The translations under genes were made by a program, and so were the position numbers. The notes under the pieces are model-generated. The model saw only the letters and a list, made by a program, of their open reading frames with translations. It did no database searches and was not told the origin of the DNA. Positions 1 through 64,000 of a stretch of 64,000 nt of DNA are shown here, one piece after another. This DNA comes from a virus (taxonomy: Duplodnaviria > Caudoviricetes), in IMG/VR virus record IMGVR_UViG_2880152234_000004, positions 77,871 to 141,870 of that record. The stretch is one strand, 5' to 3'. How positions within the stretch are numbered: the stretch's first letter is position 1; every line of letters begins with the position of its first letter.

Positions 1-34
1 TCTGTAATACATATGTACGCAAGTTATCAATAAT

Positions 35-139
35 CTCCTTCGGGCGTTTCCCCAACGCCTATCCGACTTATCTTTCATCTCCTTTATATCCCCTTCTCGG
101 ACGTTACCGATGCTTCGGATCATCGGGCTTCCGAAGGAG
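35..139 (+). ncRNA. Candidate multi-branch structured RNA / leader upstream of the late operon
   Basis: CTCCTTCG(35-42)/CGAAGGAG(132-139) closing stem encloses three hairpins (43-59, 62-101, 107-126 with C-TTCG-G). Confidence 0.5.
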
Positions 140-178
140 CTTATTGTACGTAAATAGAAAACTACTGGAGGAAATTAA

Positions 179-370
179 ATGGCAAGCAAAAAAGTACATC
201 AAATTAATGTTAAAGGCTTTTTCGATATGGACGTAATGGAAGTTACTGAACAAACTAAAGAAGCTGAATACACATATGACTTCAAAGAAATTCTCTCAGA
301 GTTTAATGGAAAGAATGTTTCAATTACTGTAAAAGAAGAAAATGAACTTCCTGTTAAAGACGTTGAGTAA
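179..370 (+). CDS. yonK: YonK-family small phage protein
   Basis: 63 aa matching recalled SPbeta YonK; GGAGG RBS. Confidence 0.9.
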   Translation: MASKKVHQINVKGFFDMDVMEVTEQTKEAEYTYDFKEILSEFNGKNVSITVKEENELPVKDVE

Positions 371-382
371 GGAGATGACTGA

Positions 383-1600
383 ATGATCGATCCTATTCAA
401 ACTAAGCGTCACTCAGATGAAAACCTTAAAGAATGGAAAATAAGAATCTGCTCTAATAAAGACATTTATAATCTAAACTGGGAAGAAATCAAAGAGTTAA
501 TAAACAAAGAAACCGGCGAATCTAAAGGTGAATCAGCTTATAGAAAATGGTTCAACAACTTCATTGAGGGGGTTGAATACCAAAGAGAAAAGTCAGATGA
601 ATCAAATAATTCTCTCCTTGAATTGGAACTGAAAAAGGTTGAAATCATGGAAGAGAGAAAAAAGCTTCAAGCTGTAAAGCATGAAATACATAAAAACACA
701 CGTGTCAAAGGCCGAACAGAGCTGCTATATGAAAATGTAACTGAAGCAATTGAGAAAGTAGGCACTCTCCCTCCCCCTTCCTTCTATCCATTAAATAAGA
801 GCGAAAGAAAAAGAGCTGCTGTTCTAGGGTTTGGAGACGAACACTTCGGAAAGCAATTTAAAAGCAACAACAATGAATACAACGAACAGATTTATTTGCA
901 GCGTATGAATCAGATCCTTTCTGAAACTGTTGAGTACATTCAAAAAGAAAATTTAGATGAGTTGGTCGTGTTAAATGGTGCTGATAGTGTTGAAGGTATG
1001 GCATTGCGCGTATCGCAATTAACTGCCCTTCAGTACGGGTTTATTGACCAAGTGATAAAATACTCTAGGTACAAAGCTGAATGGCTTTTAGAACTTTCTA
1101 AGCACGTCAAAATTAAGTACATACATATCCCTTCTGCAAATCATACTGAACTAAGATTACATAATACAAATCGCTCGGAAATGCCTAAAGAAGATGTAGA
1201 ACGTATTATCGTTACTTATATTCATGACGTACTCAAAGACAATGAGCGAATTGAAGTTCCTTTATACGACGAAGGAATTGTGGATTTTAAATTACTTGAA
1301 TTTGAAATTGTTGCTTGTCACGGACACCAGATTAAAAACAAAAAGAATGCTATTCGTGACATTTCACAGATGAAACGAAAATTTTACGATTACATGTACA
1401 TCTCCCACTTCCACCACGGAAACATGCTCACTGTAGGTGAAGCAGCCACTCATAATATCCAAGTTATACAACTCCCTTCTATAATGGGATCCGATGAATA
1501 CAGTGACAGGTTAATGACAGGTGCCAAAGCTGGAGCAAACCTATCAATTTATGAGTCCGGTAAAGGTCGTACTATTCAGTATGATTACATATTGAATTAA
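383..1600 (+). CDS. yonJ: Calcineurin-like metallophosphoesterase with N-terminal helical/coiled-coil region
   Basis: 405 aa; GDEHFG, NH, HGH, HFHH metal-binding motifs; synteny. Confidence 0.85.
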   Translation: MIDPIQTKRHSDENLKEWKIRICSNKDIYNLNWEEIKELINKETGESKGESAYRKWFNNFIEGVEYQREKSDESNNSLLELELKKVEIMEERKKLQAVKHEIHKNTRVKGRTELLYENVTEAIEKVGTLPPPSFYPLNKSERKRAAVLGFGDEHFGKQFKSNNNEYNEQIYLQRMNQILSETVEYIQKENLDELVVLNGADSVEGMALRVSQLTALQYGFIDQVIKYSRYKAEWLLELSKHVKIKYIHIPSANHTELRLHNTNRSEMPKEDVERIIVTYIHDVLKDNERIEVPLYDEGIVDFKLLEFEIVACHGHQIKNKKNAIRDISQMKRKFYDYMYISHFHHGNMLTVGEAATHNIQVIQLPSIMGSDEYSDRLMTGAKAGANLSIYESGKGRTIQYDYILN

Positions 1601-1621
1601 TTTAATAAGGAGTAAAACTAA

Positions 1622-1717
1622 ATGAAGACAAAAAGTTTTATTAACGAATTAAGTGGTCATTGGGTTAATTTCACAGATAAATTTAAAACGGAGCTTTCCA
1701 TAATTATTGCTGGTTAA
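1622..1717 (+). CDS. Small 31-aa ORF (MKTKSFINELSGHWVNFTDKFKTELSIIIAG), possibly a remnant
   Basis: AAGGAG RBS at 1607-1612, ATG 1622, TAA 1715-1717; not in ORF track. Confidence 0.4.
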   Translation: MKTKSFINELSGHWVNFTDKFKTELSIIIAG

Positions 1718-1792
1718 TTCCTACAACTGAGCCTAATCGAAGTGTTAGGACATTATTTTTTCAACTAAGGGAGCCTCGATGTAGGCTCCAAC

Positions 1793-1820
1793 TTTGTTTA
1801 AAACTTTAATTTTATCCAGA
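1793..1820. repeat. 28-bp palindromic site copy 1 (TTTGTTTAAAA ctttaa TTTTATCCAGA)
   Basis: Matches dispersed TAAAA-N6-TTTTAT family. Confidence 0.7.
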
Positions 1821-1925
1821 TAAGCACTTTTTTAGAACGCCCAGCGATGATTGCAGTACTCCCCTTCCGCTCTATTGCTGGGCGTTTCATAAAATGTGTT
1901 TACATCAACTTTATGGAGGTGAAAT

Positions 1926-2846
1926 ATGTCTGCAGAGAAAATCAAATGCTCATGCTGCGGCAAAGAACAAAATGCCAATCAATATTATATCTCGGAATCT
2001 CCTTTCAATACTGCAACCGGCAAGCTGTCAGTATGTAAAAGCTGTCTCCAAAATGAATTCCAAAAAGACAAAGATAACTTAAAGAATGTTCAAAACATCT
2101 TAAGAATGATTGACCGTCCTTTTGTTTACGACTTGTGGGTTTCCGCTGTTAATGAATCAGAGTCCAAGAAAAAATCAGCTGGAAATGTGTTAGGTACGTA
2201 TATGAAAAATATCGGAATGAAAGATTACAAGTCAAAAAATTGGGCAGACAGTGAGTTTGACTTTGAAGAAGAACAAGAATATACAACACAGCTATTACTA
2301 GCTAAAAGTACAGAAGATATATCTAAGGAAGACATAGATGAATTAATGCAATTCTGGGGTCGTGGTCTTGATGTTGAAGATTACATTTGGCTTCAGAATG
2401 AGTACATTGACTTCACGAATAGGTATGAATGTGATTCTAAAGGAATGGAACTTCTTATAAATGAAATATGTTTGACTCGGCTAGATATCCGCAAACGGCG
2501 TGAAAATGGCGAAAAAGTCGATCAGCAGCAAAAAACTCTTCAAGATTTACTTGGGTCAAGTAATTTAAAACCGGTTCAAGAAACTGGAGCAAGTGGAGTT
2601 GAACAAGAGTCTTTTGGCACTCTGATCAAAAAATATGAGAATGAGAAACCTATTCCTGAGCCAGAGCCTAGATGGAAAGATCCTGATAAAATCGGGAAAT
2701 ACATTAAGGTATTTTTCCTTGGGCATCTGTCCCGAATGCTTGGTTTGAAAAATCAATATTCAGAGGAATATTGGGAAGAAATGAATAAGCATACTGTTGA
2801 AGAACCTGTTGCAGAAGAAGAGGATCGAGAAAATGACTTCGCATAA
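1926..2846 (+). CDS. yonG: Zn-finger protein, probable terminase small subunit
   Basis: 306 aa; CSCC...CKSC; immediately precedes and overlaps terminase large gene. Confidence 0.75.
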
Positions 2847-4602
2847 AAATTTTACAACAGATCGCAACAAGCACAGTCGAGGAATCAATATTTTTAAAAA
2901 GGGAAACAACTTAAAAAAGAAATCAAAATCCGAACGATTAATGGATGGTATCGGCGCATGGACTTCTTTCTATAGAGCAAACCCACATCGTTTTGTAAAA
3001 GAATACTTGGGTATTACACTTAAATTGTTCCAGTGTATTTTAATTTACATGATGGTACATAATCATTACTTTATGTATCTAGCCAGTCGTGGGCAGGGTA
3101 AAACATGGTTAACCTCTGTATACTGCTGTGTGCAAGCCATACTCTTCCCAGGCACTAAAATAGTTATCGCATCGGGCACAAAAGGACAAGCTCGTGAAGT
3201 CATAGAGAAAATTGATGACTTACGTAAAGAATCGCCTAATTTAAGGCGAGAAATAGAAGATTTAAAAACCTCAACGAATGATGCTAAAGTGGAGTTCCAT
3301 AATGGCAGCTGGATTAAAATCGTAGCCTCAAATGATGGCGCCCGCTCCAAGCGTGCAAACCTCCTTATTGTAGATGAATTCAGAATGGTTGATTTTGAAA
3401 TCATCAGTAAGGTACTTAGAAAATTCCTGACAGCTCCCCGTTCTCCTAAATATCTCGAAAAAGAAGAATACGCTCACTTAAAAGAACGAAACAAAGAAAT
3501 TTACTTGTCATCCTGCTGGTATAAGGTTCATTGGTCATTTAACAGATTCATAACTTACTACAATGCCATGATGAAAGGATCCAAATACTTTGTTTGCGGT
3601 CTTCCTTACCAGATCGCAATTAAAGAAGGCCTTTTGGATAAAGATCAGGTTAGAGATGAAATGGCTGAAGAAGACTTTGACCCTATTGGTTGGTCAATGG
3701 AAATGGAAGCTCTATGGTTTGGTGAATCTGAAAAAGCTTATTATAAATTTGAAGACATTGAAAAGAACCGCAAGCTTGCTTCCCCCCTCTTCCCCCCTGA
3801 CTATTACAGTCTGATCAAGGATTCCAACTTCAAATATGAAGGCAAGAAACCAGGAGAAATTAGGCTGGTAAGCAATGATATCGCTGGAATGGCCGGTAAG
3901 GATAATGACGCAAGTGTTTACACTGTATTCAGACTTATCCCAAACTCCAATGGATATGATCGTCATATTGTATACATGGAGAGCATCGTAGGTGGTCACA
4001 CAGGAACTCAAGCAACAAGAATTCGACAAATATACGAAGATTATGAATGCGATTATATTGTATTGGATACTCAGAGTATCGGACTAGGTGTGTATGATGC
4101 ATTATGCCAGCCTTTATATGATAAAGAACGTGCAAAAGAATATGAGCCATTTTCATGTATTAACGATGACAGAATGGCTGAGCGTTGTACTTATCAAAAT
4201 GCCGAAAAAGTAATTTATAGCATTAAAGGTAATGCACAATTGAACAGTGAAATTGCTGTATTACTCAAAGATGGATTTAAACGAGGGAAAATCAAAATTC
4301 CTATCAACGAAAATGAAGGAAAAGAATATCTGAAAAGATTTAAAGGCTATGAAGGGCTATCTCCTGAAGTTAAAGGAAAATTCCTTTCAAGCTATGCTCA
4401 GATTACCCTTCTAATAAATGAAATGATCAACTTGGAAGCTGAATATAGCGATAACGGACAAGTTAAGCTTAAAGAGCCAAAGAGTAAACGAAAAGACAGA
4501 TATAGCTCAGTGGCTTATGGCAACTATATTGCTACCGTATTAGAAAGACAGTTAAACAAACAAACTGAATATGACGTTGAAGATGAACTAGTCTATTTTT
4601 AA
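2833..4602 (+). CDS. yonF: Terminase large subunit
   Basis: Walker A ASRGQGKT, Walker B LLIVDE, C-terminal KDRYS nuclease motif; ATG 2833 gives 589 aa. Confidence 0.92.
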
Positions 4603-4642
4603 AAGATATGACGTTGAAGATGAACTAGTCTATTTTTAAAAG
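4569..4642 (+). repeat. Perfect 37-bp tandem duplication spanning the yonF stop codon
   Basis: ATATGACGTTGAAGATGAACTAGTCTATTTTTAAAAG at 4569-4605 and 4606-4642. Confidence 0.95.
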
Positions 4643-4656
4643 AAATGAGGTGAAAC

Positions 4657-6177
4657 ATGGTAACCTTAAATAAAGTTGACATTGAGTCTGAAGAGTATAA
4701 GCAAATGCTGAATGACTATTCAACTTATACTTCTACATTTGCTTCCGGCTTTATCTCAAATATGTTTTCCAATGGCATTGTTACGGAAATTGAGGCCGAA
4801 CAATTAAAGAATTATTTTTCTAACCCCGATGAATTTCAAGAAGAAATTGAAGATCTTGCTGAGTATTTTTACATTTCGACTGCAGAGATTCACCAATTGT
4901 TTGAATTGATTGAAGCCCTCCCTACCCTCAACTATAAAATTGACTCCTTTAATAAAGTTAAGTCTTCAGATAAGCACATTTCCCTTTTGAATAAATCCTT
5001 ACATAAGGTCAAACATAAAAGACTTACTAGGGATCTGTTAAAACAGGTAGCTACAGCTGGCACCCTTGTTGGCATATGGCTTGGGGATGCTAAAAACCCC
5101 TATCCGTTTATTTTTGATGAAATTAAATATGTATTCCCCTCCTTTAGAAGAAATGGAGACTGGGTATGTGTAGTTGACATGGAGCTGTTCACTAAGTATA
5201 AAGATGATCACAGAAATGAGTTGTTAAAAAGCCTCTCCCCTTATATTAAACAAAGCGATTATGAAAACTTCATGAAAGATCGAGAGAAATATCGATTTAA
5301 GGAATTGCCACAAGAAAGAACTTTTCCACTACGCACAGGGACGCTAAAAAGAAATCAAGGGTTGGGAACATCTTGGGTTACCCCAGGTCTATATGACGTT
5401 CTCCATAAAAAGAAACTTAAAGATGTTGAAAGATCGATTGCAAATAAAATTATTAACGCTGTTGCAGTTCTAACGATTGGAACAGATAAAGGTAATGGCG
5501 AATACACAAACATGAAGCTGCCTAAAGCAATTAAACAAAAAATTCACGGTGGAGTTAAAGCAGCTTTAGAGAAGAACCAAAAAGATGGAGTAACTGTAGT
5601 ATCAATCCCTGACTTTGCTGACATCAACTTTCCAGATGTTAAAGCAGATGGATTAGATGGAGCAAAGTTTGACCATATCAATAGCGACATTCAATCTGCT
5701 TACGGCTTATCCGGCTCCCTTTTAAATGGTGATGGGGGTAACTACGCAACATCGTCGTTAAACTTGGATACATTTTATAAGCGTATTGGTGTTTTAATGG
5801 AGGATATTGAACAAGAGGTTTATCAAAAGTTATTCAACCTTGTTTTGCCTGCTGCCCAAAAAGACAATTACTATATGAATTACGATAAAGACAAGCCGCT
5901 CACTCTTAAAGAAAAAATGGACATTTTAATTAAATTAAACGATAAAGGTTGGTCTATTAAGCACGTAGTTGATAATTTGGCAGGAGTGTCTTGGGAAAGC
6001 TACCTTGAACAAACTCTATATGAAACTGAAGAGCTGAAACTCCAAGAAAAAATTAGACCTTATCAAACTTCATATACCTTCACTGGGAATGAAGCAGGCC
6101 GTCCAAATAACGGAAATAAAAACAACGACAACACAGTGAAGTCAGCTACATCCAACGGTAATGACAATCCTATTTAA
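4657..6177 (+). CDS. yonE: Portal protein
   Basis: 506 aa, position after terminase, GAGGTG RBS. Confidence 0.82.
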   Translation: MVTLNKVDIESEEYKQMLNDYSTYTSTFASGFISNMFSNGIVTEIEAEQLKNYFSNPDEFQEEIEDLAEYFYISTAEIHQLFELIEALPTLNYKIDSFNKVKSSDKHISLLNKSLHKVKHKRLTRDLLKQVATAGTLVGIWLGDAKNPYPFIFDEIKYVFPSFRRNGDWVCVVDMELFTKYKDDHRNELLKSLSPYIKQSDYENFMKDREKYRFKELPQERTFPLRTGTLKRNQGLGTSWVTPGLYDVLHKKKLKDVERSIANKIINAVAVLTIGTDKGNGEYTNMKLPKAIKQKIHGGVKAALEKNQKDGVTVVSIPDFADINFPDVKADGLDGAKFDHINSDIQSAYGLSGSLLNGDGGNYATSSLNLDTFYKRIGVLMEDIEQEVYQKLFNLVLPAAQKDNYYMNYDKDKPLTLKEKMDILIKLNDKGWSIKHVVDNLAGVSWESYLEQTLYETEELKLQEKIRPYQTSYTFTGNEAGRPNNGNKNNDNTVKSATSNGNDNPI

Positions 6178-6207
6178 AACTTCACTTTTGAAGGGAGGTG
6201 AAATTAT

Positions 6208-7644
6208 TTGACAAAGAAGCAAAAGAAAAAACTATGCCAACTTCAATTGAATGAGATTAAAACATCAGATGACCCAACAAAGTTGTCATGTAGCTTTGTC
6301 ATTTTTGATTTCGATGTCTCTCACAATAACGCAGTAATTTCAAAGGATGTTGCTCTTGAGGCTGCTTCAACAATTATTAATAAACCGATTGTTGCAAAAT
6401 ATTACGAGGTTGATGAATTAAATACTTCTACAGATGCATTGGGAACTCATGAAGCTTATCTAGACACAGACAAGCACGGAGAACTTGAAGTAAAAAGAGA
6501 TACTGCTCCAATTGGTGTCTTTACTTCTGAGGGATACATAACTGAAATTGAAACCCCAGAAGGTAAGAAAGAAGTATTGGCAGCAGATGCAATACTTTGG
6601 AGCTCCCGATTTAAAGATGCATGTGAACTTTTACTCGAATGGTATGGTCGAGGCATCAACATTAATACAAGTTGTGAGATCCTTTATTCAAATTACACCA
6701 TGCAAGATGGTATTGAACACCTACAGTCCCCTATCTATTTCGAAGGTCATGCAATTTTAAATTCAGAGAAACGAGGAGAGCATGACATTGTCCTCCCCGC
6801 TTATGATTCTTCCAAACTTCTTAGCTTTAATGAAATTCAACAATTTGAAAGATTAGTTGCTCAAGCAGCTACAAGACAAAATAATGAGGAAGGTGAAAAA
6901 ATGAATAAGTTTAGAAAAGTGTTTGAATTGTCTCATTCTGACGTTCGAACATTTCTTTATAACCAATTAGATCCAACCCTTGACAAGGAGTCAGCATCTT
7001 ATATTGCAGATGTATATGATACTTATTTCATCGTAAACGTGTATAGCTGGTCAGATGACAATAGCTATGACAAATACTTTAAGTTCAATTACACAAGAAC
7101 AGGCGATACTGTTTCAATTGATTTTGACAGTAAAACTGAGGTATTCATGACACGTAACTGGGAGGAAGTTGTTCCTGAACCTATTCAAACACAACTTAAC
7201 CAAAAAGATGAGCACATTAAAGATTTAACAAAACAAGTAAATCAAATCAATAAGAATAAGGCAGATATTGAACAGCAATTCAACACTGCCAGTGAAAAGC
7301 TTGTGCAATTAAATTCTGAAGTGGAACAATTGAAGCCTTACAAAGAAAAACACGAGAAAACTTTATTAGAGCAAAAACTAAATGAGAAAAATGAATTCTA
7401 TAGAGCGAAATTTGAAGCTTTAAATGCTGAGGAAAAATTCAGTACAGAAGAAGTACAAAACCTTATCCATGCTTCGGTTAAACAAGATGAAGAAGGAGAA
7501 AAAGCTGTATTACAACTTAACACAATGTTAGTTGATTTAGTTAGTGTTCCTACTGAAACAAATACAACCATTAGAGAATTTTCAAGTAAACGGGAAAATT
7601 TAATCCCTAACGATGACTCTTTTGAATCACGCTTTTCACAATAA
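6208..7644 (+). CDS. yonD: Prohead protease/scaffold fusion (probable)
   Basis: 478 aa, TTG start; globular N-terminus plus long coiled-coil C-terminus; internal RBS+ATG at 6901. Confidence 0.72.
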   Translation: MTKKQKKKLCQLQLNEIKTSDDPTKLSCSFVIFDFDVSHNNAVISKDVALEAASTIINKPIVAKYYEVDELNTSTDALGTHEAYLDTDKHGELEVKRDTAPIGVFTSEGYITEIETPEGKKEVLAADAILWSSRFKDACELLLEWYGRGININTSCEILYSNYTMQDGIEHLQSPIYFEGHAILNSEKRGEHDIVLPAYDSSKLLSFNEIQQFERLVAQAATRQNNEEGEKMNKFRKVFELSHSDVRTFLYNQLDPTLDKESASYIADVYDTYFIVNVYSWSDDNSYDKYFKFNYTRTGDTVSIDFDSKTEVFMTRNWEEVVPEPIQTQLNQKDEHIKDLTKQVNQINKNKADIEQQFNTASEKLVQLNSEVEQLKPYKEKHEKTLLEQKLNEKNEFYRAKFEALNAEEKFSTEEVQNLIHASVKQDEEGEKAVLQLNTMLVDLVSVPTETNTTIREFSSKRENLIPNDDSFESRFSQ

Positions 7645-7668
7645 ATTTTAAACTTGGAGGAATAAAAT

Positions 7669-8205
7669 ATGGCTACAAGATTACAAAAAGCCCTTACTGA
7701 AGTAGGTAATCATACTACTGGAAACTTGAATTCTTTAAAAATCAAAACAGTTGCTCACGGTGCAAAAGTGACTGGTTCAGACATTGATAACTTTATGCTT
7801 GTTGAACTTGGTTTTGATGCTGAGGGGAACCGTACAGCTTCGAAACTATCAGATAAAACAAAAAAAGCATATTTAATTGCATCTCCTGAAGCACGCTACC
7901 TTGGTGAATCAATGAGAGATTTTTATAACGGTGTAGGAGAACATGCTCGAATTGTTATCCTTGAGCCAGCTTATACCCGTTTTGATGTTTCTGCATTTTC
8001 ATTTAATACAGGAGTGACTGAGGTTAAACAAGGTCAAGTAGCTCACTTTGATATTGCTACTCAAAAGTATATTCTCAGTGATCCTGCTTCACCTCATGAG
8101 GATTATGCTGATTCTTCTGCTAAGTTCCTCGTTGTAAATAATGAAGATGACCTTGTTTACACAATGGGACAAAAACTTGTTCGCCTTGAAGTAATCGAGG
8201 CCTAA
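7669..8205 (+). CDS. yonC: Head decoration/minor capsid protein (probable)
   Basis: 178 aa between scaffold and major capsid genes. Confidence 0.65.
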   Translation: MATRLQKALTEVGNHTTGNLNSLKIKTVAHGAKVTGSDIDNFMLVELGFDAEGNRTASKLSDKTKKAYLIASPEARYLGESMRDFYNGVGEHARIVILEPAYTRFDVSAFSFNTGVTEVKQGQVAHFDIATQKYILSDPASPHEDYADSSAKFLVVNNEDDLVYTMGQKLVRLEVIEA

Positions 8206-8220
8206 TACATAACAAATAAA

Positions 8221-8248
8221 TTTCAATAAAAGGAGTATTTTAAATGAA
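8221..8248. repeat. 28-bp palindromic site copy 2 (TTTCAATAAAA ggagta TTTTAAATGAA), overlapping the capsid RBS and start
   Basis: Reads TAAAA-N6-TTTTAT-TGAAA on the minus strand. Confidence 0.55.
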
Positions 8249-9260
8249 TTTAGATACTGTGAAAATCAAAGGCTTGTTTAGCCGTGTATTAAATAACAAA
8301 ATGGACGGTACAGACCAAGCTGATATCCAAACTTACATTAAGAAAGTGTTTGGTGATGGCGGTACTACACCTGACCCTTCCATGCTCCATCAATTTAATA
8401 ACCTTGTCGTTGAACAAGCAGATGAAATTGCGAAACCAAAAGTAACACAGCTCCTCTCCCTTTTGGCCAATGTCCAACAAGAAAAACGAGGCAATATTAA
8501 AGAAATTAAAATTCCGAAAAAGAATAAGGCAAAAGTCATTTGGTCTGCTACAGGCTCTGGTGTTGATTTAGTTCGTGTTGAAGGACAAGAAACAGTTCCT
8601 GCTGTTCCGAAAACTATGTCAACTGGTTTCTATTATGAACCACTAGATCTTGTAACAGATTCAATTGTTTACTTCAATAAATTGGTGAATGATATTGCAG
8701 ATGCTAAAGTCCGTTTGTACCTCGATAAAATTCATCAATTAACTGCAAGCGCAATTACAGCTGGTAAAATTCCTGCAAAAAATGTTCAAACAGGCTCAAA
8801 CCTTACTCTTCAACAATACAACAAAGTAGCTTCCGTGCTTCAACGTTATGGTGGAAAACCTATCTTCGTAGCTGATACCCTTCTTATCGACTACTTCGCA
8901 TTCCAACAAGGAACAGACTCCACGTTTAAGAACTTCTTAACAGAAGAAGTAAAAGGAGAACTCCTTACTGCCCTAAATCCAACTACAATCGGCAGAACAA
9001 CTGCTGTTAACCTCACTAACCCATTTACTGATGATACAAATAGTAAAGTCGAACTTCCTGTCAACAAAGGATATATGTTTGCCGGCGGCGTTTCTCAAAA
9101 ACCATTTTCTGTTGTTGAGTATGGCGGACTACGTCAATTGACTGAACAAGACATTGAAGATGAAAGAATCAAAATGAAAATTGTTCAAGATGCTTCTGTT
9201 AACCTTCTTTTTGGAGAAGCAATCGGAATTATTGAAGAACAAGCTGCAGTATCTATCTAA
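8244..9260 (+). CDS. yonB: Major capsid protein
   Basis: 338 aa; synteny; strong AAAGGAG RBS. Confidence 0.8.
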   Translation: MNLDTVKIKGLFSRVLNNKMDGTDQADIQTYIKKVFGDGGTTPDPSMLHQFNNLVVEQADEIAKPKVTQLLSLLANVQQEKRGNIKEIKIPKKNKAKVIWSATGSGVDLVRVEGQETVPAVPKTMSTGFYYEPLDLVTDSIVYFNKLVNDIADAKVRLYLDKIHQLTASAITAGKIPAKNVQTGSNLTLQQYNKVASVLQRYGGKPIFVADTLLIDYFAFQQGTDSTFKNFLTEEVKGELLTALNPTTIGRTTAVNLTNPFTDDTNSKVELPVNKGYMFAGGVSQKPFSVVEYGGLRQLTEQDIEDERIKMKIVQDASVNLLFGEAIGIIEEQAAVSI

Positions 9261-9295
9261 ATCAAAATATGAGGATTTTTTAGGAGGATATAAAT

Positions 9296-9766
9296 TTGAC
9301 TGAAAAAATTAAGTTAGCACGATACAGAAGTACATCTTATTTTGTAGGGTATACCGGAGATGGTGGGCATAAACAATACACTTGGGCTGGAAGTAAAAAT
9401 GGGAAGGCCGATATTAAAGAAGTTCCCAAAGAAGTTGTTGAATGGCTCACAATGAACAGCGTTTGTTTCGATAAAGGTGAATTAGTTATTATTGAAGATA
9501 ATGATACAACCAAAGAAATTAAAGATTCTATTGTTGAGTCGGAGGCTTATGAAAATAACATCCACACCAAAGAACAAATTGAAAAGATGATTAAATCGGG
9601 AAATATTGCTCAACTAAAAAATAAGCTCGATAAAATCACAGTGGATTCTGAGAAGCAATTTATTATTGACGTTGCTTCAGAATTTAGCGATGACATTGCT
9701 GCAGGCAAATTAAAAGTTTTGGCTGATTGGATGGGAGTCGCTGATCCTTCCCTTCTCTTTGACTAA
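9296..9766 (+). CDS. yonA: Phage structural-module protein
   Basis: 156 aa, TTG start, synteny. Confidence 0.8.
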
Positions 9767-9780
9767 GAGGAGGGATTTTT

Positions 9781-10176
9781 ATGACATCTTATGATCAAAT
9801 ATGGGAAACCTTTTTAAATAACTGTGAAACATCTGATTTTGATGTTCCTCAAGAAGAAGAGGACATTTATAAATCAATTCGAAATGCGATCCTTCATTTC
9901 AATAACCGGCTTAGAGACAATTTAAAAGCTGATAATTCAACTGAAACTGTTAATCGAGAATTATCTGAGGATGATCTTCTTATTCTTGCACACTTCTTGA
10001 GATACATCTTTTTGTTAAATAAAAAGACCTTGTTTGAGAATACGTGGCAGCCCTTCACTAATGACGTGGGGATCAAGAACTTTGGCACACAACTCAATTC
10101 TCTTAAACAAAGTGTAATAGATCAGAAAAACGAAATTGAACGTTTGATATTGAATGCTGCGGTGGATTATCTATGA
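9781..10176 (+). CDS. yomZ: Head-tail adaptor (probable)
   Basis: 131 aa helical protein, synteny. Confidence 0.7.
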   Translation: MTSYDQIWETFLNNCETSDFDVPQEEEDIYKSIRNAILHFNNRLRDNLKADNSTETVNRELSEDDLLILAHFLRYIFLLNKKTLFENTWQPFTNDVGIKNFGTQLNSLKQSVIDQKNEIERLILNAAVDYL

Positions 10177-19793: not shown

Positions 19794-20420
19794 ATGATTT
19801 GGGCAATTATTTTGGTTTTGGGGATTGGAGCTTTTTTTATAATTGGATCTCTTGGTATAGATAAACAAAAAGAGGAGGAAAAACAAAGGTTAAACAAAAT
19901 TGAATCTGCCGGGAACTTCTCTTCCCAGCACAGATATGTTCTCAATCCCGATAAAAATAAAAAATTAACTTTAAAAGAGTCTGAAAATAAGTTTATTGTT
20001 CATCAGTTTAAATCAAACAATGATCTTGAAGAAATGGTTATTCCATTCGATAAAATTATTGAAGCTGAAATTTCTATTGATGATACTTCAATATCAACTG
20101 TATCTAGAGGTAGTCAAATGGCAGGTACAGTTGTCGGCGGGCTTGCTGCAGGCGGTATTGGTGCTCTTATTGGAGGGTTATCATCAAACAGAACTGAGTC
20201 GAAACAATTTAGAAAAATTGACCTTAAATTAAAACTTGATGATTTTTCAAATCCTATATTTAAACTAGAATTTTTGCCAAGTAAAAATGATCTTGGTTTA
20301 GAAAATACTAAAGGATTTAAACAAGATGACCAAAAAGTTAAAGAAGCCTTATCGAATGTTGAAATTTGGCAAGGGATTATGGAAATAGCAATACGCAAAG
20401 GGAGTAAAGTCGCTCAATAG
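19794..20420 (+). CDS. YomJ-like membrane-anchored protein (candidate superinfection exclusion)
   Basis: N-terminal TM, GGLAAGGIGALIGGLSS glycine zipper, C-terminal KVAQ; own TGnTATAAT at 19757-19765 and terminator. Confidence 0.7.
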   Translation: MIWAIILVLGIGAFFIIGSLGIDKQKEEEKQRLNKIESAGNFSSQHRYVLNPDKNKKLTLKESENKFIVHQFKSNNDLEEMVIPFDKIIEAEISIDDTSISTVSRGSQMAGTVVGGLAAGGIGALIGGLSSNRTESKQFRKIDLKLKLDDFSNPIFKLEFLPSKNDLGLENTKGFKQDDQKVKEALSNVEIWQGIMEIAIRKGSKVAQ

Positions 20421-20440
20421 CTGAGTGGCTTTTTTATTTT
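20407..20440 (+). terminator. Intrinsic terminator after yomJ-like gene
   Basis: AAGTCGCTCA/TGAGTGGCTT stem plus T-run. Confidence 0.75.
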
Positions 20441-20474
20441 CCTCCCTCCCCTACTGAAAGGAAGTGATTCTTAC

Positions 20475-23400
20475 TTGAGTCAAAACCTCAAAATCATATT
20501 AACCCCGCAAGCTGATACGTCATCAAAAACTGTCGAACAGTTAAATCAGCAAATCAAATCTTTAGAAAAAAAGCTTAACTCCCTCAAACTCAACACAAAT
20601 ATTGATTCTAAAACCTTAAAAGCTCTGCAAGAATTCTCTTCTGCTGTAGATGCGTATCAAAAAAATCTAAGCTCTTATAATCAAACAGTAAAAGAAACGT
20701 CCACAGTAATTAAGAATGCTGATGGATCAGTTGAAAAGCTCACCCAGCAATACAAGAAAAACGGTGAGATTCTTCAACGTGAAACGAAAATAATCAATAA
20801 TCGTAATGCTGCTCTAAGGCAAGAAACTCAAGAGATTAACAAACTCGCTCAAGCTACTGAAAAACTAGGTCAAGTACAAAAAAAGACCGAACAAAAGAAC
20901 TTACAGGGTCAAACCACTAAGGTTGTACAGAAAAATCGTAACGGTTTTGAAGACATTGTTTATACGACTGACCCTAAAACTAATGCAACTTCATCAAGAA
21001 CTACAACTAATTATGATCAGCAACGGAAAGCAGTTGAACAACTAAACCAGAGCCTAGAAAAGTTGAGAGAAAAAGGACTAGTCTCTTCCCAAGTGCTCAC
21101 TCGTCTCTCGACTTCAATTAATGGTGCACAAACAGCTTCTCATATTGATCAAATTGCTAACCGTATTAAGCGTCTTGATGATTCATCCACCGCTAAAGCA
21201 AAAACAAAAGAACTTGAGCATCAAGTTCAATTATATCAACGTCAAGCGCAAATAAATGTTCAAAACCTCAATACTCGTTACGGCAGTTCACTTAGCACTG
21301 CTAACTCCTCTGTCCTGCAGAATTATCTCAACTCAGTAAACCAACTCTCGGCAAGAACTCCTAATTTAAGAACACAGATGCAGAATCTAAACATGCAATT
21401 CAGAGAAGTATCTGCAAATGCATCCTCTGCCTCTAGCAATGTTTCAGGTTTTGGGGAACAATTAACACAGTCATTCAGCCGTATGCCCGCATATTTTCTG
21501 AGTGGGACAATATTCTATTCGGGCATTCAAGCATTGAAATCGATGGTGGATCAGGTTATTCAGATTGACACACTTATGACTAATATTCGCCGGGTTATGA
21601 ACGAGCCTGATTACAAGTTTAATGAACTCCTTAAGTCTTCAATTGCTCTAGGTGATCAGCTTTCAAATAAAATTTCAGATATACTTGAAATCACTGGTTC
21701 ATTTGGGAGAATGGGATATGATGAATCTGAACTTGGTGACGTAACTAAAACTGCTCAAATATTACAGAACATCTCAGATTTAAATCCTACTGATACAGTA
21801 AACACTTTAACAGCAGCAATGCTTAACTTTAATGTAGCAGCCGGTGATTCTATATCGATTGCGGATAAGTTGAATGAAGTCGATAACAATTATGCAGTAA
21901 GTACCTTAGATCTTGCAAACAGTATTAGAAAGGCAGGCTCTACAGCTTCTACTTTCGGTGTAGAATTAAACGACTTAATTGGGTATACAACAGCAATTGC
22001 TAGTACTACTCGTGAATCCGGGAATATTGTTGGTAACTCATTAAAGACGATTTTTGCTCGTATTGGTAATAACCAGAGTTCAATCAAAGCATTAGAACAG
22101 ATCGGTATCTCAGTAAAAACAGCTGGTGGTGAAGCTAAGTCTTCAAGTGAATTAATTGATGAACTCGCTGAAAAATGGGACACGCTCTCTGATGCCCAAA
22201 AACAAAATACATCAATAGGCGTTGCGGGTATTTATCAATTGTCTCGTTTTAACGCAATGATGAATAACTTCTCCATTGCCCAAAGTGCCGCTAATACTGC
22301 CACTAATTCAGTCGGTAGCTCATGGAAAGAACAACAAAAATATGCCGATAGCTTGCAAGCTAGAGTCAATCGTTTATCCAATGCTTTTACAGAAATGTCT
22401 GTGGCATCAGGTGAAGCGTTAATATCTGATAGTATCGTAGTGTTCGCAGATGCATTAAAAAGTTTGATGCAATTAAGTGCGCAAGTAACCAAGTCCGTTG
22501 GATTACTTCCACAAGTATTTGGAGCAGCAACAGCTTCAGTTATATTATTTAACTCTTCACTTCGTGCAAGTGCTTTAACTTCAGGCACTGCAATGGGTGC
22601 AGCTCTAAAAAATCTTATTCTTAATTTTAATACTTTTACGGTTGGAGTGACAGCAGCTTCAGCCAAAACAGCAATTTGGAGTAAAATCACCGCTGCTTTT
22701 TCAACTTCAATCACAAGCTTAAAAAAGGCCGCAATGACTACTGGAGCTTTCTTAGCTGGTAGCTTCCTACCTATGGCAGCAATGATGGCCTTTGGTGTTG
22801 TTATTGAGAAGCTAATATCCTCATACTCCAAATTAAAACAAGCTCGAGAAGATTTCGAACAAGCTAAGATAACAAGTATTGAAGCTATAACAACAAACAA
22901 AGACTCAACGGATAAGTTAATTGCTCAATACAAAGAATTACAAAAAGCAAAGGAATCTGGAACCCTTAGTTCTGAAAAAGAGCAAGAATACCTTCAAGTT
23001 ACACAACAACTAGCTCAGACTTTCCCAAATTTAATTGCAGGATACGATTCACAAGGTCAAGCAATAATCAAAAACAATGACGCTCTAAAAGAAGCTATTC
23101 AATATACTAAAGAACTAGCAGATCTTAATAAAGAAGATATTAAGACTGGTGCAAAAAGCAACTTTAAAGAGAGTTTAAAAGATATTGAAAAGCTAAATGA
23201 TAAAATTGAGCAGTATAAACAAATTGCTGATTATTATAAAGACGGAAAAAGCTGGGATATTTTTTCTTCAGATAATGATAAAAAGAACCAAGGGATTAAA
23301 GCTGAACAAGACGCTCTACGCACTGAACAGGAACTGTCTAGCTCCCAGGCTAAAATCAGAGAACAAGTACTTCAAACTGTCGATGCGTTCAACTCAGTAA

Positions 23401-26400
23401 AGATCAATCCAAACCTCTCTAAACAAATTAATGATGCATTTAATAAAATTGATTTCAGTAAAATGAACCCTGATGAGCTTGAGTCATTTTCGATTAATGT
23501 AGCAAACTATATGGACGAGATACAAAGAGCTCTTCAATCAGGCAACAAAGATAACTTCTCAAAAGCTTCACAAGGGCTTGAACTGCTTATAAATCAAGCT
23601 ATGAGTGGCAAAGACAAAAATAATGGTCTTGTGCTCTCTTATGGAGATCTTAAAGATGCTATTGACTCAGCAAACAATTCAGCAGAAGCATCTAAAGTAA
23701 CATGGGACGAAAATGGAGAAGGTGTTGATGCTTTAGGAGAATCTATTGGCACCCTGTCTGACAAGCTAAAAGATGCTAAAGGTGACTTTGAAGCAATTAG
23801 CTCTATTATAAGTGACCTTGTTAAATCTAAACAAAATGATTTAGCTATTTCGGCAATGCAAAATGATGCTTATAATGCTATGGCTGATAACATCTCCCCT
23901 TTAAATGAATTACTTGAGAAAATGGCGAAGGGTAAAAGTTTATCAGCTACAGAAGCTATGAAGCTTATACAGAAAGAAAACGATCTTGCAGGTGCTATTT
24001 CAGTAGAAAATGGCGTTGTAAAAATAAATAGAAATGCAGTTGTTAAGCTTCGTGACACAAAACTAAAAGCGTACAATGATATGCAGCAGTCTGTTAAGCA
24101 GGATCTAATAAATCAAGCTAATGCTTTAAACAAAAAGATTAATATGTATAAATCTGAAGTTAAAGCGATCAAGACCGTTCAAGATGCTTATAATATGAAG
24201 TCAGATATTGAAAAACAAAAGCAAAAAATTCTTGATGAAATGAAAAAAGGTAATGGTGGAGCAATTCAATACCTTCCTAAAACTCAAGAAGATTTAAATC
24301 AAGTTACTGATATTACAGATCAACTTAAAGAACTTGATAAATTAGCTGATTTAGCCTCTTCTTCCCTTTCAGAGACTGGCACATCAATGGAAGGCATGTC
24401 TTCATCTGCAGAAAAAGCTTCTGAAGAAGTAAAAACTTCAATGTATGTTGCTGATAAATACAAGGAGGCATTAGAAAAAGTTAATGCCGAAATTGACAAG
24501 TATAACAAACGGGTCAATGATTATCCGAAGTATTCTCAGAAATATAGAGATGCGATTAAAAAAGAGATAAAAGCTCTACAACAAAAGAAAAAGCTTATGC
24601 AGGAACAAGCTAAGCTGCTTAAAGATCAAATTAAATCCGGTAACATTACGCAATATGGTATTGTAACCTCCACAACTTCATCTGGCGGAACCTCCTCTTC
24701 AACTGGTGGCTCATATACAGGAAAGTATTCAAGCTACATAAATTCTGCAGCTAGTAAATACAATGTTGACCCTGCCCTTATTGCAGCTGTAATTCAGCAA
24801 GAATCAGGGTTCAATGCTAAAGCACGATCTGGCGTAGGCGCTATGGGACTAATGCAACTGATGCCAGCAACAGCAAAAAGATTAGGGGTAAATAACGCTT
24901 ACGATCCTTATCAAAATGTTATGGGTGGAACCAAATATCTTGCCCAACAGCTTGAAAAGTTTGGCGGTAATGTTGAAAAAGCATTGGCTGCATATAATGC
25001 TGGGCCTGGTAACGTAATTAAATATGGCGGTATCCCTCCTTTTAAAGAAACACAGAATTATGTTAAGAAGATTATGGCCAACTACAGCAAATCCCTCTCC
25101 TCTGCCACTTCTTCAATCGCCAGCTATTATACAAATAATAGCGCTTTTAGGGTAAGCTCCAAATATGGACAACAGGAATCCGGTCTCCGCTCCTCCCCAC
25201 ACAAAGGAACTGATTTTGCTGCAAAAGCAGGTACAGCAATTAAATCTCTTCAAAGTGGTAAAGTCCAAATTGCTGGCTACAGTAAAACTGCAGGTAACTG
25301 GGTTGTTATTAAACAGGATGATGGAACAGTTGCCAAGTACATGCACATGCTTAACACTCCTTCTGTAAAAGCAGGTCAATCAGTTAAAGCCGGTCAAACT
25401 ATTGGTAAAGTTGGTAGCACAGGGAACTCAACTGGGAACCACCTTCATCTACAAATCGAACAAAATGGGAAAACAATCGATCCTGAAAAGTACATGCAAG
25501 GTATTGGAACTTCTATTTCAGATGCGTCACAAGCTGAGGCAGAACGGCAACAAGGGATAGCACAGGCTAAATCTGATCTTCTCTCCCTCCAAGGAGATAT
25601 CAGTTCAGTCAATGATCAGATTCAAGAACTTCAGTATGAGCTAGTTCAATCTAAACTCGATGAGTTTGATAAAAGAATTGGGGATTTTGATGTTCGGATA
25701 GCTAAAGATGAATCAATGGCTAACCGATACACTTCTGACAGCAAGGAATTCCGCAAATACACCTCTGATCAGAAAAAAGCTGTAGCAGAGCAAGCTAAAA
25801 TTCAACAACAAAAAGTTAACTGGATTCAAAATGAAATAAAAACAAATAAAGCATTGAATTCTGCTCAACGTGCTCAGCTTCGAGAAGAACTTAAACAAGC
25901 CAAGCTAGATTTAATTTCTGTTCAAGACCAGGTACGTGAGCTACAGAAACAACTTGTTCAATCTAAAGTTGATGAAACACTCAAGTCAATTGAAAAGTCA
26001 TCTTCTAAAACCCAAGGGAAAATTAAAGATGTCGATAACAAAATTTCAATGACTGAAGAAGATGAAGACAAGGTTAAGTACTATAGCAAACAGATAAAGC
26101 TCATTCAGCAACAACAAAAGGAAGCCAAAAAATATATCAAACAGCTTGAAGAGCAAAAGAAAGCTGCGAAAGGTTTCCCTGACATTCAGGAACAGATCAC
26201 TGAAGAAATCGAAAACTGGAAAGATAAACAGAAAGATTTCAATCTTGAGCTTTATAACACCAAAAAGTCTATCAAGGATATCTATAAATCCTTAGCTGAT
26301 GAAGTTGTGTCAATCTATAAAGAAATGTACGAAAAGATGCGGGATATTGAGTTAAAAGCGCATCAGAAAGCAACACAAGACTTGATTGATGAGATTGACA

Positions 26401-27353
26401 AAGAAGACGAAGAAGCTAAGTATCAGAAGGAATTGAAGGAGAAAAACCAAGCAATACAGGAAACAAAAAATAAGATTAATAAGCTTTCCATGGACGACTC
26501 CTCTGAGGCTAAATCGCAAGTCAAAGACCTAGAGAAACAGCTTCAAGAACAACAGGAAGCTTTGGATGAGTATATTAAAGACCGTAGCAACACAAAACGT
26601 AAAGAAGCCCTTCAGGATCAGCTTGAAAAAGACGAGGAGTCAATCAACAACAAGTACGATGACCTGGTAAATGATGAACGAGCATTCAAAAAGCTTGAAG
26701 ATAAGCTCATGGATGGTAAAATCACTGATATCGCTAAACAGCTTAATGAATTCACCAAGTTTATAAACGAGAATATGAAGTCTATTGGAAAAAGTATCTC
26801 CAATAATTTGATTGATAAGCTTAAGGACGCTGCCAATGCTTTAAATACAGTTACAACTGGAAATACAACAGGTAAAAAGGTGTCATCATTTGCTTCTGGT
26901 GGATATACAGGCACAGGGCTTGGAGCAGGAAAGCTTGCATTCTTACATGACAAGGAACTTATTTTAAACAAGACAGATACTGAAAACATGCTGAAAGCTG
27001 TAAAACAAGTTCGTCAAACGTCCACTGATAACTCAGTAAAGACTGCCTCTAAATGGGGTCAACCTGGTAAAATTTCTGATGTTTTAAGTAAGAGTATTGC
27101 TCTTGTAACACCTGCTATGAACGCCGCAGTTTCTAGTCAAACAAATCTAACAAAAGGCTTAATTCCAACTCTTAAGAACTTCTCGACCCCTACTGTACCC
27201 CCTTCTACACCTCAAGGGAATACATCAAACAATCAGAACTCATTCACAATTAATGTAACAGAAGCTAGTAATGCTAAAGAGACTGCAAGCTTAGTATACA
27301 AACAATTAGCAAATGGGCTTAAAAATACTGGACTAAATTTCAACATCACATGA
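20475..27353 (+). CDS. cwlP: Tape measure protein with SLT transglycosylase and M23 peptidase domains (CwlP/YomI)
   Basis: 2292 aa; QQESGFN..GAMGLMQLMP..ALAAYNAG (SLT); HKGTD and HLH (M23). Confidence 0.95.
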   Translation: MSQNLKIILTPQADTSSKTVEQLNQQIKSLEKKLNSLKLNTNIDSKTLKALQEFSSAVDAYQKNLSSYNQTVKETSTVIKNADGSVEKLTQQYKKNGEILQRETKIINNRNAALRQETQEINKLAQATEKLGQVQKKTEQKNLQGQTTKVVQKNRNGFEDIVYTTDPKTNATSSRTTTNYDQQRKAVEQLNQSLEKLREKGLVSSQVLTRLSTSINGAQTASHIDQIANRIKRLDDSSTAKAKTKELEHQVQLYQRQAQINVQNLNTRYGSSLSTANSSVLQNYLNSVNQLSARTPNLRTQMQNLNMQFREVSANASSASSNVSGFGEQLTQSFSRMPAYFLSGTIFYSGIQALKSMVDQVIQIDTLMTNIRRVMNEPDYKFNELLKSSIALGDQLSNKISDILEITGSFGRMGYDESELGDVTKTAQILQNISDLNPTDTVNTLTAAMLNFNVAAGDSISIADKLNEVDNNYAVSTLDLANSIRKAGSTASTFGVELNDLIGYTTAIASTTRESGNIVGNSLKTIFARIGNNQSSIKALEQIGISVKTAGGEAKSSSELIDELAEKWDTLSDAQKQNTSIGVAGIYQLSRFNAMMNNFSIAQSAANTATNSVGSSWKEQQKYADSLQARVNRLSNAFTEMSVASGEALISDSIVVFADALKSLMQLSAQVTKSVGLLPQVFGAATASVILFNSSLRASALTSGTAMGAALKNLILNFNTFTVGVTAASAKTAIWSKITAAFSTSITSLKKAAMTTGAFLAGSFLPMAAMMAFGVVIEKLISSYSKLKQAREDFEQAKITSIEAITTNKDSTDKLIAQYKELQKAKESGTLSSEKEQEYLQVTQQLAQTFPNLIAGYDSQGQAIIKNNDALKEAIQYTKELADLNKEDIKTGAKSNFKESLKDIEKLNDKIEQYKQIADYYKDGKSWDIFSSDNDKKNQGIKAEQDALRTEQELSSSQAKIREQVLQTVDAFNSVKINPNLSKQINDAFNKIDFSKMNPDELESFSINVANYMDEIQRALQSGNKDNFSKASQGLELLINQAMSGKDKNNGLVLSYGDLKDAIDSANNSAEASKVTWDENGEGVDALGESIGTLSDKLKDAKGDFEAISSIISDLVKSKQNDLAISAMQNDAYNAMADNISPLNELLEKMAKGKSLSATEAMKLIQKENDLAGAISVENGVVKINRNAVVKLRDTKLKAYNDMQQSVKQDLINQANALNKKINMYKSEVKAIKTVQDAYNMKSDIEKQKQKILDEMKKGNGGAIQYLPKTQEDLNQVTDITDQLKELDKLADLASSSLSETGTSMEGMSSSAEKASEEVKTSMYVADKYKEALEKVNAEIDKYNKRVNDYPKYSQKYRDAIKKEIKALQQKKKLMQEQAKLLKDQIKSGNITQYGIVTSTTSSGGTSSSTGGSYTGKYSSYINSAASKYNVDPALIAAVIQQESGFNAKARSGVGAMGLMQLMPATAKRLGVNNAYDPYQNVMGGTKYLAQQLEKFGGNVEKALAAYNAGPGNVIKYGGIPPFKETQNYVKKIMANYSKSLSSATSSIASYYTNNSAFRVSSKYGQQESGLRSSPHKGTDFAAKAGTAIKSLQSGKVQIAGYSKTAGNWVVIKQDDGTVAKYMHMLNTPSVKAGQSVKAGQTIGKVGSTGNSTGNHLHLQIEQNGKTIDPEKYMQGIGTSISDASQAEAERQQGIAQAKSDLLSLQGDISSVNDQIQELQYELVQSKLDEFDKRIGDFDVRIAKDESMANRYTSDSKEFRKYTSDQKKAVAEQAKIQQQKVNWIQNEIKTNKALNSAQRAQLREELKQAKLDLISVQDQVRELQKQLVQSKVDETLKSIEKSSSKTQGKIKDVDNKISMTEEDEDKVKYYSKQIKLIQQQQKEAKKYIKQLEEQKKAAKGFPDIQEQITEEIENWKDKQKDFNLELYNTKKSIKDIYKSLADEVVSIYKEMYEKMRDIELKAHQKATQDLIDEIDKEDEEAKYQKELKEKNQAIQETKNKINKLSMDDSSEAKSQVKDLEKQLQEQQEALDEYIKDRSNTKRKEALQDQLEKDEESINNKYDDLVNDERAFKKLEDKLMDGKITDIAKQLNEFTKFINENMKSIGKSISNNLIDKLKDAANALNTVTTGNTTGKKVSSFASGGYTGTGLGAGKLAFLHDKELILNKTDTENMLKAVKQVRQTSTDNSVKTASKWGQPGKISDVLSKSIALVTPAMNAAVSSQTNLTKGLIPTLKNFSTPTVPPSTPQGNTSNNQNSFTINVTEASNAKETASLVYKQLANGLKNTGLNFNIT

Positions 27354-27396
27354 GTCGGCTAAGATTGCCGGCTCTATTTATATTGGGGGTGAAAAA

Positions 27397-28158
27397 TTGA
27401 TTAGGCAGAGCCAATATTTCATGTTTGATAACGTAAAGTCGATCGACTACGGTGTGGAAAACGTTAATACAGAGTCTGGATTAGTTGAGGAATCTTTTTT
27501 AGGTTCACGATCAGTTAATGAAACTTATGTAAAAGGAAGATCAGAGCCGTACACTGAAGGCGTCAAAAGAGAATCAAAACAATTCCCTTTAAACTTTTAT
27601 GTTGGTGAAAATTATGATGAGAAAAAAATAAGAGCAATTAAGCGCTGGCTAGATGTCGATGATTACAAACCGTTGGCATTCAGCGAAAATTTAGACATTG
27701 TATATTATGCAATGCCTGTGGATACAAGTGATTTAGTTCATAATGCGGCAAGACATGGATATGTTCGTTTAACAATGAAATGCAACTCCCCTTATGCATA
27801 CAGTCGAAACACAAGTACCCATTCCTTTGATATATCATCAGAAATGAAAATCATTGAACTCCATAATAAAGGCGATGTTGCGATTTACCCCACTGTTGAA
27901 ATTCTTAAAATTGGCGATGGCGATGTGAAAATCGAGAACCTAAGTGATTATACTGACCCCTTTATTTTCAGCAATCTAAAAGACAGAGAAATGGTTAAAG
28001 TGAATGGCGTCAAAGAAATTATTGAATCGTCTTTATATGGGAATGAAAGATATGATGATTTTAATGACAATTATATTAGATTGGATTACGGAAAAAACCG
28101 ATTAAAAGTGACCGGAAAATGCAAAGTGAGATTCACTTTCAGATTTAAGTATCGATAA
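27397..28158 (+). CDS. yomH: Distal tail protein (Dit)
   Basis: 253 aa after tape measure; SPY motif, L.YGKN.L. Confidence 0.82.
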   Translation: MIRQSQYFMFDNVKSIDYGVENVNTESGLVEESFLGSRSVNETYVKGRSEPYTEGVKRESKQFPLNFYVGENYDEKKIRAIKRWLDVDDYKPLAFSENLDIVYYAMPVDTSDLVHNAARHGYVRLTMKCNSPYAYSRNTSTHSFDISSEMKIIELHNKGDVAIYPTVEILKIGDGDVKIENLSDYTDPFIFSNLKDREMVKVNGVKEIIESSLYGNERYDDFNDNYIRLDYGKNRLKVTGKCKVRFTFRFKYR

Positions 28159-28170
28159 GAAGGTGAAAAA

Positions 28171-30813
28171 TTGATAACTATTCGCAAGGACACAGAAATA
28201 AAAAACATACGCTTATCCCTTGCTAAGCCAGACAAGACTAAAATAGCCAACATTGATGAAGTTCTGAATCCAACTGTAACTTTAAATCATGGAAGCAGCG
28301 TGCACGAACTCTCCTTCTCTATTCCGCTTAAAGCAACCTATGATGGCATAATTAAAAGAAACCATGTTGTAGATTTACTCAAACCCTGGTATTTAATTAA
28401 AACTGAATTTTACGGACTTACTGTTTGGTTTATTATTACTAAAAGAACTAAGTCACACAGTAGCGATATGGATACAATACAAGTTGAATGTAGGTCACTT
28501 CAACATGAATTAAGCAGAATGAGCGTTCTTAAATATGAGGAGACGTCTAAAAACCTGCAGGAAGTAGTTACAGACTGCTTAAAACATACAAGCTGGACGA
28601 TTGGATACATAGATACTCTCTTTAACATAAAACGAAGACAGTTTGATGTATCATCGACTAACAAGCTTGATTTCTTATATTCAATTTGCGAAAAGTTCGA
28701 TACAATTCCAGTCTTTGATACAGTAAAAGAAACTGTAAGCTTCTATAAAGAATCTGACATTTCCAAATACAAAGGCCTTAAACTTAACCCCCGACTGTAT
28801 ATGATTAGCATGGACGATTCGGATGATGCAGATGAATTAATAACAAGACTATATGCTACTGGAAAAGATGGTATCGGTATTAATTCAGTGAACCCAACTG
28901 GACAATCCTACATTGATGACTTTTCTTATTTCCTCTTCCCCTTTCAACGTGACCAACAACGAAATGTTATTTCCCAAAGTGCCTATATGCCAGATGAACT
29001 TTGTCATGCAATTCTTGATTACAATGACCTTGTTAATAACGAAGGAAATGCGTTTAATAAACTCCTCACACAAAAGAACGAAGCTGAAATTAGTTTAACC
29101 GAATTGAATAATGAGCTTTACACCCTTGACCTTGAAGTCCAAAAGCTATTAGATCGAATTGAAGTTGCGAAGAAATCTGGAGATGACACAAGTCAACTGA
29201 AAGCTCAACTCGCCATAAAGCAGAAAGCAGTAGTAGAAAAGAAAAACCAAATTGCTACGATTGAATCAACAATTTCTCAAATATCTGCTTCAATTTCCAA
29301 GCTTAAAAAAAAGCTTTCTTTTGAGAACAATTTTAGTGAAAATCAGCAAAAACTGCTCTCACGTTTCATTTCAACAACTGAATGGTCAAATGACAGCATC
29401 TATGACGAGAATGAACTTTATGATGATGCTAATGAAGAACTTGAAAGTCGCAATACACCGCCAGTGAATGTAACACTAGATATAGTGAACTTTTTTAACT
29501 GTCTTAGTGAAAAACATAACTGGGATAGGCTCAGTTTAGGAGACATAGTACGAGTTCAACAGAATGATTTAAATACCGATATTAAAGCCATACTTTCAGC
29601 AATAACAATTGATTTTGAACAATCAAATATTAGTGTCACAGTTACAAATGGAAAAAGAGTTCAATCTGATTTTGAGAAAATCATAAAGACTGTTTACAGA
29701 ACAAACAAAATAAGTACTGAACTAAATAAAAGAAAGATCGAATGGGACAAAGCAACTGAAAACTTCAATATTCGAAATGACAGAATTTCAGTGCCGCCGG
29801 CCTCCCCTGCTATTGCTTCTGATGGCACTGCAATTACCCATAAGGTAAATGATAACGGGTCAGTTGATATTACCATTCAGTGGGACTATGTTGATTCCGA
29901 TGAGGACAAATACAACATCGATGGATTTGAGATTTACTTGCACGGTAGTGATGACAATGAAGAGTACACATTTGGCTCAGTGCAAGCTAGCGAGAACTTA
30001 CAAAATGTTAAATATGACAGACGCACAGCCACTTTTACGGGATTACCTTCAAATATGTTCTACACTATTGGTGTTCAAGCTTATCGAAGAGTTGATGCGG
30101 ATATAGACATAAATCAGATTCTTCTTTCGGATATAGTTAAATCGAATCATCCTTCTGAAAACCCCTACCTCCCTTCTCCTTCTGTTGAAGTTAAAGGAAG
30201 CCTTAGTGGAAAAGTTAATGGCCTCTATACAATCTCTACAGAAACAAAGCCTGAAATCCCTGAGGCAGGAACAATTTGGATTGATCCCAAAACAAATAAA
30301 CAAGAGCTTTTTAACGGCGAACAATGGATTGTCTCTTCCTCTGGCTCGGCAGACTCCTTGAACGGATACATAGCATCAACAACTAACTTTCCAAATTCTA
30401 TACCTGTTCGTAATGACTCAGGTGTAATTAATGCCTCTATTGATGGGAATGCAGAATCATTAGGTGGCAGATTAGCCTCAGAATATGCTCTAGTTGAAAG
30501 CATTCCAGTCACACCCAAGTTTGCTAAAGGAACTTATATTGGTGATGGGACTACGAGCAAACTAATCCCTCTCACCTTTTCTCCAGACATGGTCAAGATT
30601 ACACCTATCTCTTCTGAGGATAGCCAGTTGGTTATTGAAAGCTCTTCTGGAGGCTATGCATATCAAATAACTTCTTCTGGACTCTCTTTAATAGGAGGAG
30701 ATTTAAGTTATGGTGCCTTGGGAGACAAATTATTTGTAACTGGATCTGATGCTAATTGTAGAGGAAATAAATTAAACGTCAAATATATTTGGGAAGCATA
30801 CCAACAAAATTAA
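28171..30813 (+). CDS. yomG: Tail tip/hub protein (Tal-like) with FN3-like domain
   Basis: 880 aa; [20 protein letters not shown] motifs. Confidence 0.85.
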
Positions 30814-30827
30814 TGGAGGTGATTAAT

Positions 30828-31646
30828 CTGACTGATTTTGCTGAGCTATATAACGATCCGATTTTAAGCAAAAAAAGAAAAGGAACAGTTGAAGATCCCT
30901 ACTTAACATATAATGAATCACTTACGGTTTACAATGGTAGAGTTCTTCTAACTGAAGTTCCCAACCGTGAATTCCGGGTCGAAGTTATTGGCGATAACAA
31001 AGAATGGCGAGAAATTGAAGATGGTGAACTTGAAAACAACTATTTTAAAGTTGATTACCTAATGGGTGTTGTATTTTTCAAGGCTACAAATGAAGGAAAA
31101 TCGCTTACATTCAAATATAGTGGCGAAGGAGCCTCCTTCTTCCCTGCCTCTCGAATTTGGATTAAACGCCAAGGAAACATGGTTGTCGAAACTCTTCAGG
31201 GGCTTATTGATGAAGCCGAAGATGCAATTATTCGAATGAATGAGCGAATTGCTGAATGTGAGCGTGTTACAAAACGCTGTATTGAAATTACAAACTGGTG
31301 TAGACAAGCTACCTCTGATTATGAGTATGTTGTTGAAAACACCAGAAAAATATATCTGCCAATGGTTTATACATATAGCGATTTATTGAACACCTACCCT
31401 ACCCCTCAAATAGGATGGGTTGTCACGGTTAAAGAATCAGGAATTGAGTATCGATGGGATGGCTTTGACTGGATTAATATTAGTATTTCAGATCAGTTTG
31501 ATGGCTATGATGTTGTTTGCAGTTATATTGAACCTTATAACATAAGAACAATATGGCTTAGAACAAATAATGCACCAGTGAAAAAACGAGTAAAGACTTC
31601 TGTAGAGACTCCTGATGGCAGCATGATTTGGATTCGCAGAAGTTAA
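30828..31646 (+). CDS. yomF: Baseplate/tail protein with probable CTG start
   Basis: GGAGGTG at 30815-30821 then CTG 30828 ((M)TDFAELYNDP). Confidence 0.75.
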   Translation: MTDFAELYNDPILSKKRKGTVEDPYLTYNESLTVYNGRVLLTEVPNREFRVEVIGDNKEWREIEDGELENNYFKVDYLMGVVFFKATNEGKSLTFKYSGEGASFFPASRIWIKRQGNMVVETLQGLIDEAEDAIIRMNERIAECERVTKRCIEITNWCRQATSDYEYVVENTRKIYLPMVYTYSDLLNTYPTPQIGWVVTVKESGIEYRWDGFDWINISISDQFDGYDVVCSYIEPYNIRTIWLRTNNAPVKKRVKTSVETPDGSMIWIRRS

Positions 31647-31659
31647 AGGAGGTTACATA

Positions 31660-33744
31660 TTGAGCGATAATTTAATTCCTGTAAATACTATGGGTTACTA
31701 TGATGAAGAAGCCCAAAAATGGATACCTTTAGATGCAGTAGGTTTAAAATCAAATGACAATAGATACACTGCAGATGATATTCGCAGTAAATTTGATGAA
31801 TTTAAAAAGAGCACAGACACATTACGAACAGAGCTTGAAAGCATTGGTGTTAGCATTGCCAAGTTCGGTGCTAAAGGTGATGGAGTAACAGATGATACAG
31901 ATGCATTTCAAAAAGCTTTAGATATAGGCGGAAAGGTAATTATCCCATCTGGAACATATCTAGTTGGTCAGCTAAAGATAAACAGCAACACTCACTTCTT
32001 TGGTCTAGGAAAAACAACAATTAAGCACAACCTATCAACCGGTTGGTCTTCCCCATTTCCACGTGCGATGATTGCAAATTCTAACTTACCTGCATATAAA
32101 AAACCAAATGATGCTACCAGAGAATATAAAACTGGCTTAAATAAAAATATAATCTTAGAGAACATAACTTTTGATGGTCAGAATCATCCAATCTACGGTA
32201 TACAGATGGTCGCTGCTGATTATGTGTCCATTATAAATTGTGATGTTATCAATACATCTGGAGGTTTAGATTTCCGAGCTGTTAGAGATTCATATGTCAA
32301 CTTACATTTAGATAACGTTAAAGAAGACGGCATTTCAATTTCAGATCAGAATTTTAAGCCTTTAACTGGAGAAAGAGGTATTTCTACTCGGGTACTTTTC
32401 GAAAAATGTCTAGTTGAAAACTCATGTCTTGTTAATTCTGACACTCCACCGGATGCAAACGCATATGAATTCGATGATGGCATGTCTCACATCTACCTCT
32501 TAAATTGTGGAGCTATAAATAATCATGGATCAGGATTTGAAGTTCACGTTCATACTTCAGAATATGATGTTACAGATATCCACTTCATAAACTGCTTCGC
32601 AATCAATAATACCCCATCAGCCGGTGTGACACGAACAGTTGCTGGCTTCCACCTTGGTCAAACCCCTCTCGAAAGTAAATTAGGCCGTATTTATTTTGAA
32701 AATTGCACATCAATTGGAAGTCCAAATGCTTTTGCTGGAAGCCCCGGTTCTCAAGAAGGAACTAAAGATGAAATTTTTATACATGGTGGATATTGGGAAG
32801 CCGGAAACTTTTACGAAAAAGAAGTAAGAGATATGCGTAAAACCGCTATGTTATTGAAGAAACAATTTAATAACTTTGTCATTAAAAACGCTACGATTAA
32901 AGCTCCCAAAGACGGATTTGGCATCTATACATATTTAGAAGGTAAAGATTTAACTGTTACTGGGAACAGTTTTAAAGATACCTATATAGCTGCAAGGTTA
33001 GGTCATTATGAAGGAGACGTTGTTTTTAGTGATAATCGAGTAGAACCAGGTGAACATACAACAAGCCCTTACTCTGCTTTTGTTTACGTTAATACTAAAA
33101 CGGCGATCATTAAAGATAACATCCTTAGAATGAATTCAAATGATTACTCTTCTTCAATAGTTAGAATAAACGGTGTAAAACGAAGCATCATTTCGGGCAA
33201 TACAATTGAAAACACAGGTGCGCTCTATAATAATGCTATTCAGGTTGATGGTGTAGGAGAAACAATAGTTGAAAAGAACATAGCAACTAATTTTGAAACA
33301 GGCGTATTTATGTCTAACGAATCTGATTCAGTGATCATAGCAAATAACAGTTTCAAAACATGTACTCGAATCACAAACAGAACAGATGCAAGTTTTTTGA
33401 TTCTTGGTCAAAATGCTGGTGCTACGATAAATAACCCAGGATGGATTAACGCCCAATTAGAAAATGGTTGGCAATCTTTTAGAACCCCTCGCTACACTAA
33501 AAACGGAAACATTGTCACTATTTCGGGAGCAGTTAAATCTGGATCTGCTGGTACCGCAATATTTACTCTACCCGAAGAATATAGACCTACATATGCAGTA
33601 ACATACACACAATACAATAGTGGAACATCAACCAAAAGTGTTGTTATGACAATTAACAACACAGGTACGGTTGTACTCTCTACCTCAATACCAGGAGCTA
33701 ATACTGATTATGTTTTATTAGATATAACTTATACCTTAGGGTAA
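31660..33744 (+). CDS. Tail spike / beta-helix depolymerase (YomE position, divergent)
   Basis: FGAKGDGVTDDT.AFQ.A pectate-lyase-3 motif, parallel beta-helix repeats, C-terminal FTLPEEYRP domain. Confidence 0.85.
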   Translation: MSDNLIPVNTMGYYDEEAQKWIPLDAVGLKSNDNRYTADDIRSKFDEFKKSTDTLRTELESIGVSIAKFGAKGDGVTDDTDAFQKALDIGGKVIIPSGTYLVGQLKINSNTHFFGLGKTTIKHNLSTGWSSPFPRAMIANSNLPAYKKPNDATREYKTGLNKNIILENITFDGQNHPIYGIQMVAADYVSIINCDVINTSGGLDFRAVRDSYVNLHLDNVKEDGISISDQNFKPLTGERGISTRVLFEKCLVENSCLVNSDTPPDANAYEFDDGMSHIYLLNCGAINNHGSGFEVHVHTSEYDVTDIHFINCFAINNTPSAGVTRTVAGFHLGQTPLESKLGRIYFENCTSIGSPNAFAGSPGSQEGTKDEIFIHGGYWEAGNFYEKEVRDMRKTAMLLKKQFNNFVIKNATIKAPKDGFGIYTYLEGKDLTVTGNSFKDTYIAARLGHYEGDVVFSDNRVEPGEHTTSPYSAFVYVNTKTAIIKDNILRMNSNDYSSSIVRINGVKRSIISGNTIENTGALYNNAIQVDGVGETIVEKNIATNFETGVFMSNESDSVIIANNSFKTCTRITNRTDASFLILGQNAGATINNPGWINAQLENGWQSFRTPRYTKNGNIVTISGAVKSGSAGTAIFTLPEEYRPTYAVTYTQYNSGTSTKSVVMTINNTGTVVLSTSIPGANTDYVLLDITYTLG

Positions 33745-33751
33745 TAAATAG

Positions 33752-33804
33752 AAGGTAGTCCATGATGTGGACTACTTTACTTTTAATTCCATTGGGAATA
33801 TAAT
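33752..33804 (+). promoter_or_regulatory. Terminator-like hairpin overlapping a sigma-A promoter (TTTACT-17-TATAAT)
   Basis: Stem 33752-33762/33768-33778; -35 33776-33781, -10 33799-33804. Confidence 0.6.
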
Positions 33805-33878
33805 GTTAAATGAATAATTTGGTAATATCATAGACTGTAATACTTATTATTTAATTGAAACTTTTGGAGGAATACATA

Positions 33879-35522
33879 ATGGCATTGAAGAGTCTACTCT
33901 CTTTTAAAAATAAACTTGAAACCAATGTCAGCAACATTGAGTCAGAAATGACCATGTACAATGAAATGATTGAAGGCATAGATGAAATCGAAACTGAAGA
34001 CGGCGCTCAACAAAAAATTGATGCACATAAAAACGAAGACGGATTACATGTTACAAGTTTAGACAGAGAAAAATGGAATTCAGCATATCAAACATCTACG
34101 GAAGCAAAAGATACAATTGATCAATTAAGTTTATCTAATGCTCAATCAAGGCTCACACTTTTAAGTGCATATGATGATATTGAAGCATATCATCCAAAGG
34201 TAGTTGGTTTTAAGGAAAGATGGAATGGCTACCTTTATTGGATGGCTTTCACTCCATATCCTAAAGGAGCTCAAGCAAAAGAGAATCCTCATATTTTAGT
34301 GAGTGACGACATGATTAATTGGTCTGAACCTAACGGATTTAAGAACCCTCTTGAACCGCAGCCTAATGGAAGTGCAGATAAACAATATAATTCAGATACT
34401 CATATGGTCTATAATGACCAATTAAATAGATTAGAGGTCTATTGGCGATTTGTAGATGAAGATGCCAAAACCGTGACGATTTTTAGAAAAGTCACAACAG
34501 ATGGAAAGACATGGAGTGATAAAGAGGTTGCAATTACTGGAATTAGAAGTGATCGAGACTATATAAGTCCTGCAATTATCTTTGAGGATAATAAATACAA
34601 GATGTGGTGCGTTAGTAATGGATACAAAGTAATTTACTCTGAGAGTGCTACAGGAACAGAGTGGGATGAGTTTAAGGATATTTGTATACCAATGGATATA
34701 CCAATGAATCTATGGCATCTTGATGTTATCCATACAGATGTTGGGTATGAGATGGTCGTTACGGCCTTTGTAACTGGCCAAGACAGAAATACAATGACTC
34801 TTTACCATTCAGTATCGGTTGACAATGTAACATGGTCTTTGGCAAAACCTATACTTAAGCCATCTAACAAGGAATTTGCATGGGATAATCAAGGTATTTA
34901 TAGAGCTTGCCTAATGAAAATGAATGGCGTGTACTTCCTTTATTACTGTGGGTCAAGCAAAAAGTGGGATCGTGGTACAGGTTTAAGCTTTGGGACAGAT
35001 GTTTATAAACTAAAAGGGTTAGACAAAAACGATGTCCACATCCTACAAAATGTCAGATCCATTAATATGATTTATAATGCTTTCCTAAGGAACTATGGAT
35101 TACAAATAGCAGCACTTCAGCCGGACAATTCAATTTGGAAAGCATGTTTGCGTTTCAGTGGCGCAAATGAAGTGAAATTCGTTAATGATTTTAATGAAAA
35201 CATTTTAATCAATTTAGCTGTTGATGCATTGAGAACATCTAATGGAATTAAGTTCATTGGAAAATCAGCTTATTACAATTCTAATGAATTTAAAGTGTAT
35301 GAACCAGGTAAGGCTAGTATTGTTGGAATCGGTGCTGCTGATTTCTTAAGACCCAAGAGAGTAAATGATCCAACAAAGTCTGGAGGTCTAGAAATATCTT
35401 CAGTTGTCTTTGAGGATAACGGGGTTTGGGATGGAACTGAACGTGAAGGTGCAATTAGATATGACAGTACCCGGAAAAAACACGTGGGGTTCGATGGTAT
35501 TGAATGGCATGATCTATATTAA
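33879..35522 (+). CDS. Beta-propeller glycoside-hydrolase-like protein with fibre-like N-terminus
   Basis: HPKVV..WNGY.YWMAFTPYP, ENP, S.D...W repeats (SDDMINW, TDGKTW, SVDNVTW); GGAGG RBS before ATG 33879. Confidence 0.65.
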   Translation: MALKSLLSFKNKLETNVSNIESEMTMYNEMIEGIDEIETEDGAQQKIDAHKNEDGLHVTSLDREKWNSAYQTSTEAKDTIDQLSLSNAQSRLTLLSAYDDIEAYHPKVVGFKERWNGYLYWMAFTPYPKGAQAKENPHILVSDDMINWSEPNGFKNPLEPQPNGSADKQYNSDTHMVYNDQLNRLEVYWRFVDEDAKTVTIFRKVTTDGKTWSDKEVAITGIRSDRDYISPAIIFEDNKYKMWCVSNGYKVIYSESATGTEWDEFKDICIPMDIPMNLWHLDVIHTDVGYEMVVTAFVTGQDRNTMTLYHSVSVDNVTWSLAKPILKPSNKEFAWDNQGIYRACLMKMNGVYFLYYCGSSKKWDRGTGLSFGTDVYKLKGLDKNDVHILQNVRSINMIYNAFLRNYGLQIAALQPDNSIWKACLRFSGANEVKFVNDFNENILINLAVDALRTSNGIKFIGKSAYYNSNEFKVYEPGKASIVGIGAADFLRPKRVNDPTKSGGLEISSVVFEDNGVWDGTEREGAIRYDSTRKKHVGFDGIEWHDLY

Positions 35523-35526
35523 TTTT

Positions 35527-35557
35527 TAAGGCACCTTCTCTAGAGGGTGTCTTATTT
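35527..35557 (+). terminator. Hairpin after beta-propeller gene
   Basis: TAAGGCACCTT/AGGGTGTCTTA stem followed by TTT. Confidence 0.55.
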
Positions 35558-35576
35558 AATTGAGGAGGTGTTACGT

Positions 35577-35604
35577 TCTAGATAAAATATAGATTTTATT
35601 CAAA
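35577..35604. repeat. 28-bp palindromic site copy 5 (TCTAGATAAAA tataga TTTTATTCAAA)
   Basis: Left arm identical to copy 3. Confidence 0.75.
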
Positions 35605-35718
35605 ATACATACTTGAAAAACAGAGATAGTAAGAGCATACGTGAGATAAAGAGAGATTGGGTTAAGTCCCCTTCTCTCTTTTTTGTGCTCAAATTTAATT
35701 ATTAGGAGAGATGTTTTT

Positions 35719-36789
35719 ATGACAATTCAAGCGAGACAAATGTTGGTGCCATCAGGTAAATATTCAATTAAATGTCCTTATGCAATGTCGGCAAAGTATA
35801 TTACTTTTCACAATACAGCTAATGATGCATCGGCAAATAATGAAATTACATACATGAGAAACAATAATGCTGAAGTATCTTATCACTTTGCAGTGGATGA
35901 TAAAGAGGTTGTTCAAGGTATTCCAGTGAATCGAAATGCATGGCATACGGGAGATGGATCAGGTGTCAATTCCGGAAACCGTACGTCTATCGGCGTAGAG
36001 GTTTGCTACTCTAAATCTGGTGGAGAACGATACAGAAAAGCAGAAGCACTGGCAATCAAATTCATTGCACAACTACTTAAAGAACGTGGCTGGGGAGTTG
36101 AGCGAGTTAAGAAACACCAAGAGTGGTCAGGAAAATATTGTCCTCATCGTGTTTTAGATGAAGGTCGTTGGGATGAAGTTAAAAATAAAATTGCTGCCGA
36201 ACTAAAAGTTCTCGGTGGCAGATCAACTGCTCCAACAAAAACATCAATCAGACCAACTACATCCTCCCCTTCCTCTTCATCAGCAGCAAGTGGTTCACTA
36301 AAATCAAAAGTTGACGGTCTTCGCTTCTATTCAAAACCATCTTGGGAAGATAAAGATGTTGTCGGCACAGTAAATAAAGGCATTGGATTTCCTACAGTTG
36401 TTGAGAAAGTTAAAGTCGGATCTGCGTACCAATACAAAGTTAAGAACTCTAAAGGCGCTACATATTACATCACTGCTTCTGACAAATATGTTGATGTTAC
36501 AGGATCAGTTAAAACCTCTTCTCCTGCCCCAAAAACAACATCAACTTCTTCAAGCTCCTCATCTATTAAATCCGTGGGAAAAATCAAAATTGTTGGTGTA
36601 TCAAGCGCAGCAATCGTAATGGACAAACCTGATCGAAATAGTTCTAAAAATATTGGCACAGTCAAGCTTGGAAGTACTATTTTAATTTCTGGTTCAGTTA
36701 AAGGCAAAAACAATTCCAAAGGTTACTGGGAAGTTATTTATAACGGTAAACGTGGATACATCTCAGGACAGTTTGGTTCAAAAATCTAA
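35719..36789 (+). CDS. Endolysin, N-acetylmuramoyl-L-alanine amidase (Amidase_2) with BlyA-type C-terminal binding domains
   Basis: HNTAND, HFAVDD, AWHTGDG, SIGVEVC, KYCPH motifs; Ser/Thr linkers; SH3-like tail. Confidence 0.9.
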   Translation: MTIQARQMLVPSGKYSIKCPYAMSAKYITFHNTANDASANNEITYMRNNNAEVSYHFAVDDKEVVQGIPVNRNAWHTGDGSGVNSGNRTSIGVEVCYSKSGGERYRKAEALAIKFIAQLLKERGWGVERVKKHQEWSGKYCPHRVLDEGRWDEVKNKIAAELKVLGGRSTAPTKTSIRPTTSSPSSSSAASGSLKSKVDGLRFYSKPSWEDKDVVGTVNKGIGFPTVVEKVKVGSAYQYKVKNSKGATYYITASDKYVDVTGSVKTSSPAPKTTSTSSSSSSIKSVGKIKIVGVSSAAIVMDKPDRNSSKNIGTVKLGSTILISGSVKGKNNSKGYWEVIYNGKRGYISGQFGSKI

Positions 36790-36904
36790 ATATATTCAAT
36801 TATCTCGGAGGGTATTTGTTGATCTAATGTATCAGTGACTATCCTCTTAATTTTAGGAGGTGATGTAATGTCACCTTTCTATATTCATTAAAGGTTGGTG
36901 ACAA

Positions 36905-37297
36905 ATGGATAACTTTGAGCAAAGCACAATTTCAAGATTAAGTGCACTAGAAGAAAAAGCAAAACACACTAATAACAAGATTGACTCTCTTGAGGAAAGA
37001 ACAAATGTTATCGGTCGTATTGCTACGCTAGTTGAGCAACAAGTCGAAATTAATAAAGACTCTCAAGCACAATCAAGAGAACAGTTCAGTACTCTTAACG
37101 AAATGAGTAACAGTTTAAAAAATCTAAGCAAATCGTATGAAAAACTGGACAATCGAGTTGAAATATTGGAACGCTCTGATTCTACTCGTAAAATTGATCC
37201 CTCACAATTCACAAAAGACCTTGTATTCAAGGTGTTGCCAAGTGTAATTGCCACTATTGTCGGTGCATGGTTGCTCATACATTTTGGCCTCAAATAA
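36905..37297 (+). CDS. Coiled-coil plus C-terminal TM lysis accessory (XhlA/BhlA-like role)
   Basis: 130 aa; between endolysin and holin. Confidence 0.6.
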   Translation: MDNFEQSTISRLSALEEKAKHTNNKIDSLEERTNVIGRIATLVEQQVEINKDSQAQSREQFSTLNEMSNSLKNLSKSYEKLDNRVEILERSDSTRKIDPSQFTKDLVFKVLPSVIATIVGAWLLIHFGLK

Positions 37298-37317
37298 AAT
37301 TAACAGGAGACGATTAA

Positions 37318-37569
37318 ATGACTAAAATCAACTGGAAAGTAAGACTTAAAAAGAAAACATTCCTTGTTGCGATTTTCTCTGCAACACTGTTATTCACACA
37401 AGCAATTGCTTCTGCATTTGGATACGACTTGACTGTATTTGGTGACGAATTGATAGAGAAATTTAATGCACTTCTAACTTTTTTATCTGCAATGGGTATC
37501 ATTGTTGACCCAACAACTCAAGGTATTTCTGATAGTGAACAAGCCATGGGTTATGATTCACCGAGATAA
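37318..37569 (+). CDS. Holin, phi LC3 family
   Basis: KINWKVRLK...GIIVDPTTQGISDS signature. Confidence 0.9.
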   Translation: MTKINWKVRLKKKTFLVAIFSATLLFTQAIASAFGYDLTVFGDELIEKFNALLTFLSAMGIIVDPTTQGISDSEQAMGYDSPR

Positions 37570-37576
37570 AACCCCC

Positions 37577-37609
37577 TACCCTTCTCTCGATTGAGGAGGG
37601 TATTTTTTT
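37577..37609 (+). terminator. Terminator ending the late operon
   Basis: TACCCTTCTC/GAGGAGGGTA stem plus T7. Confidence 0.85.
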
Positions 37610-37723
37610 CGTTTTTTTTAAATAAAAAATTGCAGAAAACTTTACATCCTTTTACAATTTTTTCAATGACTATGTTATGATTGTTTTCGAGGGATTTTTG
37701 AAATTTCAGAAAGAGGGGTTTGT

Positions 37724-38839
37724 ATGAGTAAGATCGCTTCAGAAGTTGTCGCTACTACACTGAATGACTGGTACATTGCTATAAAAAAGCAAAAGGTTGA
37801 TGAGTCAATAAAATATTATTCAGAGATAAAGAAACTTTTTGATGAAATGGAAGAAGATCAAGAAGTTCTTGCGTATTATAGTCTATTAGAAGAAAGACAT
37901 AAAATGTTGCTGCATTCCTCACGAGGAGAACCTTTGCAAAAACACACCTATTTTACTGAAGACAATCAAAACTTCATTAAAAAAACAAATGATAAATTAG
38001 AATACAACTTTTATTTATTTGAAGCAATGTATGAGGCATACAACAAAAACTATGATCGAGCAATTAACTTATATGGATTAGCTGAGAAAAAGCTTGCAGA
38101 AATTCCGGATGAAATTGAAGCTGCTGAATTTTATTCTAAAGTCTCTTACTTATACACTCTTGTTAAACAAAGCATTGTGGCACAACACTATATAAAAAAT
38201 GCAATTTCGATATATAAGCGACACCCTGATTATAAATGCAAACTTGCTACATCAACAATGATTGCAGCTGCAAACTATGCTGATATGAAACGATTTGAGG
38301 AAGCAGAGAAATATTACTTAGAAGCAATTGATATTGCAGTAGAAACAAAAGATGAATTTTTGAAAGCTCAATTATTTCACAATCTTAGTATCGTTTATTC
38401 TGATTGGAACAAACCTGATAAATGCATTGAATCACTTGAAGAAGCAATAGGAAATGAATCTTGGGTAAATTCAATTTATTATTTAAACTCTTTATTCATG
38501 ATGATTAAAGAACTCTTTAAAATTGACGAAAAAATGAAAGCCATTAATTTTTACAATAAAGCACAGGAAAGACTCATATTAATGGAGAATAAAGTATACG
38601 AAGCCAAAATCAGCGTCCTGTATAACCTTTATTGTGGGGAATTAAAAAATAATTTCATCAATTGTATTAGTAATATTGAGTTTTTAAAACAGCAAAATGA
38701 ACTTGAAAGTGTAGATGAATTGTCCTACATAGCTGCAAAAAGGTTTGAATCAATAGGTGCTTTTGAAGAAGCAACAAGCTTTTTCAATGCGAAAATTTGG
38801 GCTGAACAGAAAATGAACCAGGTGGAGGGAATCTTATGA
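37724..38839 (+). CDS. rapK: Rap-family TPR regulator
   Basis: 371 aa near-identical to recalled B. subtilis RapK. Confidence 0.92.
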   Translation: MSKIASEVVATTLNDWYIAIKKQKVDESIKYYSEIKKLFDEMEEDQEVLAYYSLLEERHKMLLHSSRGEPLQKHTYFTEDNQNFIKKTNDKLEYNFYLFEAMYEAYNKNYDRAINLYGLAEKKLAEIPDEIEAAEFYSKVSYLYTLVKQSIVAQHYIKNAISIYKRHPDYKCKLATSTMIAAANYADMKRFEEAEKYYLEAIDIAVETKDEFLKAQLFHNLSIVYSDWNKPDKCIESLEEAIGNESWVNSIYYLNSLFMMIKELFKIDEKMKAINFYNKAQERLILMENKVYEAKISVLYNLYCGELKNNFINCISNIEFLKQQNELESVDELSYIAAKRFESIGAFEEATSFFNAKIWAEQKMNQVEGIL

Positions 38840-38958
38840 AAAAACTTGTGCTTTGCGTATCTATTTTAGCTGTAATTTTAAGTGGGGTAGCTTTAACGCA
38901 ATTGAGTACAGATTCACCATCTAACATCCAGGTAGCCGAAAGGCCTGTCGGAGGTTAA
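38836..38958 (+). CDS. phrK: Phr signalling peptide precursor (MKKLVLCVSILAVILSGVALTQLSTDSPSNIQVAERPVGG)
   Basis: 40 aa, ATGA overlap with rapK, mature ERPVG(G); missing from track. Confidence 0.92.
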   Translation: MKKLVLCVSILAVILSGVALTQLSTDSPSNIQVAERPVGG

Positions 38959-38976
38959 AAAAAAGGTTGATTAATT

Positions 38977-39006
38977 AGCCCTACTCAAACATTTGAGTGG
39001 GCTTTT
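38977..39006. terminator. Terminator between phrK and uvrX
   Basis: AGCCCTACTCAAA/TTTGAGTGGGCT plus T-run. Confidence 0.75.
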
Positions 39007-39009
39007 ATG

Positions 39010-40260
39010 TTATGATTTATGTCCACCAGTAAGGTCGGCTCTGTGAAGCGCAGTACCAGCAGATGTATAAGAAACTGCTCTCAGAATCGCTCTCGATCCA
39101 TATTTACTTCTAATCCCGTCCATTACAAATCCAAGCTTTCTTCTCTTTTCATTATCCACTTCAAATAAACTCAGCTGCTGATTAACATCTTCTTCAATAT
39201 TTGATAACGTAACTGAGATACTTCTCACTGTTTTACCCGAGTAAAACTTATGAAAGAGCATTAAGCAGCATCTATAAATATCCATTGTGATATTTGTGGG
39301 AAGATCAATTGTTTTTGCTCGATGAAATCCACCACCAAGCTCATCTTTACTGTAGCCAATTCCCAGGCTGATTGTTCGACCAACTTTATTATGTGTACGT
39401 GCCCTTCTTGCAACTTCCTCACAAATCTCCAGAAGAACAGCCTTAATCTCTTCTCTCTTTGTATAATCCCTCAGCAAAATCTGACTCTTACCAAAACTAA
39501 TCTGCCCCTGCATCAATGGAGCTCCAATTTCTGATAAATCGATTCCATGAGCATGATAATACAACTGGTTTCCCATTATTCCGAACTTCTTTTCAAGCAG
39601 CTCTAAAGGAAATTTAGCTAACTGACCTACAGTTGATATTCCCATCCGATTAAGATTTCTTTCCATTCTCCCTCCTATCCCCCACATTTTAGACAAAGGG
39701 TAAACCTTCCAGAGTTTATTTGGCACATCTTCATATCTCCAACGTGCAATACCTCTCTTTGTTTTCTTACTCTCCAGGTCAAGTGCAAGCTTACTGAGCA
39801 ACATATTGTCTCCAATGCCTACTGTGCACATCAAACCAAACTCTCTCCACATGCTGCTTTGAATTGCCTTGGCCATTTCTTCAGGATCTTCTTTTCCTGC
39901 ATCTAAAAAAGATTCATCAATTGAATAGGTATGTACACATTTTTCAGGAACAAACCTGTAAAACAGCTTTGTAATCTCAGTCGAAACTCTGATGAAAAGC
40001 TTCATTTGCGGATTTACAATGTGTATTCTTGGATCTTCAGGTATCTCAAAAAGTCTCGATCCTGTTTTGATTCCAAAATCTTTTTTAAGTGCAGGAGATG
40101 CAGCTAACACTACACTTCCCTGTCTCTCCGTATTTCCTACAACAGCAAGATAGCATGTTAAAGGATTAAGCCCCATTGTTACAGCCGATACCGAAGCATA
40201 AAAGGATTTCATGTCGACACAAGTTATATTCTTTCGTGGAAATTGTGAGTAATCAATCAT
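39010..40260 (-). CDS. uvrX: Y-family (UmuC/DinB-like) DNA polymerase
   Basis: 416 aa; CVDMKSFYAS, YSIDESFLD. Confidence 0.95.
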   Translation of the reverse strand: MIDYSQFPRKNITCVDMKSFYASVSAVTMGLNPLTCYLAVVGNTERQGSVVLAASPALKKDFGIKTGSRLFEIPEDPRIHIVNPQMKLFIRVSTEITKLFYRFVPEKCVHTYSIDESFLDAGKEDPEEMAKAIQSSMWREFGLMCTVGIGDNMLLSKLALDLESKKTKRGIARWRYEDVPNKLWKVYPLSKMWGIGGRMERNLNRMGISTVGQLAKFPLELLEKKFGIMGNQLYYHAHGIDLSEIGAPLMQGQISFGKSQILLRDYTKREEIKAVLLEICEEVARRARTHNKVGRTISLGIGYSKDELGGGFHRAKTIDLPTNITMDIYRCCLMLFHKFYSGKTVRSISVTLSNIEEDVNQQLSLFEVDNEKRRKLGFVMDGIRSKYGSRAILRAVSYTSAGTALHRADLTGGHKS

Positions 40261-40585
40261 TGTATGTAACTCCTATGATGTTATTCATGTTGACATAAAC
40301 TGTATTGTCGTTCTGGTCTTTTACGTGAAGCTTTTGTTGTTCAAAATTAATGTAATGTACTCTGCCGGTAACATTTTCAACGAATCCATTGTTAAAGAGT
40401 TTGAATTTCAACTCTTTATTAAATTCCAATGCCTCAGAGACGAGAAGATCCATCTCTTCAATTTGTTGGTCATCTAAGGATGGCTTTTCAATTTTTGATA
40501 CATCAATCAAATCTTGTTTAAGCTGTGTTAAATGTTCTGGAAGCATCATTGATGTCCATTTGATTGTTCCTCGGTCTCTAAGCAT
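40253..40585 (-). CDS. yolD: YolD-family accessory protein
   Basis: MLRDRGTIKWTSMMLPEH signature. Confidence 0.93.
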   Translation of the reverse strand: MLRDRGTIKWTSMMLPEHLTQLKQDLIDVSKIEKPSLDDQQIEEMDLLVSEALEFNKELKFKLFNNGFVENVTGRVHYINFEQQKLHVKDQNDNTVYVNMNNIIGVTYND

Positions 40586-40619
40586 ATCGACTCACTCCTT
40601 TATTAATCTAATATTAACA

Positions 40620-40661
40620 GAACAAACGTTCTTTATTCAAGAGAAACCAGAACAAAGGTTC
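40620..40661. promoter_or_regulatory. Two LexA (Cheo) boxes upstream of yolD-uvrX
   Basis: GAAC-AAAC-GTTC 40620-40631 and GAAC-AAAG-GTTC 40650-40661. Confidence 0.88.
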
Positions 40662-40757
40662 GGTGTAAATGTTGGAAATAAAATTAAAGGTCAATAATGA
40701 TATACGTAGTATTAATAAAGGAGGGATTCTTTTCCACAAAGGAGAGTGTATTGGTGA

Positions 40758-41093
40758 ATGAAGAAGAGGCTAATCGGATTTTTGATCTTAGTTCCTGCTT
40801 TGATTATGTCGGGTATTACTTTAATCGAATCAAACAAAAAAGCACCTGAAGAAGTTTTAGAAAGTGCTTGGGATGAATTTGGTTTATTTAGTTTTCAAAT
40901 TGGAATAACAGATCCGGCAATTACAATTGGCATGGATCAAACCAAAAGTGAGGCAAAGCTCCGTGAATATTTAGAACATAATCTGTCAAGAGAAGCAAAA
41001 CAAAAATATAAGATTTATGTATTCAAAGATGATATTGATAAATTGGAGAAAGAACATCGAGAGTATTTGCAAGCAAATAACCCCAATAAGTAA
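40758..41093 (+). CDS. yolC: Membrane-anchored/exported protein
   Basis: 111 aa, N-terminal TM, synteny. Confidence 0.82.
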   Translation: MKKRLIGFLILVPALIMSGITLIESNKKAPEEVLESAWDEFGLFSFQIGITDPAITIGMDQTKSEAKLREYLEHNLSREAKQKYKIYVFKDDIDKLEKEHREYLQANNPNK

Positions 41094-41134
41094 AACGCCC
41101 AGCACTTTATTAAGCTGGGCATTGTTTTCATTAT

Positions 41135-41500
41135 TTAAATTGAATTTTTATAAGCATTAATTGCTTCGTTTCGCAGCAGCATATTATTTTTGTTAACCAT
41201 ACCTAAGTTATAAGTTTTTTTGATAATATCTAATACCTGTGAATCTAATGCAGAGAGATTGCCTCCCGGATTAAATCTTGATTTCCAATAATCTAAAGAC
41301 TTATTTAGGTCAAATGAGCTTTTTTTGTTCTCAGGTTTAACTACCTCATTTTTCTCAAGTTTTTCACAGAATTTACTAAAACCAATTGATGAAGGAGTTG
41401 GGTTATTCCCTCCGTATCCTTCTGTAGCCAAACTGCAAAATGCTAAGAACTTTGGATCTTTAGTTACATCATAATTAGAAGTGCTAATCACCTGGTTCAC
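41135..41500 (-). CDS. yolB: Uncharacterised SPbeta protein
   Basis: 121 aa, coupled to yolA. Confidence 0.78.
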
Positions 41501-41964
41501 TCTCTTTCAAAATCAATTTTTCGGCTGTAAACAAAAGTAGTGCCTGAGCTTAATGCTTTAATCTGTATAGAGTTATCTTGAAGTGCGTCCATTGGAATCT
41601 CAAAATATTTATCCCAGCCTATAACTACCTTATTCTGACCAAGAATGGCATCGGATTTATACATCCTAGCTGTACCATCATATAACAGATTTTTTCCATC
41701 TTTACCCGTGATAACTGTTAACTTTGTATACCCCATAAAACGAGCCTTAACGTGAAGTTTATCACCTTTTAAAACACTTGGAGCTTTGGTTTGACTAAAA
41801 GTGATGTTATCCCAAGCAAAATCGTTCCCGTCTGATGTAATCCCTGTAATTTGCAGATAATAAAGTGGTGTTGCTTCTGCTGCTTTGGCTTTTGTTGGAT
41901 CAGTGTAAGCAAAAGCTACTACTGCTAGAAAAGCAAGCAGCACATACGTAATTCTTTTCTTCAT
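41497..41964 (-). CDS. yolA: Secreted protein
   Basis: 155 aa with signal peptide (AKA|AEA). Confidence 0.85.
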
Positions 41965-42194
41965 TTCCTAAATCCTCCTTGGTACAAGTTTACATGTTAA
42001 ATATCGTCATTTGAAAGGAATTGTTTAATATTTGAAATAAAAAAGAACCTGCATTTTGCAAGTTCATTCATATTGTCAATTTATTGTGAGTTTTTAACGA
42101 CAAGGACATTTATGTATAGTATAATATTTCCTGTACATTAAGATTGCTCACTCAAGGGAGTCTTGCTCATCCCCTAATGAAAGGGGGTGATGCT

Positions 42195-42278
42195 ATGTCA
42201 ACATTCCAGGCATTAATGTTAATGCTTGCATTCGGGTCGTTTATAATCGCCCTGTTGACGTATATAAATAAAAAATAG
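42195..42278 (+). CDS. Type I toxin, BsrH/BsrE family (MSTFQALMLMLAFGSFIIALLTYINKK)
   Basis: 27-aa TM peptide; AAGGGGGTGA RBS sequestered by upstream TCATCCCCT; missing from track. Confidence 0.9.
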   Translation: MSTFQALMLMLAFGSFIIALLTYINKK

Positions 42279-42456
42279 ACCTCCCTTGAGCCTCAGAACC
42301 TAAAGGGATAGGTCTACCAAGAAACCACATCGAGCAAGCCCTTTGATGGGCAACTTTTTGTACAGAGCCGGGGTGTTGGTAGCACCCTGGTCTTTTTATT
42401 TTATGCATTTCTTATTAAACAAATGCATTTTTTATACTTTAAAAAGTATAATCCTC
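42266..42456 (-). ncRNA. Antisense RNA antitoxin (SR5/as-bsrH-like); ends approximate
   Basis: Minus-strand TTGCAA(42492-87)-18-TATAAT(42468-63); hairpin TAGACCT..AGGTCTA 42276-42316 followed by U-run on minus strand. Confidence 0.7.
42366..42402 (+). terminator. Toxin mRNA terminator
   Basis: GCCGGGGTGT/GCACCCTGGT plus T-run. Confidence 0.8.
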
Positions 42457-42503
42457 ATCCTAATTATAACCATATAAAAATGGTATTTGCAATACTATTG
42501 CTT

Positions 42504-42531
42504 TATGGTTAAAACCATTATTTTATTGGAA
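42504..42531. repeat. 28-bp palindromic site copy 6 (TATGGTTAAAA ccatta TTTTATTGGAA)
   Basis: Dispersed family; between TA module and yokL. Confidence 0.65.
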
Positions 42532-42560
42532 CCCAGTACTTTATCGATGCACAAGTGATA

Positions 42561-43069
42561 TTATCCATGATTCAGTTCAAATTCTTCTCTTGTCATCCCA
42601 AAGCAAATACCATCATAATAGGCACCTTTAGTGAAAATGATCTTTCTTAGTTGTCCCTCTTTCATGAAACCTAATTTTTCATGTAATCGTATGGATGGAT
42701 TATTAAAAGAATAAACAGTTGTATTTACTTTTTGATAAGCAAGTTCCAAAAAGAAAAAGCGAAGAACCATCAAGATCATTTCTTTGGCAAATCCTTTGCC
42801 CCTATATGGCTCGAATACAGCCAAATAATAACCGAAGGTACCATTTTTCCTATCACAGTCAAAGGTTTCAATCATACCTACTATATACGGAATTCATCTT
42901 TTTCTAATTGTTCTTCTACCCATTCTCTCATGTTATTAGCTGAACGAGGAAAATGTAGCGAGTCCATATTTCGCAGAATTTCATCATCTAACGAATCAAA
43001 TATAACGATATCTTCAGGTTGAATTGCTCGCAGTGTAAGATTCTCCCCTGTCCAATAAGTAACTGCCAT
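42561..43069 (-). pseudogene. yokL: GNAT acetyltransferase, frameshifted by a short internal deletion
   Basis: Two consecutive out-of-frame pieces (..EKDEFR / MIETFDCD..) of one RimJ/RimL-type GNAT; break near 42885. Confidence 0.85.
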
Positions 43070-43104
43070 TTTAACTTTTCCTCCAGTTATCTCCATACGT
43101 TTTC

Positions 43105-43683
43105 TTAACTGCTTAGTAAGTCATCATCTAATTCAATATACAGAATTCCATCATCTTCTTTATCAGCTTCAATTGGTTCATCAACTAAACTGAAGACAAA
43201 CTCCTCAAACGAATTGGCAATTAAGAAAAAGTCTTTGTCGGGATGACTTAATTCATGATCCCAAAACAATATCTTTCCATTATCGATATCCATGCATATT
43301 TCATTCCCGCCTGCAGAGCTTGCTATAGGAATAATATTTCTAGGAAAGCGATCAGAATATGTATCTATTGCTTTCTGAAGACTGTTATGATCGTTCGCTA
43401 AACCATAAAAACCTTCTAACAATTGTGTATCATCGCCCTTGCCCATCCAAGGATCTTTCTCTAAAGGTTTATAGCAAACGTCATACTCAATTTCATCTGT
43501 TGTTTTTGTACTTTCTAGATAACAGCCGCCATATTCCTTCAAAAAATCCTTATAATCAGAAGGTAATTGTTTTCCTATGTTCATTTCAATTTCTTTGAGT
43601 TGTTCATTTTTATTGATTCTGGGATCTGTTTTTGCATCAATTGAAAACTCTTTCAACATTTGTTTGATATTATTGAAGCTCAT
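43105..43683 (-). CDS. yokK: SMI1/KNR4 (SUKH) immunity protein
   Basis: LPSDYKDFL..YGG, IPIASSAGGN, IANSFEEF; ATG 43683 gives 192 aa. Confidence 0.85.
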   Translation of the reverse strand: MSFNNIKQMLKEFSIDAKTDPRINKNEQLKEIEMNIGKQLPSDYKDFLKEYGGCYLESTKTTDEIEYDVCYKPLEKDPWMGKGDDTQLLEGFYGLANDHNSLQKAIDTYSDRFPRNIIPIASSAGGNEICMDIDNGKILFWDHELSHPDKDFFLIANSFEEFVFSLVDEPIEADKEDDGILYIELDDDLLSS

Positions 43684-43737
43684 ATTAATCCCCTCCGCAT
43701 TGCACACTTTAGCAATGAACAATTGCAATACTTTTGT

Positions 43738-44196
43738 TTAATTGTCTAAACTAACTTTCAATGCATCAGCTAGCATGGCGTTAAAATCATTAAATTTGTT
43801 CATCAGCGTTCCAGAGGGTTTATCAAGCTCTAAGTATTCATTCTCAATTACATCTAAACAATACCAAGCTGTATCTGAGTCACCAAAAAACAGATATTTT
43901 TTCTGCTCATCATTTTCGTGCCACTGTTCATTTGTTTCAATAAAACCATAAACTTCTTCATCATTTTCTTCTCTCAGTAATTCTTGATCCAATCCATAGA
44001 TTACCAAGCCATTAAAATCTAATCCGTTTACAGTTTGAAGGAATTTTTTATATTCTAAAGGAATCTCATTTACAGGGAACTTACCTAATACTGCTTCTTC
44101 AAAGTTCCTTATTTCTTGGTCTGTAACAGGAGAATTTAATTCATCTCCATACTTTGCTTCAGTTTTTCGAATTTCCTCTAATAAATTTACCCACAT
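43738..44196 (-). CDS. SUKH/YrhA-like immunity protein, probable cognate of the LXG toxin
   Basis: IPLEYKKFLQTVNGLDFNGL motif; acidic; directly downstream of toxin. Confidence 0.8.
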   Translation of the reverse strand: MWVNLLEEIRKTEAKYGDELNSPVTDQEIRNFEEAVLGKFPVNEIPLEYKKFLQTVNGLDFNGLVIYGLDQELLREENDEEVYGFIETNEQWHENDEQKKYLFFGDSDTAWYCLDVIENEYLELDKPSGTLMNKFNDFNAMLADALKVSLDN

Positions 44197-44208
44197 AATA
44201 CTGCCCCC

Positions 44209-46113
<1,905 letters not shown>

Positions 46114-46194
46114 CTACTCTATGTAAATTTTACCACAATAATCTATTTGAATAACAGAAAAAGACAGCCGAAAATGACCGCCTTAAACATCGTG

Positions 46195-46736
46195 CTACCT
46201 TGTTCTATAATAATTTTCTGCGGTATAGTAGCGCCATTCCCAAAAAGTTGCCCCATTGGATTCTATATACCGATCTAGAAATATCTCAAAGTTTAAATTT
46301 AATGGTGTATACTCTCCTAATTGTAATATAAAAAGATAGTTGGGATCACCCTTATCCAATTTATCTTTGTCGATCATCAAATGACAACCTTCTAATAAAT
46401 GACCAATTGGGATGCCATTGATACCTTCAAATAAATCCTCATATTTTAGTTCCTTTTCAATCTCTTCAAGGCTAAATAAATAAAGTCCCCCACCTATATT
46501 CTCCCCATCAAAAAGAATCTGAAAAATTTTCGCACCATTATGTAGTGTCATGAACTTCTGATAATCCTTTGGAAGGCTAAGTTGGTGTTTAGCATCAAAG
46601 CTTTGGAGGTCATTCAGGGTTGCTTTGTCCTCTGAAAATGTAACAAGGAACTCCATGATATATCCTTCAGAACAAAATAATTTAATGGCCTCTTTTTCAT
46701 CTAACCGTTGACTGTCTTATGAACAAAGTTAGTCAA
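46195..46736 (-). pseudogene. yokH: SMI1/KNR4 protein with N-terminal frameshift
   Basis: GGGGTGA RBS + TTG 46736 (MTNFVHKT) stops at codon 12; [22 protein letters not shown] continues in another frame. Confidence 0.72.
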
Positions 46737-46802
46737 ATAAATCACCCCATATATAAATGCTATTTATAATCACGGATACATGGCAAATGAAACTTTAATA
46801 AT

Positions 46803-47005
46803 TTAAACATTAACAATTTTATTCATAATTGAAGCAGCATTAGTAGTGAACAAAATATATGTACATTTAGTTGTTTTAATCACTACCCTGTCGGTAGAGA
46901 TAAAAGGAAATCCAATCCTTACTGCGCTTTTCTCTTCTCCCCAATAGTTTGGATCAAGCAATACCTCGTTAATTAATTTCTCTGATTGGAATTTCACTTT
47001 TGAAT
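46803..47005 (-). pseudogene. 3' part of a SunI/YnzG-like gene, degraded
   Basis: [32 protein letters not shown] motif; frameshifts at its 5' side. Confidence 0.65.
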
Positions 47006-47091
47006 AAATTCGCAAATTCAGGGTGGTGTTTAATCTTTATGACAACTTTCCACTGATAAATTTTTAAAAATCATCACCAAGAATGTCCTTA

Positions 47092-48177
47092 TCATTGATT
47101 TTCAAGCTTAGCCCTAGCGATCTTCATATATTCACTGATAAATGGCGATTCCATTCTTTGTAACCCTCCCATGTGTTGGGGAAGAACTAAACTTTTTGCA
47201 AATCTAGAGTCTGTTAACCACGGTAGAGCTATTTTTTTGGTAACTCTATTATTTGAGAAATTTATAATTTCGTGGTTATCATCTACTGAATTGAAAAATT
47301 TCACTTCTCTTTCTAGTTCATTAATTTTAGACGTATTCTTATTTTTATTATAAATTTTTCTAATATAATCCTCTTTTATTCTCTGATTAAAGAACGTGTT
47401 ATCATAAGAGTTTAAATAAAACAATTCATTTAAATAATCTATTTCTCGGGCTCTTTTTAATGTCAGAACACCATTTTCTGCCTCTGGAATATCATATGCT
47501 TCACTATCGTAAAAGAGTAAACAATGCTGAGAAGATATTGGAAGGAATAACTGTAGCCCTCTAGTAACAAGGCCAAAACCCCTTCCATGATAATTCCTTC
47601 CAATATAAAATGAATTGTAACGAACTAATGGATTGTCTGATGTTATGAACTTTCTTGATGTTTTCTGTAATATCAAGATAGGTTCCAAATCATAAATTAG
47701 CGGGGTACTTTCTAAAGCAATACCTATAATATTATTAGCAGGTTGATTTATCTTGATTTCAAATTGGTCTAAATCTACTTCTTTAAAATCAGGATGTCCC
47801 TTAATCATTGTTTTGATCAGTTTATCAGCTGCATTTTCTGCTGAGTCAGCACTCCGTAAATTTCTTCCCTCACTAACTAATAAAAAAGTAAGTAGATGCT
47901 CATAATCTTCTATTTCATTAACAAAGTCTAGGATACTGTTTGTGTCTATAATTTTCTTTATAATTCTCGCGGCTTTTCTTTCAATCTCTTTATCTAAAAA
48001 ATCCTCAACTACTTTGTCGTCACCGTAGAAATTGTTTCTTTGACACATATCTTTAATCGAAGCATTTTGGATGTATAATGAATTCATGATATTAAATGTG
48101 CTAATTGATTTGTCAGTTTCAGAAAAATTTCTCAAATAAAATTTCGGAACATAGTGCTGTCTACTTTTTTGTCCCAT
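47092..48177 (-). CDS. DUF4238-family protein; candidate anti-phage gene
   Basis: RQHYVPKFYLRNFS, FITSDNP, LPISSQHCL motifs; GGAGG RBS before MGQKS. Confidence 0.82.
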   Translation of the reverse strand: MGQKSRQHYVPKFYLRNFSETDKSISTFNIMNSLYIQNASIKDMCQRNNFYGDDKVVEDFLDKEIERKAARIIKKIIDTNSILDFVNEIEDYEHLLTFLLVSEGRNLRSADSAENAADKLIKTMIKGHPDFKEVDLDQFEIKINQPANNIIGIALESTPLIYDLEPILILQKTSRKFITSDNPLVRYNSFYIGRNYHGRGFGLVTRGLQLFLPISSQHCLLFYDSEAYDIPEAENGVLTLKRAREIDYLNELFYLNSYDNTFFNQRIKEDYIRKIYNKNKNTSKINELEREVKFFNSVDDNHEIINFSNNRVTKKIALPWLTDSRFAKSLVLPQHMGGLQRMESPFISEYMKIARAKLENQ

Positions 48178-48269
48178 ACTTGCTCCTCCCATATCCCTTT
48201 ACTGGACAATTTTACTCCACCTATTATTTGAATTTTAATAACTTCTTTCATTGACTCTAATATGTGAAG

Positions 48270-48322
48270 GTACAAACACTTAATTAAGTTCCATTTGATT
48301 TTTCAACTGTAATCTCTAGCAT
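48270..48322 (-). pseudogene. 5' part of the SunI/YnzG-like gene (MLEITVEKSNG...)
   Basis: GAAGGGA RBS, ATG 48322, sequence typical of the family N-terminus. Confidence 0.5.
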
Positions 48323-48495
48323 AAGACCATTCCCTTCTGATAACGAACCTAGTAAAATTTTAACATGCGCCAACAAAACCTAAACAGAGATGTGATTATA
48401 TTAAGGAAAAATTAAATTCACAATAATTGGATACAGGATTATAATTATTGATGGTTTACCGATATAAATAGAGAACAAACATTCTAAAAGGGGAA

Positions 48496-49392
48496 ATGAA
48501 ATTGAAGAAAGTATTATTAGGTTTTGCAGCATTCACTTTGAGCTTATCGTTGGCAGCCTGCAGCTCAAATGATTCTGAAAAAGTAAGCACAGAAAAAGAA
48601 ACACCACAAGCGTCTTCGGATGTAGAAAAGAAAACAGAACAAAAGGAATCTACTAAAGAAAAAACTACTCACAAGCCTAAGGAAAAAGACAAAAAGGAAT
48701 TAGTCGATGTGACATTAGATAGAGCAGTTGATGGAGATACGATTAAGGTTAATTACAACGGAAATGTAGACACAGTGCGCTACTTGCTCATAGACACACC
48801 TGAGACGAAGAAACCAAATTCATGTGTTCAACCGTATGGCGAAGATGCTTCTAAGCGAAATAAAGAATTGGTCAGCAATGGTAAACTGCAGCTTGAATTT
48901 GATAAAGGTGACGGGAGAGATAAGTATGGAAGACTATTAGCTTACGTTTATGTCGATGGCAAGTCTGTTCAGGAAACATTATTGAAAGAAGGATTAGCCA
49001 GAGTAGCCTATGTATATGAGCCAAATACGAAATACATAGACCAATTTAAGAAAGACGAGCAAGAAGCAAAAACAGAGAAGCTTTCTATTTGGAGTAAGAA
49101 TGGATATGTGACTGACCGAGGGTTTAATGGCTGTGTGAAAGAAAAAACCACTGCAGTTAAAAAAGCAACAACATCTAAATCGGCAGCAACACAGCCTACA
49201 ACTCCAAAAACATCAAGTGAAACTTCGACTACAACTGAAAACGAAGCTTCTTCAGAGTCAACTGGAGAAACAGAAACATTTAAAAATTGTACTGAGTTAA
49301 GAAAGAAATATCCGAATGGAGTACCTAGCTCGCACCCTGCTTACCAATCGAAAATGGATAGGGATCATGACAACTATGCTTGTGAACGTTAA
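48496..49392 (+). CDS. yokF: Thermonuclease-family lipoprotein with Excalibur domain
   Basis: Lipobox LAAC; VDGDT, IDTPET, DKYGRLLAY; DRDHDNYACE. Confidence 0.93.
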   Translation: MKLKKVLLGFAAFTLSLSLAACSSNDSEKVSTEKETPQASSDVEKKTEQKESTKEKTTHKPKEKDKKELVDVTLDRAVDGDTIKVNYNGNVDTVRYLLIDTPETKKPNSCVQPYGEDASKRNKELVSNGKLQLEFDKGDGRDKYGRLLAYVYVDGKSVQETLLKEGLARVAYVYEPNTKYIDQFKKDEQEAKTEKLSIWSKNGYVTDRGFNGCVKEKTTAVKKATTSKSAATQPTTPKTSSETSTTTENEASSESTGETETFKNCTELRKKYPNGVPSSHPAYQSKMDRDHDNYACER

Positions 49393-49470
49393 TTGAAAGC
49401 CCTTTGTGGCTTTCTTTTTTTAATATGTAATATAAAAAACCCCTCCTCTAAATAAAGGAGAGGAATAGAT

Positions 49471-50352
49471 TTATAGAGAACCCCAGATAGATTTACCACC
49501 TGTATGTCCAGTTTTTTCATGTATAGTTCTATTTACTAATTGCAATCTGCCTGTATTTTCATGATGGTGCCATATATACCCTCGTGGAGTTTTCCCATTT
49601 TTAATGTCTTGAATCTGATACTTATTAAATTTTTTCGCATGCTCCCAAGTATTAATTGCCTTCTTCAAAGATGCGTTTGCATTTTTAAACTGAGTACTAT
49701 TTGAAGATTTAATTAGACTCATAGGGAGATTGTAATTGTATTTAGATGCGAAAACAGGAAAACCTTTAGAATTAAATTTTACACCAGTCTTAGGGTGCTT
49801 CTTTCCTGCGAGCTTACCATTTCTGACTGCAATTTTCTTTGTTGTTGACTTTAACGTCTGCTTAACTAAGAGCTTACCTCCGACACGACTAACAACAGCA
49901 ATTGCAGGTGGAATTAACCAAGCCCATTGAGCATGATAAGATTCATCCTCACCTACATCATCAGTTTCTGGTTCAGTGGCGCTTTCAGTCGGAGTTACAA
50001 CATTCTCTTCAAATTCACTATCAGGAACACTTTCGTCTTCAATGATTTCTTCTTGCGCTGCGTCCTCTAATAAATTTTCATCTTCATAGACTGGAGCATC
50101 TACTAAATTATTATAATACGAATCTTCCGAAACATCAGAGTAATCTTCGTATGATTCCTCTTCGTAGTTAAAGTCATCCTCATACTCTTCATACTCGGAA
50201 TCAACCGGATTTTCATCTGATCCTTGAACTGACTCTGTTCCAGATTGAACCGGCTGTTCAATTGACTGTGCTTCAGCAAAGTTCGGCAATACAAAAGTTA
50301 GCAGCAGGAGCAAACTCAAAACGACACTCAAAATCTTCTGATAGCTTTTCAT
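49471..50352 (-). CDS. Sec-exported HNH (WHH-like) nuclease toxin with acidic pro-region
   Basis: Signal peptide (AEA|Q), ~110-aa D/E-rich tract, hydrophobic QWAWLIPPAIAVV, basic domain with TPRGYIWHHHE..LQLV..H...HTGG. Confidence 0.8.
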   Translation of the reverse strand: MKSYQKILSVVLSLLLLLTFVLPNFAEAQSIEQPVQSGTESVQGSDENPVDSEYEEYEDDFNYEEESYEDYSDVSEDSYYNNLVDAPVYEDENLLEDAAQEEIIEDESVPDSEFEENVVTPTESATEPETDDVGEDESYHAQWAWLIPPAIAVVSRVGGKLLVKQTLKSTTKKIAVRNGKLAGKKHPKTGVKFNSKGFPVFASKYNYNLPMSLIKSSNSTQFKNANASLKKAINTWEHAKKFNKYQIQDIKNGKTPRGYIWHHHENTGRLQLVNRTIHEKTGHTGGKSIWGSL

Positions 50353-50444
50353 TAATTTCCTCTTTTCTTTAGGATTTTTAACACATTTCCATTCTAGTAC
50401 AAATGATGTTAAAAATAAACAAAAAGAGGAAAATTATACTCATT

Positions 50445-51284
50445 TTACAAGAAGTCTTTGAGTTGATCTAATATAATCTCAGTATCTTCATTTTCAGACT
50501 TTCCTAACTCATTAACAGCTTCTTGTACGACAGCTCTTAGATTATTTGATTGTATTTGAGGTGAATATGAAGAAACAATCGACATCAAAACGTCAGCCAA
50601 TTCAAAAGCCATGTCACCTTGTGCTCCTATAGAATTATCTTTAATAATGTTCAGCAACCACTTTAGGTCTTCAACACTTTGGATTGGAAAAAGAGAAAGC
50701 CTATGAATCTCCATGGGGTTCTTATTAGCCAGGAGTTTTTCGACTTCTTCCTTCTGAATAGCATCTGGATCATTTGGATCAATACTTAGAATTTCATCAA
50801 AATCTAAATTTTCGTCTTCTTGAACTTCTTCGTATTCGTGTGTATAGAGTTTAGATAAGAATTCATCAAATGAATCTGCAATCTTAAAATCATTATTAAA
50901 TTCAAGATCAAAGTAATGAACAGGTGGATTTTCATTAGTTAGACGATAATCTAACGCAACCCAATTATGTCCATCCCCCTGTATTAACAATAATCTTTGT
51001 GGTAGACCCCACTCTTTTATTAGATATTCACTTTCTAAAATCCCCAGATCCTTTCCTATTCCTCTAATATGATCAACTCCAATATGGTCGTCTGCCCACG
51101 ATGTTTCCTGATCTGTTGGGTATGCATTAAAATTAATCAATCCACCATTTTGTTGGATAATCAATTTTTTATATTGTTCAGGTAAAGTTAGATTTAACTC
51201 TTGTTCAACATTCTTTATTTCATCTTCACTAATGTCTTTTAACCTAAAAGGATCATATTCACTGTTCTCCCAAAACTCACTCAT
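50445..51284 (-). CDS. SMI1/KNR4 immunity protein with acidic helical extension
   Basis: LPEQY....QNGG, GDGHNWVALDY, IADSFDEF. Confidence 0.87.
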   Translation of the reverse strand: MSEFWENSEYDPFRLKDISEDEIKNVEQELNLTLPEQYKKLIIQQNGGLINFNAYPTDQETSWADDHIGVDHIRGIGKDLGILESEYLIKEWGLPQRLLLIQGDGHNWVALDYRLTNENPPVHYFDLEFNNDFKIADSFDEFLSKLYTHEYEEVQEDENLDFDEILSIDPNDPDAIQKEEVEKLLANKNPMEIHRLSLFPIQSVEDLKWLLNIIKDNSIGAQGDMAFELADVLMSIVSSYSPQIQSNNLRAVVQEAVNELGKSENEDTEIILDQLKDFL

Positions 51285-51550
51285 AGTATTACCTCCTATG
51301 CGCTATGCAATGATTCTCCAAGACTATACGCTTTTAAATTCGGAAAGTTTTATCAAAGTTGTGATGGAAAATAAAACAGACGGTGATGTTCTTCACATGA
51401 GGCTTATCTTAGAAGAAAAGCCAGAGAGTATGTGAGGGAACTCTCTGGCCTATAGTGGCTGATATACCAACTATGATACATCTATAGGATACTTTATATT
51501 TGTGATGTATTCAAGATAAGATATATTTTATTGTTTAATGACCAGTTGAG

Positions 51551-51763
51551 TTACGCCTGATATCTCCTGCTGCTACTAGAACCAACATTTCTAAAGAGTA
51601 AGGAAGCAATCAAAGCTAAAACAAAATAAACAACTACAAACCCGCCCCAGAAGAAAAGCGCTTCATCGAATGGAAATCCAAATAGTCTAAAAATAACCCT
51701 GTGAACAATACCGGTAATAATAATCAGGATACTTGAAGATATTGCAAAAGTAATATGTTTCAT
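51551..51763 (-). CDS. Small two-TM membrane protein, likely bacteriocin immunity
   Basis: Last gene of Lcn972-like operon; AAGGAG RBS. Confidence 0.7.
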   Translation of the reverse strand: MKHITFAISSSILIIITGIVHRVIFRLFGFPFDEALFFWGGFVVVYFVLALIASLLFRNVGSSSSRRYQA

Positions 51764-51776
51764 CAAGAACAACTCC

Positions 51777-52397
51777 TTACGAAAGATTTATTACTCTATC
51801 AGAGCAGTTAGCTATTTCTGGATCATGCGTTACACATATGATTGTTTTCCCCATTTCTTTCAACTGATGGAAAAGAGAAAGAATAATGTTCTTGTTGTAC
51901 TCATCAAGGTTTCCGGTCGGTTCATCGGCCAAAATGATATCGCAGGGTTTTAGAATAATCCTGGCTATTGCTACACGCTGTTGCTCACCACCGCTCAACT
52001 GGTATACCTTTTTCTTTAAAAAGCTTTTATCTAAGCCTACCATCTCTAGAGCTTCAGATAGCTTGTTTTTGTCAAAGTCTTTTGCGTATGCTGTGGAAAG
52101 CAATAAATTCGTTAATACAGTTTCATTATCCATAAGCACATAGTTTTGAAAGATATATCCTAAATTCTCTCTCCTTAACTTCATCACCTCTTTAGATTTA
52201 GGATTTTCATAGCCTAAAATCACAACTTTACCTTCATCTGGGTAATCTAAGAGGCTGATTATATTTAGAAGAGTGGTTTTGCCAGAACCGCTCTTGCCAA
52301 CAATAGAAACGAATTCATTTTCCTCTATGTGAATTGAAAAGTTAGAAAGAACTGATTTTCCATCAAAACTTTTGGATATGCTTTTAAGTTCGATCAT
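51777..52397 (-). CDS. ABC transporter ATP-binding protein (bacteriocin-associated)
   Basis: GKSGSGKTT, LSGGEQQR, ILADEPTG. Confidence 0.95.
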   Translation of the reverse strand: MIELKSISKSFDGKSVLSNFSIHIEENEFVSIVGKSGSGKTTLLNIISLLDYPDEGKVVILGYENPKSKEVMKLRRENLGYIFQNYVLMDNETVLTNLLLSTAYAKDFDKNKLSEALEMVGLDKSFLKKKVYQLSGGEQQRVAIARIILKPCDIILADEPTGNLDEYNKNIILSLFHQLKEMGKTIICVTHDPEIANCSDRVINLS

Positions 52398-54565
52398 AAT
52401 CTGTCTCCTTTTAAAATCTTATTCATGTTTTTCCTGTTCAAATAAAGGCTGAGGAAATACAGAATAATCATCTCAATTCCAATGAACAATACAATCAAGC
52501 CTATTAATTCATAGATTTTATAATAAATAATAAAGCAGATTCCGATCAGACAGTTAGATACAGTCGACAATATGATTAAGCTCTTATTTCTAGCCCAGTA
52601 TGAATATCCAAATATCTCTTTAAGGTAAAGTCGATACGCATTTGCACTGTAGTATGACCATATATAAGAGATAAGGAAGGCTACTGACAATATGAGTGTT
52701 ATAGTTAATCCAATTAGATTCTGGATGAACTGATTTTGAATTCGTGCTATTTGGTCGCTTAATTCTTGATAGACTGATATCGCAGAACCAATCAGCTCTC
52801 TTGTATCTGTTTTATCTAAGTAAGGGATGATGTGGTCATATGCCATACCTTTTGAGGTATCAGAAAAGAATAAACTTGAGGTTGCATATGCACCTATAAC
52901 TGATGAATCAACATTATCAGTGAATACAGTTGCAATTGGATCAACAATATTGTTTTTATTGTTGCCGAGCGTACTGTTATAAGTGAAGTATTCTTGATTA
53001 TTTTGTGTAAATATTATATTGATTTCCAACTGATCTTTTTCCAGTGTATTTAATGGATGCTGGATTTCTTTGTTATACATATTGTCTACTTCAACCTTAT
53101 CAAAGAAAAATTGATCTTTGTAAGCTTTGAGGATTTTTTCTTTATACTTAGCGTATTTTTTTGGAACAAGTAAATTCAATGTGTTTTGATCGAGAGTTAA
53201 TTGTTTTTCAGTAATCGTTTTTCCGTTAACTCCTTTAATGGTGTTTACTTTTAAATAATTAGGACTGATCGTTACGCTTCTTCCCGATGGTGAATAAATT
53301 TCATTTTCTTTGGTTGTATTCAATGTATAGAAATAAACTGGAGTTTTCCCATTCATTTTCAGTATTCCATAGTTTTGAGCATCCATTATAAACGCATCTT
53401 TATGTCTTTCTAATTCATGATAAAGCTTTCGTACCTTCTCGTTTTTTTCTCTATCAATTTTTAAATCACTGTAGTTCAAACCTGTATTAGCAAAACTGGT
53501 TTTATAAACTGTTTGTGTCTTATTCCAGTAAGATTGATTGTCTAGCCGTTGTTTTAAATCGAACAAATTAGAGAGGGATGAAGCAAAAATATTAAAAAGT
53601 AGGATTGTCACAATTAACTTAAAACCCAATGACAGCCATTGAAACTTTTTAAATGGTATGCCGCCTTTTATCGTGGCGCTTATATTGCTGTTGTTATATA
53701 AAATCAAAGTAACAATAATTGTGTATATCATCATTGAGAATGTCACAATCAGTGCATTTCGCATGTACATTTTAACGTACACTGATAACCAGTCGTTTAG
53801 GTTGAATATAAAAGCCAGAATTACAATAAGAAGGGCGCCGCAAATTATAATCATAACAAGTGGTTTTAAAAACATTTTTGGGAAAGTTAACAGCGATTTG
53901 GTTTTTGAATATCCCCATAGCTTCTGTAAGAGAAGTTGCTTGCGATTCTTAATTACGAAATAAAGTATGCCAATAAATAAGATTAACATGGAAAGCAAAG
54001 CTAACAAGAGTAATGCGGTGCTGAACACAGCAGAGTCATTTAAACTGATGTTTTCTTCCATACTAACATTGCCATAGTCTGAGAATAGCTTTTTAGCTTG
54101 TTCAATTACATCTTCATCCTCGGATGAAATATAAAATCTATTTCCTAACCCTACGTTGTTTATTTGGTTTAAATTGAAGTATCTAATTTTCCATGTTGAT
54201 AAAGGGAAATCAATAGTACCAATCAAATTTTCATCTGATCCATTTGCTGTTTTATTGAAATTAGATATGAACCTATCTCCTATTTTGATTGAAGGTTCAT
54301 TCTTAAGGTTTGAAGCGTAGATATTTAAGGTCTTCTCGTCTAAAAAATTGTATTGAGTAATATTCACGTTTTCTTTTTTTGAAAATTCAGCTATTTTCTT
54401 AATGAAATCATCATTTTTAAAGTGTGCTTTGTTGTAATTAATAATTAAAGTTTGTTTATTAGAGAATAAAGTATAAAAAACTTGCTTATTCAAAGTATAG
54501 TGATAGCTGGATATGTTCATTGAGAGTAAAAATAGAATGAACAATATATAAATCGTTTTCTTCAT
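52394..54565 (-). CDS. Bacteriocin-associated ABC permease (DUF1430-type)
   Basis: Multi-TM, duplicated K..GYS motifs; ATG 54565 with GGAGG RBS. Confidence 0.82.
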   Translation of the reverse strand: MKKTIYILFILFLLSMNISSYHYTLNKQVFYTLFSNKQTLIINYNKAHFKNDDFIKKIAEFSKKENVNITQYNFLDEKTLNIYASNLKNEPSIKIGDRFISNFNKTANGSDENLIGTIDFPLSTWKIRYFNLNQINNVGLGNRFYISSEDEDVIEQAKKLFSDYGNVSMEENISLNDSAVFSTALLLLALLSMLILFIGILYFVIKNRKQLLLQKLWGYSKTKSLLTFPKMFLKPLVMIIICGALLIVILAFIFNLNDWLSVYVKMYMRNALIVTFSMMIYTIIVTLILYNNSNISATIKGGIPFKKFQWLSLGFKLIVTILLFNIFASSLSNLFDLKQRLDNQSYWNKTQTVYKTSFANTGLNYSDLKIDREKNEKVRKLYHELERHKDAFIMDAQNYGILKMNGKTPVYFYTLNTTKENEIYSPSGRSVTISPNYLKVNTIKGVNGKTITEKQLTLDQNTLNLLVPKKYAKYKEKILKAYKDQFFFDKVEVDNMYNKEIQHPLNTLEKDQLEINIIFTQNNQEYFTYNSTLGNNKNNIVDPIATVFTDNVDSSVIGAYATSSLFFSDTSKGMAYDHIIPYLDKTDTRELIGSAISVYQELSDQIARIQNQFIQNLIGLTITLILSVAFLISYIWSYYSANAYRLYLKEIFGYSYWARNKSLIILSTVSNCLIGICFIIYYKIYELIGLIVLFIGIEMIILYFLSLYLNRKNMNKILKGDRL

Positions 54566-54579
54566 TGGATAGCCTCCAT

Positions 54580-54623
54580 AAAAAAAATCCGGTGCCTTAT
54601 ATTCAAGTTTTGACGGCACCGGA
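54580..54623 (-). terminator. Terminator/attenuator between bacteriocin gene and transporter
   Basis: TCCGGTGCC/GGCACCGGA stem, U8 on minus strand. Confidence 0.8.
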
Positions 54624-54657
54624 AGATAGATTAGAGATCTCTTTGTTATTGTCTGTT

Positions 54658-55023
54658 TTATTTCGTATCCCAAAAAGCCCTATTTCCCCAAAGAGTTGTA
54701 TACACTGAAGCGTAGGTATACCCTTCATCTTTTTTCTTCCATTTAGATGAAAAGTACCTTTCTCCGCCAGCCGCTGCACTTGATTTGTGAGTCTTTTTAG
54801 TATGATTGTAATTGGATTTAGTTTGCCCACCTTCGAAACCATGATACCAAGTACCGCCACCCGCTTTTTCTTTAGTCAATTTCATGACTTGTATTAAATC
54901 CCTTGTTTCATCCAAGTTAACTTCTCCGTGTGTAGCCTCATCTGAAGAACTAGCAAAAACGACAGAAGATGATACTAGTAAAGTAGCTCCCAACACCATT
55001 GAAGCAAAAACCTTCTTTTTCAA
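54658..55023 (-). CDS. Lactococcin 972-family bacteriocin precursor
   Basis: Signal peptide; GGGTWYHG..SNYNH...H.SS...GNRAFW signature. Confidence 0.88.
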   Translation of the reverse strand: MKKKVFASMVLGATLLVSSSVVFASSSDEATHGEVNLDETRDLIQVMKLTKEKAGGGTWYHGFEGGQTKSNYNHTKKTHKSSAAAGGERYFSSKWKKKDEGYTYASVYTTLWGNRAFWDTK

Positions 55024-55430
55024 TATAACCTCTCCTTTTTGTTTTCACAAGAAAATATACTGCATTCTTTCTTGTCAAGTATGAGTATTACACTTAAAAA
55101 ATTATGTCACTTCGTGTTGAAAAGACCTTCAATACCAACATGACGAACCACGAAAAAAACTGATTATGTTACCATATCCCCCCTTCTCAAACACCCAATA
55201 TAAGGAAGTATTGGGTTTATTTGATCATACAATGACTTTTAACCTTTTTCAAGTTCAAATTCCCATGAGATTAGTAAGCGAAGACATAAGGTGATGTAAG
55301 CGTGGAAAGTTGAGAGTTAAATAACTTTTTCGCTCAAATCAGGGATAGATATGCATCATATAGTTATAGAGGAAAAGAAAAAAACCACTCTTGATTAACA
55401 GAGTGACTTTATGAATGTGTTCTATATAAA

Positions 55431-55458
55431 ACTCTTTAAAATGTGAATTTTATTTAGA
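55431..55458. repeat. 28-bp palindromic site copy 7 (ACTCTTTAAAA tgtgaa TTTTATTTAGA)
   Basis: Dispersed family; adjacent to the stop of the 78-aa gene. Confidence 0.65.
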
Positions 55459-55459
55459 A

Positions 55460-55696
55460 TCACCCCCTAATAACTATGTATATAAACCTTAATTTCTTTC
55501 TAATAACAAAAATATAAATTTGTTGTACAGCAATAATGAGCAGTAGAAGGATTATTACCCATACATTAATGTTCAGGTTAAGCAAAAATGTTCCGATGGC
55601 TGGGAATAATTTAGGAAACATAGCAATTAATATATCTTTGATTTCACCAATAGTAGCGATGATTAGTGATAAAATTGCGATTTGTGTTTGATCCAT
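55460..55696 (-). CDS. Small membrane protein of unknown function
   Basis: 78 aa hydrophobic, basic C-terminus; GAGGA RBS. Confidence 0.65.
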   Translation of the reverse strand: MDQTQIAILSLIIATIGEIKDILIAMFPKLFPAIGTFLLNLNINVWVIILLLLIIAVQQIYIFVIRKKLRFIYIVIRG

Positions 55697-56282
55697 TATT
55701 CTTTCCTCCTATAATTCTCATTAGAATTTTATTGAGAGTTAAGTGCAACCTTACTCACAAACATTATAGATAGTTAGTTGAGATATTTAACAACGCTGTG
55801 GAAGCCTTGTTTATCCCAGAATTACTCACCCCTCTCTAATAGCCTCAATAGATAATACCGTCGACTTTTGCTAATCGCACAATACAGCGAAAAAATTTTC
55901 CGTCATTATTAGTTGCGTATAGACTTTCCAAGACGGACAACCATTCATTTGAACTTCTACCTACACTTATAAAATGGGTATAGTAACGGTCATTGACATC
56001 GAATTTAAAAATAAATTTCTCCCATCATAATATAACTGCGTAGCGACCTCCGGAATGGCACAACCTTTTCATAAATAACTGCATATAAACTTTGAAAAAC
56101 GGACACTTTTCGCTGGAATTTTTTCGTCCTCACTTATAGATGCGTAAATACTACGGAAAATGGACAAAAAAATCCCCCGTCTTTAAAGACGAGGTCGGAA
56201 TCATGTTAAAATTCATTTTATTTTATTATAAACTCGTTATATTCGCCAACATGTATACCGTTCTAACAAGACTTTCCACTCC

Positions 56283-56686
56283 TCAACTCTTATATTGATT
56301 TTTAAAGGTTAAGTGTTTAATTCCCTGATCCTTAAAAACTTGACGAATATAAGGTGGAGAATAATCGTAAGCCCGACTAATTTCCTTCAAGCTCATTTTC
56401 TTATTGAAATGTAGATCATAAAGGAAAGCAAAGTCCTTAGATCGTCTACGCTTAGACAACTCCTGAAATGAAAGCTTGTCCACATTTTGAGCTTTAAATA
56501 AATCTAAAATAATCCAATCAGAAATATTTAGTTTCTTAGAAATCTCTCCTACAGTTTTAAGCTCTTCAAAATGCATTTTCTTGATCTCATTAAATCGCTC
56601 TAAATATCGCTGCCATACGTATTCATGCTGACGTTGAGGCTGGGGGATATCAAGTTGGGAAGTAACATAAAAGTTAAAACCTTGTT
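56283..56686 (-). CDS. Tandem-HTH protein; frame open to the att junction (probably the 3' part of a split gene)
   Basis: Two LHF...S..EIS....S...I...F..QG-like repeats; no SD before ATG 56576; 38 open codons upstream. Confidence 0.6.
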
Positions 56687-56695
56687 CTTGACGAG
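56680..56695. other. Prophage-host att junction inside spoVK
   Basis: SpoVK translation follows the known protein to AIDTLVK (AAG 56689-56687), then diverges (NKVLTF instead of HMED). Confidence 0.85.
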
Positions 56696-57241
56696 CGTGT
56701 CGATCGCTTCTTTCCCAAAGTCCTTTTCTCCGCCTCTCGCCAGCGAGTAGGCTTCGTCTATAAACAAAATGCCGCCTAATGACTTTTTGATCAAATCTCT
56801 CGTTTTTTGGGCGGTGTGCCCGATATATTCCCCTACCAGATCAGCCCGCTCCGCTTCTATCAGGTGGCCTTTTGACAGGACATTCATTTCAAAGAACAGC
56901 CTGCCGATCAGCCGCGCAACCGTTGTTTTTCCTGTTCCCGGATTTCCTTTAAACATCATGTGCAGCGCTTGCTTCCCCACCTTCAAGCCTTGCTCTGCGC
57001 GTTTTTGGTTCACAAAAATCCAGGCGTATATTTCCTTGATATTGCGTTTCATTTCCTCCATCCCAACTAGTGCGCTCATCTCTTTTTCGATTTCCTTTAA
57101 AATGCCGTGCTTCGCTTCGTTTTTTTGCAATGCAGCTTGATATTCCGCCTCTGCCTCAGCATTCGTCAGCACCTGCTTTTGTCCGTTAAGAATAATGTTG
57201 ATCTGTCCGTTGTTTTTATATGTCACAGCGCGCTCCAACAT
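56687..57241 (-). pseudogene. spoVK: 5' fragment (~185 codons) of sporulation AAA+ ATPase gene interrupted by prophage
   Basis: MLERAVTYKNNG, GNPGTGKTT, LFIDEAY; reads on 28 phage-encoded codons to TAG at 56600. Confidence 0.95.
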
Positions 57242-58027
57242 TTTCACCTCTCTATTCTCTCTATATGATATTCAAGCGGATGCCCTTTGTGACAAACGCC
57301 TATCATGTGTCGAAACAATTGCTTTTATAGGGAATGCTAAGGAATCTTGGGCTTTCCCGAGAAATACTTTATTTCTTATTGTATTCACGGACATGGGGTG
57401 GACAAACCAAGAGATTTTATTTTTAACAATTTTGTAAGGCACACTGGAGATATAATGATATGCCTTTGGCCTATAACCCTTATAACTATCACGTCTCTAT
57501 AATTCCTTGACAGACACTTCCTATACCGCTCATTTTTAACAGCTCAAACGAATCTGTCATCGGAAGCCCTCCTGAAGCGGTGTTCAGTGTCATTTGTATA
57601 CTTCTTTTGCATAACATAACGCTTTCGCATTTGAACAGGAACCGAGCCAAAACACCTGTCCATCTATGGACTGTGGTTTATTTTCCTCCTCATTCAGCCT
57701 ATAAATACCGAGAGATGTCTTCAGCGACACACCTTCCTTTTTTCCTGTCAGCAGATGTAAGGAGCTATGTGCATACGTTTTATGTTTCACATGCCTGGCG
57801 CAACACCGGAGATCAGGCGGCATCAGCGAGATCATAATACTTACAAACACATGACAGGTTCACAGGTTTCATTCAGATTGAATCTGCTGTCGCTTCATGT
57901 GGAATTGTGCGCTTTCCCGAGAAATAATTTCCGCATGCGAAAGGGTTATTTCCTCATTTTACATACGAATGATAATCGTACAAGCATCTGCCGTGTTTTT
58001 TCATATCCTGTAATGAGGTGATAGAGA

Positions 58028-58795
58028 ATGGTTAAAATTTTTATTGACCCTGGCCATGGCGGCTCTGACTCAGGCGCAACAGGGAATGGCCTTCAAGAAA
58101 AAACGTTAACCCTGCAAATCGCTTTTGCTTTGCGTACGATATTGACTAATGAGTATGAAGGCGTTTCTTTGCTGTTGAGCCGGACAAGCGACCAGTATGT
58201 CAGCTTAAGCGATCGGACAAACGCTGCAAATAACTGGGGAGCAGATTTCTTTTTGTCCATTCACATTAATGCCGGGGGAGGCACAGGTTTTGAAAGCTAT
58301 ATTTACCCGGGCGTGGGAGCCCCGACGACGACGTACCAATCGGCGGTTCACTCTGAAGTGATACAAGCTGTCGACTTTGCAGACCGCGGCAAAAAAACAG
58401 CGAACTTCCACGTCCTAAGGGAGTCTGCAATGCCTGCCCTATTAACTGAGAATGGGTTTATTGATACCGTTGCAGATGCAAATAAGCTGAAAACGAGCAG
58501 TTTTATTCAAAGCTTGGCGAGAGGCCATGCAAACGGATTGGAGCAAGCCTTTCATCTTAAAAAGACATCCGGCTCAGGATTATATAAGGTTCAAATCGGC
58601 GCATTTAAAGTAAAAGCGAATGCAGACTCACTCGCTAATCGTGCCGAAGCTAAAGGTTTTGACACGATTGTCCTTTTAAAGGACGGATTCTATAAAGTAC
58701 AGATTGGCGCATTTTCATCCAAAGCCAATGCAGATGACCTTGCTGCCAGAGCAAATAGTGCAGGCTTCGACGCGATTGTCATTCTAGAATCATAA
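58028..58795 (+). CDS. cwlC: Mother-cell lysis amidase (Amidase_3 + SPOR repeats)
   Basis: 255 aa; IDPGHGG, SIHINAG, two YKVQIGAF repeats. Confidence 0.96.
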   Translation: MVKIFIDPGHGGSDSGATGNGLQEKTLTLQIAFALRTILTNEYEGVSLLLSRTSDQYVSLSDRTNAANNWGADFFLSIHINAGGGTGFESYIYPGVGAPTTTYQSAVHSEVIQAVDFADRGKKTANFHVLRESAMPALLTENGFIDTVADANKLKTSSFIQSLARGHANGLEQAFHLKKTSGSGLYKVQIGAFKVKANADSLANRAEAKGFDTIVLLKDGFYKVQIGAFSSKANADDLAARANSAGFDAIVILES

Positions 58796-58817
58796 TCAAG
58801 ACACAGACGAGCGTCTC

Positions 58818-58859
58818 AAAAAAACCCCGGCTCCTCATTACGAGAAACCGGGGTTTTTT
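58818..58859. terminator. Bidirectional terminator cwlC/ymaB
   Basis: AAAAAAACCCCGG...CCGGGGTTTTTT. Confidence 0.9.
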
Positions 58860-59478
58860 ATACTAGAATATCAACAACAAATTGGGACCATGTTTCCAGA
58901 CGGTTATAGATCTCGTCCTGTTTTAATTCAGAGACTTTCATCCATTTTCCTGCAATTTGCTCCTTTTCTTTCACTTCCACTTGTGAGCCTGGCTTTAATT
59001 GAAGCGCAGAAAGAATACCGATATGCACTTTGCCGACACTGTTTTCATCATCATTAATCAATCCCAGTGTGACAATCGCCTGTTTATCCTCTTCGTTGAT
59101 TTGCAGTTCTTCCTCAAGCTCGCGATCTGTGTTCAGCTTTAAGACTTCAGCAAATGAGGCTGCTCCTTCGATGGAGTTCATATGCCCTCCAAAGCCGAGA
59201 GAAAGCTTATTGTGCAGACGTGATTCTCCTCCGCCAGCCAGCCGCTCGTAAAGGAAAACTTCATCTTCTCGCTTAATGACGACATAAGGAATTGGCTGCT
59301 TATAATCCGGATTTTCTTCTGCGTCTCCCCTTCTCATTTCACGATAGCCTGTTTCGATCTGAGCCATGATTTCTGTTACTCTGCTATCTTCACTGTTCAC
59401 ACCCTGAAAGGTTAAGCGTTCCTTCTTAAACACGTCATCGCGCGGGGCGACCAAAATGATTTCGTCCATCTTTCCCAT
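58858..59478 (-). CDS. ymaB: NUDIX-like protein
   Basis: RELEEE Nudix-like box; ATG 59478 gives 206 aa; synteny. Confidence 0.9.
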   Translation of the reverse strand: MGKMDEIILVAPRDDVFKKERLTFQGVNSEDSRVTEIMAQIETGYREMRRGDAEENPDYKQPIPYVVIKREDEVFLYERLAGGGESRLHNKLSLGFGGHMNSIEGAASFAEVLKLNTDRELEEELQINEEDKQAIVTLGLINDDENSVGKVHIGILSALQLKPGSQVEVKEKEQIAGKWMKVSELKQDEIYNRLETWSQFVVDILV

Positions 59479-59611
59479 GATTGCTGCGTCCTCCTCATTC
59501 ATTCAAGCCGAAAAGAGCAGATATTAGATCTGCTCAGGCTGTCGAGAAAATCTCGACAGCTTTTTCGAAAAATCAATTGTGCAATAATATAGATGTTTCA
59601 TTCTGAATTGA

Positions 59612-59627
59612 ACACTAAATATCGTGT
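59612..59627. promoter_or_regulatory. NrdR-like box upstream of ymaB
   Basis: ACACTAAATATCGTGT vs consensus acaCwAtATaTwGtgt; weak partner at 59580-59595. Confidence 0.5.
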
Positions 59628-59712
59628 ATCGGTAGATTAAAAATTAAAAAATGAGGGCTTCTTTGACACCATGTCTTTTAAGCCCCCACTTTCTCTTTAA
59701 TCTGAGTAGATA

Positions 59713-60702
59713 TTAGATCTGCTCTTTTTCATCTCCAAAATAAAAGTCATCGTCTTTGAGCGGCTCAACTGTCGCTTTTTTATAGCCGTTCCCCTTCATA
59801 GAGAAGAAGTCATGCGATTTTGTTTTTGTATTTAATCCGTTTAAAACGATCGGATTAATATCTTCTTCTTCAAAGAATGGCTCAAATCCAAGGTTCATGA
59901 GCGCTTTATTGGCATTATAGCGGATAAATTTCTTCACATCGTGTGAAAGTCCGACTTGATCGTACAAGTCCTCTGTATACTCAAGCTCATTTTCATATAA
60001 CTCATTCAGAAGGTTGATCGAAAATTCGCGTAGCTCTGCTTTTTTCTCTTCTGTCTGCTTATGATAGATTTCCTGAGCAAGGAGACCCACATAAACGCCG
60101 TGGATCGCTTCATCACGAAGAATCAGGTTGATGATTTCACCGCTTTGCATCAGTTTCCCTTGTCCATAGAAATATAACGGATAATAGAAACCGCTGTAGA
60201 AAAGGAAACTTTCGAGATAGACGGAAGCAACCATCGCTTTGAACAAAGAGATTTCATCATCTTTTTGAATGGCTTTGTAAAGGCCGACGATGACTTGCGC
60301 TTTTTTCTGCAAATATTTATTTTGCTTAACCCATTCGAATACTTCATTAATCGTTTCAGTCGGTGCCAGGGTCATGAAAATATTAGAGTACGACTTCGCA
60401 TGGACAGCGTTCTCCATCATCGCCATAAAGTTCAGCACCGCTTTCCGCTGGTGGCCGTCTACGTGTTCAGCCACGATCGGCATCCCCGTATTCCCCTGCT
60501 CTGTATCAAGAAGAGTCAGTCCGGCCAGTACCTTCATATAAGTGTCCTGCTCGTTTTTTCCAAGGTACTTCCATGTGAGGAGATCGCCGTTTAAAGCAAT
60601 CTCTTCCGGAAGCCAGAACTGTTTCACATTTTGGTTATAGAACATTTGGGTAAAATCATCTTCATGCTTTGACCAGTTTGCTGCGTCATAAATTTTTGTC
60701 AC
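59713..60702 (-). CDS. nrdF: Class Ib ribonucleotide reductase beta subunit
   Basis: GTG 60702 gives 329 aa; [15 protein letters not shown]. Confidence 0.97.
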
Positions 60703-60719
60703 TATAAACTCTCCTTTAA

Positions 60720-63177
<2,458 letters not shown>

Positions 63178-63217
63178 TTATCACGACCTATCAAAAAATA
63201 TGAATCTCTCATCACTA

Positions 63218-63266
63218 ACACTATATATAGTATACTATCCTCTAACAAAAACACAACATATAGATT
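63218..63266. promoter_or_regulatory. Tandem NrdR boxes upstream of nrdI
   Basis: ACACTATATATAGTAT 63218-63233 and ACACAACATATAGATT 63251-63266. Confidence 0.75.
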
Positions 63267-63417
63267 TGTTTTTATGAAAAATTCATATTTTGATCAAATC
63301 AGGCAAATAGGCAGGCTCATTAGGGCCCAAAAAAGAGAGCAGAACGAGAATGGTCTCTCGTCCTACTCGGGGTGTCGTTTTTAAGCCGATGTATATCATA
63401 ACATGAAAAAAAACTGC

Positions 63418-63648
63418 TTAGTAGTCTAGATTTTTTTTTCTTAAGCTATCACAGCATTTTTCACTCTCTACTGTTTCTTCTATTTCAACATCCGCACCGA
63501 TTTCTTCTAATACCGCCTTCAATGCGCTGATAATTGACGCTTCTCTAATTAATTCTTTTCCGTTCACAATGATGCTTGTTCCATACTCATAGCAAGAATC
63601 ATCTTCGCAGATTTCTTCCCAATGATTCACGATCACTTTATGCTTCAT
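63418..63648 (-). CDS. ymzA: Small acidic protein
   Basis: 76 aa, synteny upstream of nrdI. Confidence 0.82.
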   Translation of the reverse strand: MKHKVIVNHWEEICEDDSCYEYGTSIIVNGKELIREASIISALKAVLEEIGADVEIEETVESEKCCDSLRKKNLDY

Positions 63649-63727
63649 TTTTTCACCCTCTGTTTGATCTGTCTGTATTTAGTTTAGCGGGAAGCATTCG
63701 CTTTGTAAATTCGGATGCTTGTGAAAT

Positions 63728-64000
63728 TTATTCAAGCTCATAATCAGAGTATTCTTTCTTCAGCTTTACCTCATTGCGGGACTCATCATACTCATAAATT
63801 TTGATATAGCCGTCCTCCATAACACCAAAATGATTATGCTCAAGAGGAAACGTGGTCGGCTGAGGCGTTTCATAACCTGAATTGCCGCTGTCTGTTTCGA
63901 TGATGGTATCTTGATTCCCGCACGCCCCGAACAGCAAAAATACAGCTATCCACACAAGCGCTATCCTGATTCGTCTCAGTTCTGTCTCACTTTCAAACAA
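63728..64000 (-). CDS. ymzC: YmzC-family lipoprotein-like protein
   Basis: 90 aa, TTG at window edge, synteny. Confidence 0.8.
   Translation of the reverse strand: MFESETELRRIRIALVWIAVFLLFGACGNQDTIIETDSGNSGYETPQPTTFPLEHNHFGVMEDGYIKIYEYDESRNEVKLKKEYSDYELE

Follow-up and report, generated by a model that had tools for sequence, protein, structure and literature searches.

The window, that is, the whole 64,000-nt stretch of DNA analysed here, holds part of an SPbeta-like prophage together with a part that belongs to the host. Within the prophage, gaps between genes contain a short inverted repeat, or dyad, with the core TAAAA-N6-TTTTA. An earlier note on this DNA had listed seven such sites; all seven were located exactly where it had placed them (Table 1), and all seven are intergenic according to the ORF lists. 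One further core match, which the note had singled out as the lone example within a gene, does lie inside an ORF (at 18507) and is most likely due to chance, about 0.8 chance matches being expected per window. The host part of the window was scanned as well and has no match to TAAAA-N6-TTTTA, as had been said.

Table 1. Dyads, other core matches and the tyrosine-recombinase-fold gene in the window
Feature	Position	Core	Strand	Centre	Context
dyad joint (candidate)	1793..1820	1799-1814	.	CTTTAA	upstream of yonG
one-mismatch core		6175..6190	.		yonE stop codon; indistinguishable from chance
core match, weak arms	8221..8248	8227-8242	.	GGAGTA	centre is the yonB ribosome-binding site
dyad joint (candidate)	13994..14021	14000-14015	.	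GACAGT	between yomT and yomS
yomM, tyrosine-recombinase fold	16818..17819		+		Pfam Phage_integrase, E = 7e-8
dyad joint (candidate)	17815..17842	17821-17836	.	TCCCTC	2 bp past the yomM stop codon
core match without arms		18507..18522	.		inside DUF4238/SEC-C ORF
dyad joint (candidate)	35577..35604	35583-35598	.	TATAGA	between 555-aa ORF and next ORF
dyad joint (candidate)	42504..42531	42510-42525	.	CCATTA	yokL/yolA gap (minus-strand genes)
dyad joint (candidate)	55431..55458	55437-55452	.	TGTGAA	near prophage end

The window has eight matches; across 100 dinucleotide-preserving shuffles, the mean was 0.82 and the count never reached eight, and the suspected excess over background is therefore real. 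It is also not confined to positions 1793-55458, the interval to which the element had been assigned. The 146-kb prophage (G000) has 39 matches, where 2.59 are expected from its own 5-mer counts, and control arrangements of the same 5-mers occur there 1, 4, and 2 times; the rest of the genome (4.14 Mb) has 29 matches versus 28.3 expected, which is chance level (controls, 39-41). Nine other SPbeta-like genomes carry 24-38 copies apiece, among them five IMG/VR proviruses with 25-38 each (1-3 for a backwards control pattern) and relatives with a terminase identity of just 43% and 63%, in which 29 and 24 matches were counted. The seven window sites are thus members of a prophage-wide family of about 25-39 strict dyads per genome, found throughout the prophage including its early region, on both strands, and in all three gene clusters. 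The core is all or none: one-mismatch cores in the window show no excess (14 versus about 18.7 expected), and the near match at 6175 that the note had included is indistinguishable from chance. We are less sure that the core match at 8227 belongs to the family.

A frequency matrix built from 31 SPbeta sites gives arms of TYTNRA plus TAAAA flanking six free bases, and this consensus is symmetric irrespective of the direction of the genes. Beyond the core, preferences are marked at a few positions (T at -6, 81%; A at -1, 87%; A at +4, 81%; A at +6, 94%) and weak at the others. Consequently, of the long consensus proposed before, the TAAAA-N6-TTTTA core holds strictly and the outer arms are obeyed only loosely; the likeness to dif, with inverted arms of about 11 bp around six free bases, stands, the outer arm positions being weak. 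Different sites within one genome have only 10 invariant bases in common. These data support a selected, phage-specific family with an 11-6-11 geometry. A literature search that took in the accessible part of the Kohm preprint, with Brady et al. 2023 and Lazarevic et al. 1999 lying outside it, found no description of the dyad.

The placement of the dyads follows a pattern. In SPbeta, 30 of the 34 cores either avoid annotated CDS altogether or fall on a CDS stop codon, and in nine of them, by comparison of core coordinates with CDS ends, the TAA of the core is itself the stop codon; in the G000 prophage, 30 of 39 cores fall in gaps between called ORFs. Typically, a dyad occupies a short intergenic gap, past the stop codon and a few bases ahead of the next ribosome-binding site, which begins 6-14 nt past the core. 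Several dyads are 4-50 bp from annotated terminator stem-loops, and four boxes of the type called SPBRE lie 33-120 bp from a dyad.

The six-base centre varies among the sites of one genome, yet a given genomic position keeps its centre from one SPbeta-like phage to another, even if it is flanked by unrelated genes on one side or on both. Over 44 groups of orthologous sites, which were set by flanking proteins independently of the centre, centre identity is 0.893 versus 0.727 for the non-consensus arm positions on the homologous side; the centre is the better conserved in 26 groups, the less conserved in four, with no difference in 14 (sign test, p = 6e-5). (Protein-based orthology was used for G021 and G080, whose flanks cannot be aligned with those of G000 by blastn at most sites.) The G000 prophage and SPbeta have 26 centres in common, where shuffling gives 1.1 on average. 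For G000 and G021, with a DNA identity of just 67-78% in the genes they share, the figure is seven, all in the same order, versus a mean of 0.73. Of 34 centres, 22 are common to SPbeta and phi3Ts; at six of these, both 40-bp flanks are unrelated, and these six occur in the same order. Identical partners are thus found at like positions in different genomes and not within one genome, where duplicated centres (3 of 302) are at about chance level by a rough estimate; in the genome studied here, one centre does occur twice, in direct orientation and 52.8 kb apart, with no deletion. None of 209 centres is palindromic versus about three expected, an avoidance that is not significant.

This pattern changes the objection, raised in the earlier note itself, that differing spacers would block classical Xer- or Cre-type exchange. 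Spacers do differ within a genome, but those at the same position are conserved between genomes, and exchange between like-positioned sites would therefore satisfy the identical-spacer rule.

Comparison of relatives shows that likeness sets in or breaks off at either edge of the 16-bp core. In 94 pairs of sites that are homologous on one flank, the opposite flank drops to an identity of 0.3-0.4 immediately past the core. In six natural relatives, SPbeta homology stops at 116431, and the last base of the dyad there is 116430. At the centre CAGTCT, present in nine of ten genomes, G091 and G095 are alike on the left and different on the right, and G091 and G093 are alike on the right and different on the left. 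When the G000 prophage is compared with SPbeta, a blastn block ends at 16 of 30 site-bearing gaps versus 45 of 202 site-free gaps (p = 7e-4), and in a test of protein adjacency, site-bearing junctions lose a neighbour more often in eight of eight genome comparisons, two of them individually significant; these p-values overstate independence, because the genome pairs share ancestry. Of the 54 block ends between SPbeta and phi3Ts, 6 are no more than 12 bp from a core (null mean, 1.5; maximum of 5000 draws, 6). The proposed tie to module exchange is borne out in this respect, and synteny breakpoints are associated with dyads, although most mosaic boundaries, such as the other 48 of the 54 block ends between SPbeta and phi3Ts, are elsewhere. 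A four-gamete test with ten genomes and strict ungapped flank classes, which has low power, found none of 67 shared centres with all four flank combinations and five with three of the four.

Within the window, four of the seven sites (1799, 17821, 35583, and 55437) lie by blastn at the edges of slots whose content differs from SPbeta, whereas three (8227, 14000, and 42510) are in blocks collinear with SPbeta; the note had claimed six of seven. At 1799, the SPbeta homology block resumes at 1818, and yonH and yonI are missing from this genome, the junction falling directly after the right arm; the same centre recurs in SPbeta, phi3Ts, G021, and G092 with differing flanks. At the site past yomM, the homology block stops at 17821, and this 16-mer, found in eight of ten genomes, is joined on its left to six or more unrelated flanks among IMG/VR relatives. 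Site 35583 is in a 145-bp island with 96.6% identity to SPbeta, with both sides unalignable. The 16-mer at 55437 is identical in SPbeta with unrelated flanks, and contigs of relatives connect 51515 to 55437, i.e., exactly to the first base of the core (4/4 runs). Of the collinear sites, 14000 has a centre common to five genomes and that of 42510 occurs even in the distant G080. The centre at 8227 is present in four of ten genomes, with a single flank class on each side, and coincides with no breakpoint.

Recombinants made in the laboratory between phi3Ts and SPbeta have 15 of 16 junctions in homologous regions, according to the accessible text of that study (10.1101/2020.05.06.055103). We mapped Hyb1 and part of Hyb2 against both parents. 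The crossover interval of Hyb1 spans 18 kb and that of the mapped part of Hyb2 spans 1.4 kb, with a dyad at each end; the parents are identical across both intervals, so an action of the dyads is here indistinguishable from ordinary homologous recombination. The non-homologous junction that Dragos et al. place 'following yosA', in the part of their text that is accessible, could coincide with the dyad at 116415.

Conservation of the centres and the abrupt switching of homology suggest, at what we judge to be roughly even chances, that the dyads may be protein-recognised double-stranded joints at which relatives exchange modules. A dimeric phage protein would recognise the dyad, crossovers between two related genomes (those of co-infecting phages, or of a phage and a resident prophage) would occur within the core, and the position-specific centre would permit pairing only of like with like. 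Modules would therefore be swapped in register, and the genome would not be scrambled internally. Counting against this reading are the many mosaic boundaries away from dyads, the three collinear window sites, the junctions and crossover intervals of the laboratory recombinants, the lack of a complete four-gamete set, and the centre that is duplicated without deletion. Heterospecific lox and FRT sites behave in this manner: they have the same arms with differing spacers, and only partners with the same spacer recombine, giving in-register exchange without internal deletion. That cassette exchange is engineered, whereas the dyads are natural and putative recombination sites. In a more specific version, which we consider doubtful, the dyads would form a natural grid of about 25-39 heterospecific recombination sites; YopP or YomM, perhaps with the DndB-like YopQ, would join only sites with the same centre, and like-addressed modules would be exchanged in register without internal deletion. 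Such a grid would represent programmed mosaicism and a natural counterpart of recombinase-mediated cassette exchange; we know of no natural dispersed set of heterospecific recombination sites. Phage genomes are mosaics, and ever since the modular theory of phage evolution was put forward there has been debate over the in-register swapping of unrelated genes; in the present case, a phage family that serves as a well-studied model carries a strict, phage-specific punctuation at its gene junctions. If the dyads are true crossover points, they would account for the clean exchange of defence, counter-defence, toxin, and receptor-binding genes among SPbeta-like phages and would provide ready-made orthogonal sites for engineering.

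Alternatively, the dyads may be operators or insulators of a global phage DNA-binding protein that silences or partitions prophage transcription, a possibility that we rate as real but on the unlikely side. The most likely binders would then be the lysogeny proteins YopQ/SroE, of the DndB family, or YopP/SroD, and the link to gene swaps would be a by-product, a conserved site being located in the only gaps that tolerate a swap. (Such a site, if functional, could persist while its neighbours are replaced by other means.) Intergenic sites in all three gene clusters and the nearby SPBRE boxes fit this role, as does the presence of YopQ, YopR, and YopP in all nine carrier genomes, YopP being frameshifted in one. 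Moreover, yopQ, yopP, and mrpR are called core genes likely active in lysogeny in the accessible part of PMC10516654. YopQ matches Pfam DndB (E = 6e-15), and the accessible text on Salmonella DndB describes binding to TACG-N10-CGTA (PMC4507180), which resembles the dyad in that a free spacer separates a pair of short, inverted half-sites but differs in that the spacer is 10 rather than 6 bases and there are two sites in one promoter, whereas the dyads are genome-wide and YopQ is a putative binder. A generic operator gives no reason for a free spacer that outdoes the arms in per-position conservation, nor for homology that switches exactly at both core edges. The stoperators of mycobacteriophage L5 are dozens of short repressor sites, located genome-wide in small gaps and often on stop codons; they lack symmetry, follow the direction of transcription, and do not differ from one another. 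The dyads share their intergenic, stop-codon placement but are symmetric and have site-specific centres. In addition, MrpR ChAP-seq gave ten peaks, all at SPBRE promoters, in the accessible account (PMC10516654), and a preprint calls the role of SroE unclear as of November 2025 and, in its accessible part, mentions no motif for it (10.1101/2025.11.27.690993). If the dyads are nevertheless operators of YopQ or YopP, they would supply the targets on DNA that are still missing for the second and third lysogeny proteins of arbitrium phages.

The other identities considered are far less probable. That the dyads are SPBRE itself, the operator of the master repressor MrpR (YopR/SroF), is practically excluded by sequence, and with it the identity that the earlier note had named as fatal to its proposal. 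Both are repeated intergenic SPbeta elements, and MrpR has a tyrosine-recombinase fold in the accessible description (PMC10516654), but the box common to nine of the ten published MrpR target regions (at most two mismatches) is different and non-palindromic. The core of that box, AAWAATATGTATA, has 11 matches in SPbeta, where it precedes each of the ten targets, and 10 in this genome, all outside the window; furthermore, SroF binds its 24-26-bp box as a monomer according to the accessible text of 10.1101/2025.11.27.690993.

It is also highly improbable that the dyad acts as a folded single strand, be it an intercistronic RNA hairpin for processing, stability, or translation or an attC-like integron site, despite its location between a stop codon and the next ribosome-binding site, the ability of the core to pair 5 bp around a 6-nt loop, and the ORF-site-ORF layout of the early region, which resembles a cassette array. 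A stem of five A-T pairs alone would be too weak by nearest-neighbour energies. Across 209 unique sites, Watson-Crick pairing at the ten arm pairs, -1/+1 to -10/+10, is at or below the shuffled expectation (z of -3.2 to +1.0); the half-sites are invariant in sequence, beyond mere pairing, and symmetric whichever way the genes run. The dyads have been selected as double-stranded DNA half-sites and not as hairpins, because the arms do not covary. The analogy to integrons drawn earlier fails on this result, and the dyads occur on both strands and in every gene cluster, unlike a single integron array. REP elements with a RAYT were rejected too, the core being A+T only and the arms lacking covariation, whereas REPs are G+C-rich hairpins.

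Equally improbable are small promoter/terminator cassettes like the PeSLs of T4-type phages, with genes shuffled by ordinary homologous recombination. PeSLs, in the accessible text of Arbiol et al. 2010 (PMC2839356), are short repeated intergenic cassettes that mediate modular shuffling; they occupy accessory regions of a large phage genome and delimit the insertions, deletions, and replacements seen between relatives. The terminator stem-loops close to several dyads would be in keeping with this. PeSLs, however, are promoter-plus-terminator units with long mutual homology that recombine within a genome to give mini-circles (PMC2839356, same part), whereas the dyads are neither promoters nor terminators and have a position-specific centre. 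A scan of 1-20000 found no coding-strand sigma-A-like promoter at dyads 1799, 14000, and 17821, the ribosome-binding site is too near the core for the next gene's promoter, there is no G+C-rich stem within the sites, and the 10 bases invariant between sites of one genome are too few for homologous recombination. A reading of the left arm as a -35 and the right arm as a -10 element was rejected on the spacing to the ribosome-binding site and on the promoter scan.

For the exchange-joint interpretation, a natural parallel is that of the pdif sites and dif modules of Acinetobacter plasmids, where accessory modules lie between dispersed sites of the 11-6-11 type and the agent is presumed to be a tyrosine recombinase (XerC/XerD), as it may be for the dyads (accessible part of PMC6449649). 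The pdif sites use the host Xer system and are few per replicon, with no position-specific centre reported in that part, whereas the dyads number about 25-39 per genome and do not exceed chance in the host chromosome; the phage itself would encode any enzyme involved. Candidate agents are YopP, or YomM where present, both of which have the tyrosine-recombinase fold, YopQ, or an annealing-type recombination at the 16 bp of identity. The special link to YomM put forward in the earlier note is not sustained: the site next to yomM has the many left flanks described above, yomM is missing from two of nine carrier genomes (G080 and G092), and YomM, whose motifs R, K, H-x-x-K, H, and Y are present in six of six homologues, has Lys at the expected position of the second catalytic Arg in all six. 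SPbeta YopP also has Lys there; some YopP orthologues have Arg.

Two minor observations concern individual sites. RNA libraries of relatives (24 runs found, all relatives, with word shares of 0.17-0.21, compared over 36000-55900) yielded Logan contigs that pass through 42510 in 4/4 runs, some of them joining near 42510; these joints are at the level of DNA, and with RNA ends invisible in such contigs they say nothing about processing or termination. At 17821, the centre plus a run of A is complementary to the 3' half of the downstream terminator, a possible antiterminator; in relative L082, the terminator is altered without a matching change in the yomM-adjacent dyad.

The dyad core, TAAAA-N6-TTTTA (16 bp), occurs eight times in the window, at exactly the positions that the earlier note had written, and this is a clear enrichment over a matched background: 100 dinucleotide-preserving shuffles gave a mean of 0.82 cores, and none of them gave eight. 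As that note also had it, the host portion of the window contains no core and, according to the ORF lists, seven of the eight cores are intergenic. (The remaining core, at 18507, lies within an ORF and lacks arms, and one such core is the number expected by chance.) A near match that had been listed with them, at 6175, is indistinguishable from chance, because 14 one-mismatch cores are present in the window and about 18.7 are expected; with no such surplus, the core is all-or-none, without a halo of decayed copies.

The window covers the late and right-hand portion of an SPbeta-like prophage, and the pattern continues beyond it. The whole genome (G000) has 68 cores, 39 of them within the 146-kb prophage, for which the prophage's own 5-mer counts predict 2.59 and three controls with these 5-mers rearranged gave 1, 4, and 2; the other 4.14 Mb has 29 cores versus 28.3 expected. 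There are 34 cores in SPbeta, spread across the early, late, and lysogenic-conversion clusters, 30 in phi3Ts, 25-38 in each of five IMG/VR proviruses (versus 1-3 for a backwards control pattern), and 24 and 29 in prophages whose terminase is 63% and 43% identical, respectively. The original observation is thus confirmed and extended: since cores are found throughout the relatives, the sites noticed at first are one corner of a family-wide element, no description of which was found in the searchable literature.

Positions of dyad cores in the window, of SPbeta dyads with unrelated flanks, and of the G000 yopQ gene
Feature	Sequence	Position	Remark
Core start	window	1799	
Core start	window	8227	
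Core start	window	14000	
Core start	window	17821	
Core start	window	18507	
Core start	window	35583	
Core start	window	42510	
Core start	window	55437	
Dyad, flanks unrelated to phi3Ts	SPbeta	69424	
Dyad, flanks unrelated to phi3Ts	SPbeta	88400	
Dyad, flanks unrelated to phi3Ts	SPbeta	99498	
Dyad, flanks unrelated to phi3Ts	SPbeta	116415	
Dyad, flanks unrelated to phi3Ts	SPbeta	117535	
Dyad, flanks unrelated to phi3Ts	SPbeta	118470	
yopQ	G000	L157:1379-2773	Pfam DndB

When 31 SPbeta sites are oriented by transcription, their consensus is T(-6) Y T N R A(-1) TAAAA N6 TTTTA W W B A(+4) R A(+6), which is symmetric except at positions 1-2. Of the 34 cores in SPbeta, 30 fall on stop codons or in sequence not annotated as CDS (nine of them end the upstream gene with their own TAA), and the next ribosome-binding site starts 6-14 nt downstream of the core. 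The SPbeta record itself annotates just two dyads, each as a stem_loop. One well-formed dyad (SPbeta 111029, L003:11029) falls within the annotated yorM CDS, 120 bp past a core of SPBRE, the MrpR operator; the annotated yorM start codon may be too far upstream.

The comparisons support the reading that the dyads are exchange joints, above all because their centres (the six middle bases) are conserved by position and because homology switches at the core edges. Each of the seven window sites has an SPbeta counterpart with the same centre, and 26 centres are common to G000 and SPbeta (shuffled mean, 1.1). G000 and another carrier, G021, with a DNA identity of only 67-78% between their common genes, have seven centres in common with their order kept (mean, 0.73). 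When positional orthologues were set by flanking proteins rather than by the centre (124 site pairs, 44 groups), the centre had an identity of 0.893, and arm positions outside the consensus, taken on the homologous side, had 0.727; the centre was above the arms in 26 groups, below them in 4, and level with them in 14 (sign test p = 6e-5). Ten genomes contain 127 distinct centres, 67 of which are present in at least two genomes and one of which, CAGTCT, is present in nine, and within a genome the centres are near-unique (3 duplicates among 302). Judged by such sequence comparison, the centre of a dyad would be its address. Outside the window, two G000 dyads (G000:C1:1551361 and 1604151), in direct orientation and 52.8 kb from each other, have identical centres; the former lies left of the SPbeta-homologous prophage, in a stretch that repeats the yoqV-yoqX region and may have been left by a second element or have arisen by segmental duplication.

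Where only one flank is homologous (94 site pairs), the opposite flank is at 0.3-0.4 identity directly past the core, and the centre is at 0.73-0.84. SPbeta and phi3Ts have 22 of 34 centres in common; at six of these dyads both 40-bp flanks are unrelated, and these six are collinear. In six natural relatives SPbeta homology is lost at 116431, one base past a dyad. Around CAGTCT, carriers G091 and G095 agree on the left as far as the core and differ from +1, and G091 and G093 agree on the right from +1, with differing left flanks. Within the window, an SPbeta homology block resumes at 1818 and stops at 17821, and site 35583 lies within a 145-bp island of SPbeta homology. The yonH and yonI genes are absent, with the junction immediately past the right arm of dyad 1799; in their place, 1601-1817 carries a small ORF (~31 aa) and, at 1770-1789, a terminator-like hairpin, and the dyad is kept. 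RNA-library contigs of relatives, which are not able to show RNA ends, link 51515 to 55437, the first core base; the 3.9-kb slot skipped in four of four runs (51516-55436) has a 759-aa ORF on the minus strand. Among IMG/VR relatives, the left flank of the yomM-side dyad takes at least six unrelated forms. In the window, a 430-aa ORF with DUF4238 and a SEC-C motif (17836-19128) begins at the final core base of this dyad, where most relatives have a conserved terminator. The A-run and centre of the dyad (17822-17831) exactly complement the 3' half of this terminator, ~30 nt downstream in most relatives, which could reflect alternative pairing or the trace of a duplication.

Breaks at dyads were set against a gene-boundary null, with p-values that are generous because the genomes are related. 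Between G000 and SPbeta, a block ends at 16 of the 30 gaps that have a site and at 45 of the 202 that lack one (p = 7e-4). At the protein level, loss of a neighbour is commoner across site junctions than across other junctions in all eight comparisons (16/24 versus 87/229 for SPbeta and 16/17 versus 109/193 for G094; each of the other six is not significant alone). Of the 54 block ends between SPbeta and phi3Ts, 6 are no more than 12 bp away from a core (null mean, 1.5; maximum of 5000 draws, 6) and 48 lie elsewhere; consequently, the dyads are enriched at mosaic joints but account for a minority of them. The earlier note placed six of seven sites at slot edges, which holds for four; 8227, 14000, and 42510 are inside blocks collinear with SPbeta.

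Identity with SPBRE, a link to YomM, and an integron analogy, all raised earlier, are not supported. MrpR ChAP-seq lists ten targets (PMC10516654), and the regions upstream of nine of them have in common a non-palindromic 15-mer (at most 2 mismatches) that is unlike the dyad. The core of this SPBRE 15-mer, AAWAATATGTATA, has 11 matches in SPbeta, which cover the upstream regions of all ten targets, and 10 in the G000 genome, with none in the window. The box bound by SroF (MrpR) is described as 24-26 bp and bound as a monomer (10.1101/2025.11.27.690993). Promoter readings were rejected as well: YonO initiates the late operon at a single site, upstream of yonK, and no coding-strand sigma-A promoter-like match falls on dyads 1799, 14000, or 17821. 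The dyads lack the G+C stem of a terminator. Arm pairs -1/+1 to -10/+10, scored over 209 unique intergenic sites of nine genomes, do not pair above shuffled partners (z -3.2 to +1.0), and this absence of covariation removes both an RNA hairpin and the attC-like folding on which the integron analogy depended. It points to a dyad that would be read on double-stranded DNA as two half-sites.

YomM, YopP/SroD, and YopQ/SroE are candidates for the protein that acts on the dyads. YomM has a tyrosine-recombinase fold (Pfam E = 7e-8; best PDB matches to Cre, weak), with Lys at the expected second catalytic Arg in six of six homologues; yomM is absent from carriers G080 and G092, which have 24 and 27 dyads, and in SPbeta the counterpart of the yomM-side dyad is ~400 bp from the gene. 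YopP/SroD is present in nine of nine carriers (frameshifted in G094) and retains R, K, H, H, and Y, the second Arg position being Arg or Lys depending on the phage. YopQ/SroE, also in nine of nine, matches Pfam DndB (E = 6e-15), an assignment not mentioned in the accessible portions of the literature on arbitrium-phage lysogeny proteins. It is the second lysogeny repressor of these phages, with a role called unclear in November 2025 (10.1101/2025.11.27.690993). The main rival to exchange joints is a reading of the dyads as global operators of YopQ or YopP. The Salmonella DndB target (PMC4507180) is TACG-N10-CGTA, in which a free spacer separates two short inverted half-sites. A generic operator would be expected to have conserved arms and a free spacer, and the opposite pattern is observed. 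The dyads may be both exchange joints and YopQ/YopP operators.

Laboratory recombinants do not help with the dyads. In one study, 15 of 16 junctions were reported to lie in homologous regions and the single non-homologous one was 'following yosA' (Dragos et al., 10.1101/2020.05.06.055103). In phi3Ts x SPbeta hybrids, the Hyb1 crossover maps to 18 kb of parental identity and one Hyb2 crossover to a 1.4-kb mtbP segment, exactly between two dyads. SPbeta and phi3Ts have this methyltransferase gene in identical form (L156:6435-7830 in Hyb2; SPbeta 113664-115059), and the identical stretch has a dyad within 8 bp of each end, as if it were a common cassette. In the host DNA of the window, 59762-62839 is 68-81% identical to the bnrdE/bnrdF region of SPbeta phage and presumably represents the host's own ribonucleotide reductase genes.

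Follow-up and report, generated by a model that had tools for sequence, protein, structure and literature searches.

A 97-codon open reading frame at the spoVK junction of an SPbeta-like prophage as the detached 3' end of the prophage's own serine integrase gene

The 97-amino acid open reading frame (ORF) at positions 56283-56576, on the minus strand of the window (the whole 64,000-nucleotide stretch of viral DNA that was analyzed), is very probably the severed tail of a large serine integrase gene that the prophage itself carries and that was split together with the host sporulation gene spoVK. Our high confidence concerns this identity and the split, and the functions proposed below lie outside it. 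The split integrase, its attP and the leftover 97-aa ORF have already been published for phage Goe14 (Kohm et al., bioRxiv 10.1101/2021.11.22.469490). The present instance adds little in itself, having already been published for a phage whose integrase is 96% identical. New in our comparison are the same split in eight other genomes, the tail broken in two small elements with an intact integrase core, and a conserved small ORF upstream of int in nine of nine elements. It is also new that the detached tail, as read from its sequence, appears to be a tandem helix-turn-helix (HTH) module with neither a conserved start codon nor a conserved ribosome-binding site.

The integrase gene and spoVK at the two prophage junctions

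A megablast search of positions 54900-56700 against phage genomes returned nine records. Five of them (BUCT082, BUCT083, SPR, SPbetaL2 and Goe14) matched exactly positions 56283-56691 at 93.6-94.1% identity, and the match ended at the junction. The same five phage records, and none besides, were found by tblastn with the 135 residues encoded there. In all three phage records that were inspected, the matched region was the 3' end of a single 2082-nt coding sequence whose annotation reads serine-type integrase or Pin-like recombinase, and the integrases of Goe14, SPR, BUCT082, BUCT083 and SPbetaL2 are each 693 aa long. The Goe14 record additionally carries an "attachment site" feature, annotated as AAG, within the integrase coding sequence, and it annotates the same 97-aa ORF separately as Goe14_00011.

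The window holds integrase codons 559-693, and codons 1-558 are found at the other prophage end, 134 kb away. A search of the prophage's own genome with the Goe14 integrase (Int) revealed two family-level matches, both on the minus strand: Int residues 1-562, 97% identical to Goe14 Int, at C1:1564087-1565772, and Int residues 556-693, 91% identical, at the window locus. When both prophage ends were joined by a script, a 693-aa frame without a stop was obtained, in which 668 of 693 residues were identical to Goe14 Int. The same join restored spoVK stop-free, with 324 codons from a GTG or 322 from the ATG at 57241. Judging from the joined sequences, excision would rejoin both int and spoVK.

A sequence-only reading of this DNA had placed attP inside the gene to which the ORF belongs, and had proposed that excision restores spoVK and a phage gene together. 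The Goe14 annotation, the two halves in the own genome and the script join bear out the first proposal, and the join, which yields both frames without a stop, agrees with the second. The rebuilt attP was also checked for an in-frame stop and for the lack of an upstream ORF, which that reading had named as findings contrary to it, and neither was seen. No evidence against the integrase identity turned up in our analysis.

Positions 1-56686 of the window contain the 56.7 kb at the right end of an SPbeta-like prophage, which measures 134,142 bp core to core and has its left end at G000:C1:1564095. At the left end, outside the window, the other part of the integrase gene forms a 563-aa ORF, int' (L004 1495-3186, minus strand). 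Its product, Int', consists of 558 aa of integrase and five residues from spoVK read out of frame, and the ORF runs into the spoVK 3' part (L004 1095-1517), which adjoins this end. A 48-aa ORF (L004 3275-3421, minus strand) and a YotM homologue are also located there. At the right end, the truncated spoVK gene forms a 215-aa ORF with an AAA domain, SpoVK' (56600-57247, minus strand). Its first 187 residues, if the GTG at 57247 is taken as the start, are native, and the phage supplies the last 28 and the stop codon. The true start of SpoVK', however, is more likely the ATG at 57241 than this GTG. The gene order at the locus, nrdI-nrdE-nrdF-ymaB-cwlC-spoVK, is what we take to be the B. subtilis arrangement.

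The core TCAAG at 56687-56691 (minus strand) was found to be common to both prophage junctions and to attP, for which the Goe14 attP was compared. The attP spans approximately 58 bp and lies within the linker codons of the int reading frame, between the core of the enzyme and its C-terminal extension; in Goe14 it is an imperfect palindrome with 28-nt arms that are 75% complementary and two nucleotides (AA) between them. Because the palindrome centres on this AA, as in the attP sites of serine integrases, the central AA of TCAAG at 56688-56689 is likely the crossover. The attB site is the AAG codon for Lys187 of spoVK. Since attP is located within the int linker and attB within spoVK, recombination cuts both genes. 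The resulting hybrid attachment site, composed of a spoVK half and a phage half, occupies 56660-56717 (minus strand), an extent inferred from the 28-nt attP arms; no inverted repeat was found in this interval, as expected of a hybrid site.

The 97-aa ORF corresponds to integrase residues 597-693 and contains two HTH repeats. It is preceded by 38 codons (56577-56690, minus strand) that correspond to integrase residues 559-596 and align to those of Goe14 Int; by this alignment, they would form the linker that connects the first HTH with the attP crossover. A frame scan confirmed the earlier claim that this leader is free of stops and starts up to the junction, with no stop, ATG, GTG or TTG as far as 56690. 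The earlier estimate of approximately 5-10% for 38 open codons arising by chance was also confirmed, as the value computed from the stop frequency alone was P = 0.079. Among the 147 window ORFs of at least 60 aa, a leader lacking both starts and stops extended for at least 38 codons in three and for at least 88 codons in one. The leader is nonetheless real and not a product of chance, because the 135 residues are 93-94% identical to the integrase C-terminus in five Spbetavirus records. The frame of the 97-aa ORF remains open for 50 further codons within spoVK', until a TGA at 56843, an extension that the sequence-only reading had missed.

As that reading had noted, no convincing Shine-Dalgarno sequence precedes the ATG at 56576; the pairing was weak (-2.7 kcal/mol), compared with -6.9 to -11.6 kcal/mol for four window genes with a clear ribosome-binding site, and one listed window ORF (58858-59502) showed just -1.7 kcal/mol. 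The stop of the SpoVK' ORF at 56600-56602 lies 23 nt upstream of this ATG. A terminator-like hairpin with a T run was located at 56175-56194 (minus strand), approximately 90 nt past the stop of the 97-aa ORF, and is probably the terminator of the integrase gene. When a terminator-like site was searched for between spoVK' and the 97-aa ORF, none was found.

The internal repeats described previously in the 97-aa protein were recovered, with 12 of 38 positions identical (E 5e-6 in a single comparison). The residues QEQGF at the junction had been taken for the end of a further repeat, a suggestion that did not survive inspection of the full-length Goe14 protein, in which no tail match occurs just before residue 559. 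We also considered a ribosomal frameshift from spoVK into the open Int frame. This idea was rejected: no slippery heptamer was seen by eye, and in five other split loci a stop closes the Int frame 0-19 codons upstream of the junction.

The integrase and its helix-turn-helix tail

The integrase contains a Resolvase catalytic domain (PF00239) at residues 24-174 (E 2e-21), followed by a Recombinase domain (PF07508) at residues 197-302 and a zinc ribbon (PF13408, Zn_ribbon_recom) at residues 315-380. For the coiled coil, a weak CdvA-like match at residues 391-478 (E 7e-4) was the only one obtained. In 37 family members, the catalytic serine motif (R29, V30, S31 and Q35) and the zinc-ribbon cysteines (C322, C325, C347 and C364) were invariant. 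On sequence grounds, the integrase of the free phage would thus comprise resolvase, recombinase and zinc ribbon with coiled coil, then a short linker and a tandem HTH extension of approximately 135 aa. The catalytic domain, the Recombinase domain with zinc ribbon and the palindromic attP with a 2-bp centre place the protein among the large serine recombinases, and the location of attP inside the int frame, together with attB at the Lys187 codon of spoVK, places it among the Goe14-type integrases.

The tail itself gave only sub-threshold HTH matches in Pfam (Sigma70_r4, E 8e-4). Its nearest ESM Atlas clusters carry HTH_23, HTH_7 or HTH_38 (score 0.92, to be read as a lead only), and its PHROG matches were to the N-terminal part of HNH endonucleases. 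A profile search of solved structures revealed weak HTH-like matches, of which the best was a designed repeat protein (E 1e-4). In an exhaustive HMMER search of 1.84 billion representatives, 76 proteins were found at E <=1e-3 and 17 at E <=1e-10. The tail matches consisted of short stand-alone fragments, two full-length integrases (P0040 and P0049) and distant arrays of three to six HTH units, and an HNH domain was present in one of the three arrays scanned. Taken from these profile matches, the tail is most likely a tandem HTH module that would bind DNA.

We compared the start region of the detached tail among homologues. Of 15 aligned homologues, 10 have Leu in place of the Met of the 97-aa ORF. 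Across six split loci, the first start was found anywhere from codon 4 to codon 38 and no Shine-Dalgarno pairing was stronger than -6.0 kcal/mol, so neither a conserved start codon nor a conserved Shine-Dalgarno sequence was found among these six. On these signals, the weak Shine-Dalgarno pairing and the unconserved start, the 97-aa ORF does not have the appearance of a separate small protein in the manner of an SprB-like factor. Among sequencing runs, 20 rows shared part of the stretch; the RNA runs contained 0.06-0.12 of the words, the junction not among them, and these words presumably come from the spoVK part of prophage-free strains.

To describe the relatives of the core, 8000 candidates were scored; 140 passed E 1e-30, and 120 of these were listed. 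Among the 120 core relatives listed, 17 proteins of 660-714 aa carry the tail. The junction-type motif encoded by attP was present in 10 of these 17 tail-bearing relatives and absent from the other seven. In seven of the relatives listed, of 660-668 aa, core and tail are still joined. Among the 103 short forms in the same list, 72 end in a short tail with the pattern Q-x-x-G-R/G and 31 lack it; the pattern is loose, with approximately one false match estimated in ten. Such an ending is what the spoVK 3' part yields in the Int frame.

The split locus in other genomes

Scans with the tail profile gave matches in 11 of 400 other genomes of the same class, in 7 of 301 genomes of one further family and in 3 of 400 other genomes of the same phylum. 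An order-wide scan with the whole protein revealed at least two more split genomes, a lower bound because two candidates were scored per genome, and further scans over nine, seven and four genomes revealed no new element. Both junctions were checked in eight other genomes (G157, G130, G165, G198, G424, G576, G804 and G1187). In each of these, one junction consisted of spoVK to Lys187 followed by the tail, and the other of the Int core followed by the spoVK 3' part. With the window genome included, the split at the same spoVK lysine codon spans eight families and two classes of spore-formers.

Other arrangements were also observed. Three genomes (G153, G1199 and G1153) contained a tail fragment without an adjacent spoVK, and one (G190) contained two decayed tail copies and no core. 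In four others (G303, G339, G997 and G1017), the tail was fused to the core in the chromosome, in frames of 665-679 aa, and a TGA lay within the tail match in two of the four. The fused tail in these chromosomes indicates that, in this sub-group, the tail is compatible with the integrated state.

Element sizes were determined only for elements with both halves on one contig. The tail was intact in all five large elements (134, ~142, 154, 158 and 76 kb) and broken in both small ones, by one in-frame stop in the element of ~26 kb (G130) and by a frameshift and two stops in that of ~33 kb (G165). The Int core is still encoded in both small elements, by ORFs of 567 and 564 aa. These two cases suggest that the core, and not the tail, may be retained where only excision matters, excision being predicted here. 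The single nonsense codon in one of the small elements could be recent or a sequencing error.

Direction of recombination and relation to known systems

A small ORF of 48-98 aa was found just upstream of int in nine of nine elements, including both small ones, and in a leave-one-out comparison each copy was recognized by the profile of the other eight (E 1e-14 to 1.7e-3). In SPbeta, sprB (58 aa) comes after yotM and abuts the att end. The YotM homologue of the present prophage is 89% identical to SPbeta YotM to approximately residue 177 and then diverges, and past this divergence the 48-aa ORF and then int follow, so the SPbeta order of yotM, small ORF and att matches that of this prophage. 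No Pfam or PHROG family matched the small ORF. The 48-aa ORF gave no BLASTP alignment with SprB and an hhalign probability of 3%, and homology between the two was dropped on these two negative results. Thus, of the features of a directionality factor, the 48-aa ORF travels with the int/att module and lacks similarity to a proven factor. By its position and co-inheritance, the small ORF upstream of int is a candidate directionality factor. Its presence in the sprB position makes the premise that this integrase has no directionality factor doubtful.

We tentatively favor an account, at slightly less than even odds, in which Int' and the tail serve different states of the phage. The truncated Int' would excise the prophage, probably with the small ORF upstream of int; the HTH tail would act in the free phage, in integration or in the handling of attP, and would be dispensable for excision; and the 97-aa ORF as such would be a by-product that is not made as a protein in its own right.

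Kohm et al. (bioRxiv 10.1101/2021.11.22.469490) speculated that integration is carried out by the long form and excision by the short one. In this unlikely reading, self-truncation is itself the directionality switch and no separate factor is involved: full-length Int would recombine only attP with attB, and loss of the tail would allow it to recombine the prophage junctions. The retention of the split across eight families and two classes and the decay of the tail beside a retained core in two small elements are in keeping with such a switch, and the preprint reports that no sprB equivalent was seen in Goe14 (bioRxiv 10.1101/2021.11.22.469490). Additionally, PMC12286644 suggests that in some large serine recombinases the binding site for directionality factors may be blocked by a C-terminal extension. 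The extension of Goe14 Int resembles no known structure, according to the preprint (bioRxiv 10.1101/2021.11.22.469490). However, the conserved small ORF occupies the sprB position in all nine elements, and relatives with a permanently fused tail exist in chromosomes. An Int' that excised alone would, if constitutive, also make lysogens unstable, so that tight transcriptional control would be needed.

It is also improbable, in our judgement, that the arrangement is a frozen accident, with attP in the 3' part of int simply inherited, both integrase lengths working alike and no regulatory meaning attached. The attP site and int form a single module that evolves and moves together, and common descent by itself could explain the conservation; the sub-group with a fused tail when integrated would fit. 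Against this, the conservation of a two-HTH tail module across distant lineages argues for some function, and decay confined to the small elements suggests that this function is tied to the free-phage state.

The sequence-only reading had offered a further alternative, which we regard as quite improbable, namely that the detached tail, of 97 aa or more, is made from the spoVK promoter in the mother cell and works on Int' in the manner of SprB, as a directionality factor or regulator timed by sporulation. Its transcriptional part is plausible: read-through from spoVK would meet no terminator-like site ahead of the tail, the first such site coming after the ORF. The SpoVK' stop just ahead of the ATG, the intact ORF here and in the five large elements, and the position of the tail next to the junction, at the end opposite int', as sprB in SPbeta, also speak for it. 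Its translational part does not hold up as well, as the Shine-Dalgarno pairing is weak, the Met is unconserved and the first start varies from codon 4 to codon 38. Moreover, two elements have lost an intact tail but retain both core and small ORF, another ORF occupies the sprB position, and intactness in large elements is expected anyway, since the free phage needs the full gene. The earlier proposal that the split gene is a separate phage DNA-binding protein or regulator, comparable to the BPs repressor, draws on the resemblance of the tail to a DNA-binding HTH module and is virtually untenable, because the upstream continuation is the integrase core both in the 2082-nt coding sequence of all three phage records and in the own-genome join, and the ORF belongs instead to the C-terminal extension of a large serine integrase.

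Genome editing makes wide use of serine integrases as one-way tools, and a separate factor normally sets their direction. The present comparison raises the question of why an enzyme removes its own DNA-binding tail, which is approachable in ordinary laboratory strains of B. subtilis, and it yields concrete hypotheses from the conserved split site, the decay of the tail in small elements and the small ORF in the sprB position. We consider it conceivable, although doubtful, that a whole clade of large serine integrases always targets the same spoVK lysine codon and sheds its own DNA-binding tail, with the tail needed for integration, its loss permitting excision and small partner proteins encoded just upstream of int taking part. 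If true, the recombination product of a natural serine integrase would itself help to set the direction of the enzyme, along with a new family of small partners, and such an integrase, its two states distinguished by a domain that can be removed, would offer directional control in a compact natural form.

Among the closest known systems is Goe14, together with the spoVK-integrated SPbeta-like prophages; Goe14 shares with this prophage, which comes from another strain, attB at the same spoVK AAG lysine codon, attP inside int and the same 97-aa ORF; the Int proteins differ at 25 residues, and Goe14 measures 125,490 bp compared with 134,142 bp for this prophage. [quoted passage not shown] The shared core was given there as AAG, whereas our comparison gave TCAAG with a central AA (bioRxiv 10.1101/2021.11.22.469490). 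The preprint left the re-formation of spoVK in sporulation "to be investigated" (bioRxiv 10.1101/2021.11.22.469490). PMC12361552 reports 1e6 PFU/ml from a Goe14 lysogen in spoVK after mitomycin C, and the split state is therefore reversible. In the literature outside subscription journals, the split integrase is described in Kohm et al. only, and no paper was found there that treats the small ORF or elements that interrupt spoVK outside Bacillus.

SPbeta, with SprA and SprB acting at spsM, is likewise an SPbeta-type phage whose large serine recombinase targets a mother-cell sporulation gene. No relevant similarity between Goe14 Int and SprA was reported (Kohm et al., bioRxiv 10.1101/2021.11.22.469490). 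In contrast to the present prophage, where attP is inside int, SPbeta has its attP outside sprA, and the separate 58-aa SprB sets direction.

Two further analogies had been drawn from sequence, to virus SSV1 and to mycobacteriophage BPs; the first is right in its logic, an integrase gene split by its own attP, and the second is not, because the gene split here is the integrase. SSV1 of Sulfolobus is an archaeal virus with a tyrosine recombinase, a tRNA gene target and attP inside the integrase gene, which is likewise split by integration and restored on excision. In contrast, this prophage has a serine recombinase and a protein-coding sporulation gene as target, and only a C-terminal accessory module is removed. 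In BPs, which has a tyrosine integrase and integration-dependent immunity, attP is inside the repressor gene; the two systems share an attP in phage coding sequence and a protein that differs in length between the integrated and the free state, and they differ in the gene that is split, the repressor in BPs and the integrase here. The skin element encodes another large serine recombinase, SpoIVCA, whose action likewise restores a sporulation gene of the mother cell. We know of no report in which an att site of its own splits spoIVCA. The preprint gives SpoIVCA as 28% identical to Goe14 Int (Kohm et al., bioRxiv 10.1101/2021.11.22.469490).

Integrase relatives with a fused tail

We found that the C-terminal tandem helix-turn-helix module of the integrase (the tail, residues 559-693 of the 693-residue protein of phage Goe14), which is separated from the integrase core by integration into spoVK, was permanently fused to the core in a chromosomal sub-group of relatives. 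This sub-group comprised four loci (L012, L013, L026 and L027, in genomes G303, G339, G1017 and G997), where core and tail formed frames of 665-679 residues; in two of the four, a TGA codon was located inside the tail match. No attP-type motif was present at the core/tail boundary of these four fused genes, and spoVK was not found within 1.5 kb of them; therefore, the sub-group must use an integration site different from that of the elements integrated at spoVK. The window genome itself encoded a second large serine recombinase on the plus strand (locus L006, contig 1, 932032-933510), identified by its similarity to Goe14 Int, whose 508-residue frame shared 30% identity with residues 25-521 of Goe14 Int.

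The spoVK junction and the upstream region of int

The mechanical ORF list placed the start of the truncated spoVK at a GTG codon (57247, minus strand), whereas the ATG codon at 57241 had the better ribosome-binding site (-7.7 kcal/mol compared with -3.5 kcal/mol for the GTG). The rejoined SpoVK protein comprised 322 residues when read from this ATG. Within the truncated spoVK of the window genome (56691-56843, minus strand), the integrase frame continued for 50 codons without a stop. In the other five split loci examined, a stop was reached after 0 to 19 codons when this frame was followed upstream from the junction. The open frame in the window genome is probably due to chance.

At the left prophage end, which lies outside the window, a 48-residue ORF was located on the minus strand between the YotM homologue and the integrase core (positions 3275-3421 of locus L004, contig 1). 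Its small-protein family was found directly upstream of int in all nine spoVK elements, and this position makes the ORF a candidate directionality factor.

We also observed two decayed joins of a spoVK 5' fragment and a tail, approximately 48 kb apart, in contig 1 of genome G190 (L015 and L021); a search of this genome at an E-value of 1e-60 detected no integrase core. In genome G930 (contig 11, L029), an intact spoVK was preceded by a second copy of 15 SpoVK residues (163-177) and by a short match resembling the tail; an element since lost may have left this arrangement behind.

Putative toxin and bacteriocin genes of the prophage

Domain matches revealed two adjacent prophage genes on the minus strand (49471-51284), one encoding a colicin-DNase/WHH nuclease domain and its neighbor a SUKH (SMI1/KNR4) protein; such a pair of toxin and immunity genes is usual in polymorphic toxin systems. 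Near the prophage end, family and domain matches also identified a minus-strand operon (51777-55023) that resembles a bacteriocin locus, with two genes serving as a pair for export or immunity: it encoded a secreted 121-residue protein matching the lactococcin-972 bacteriocin family (E-value 5e-7), a 759-residue membrane protein with a DUF1430 domain and an ABC ATPase.
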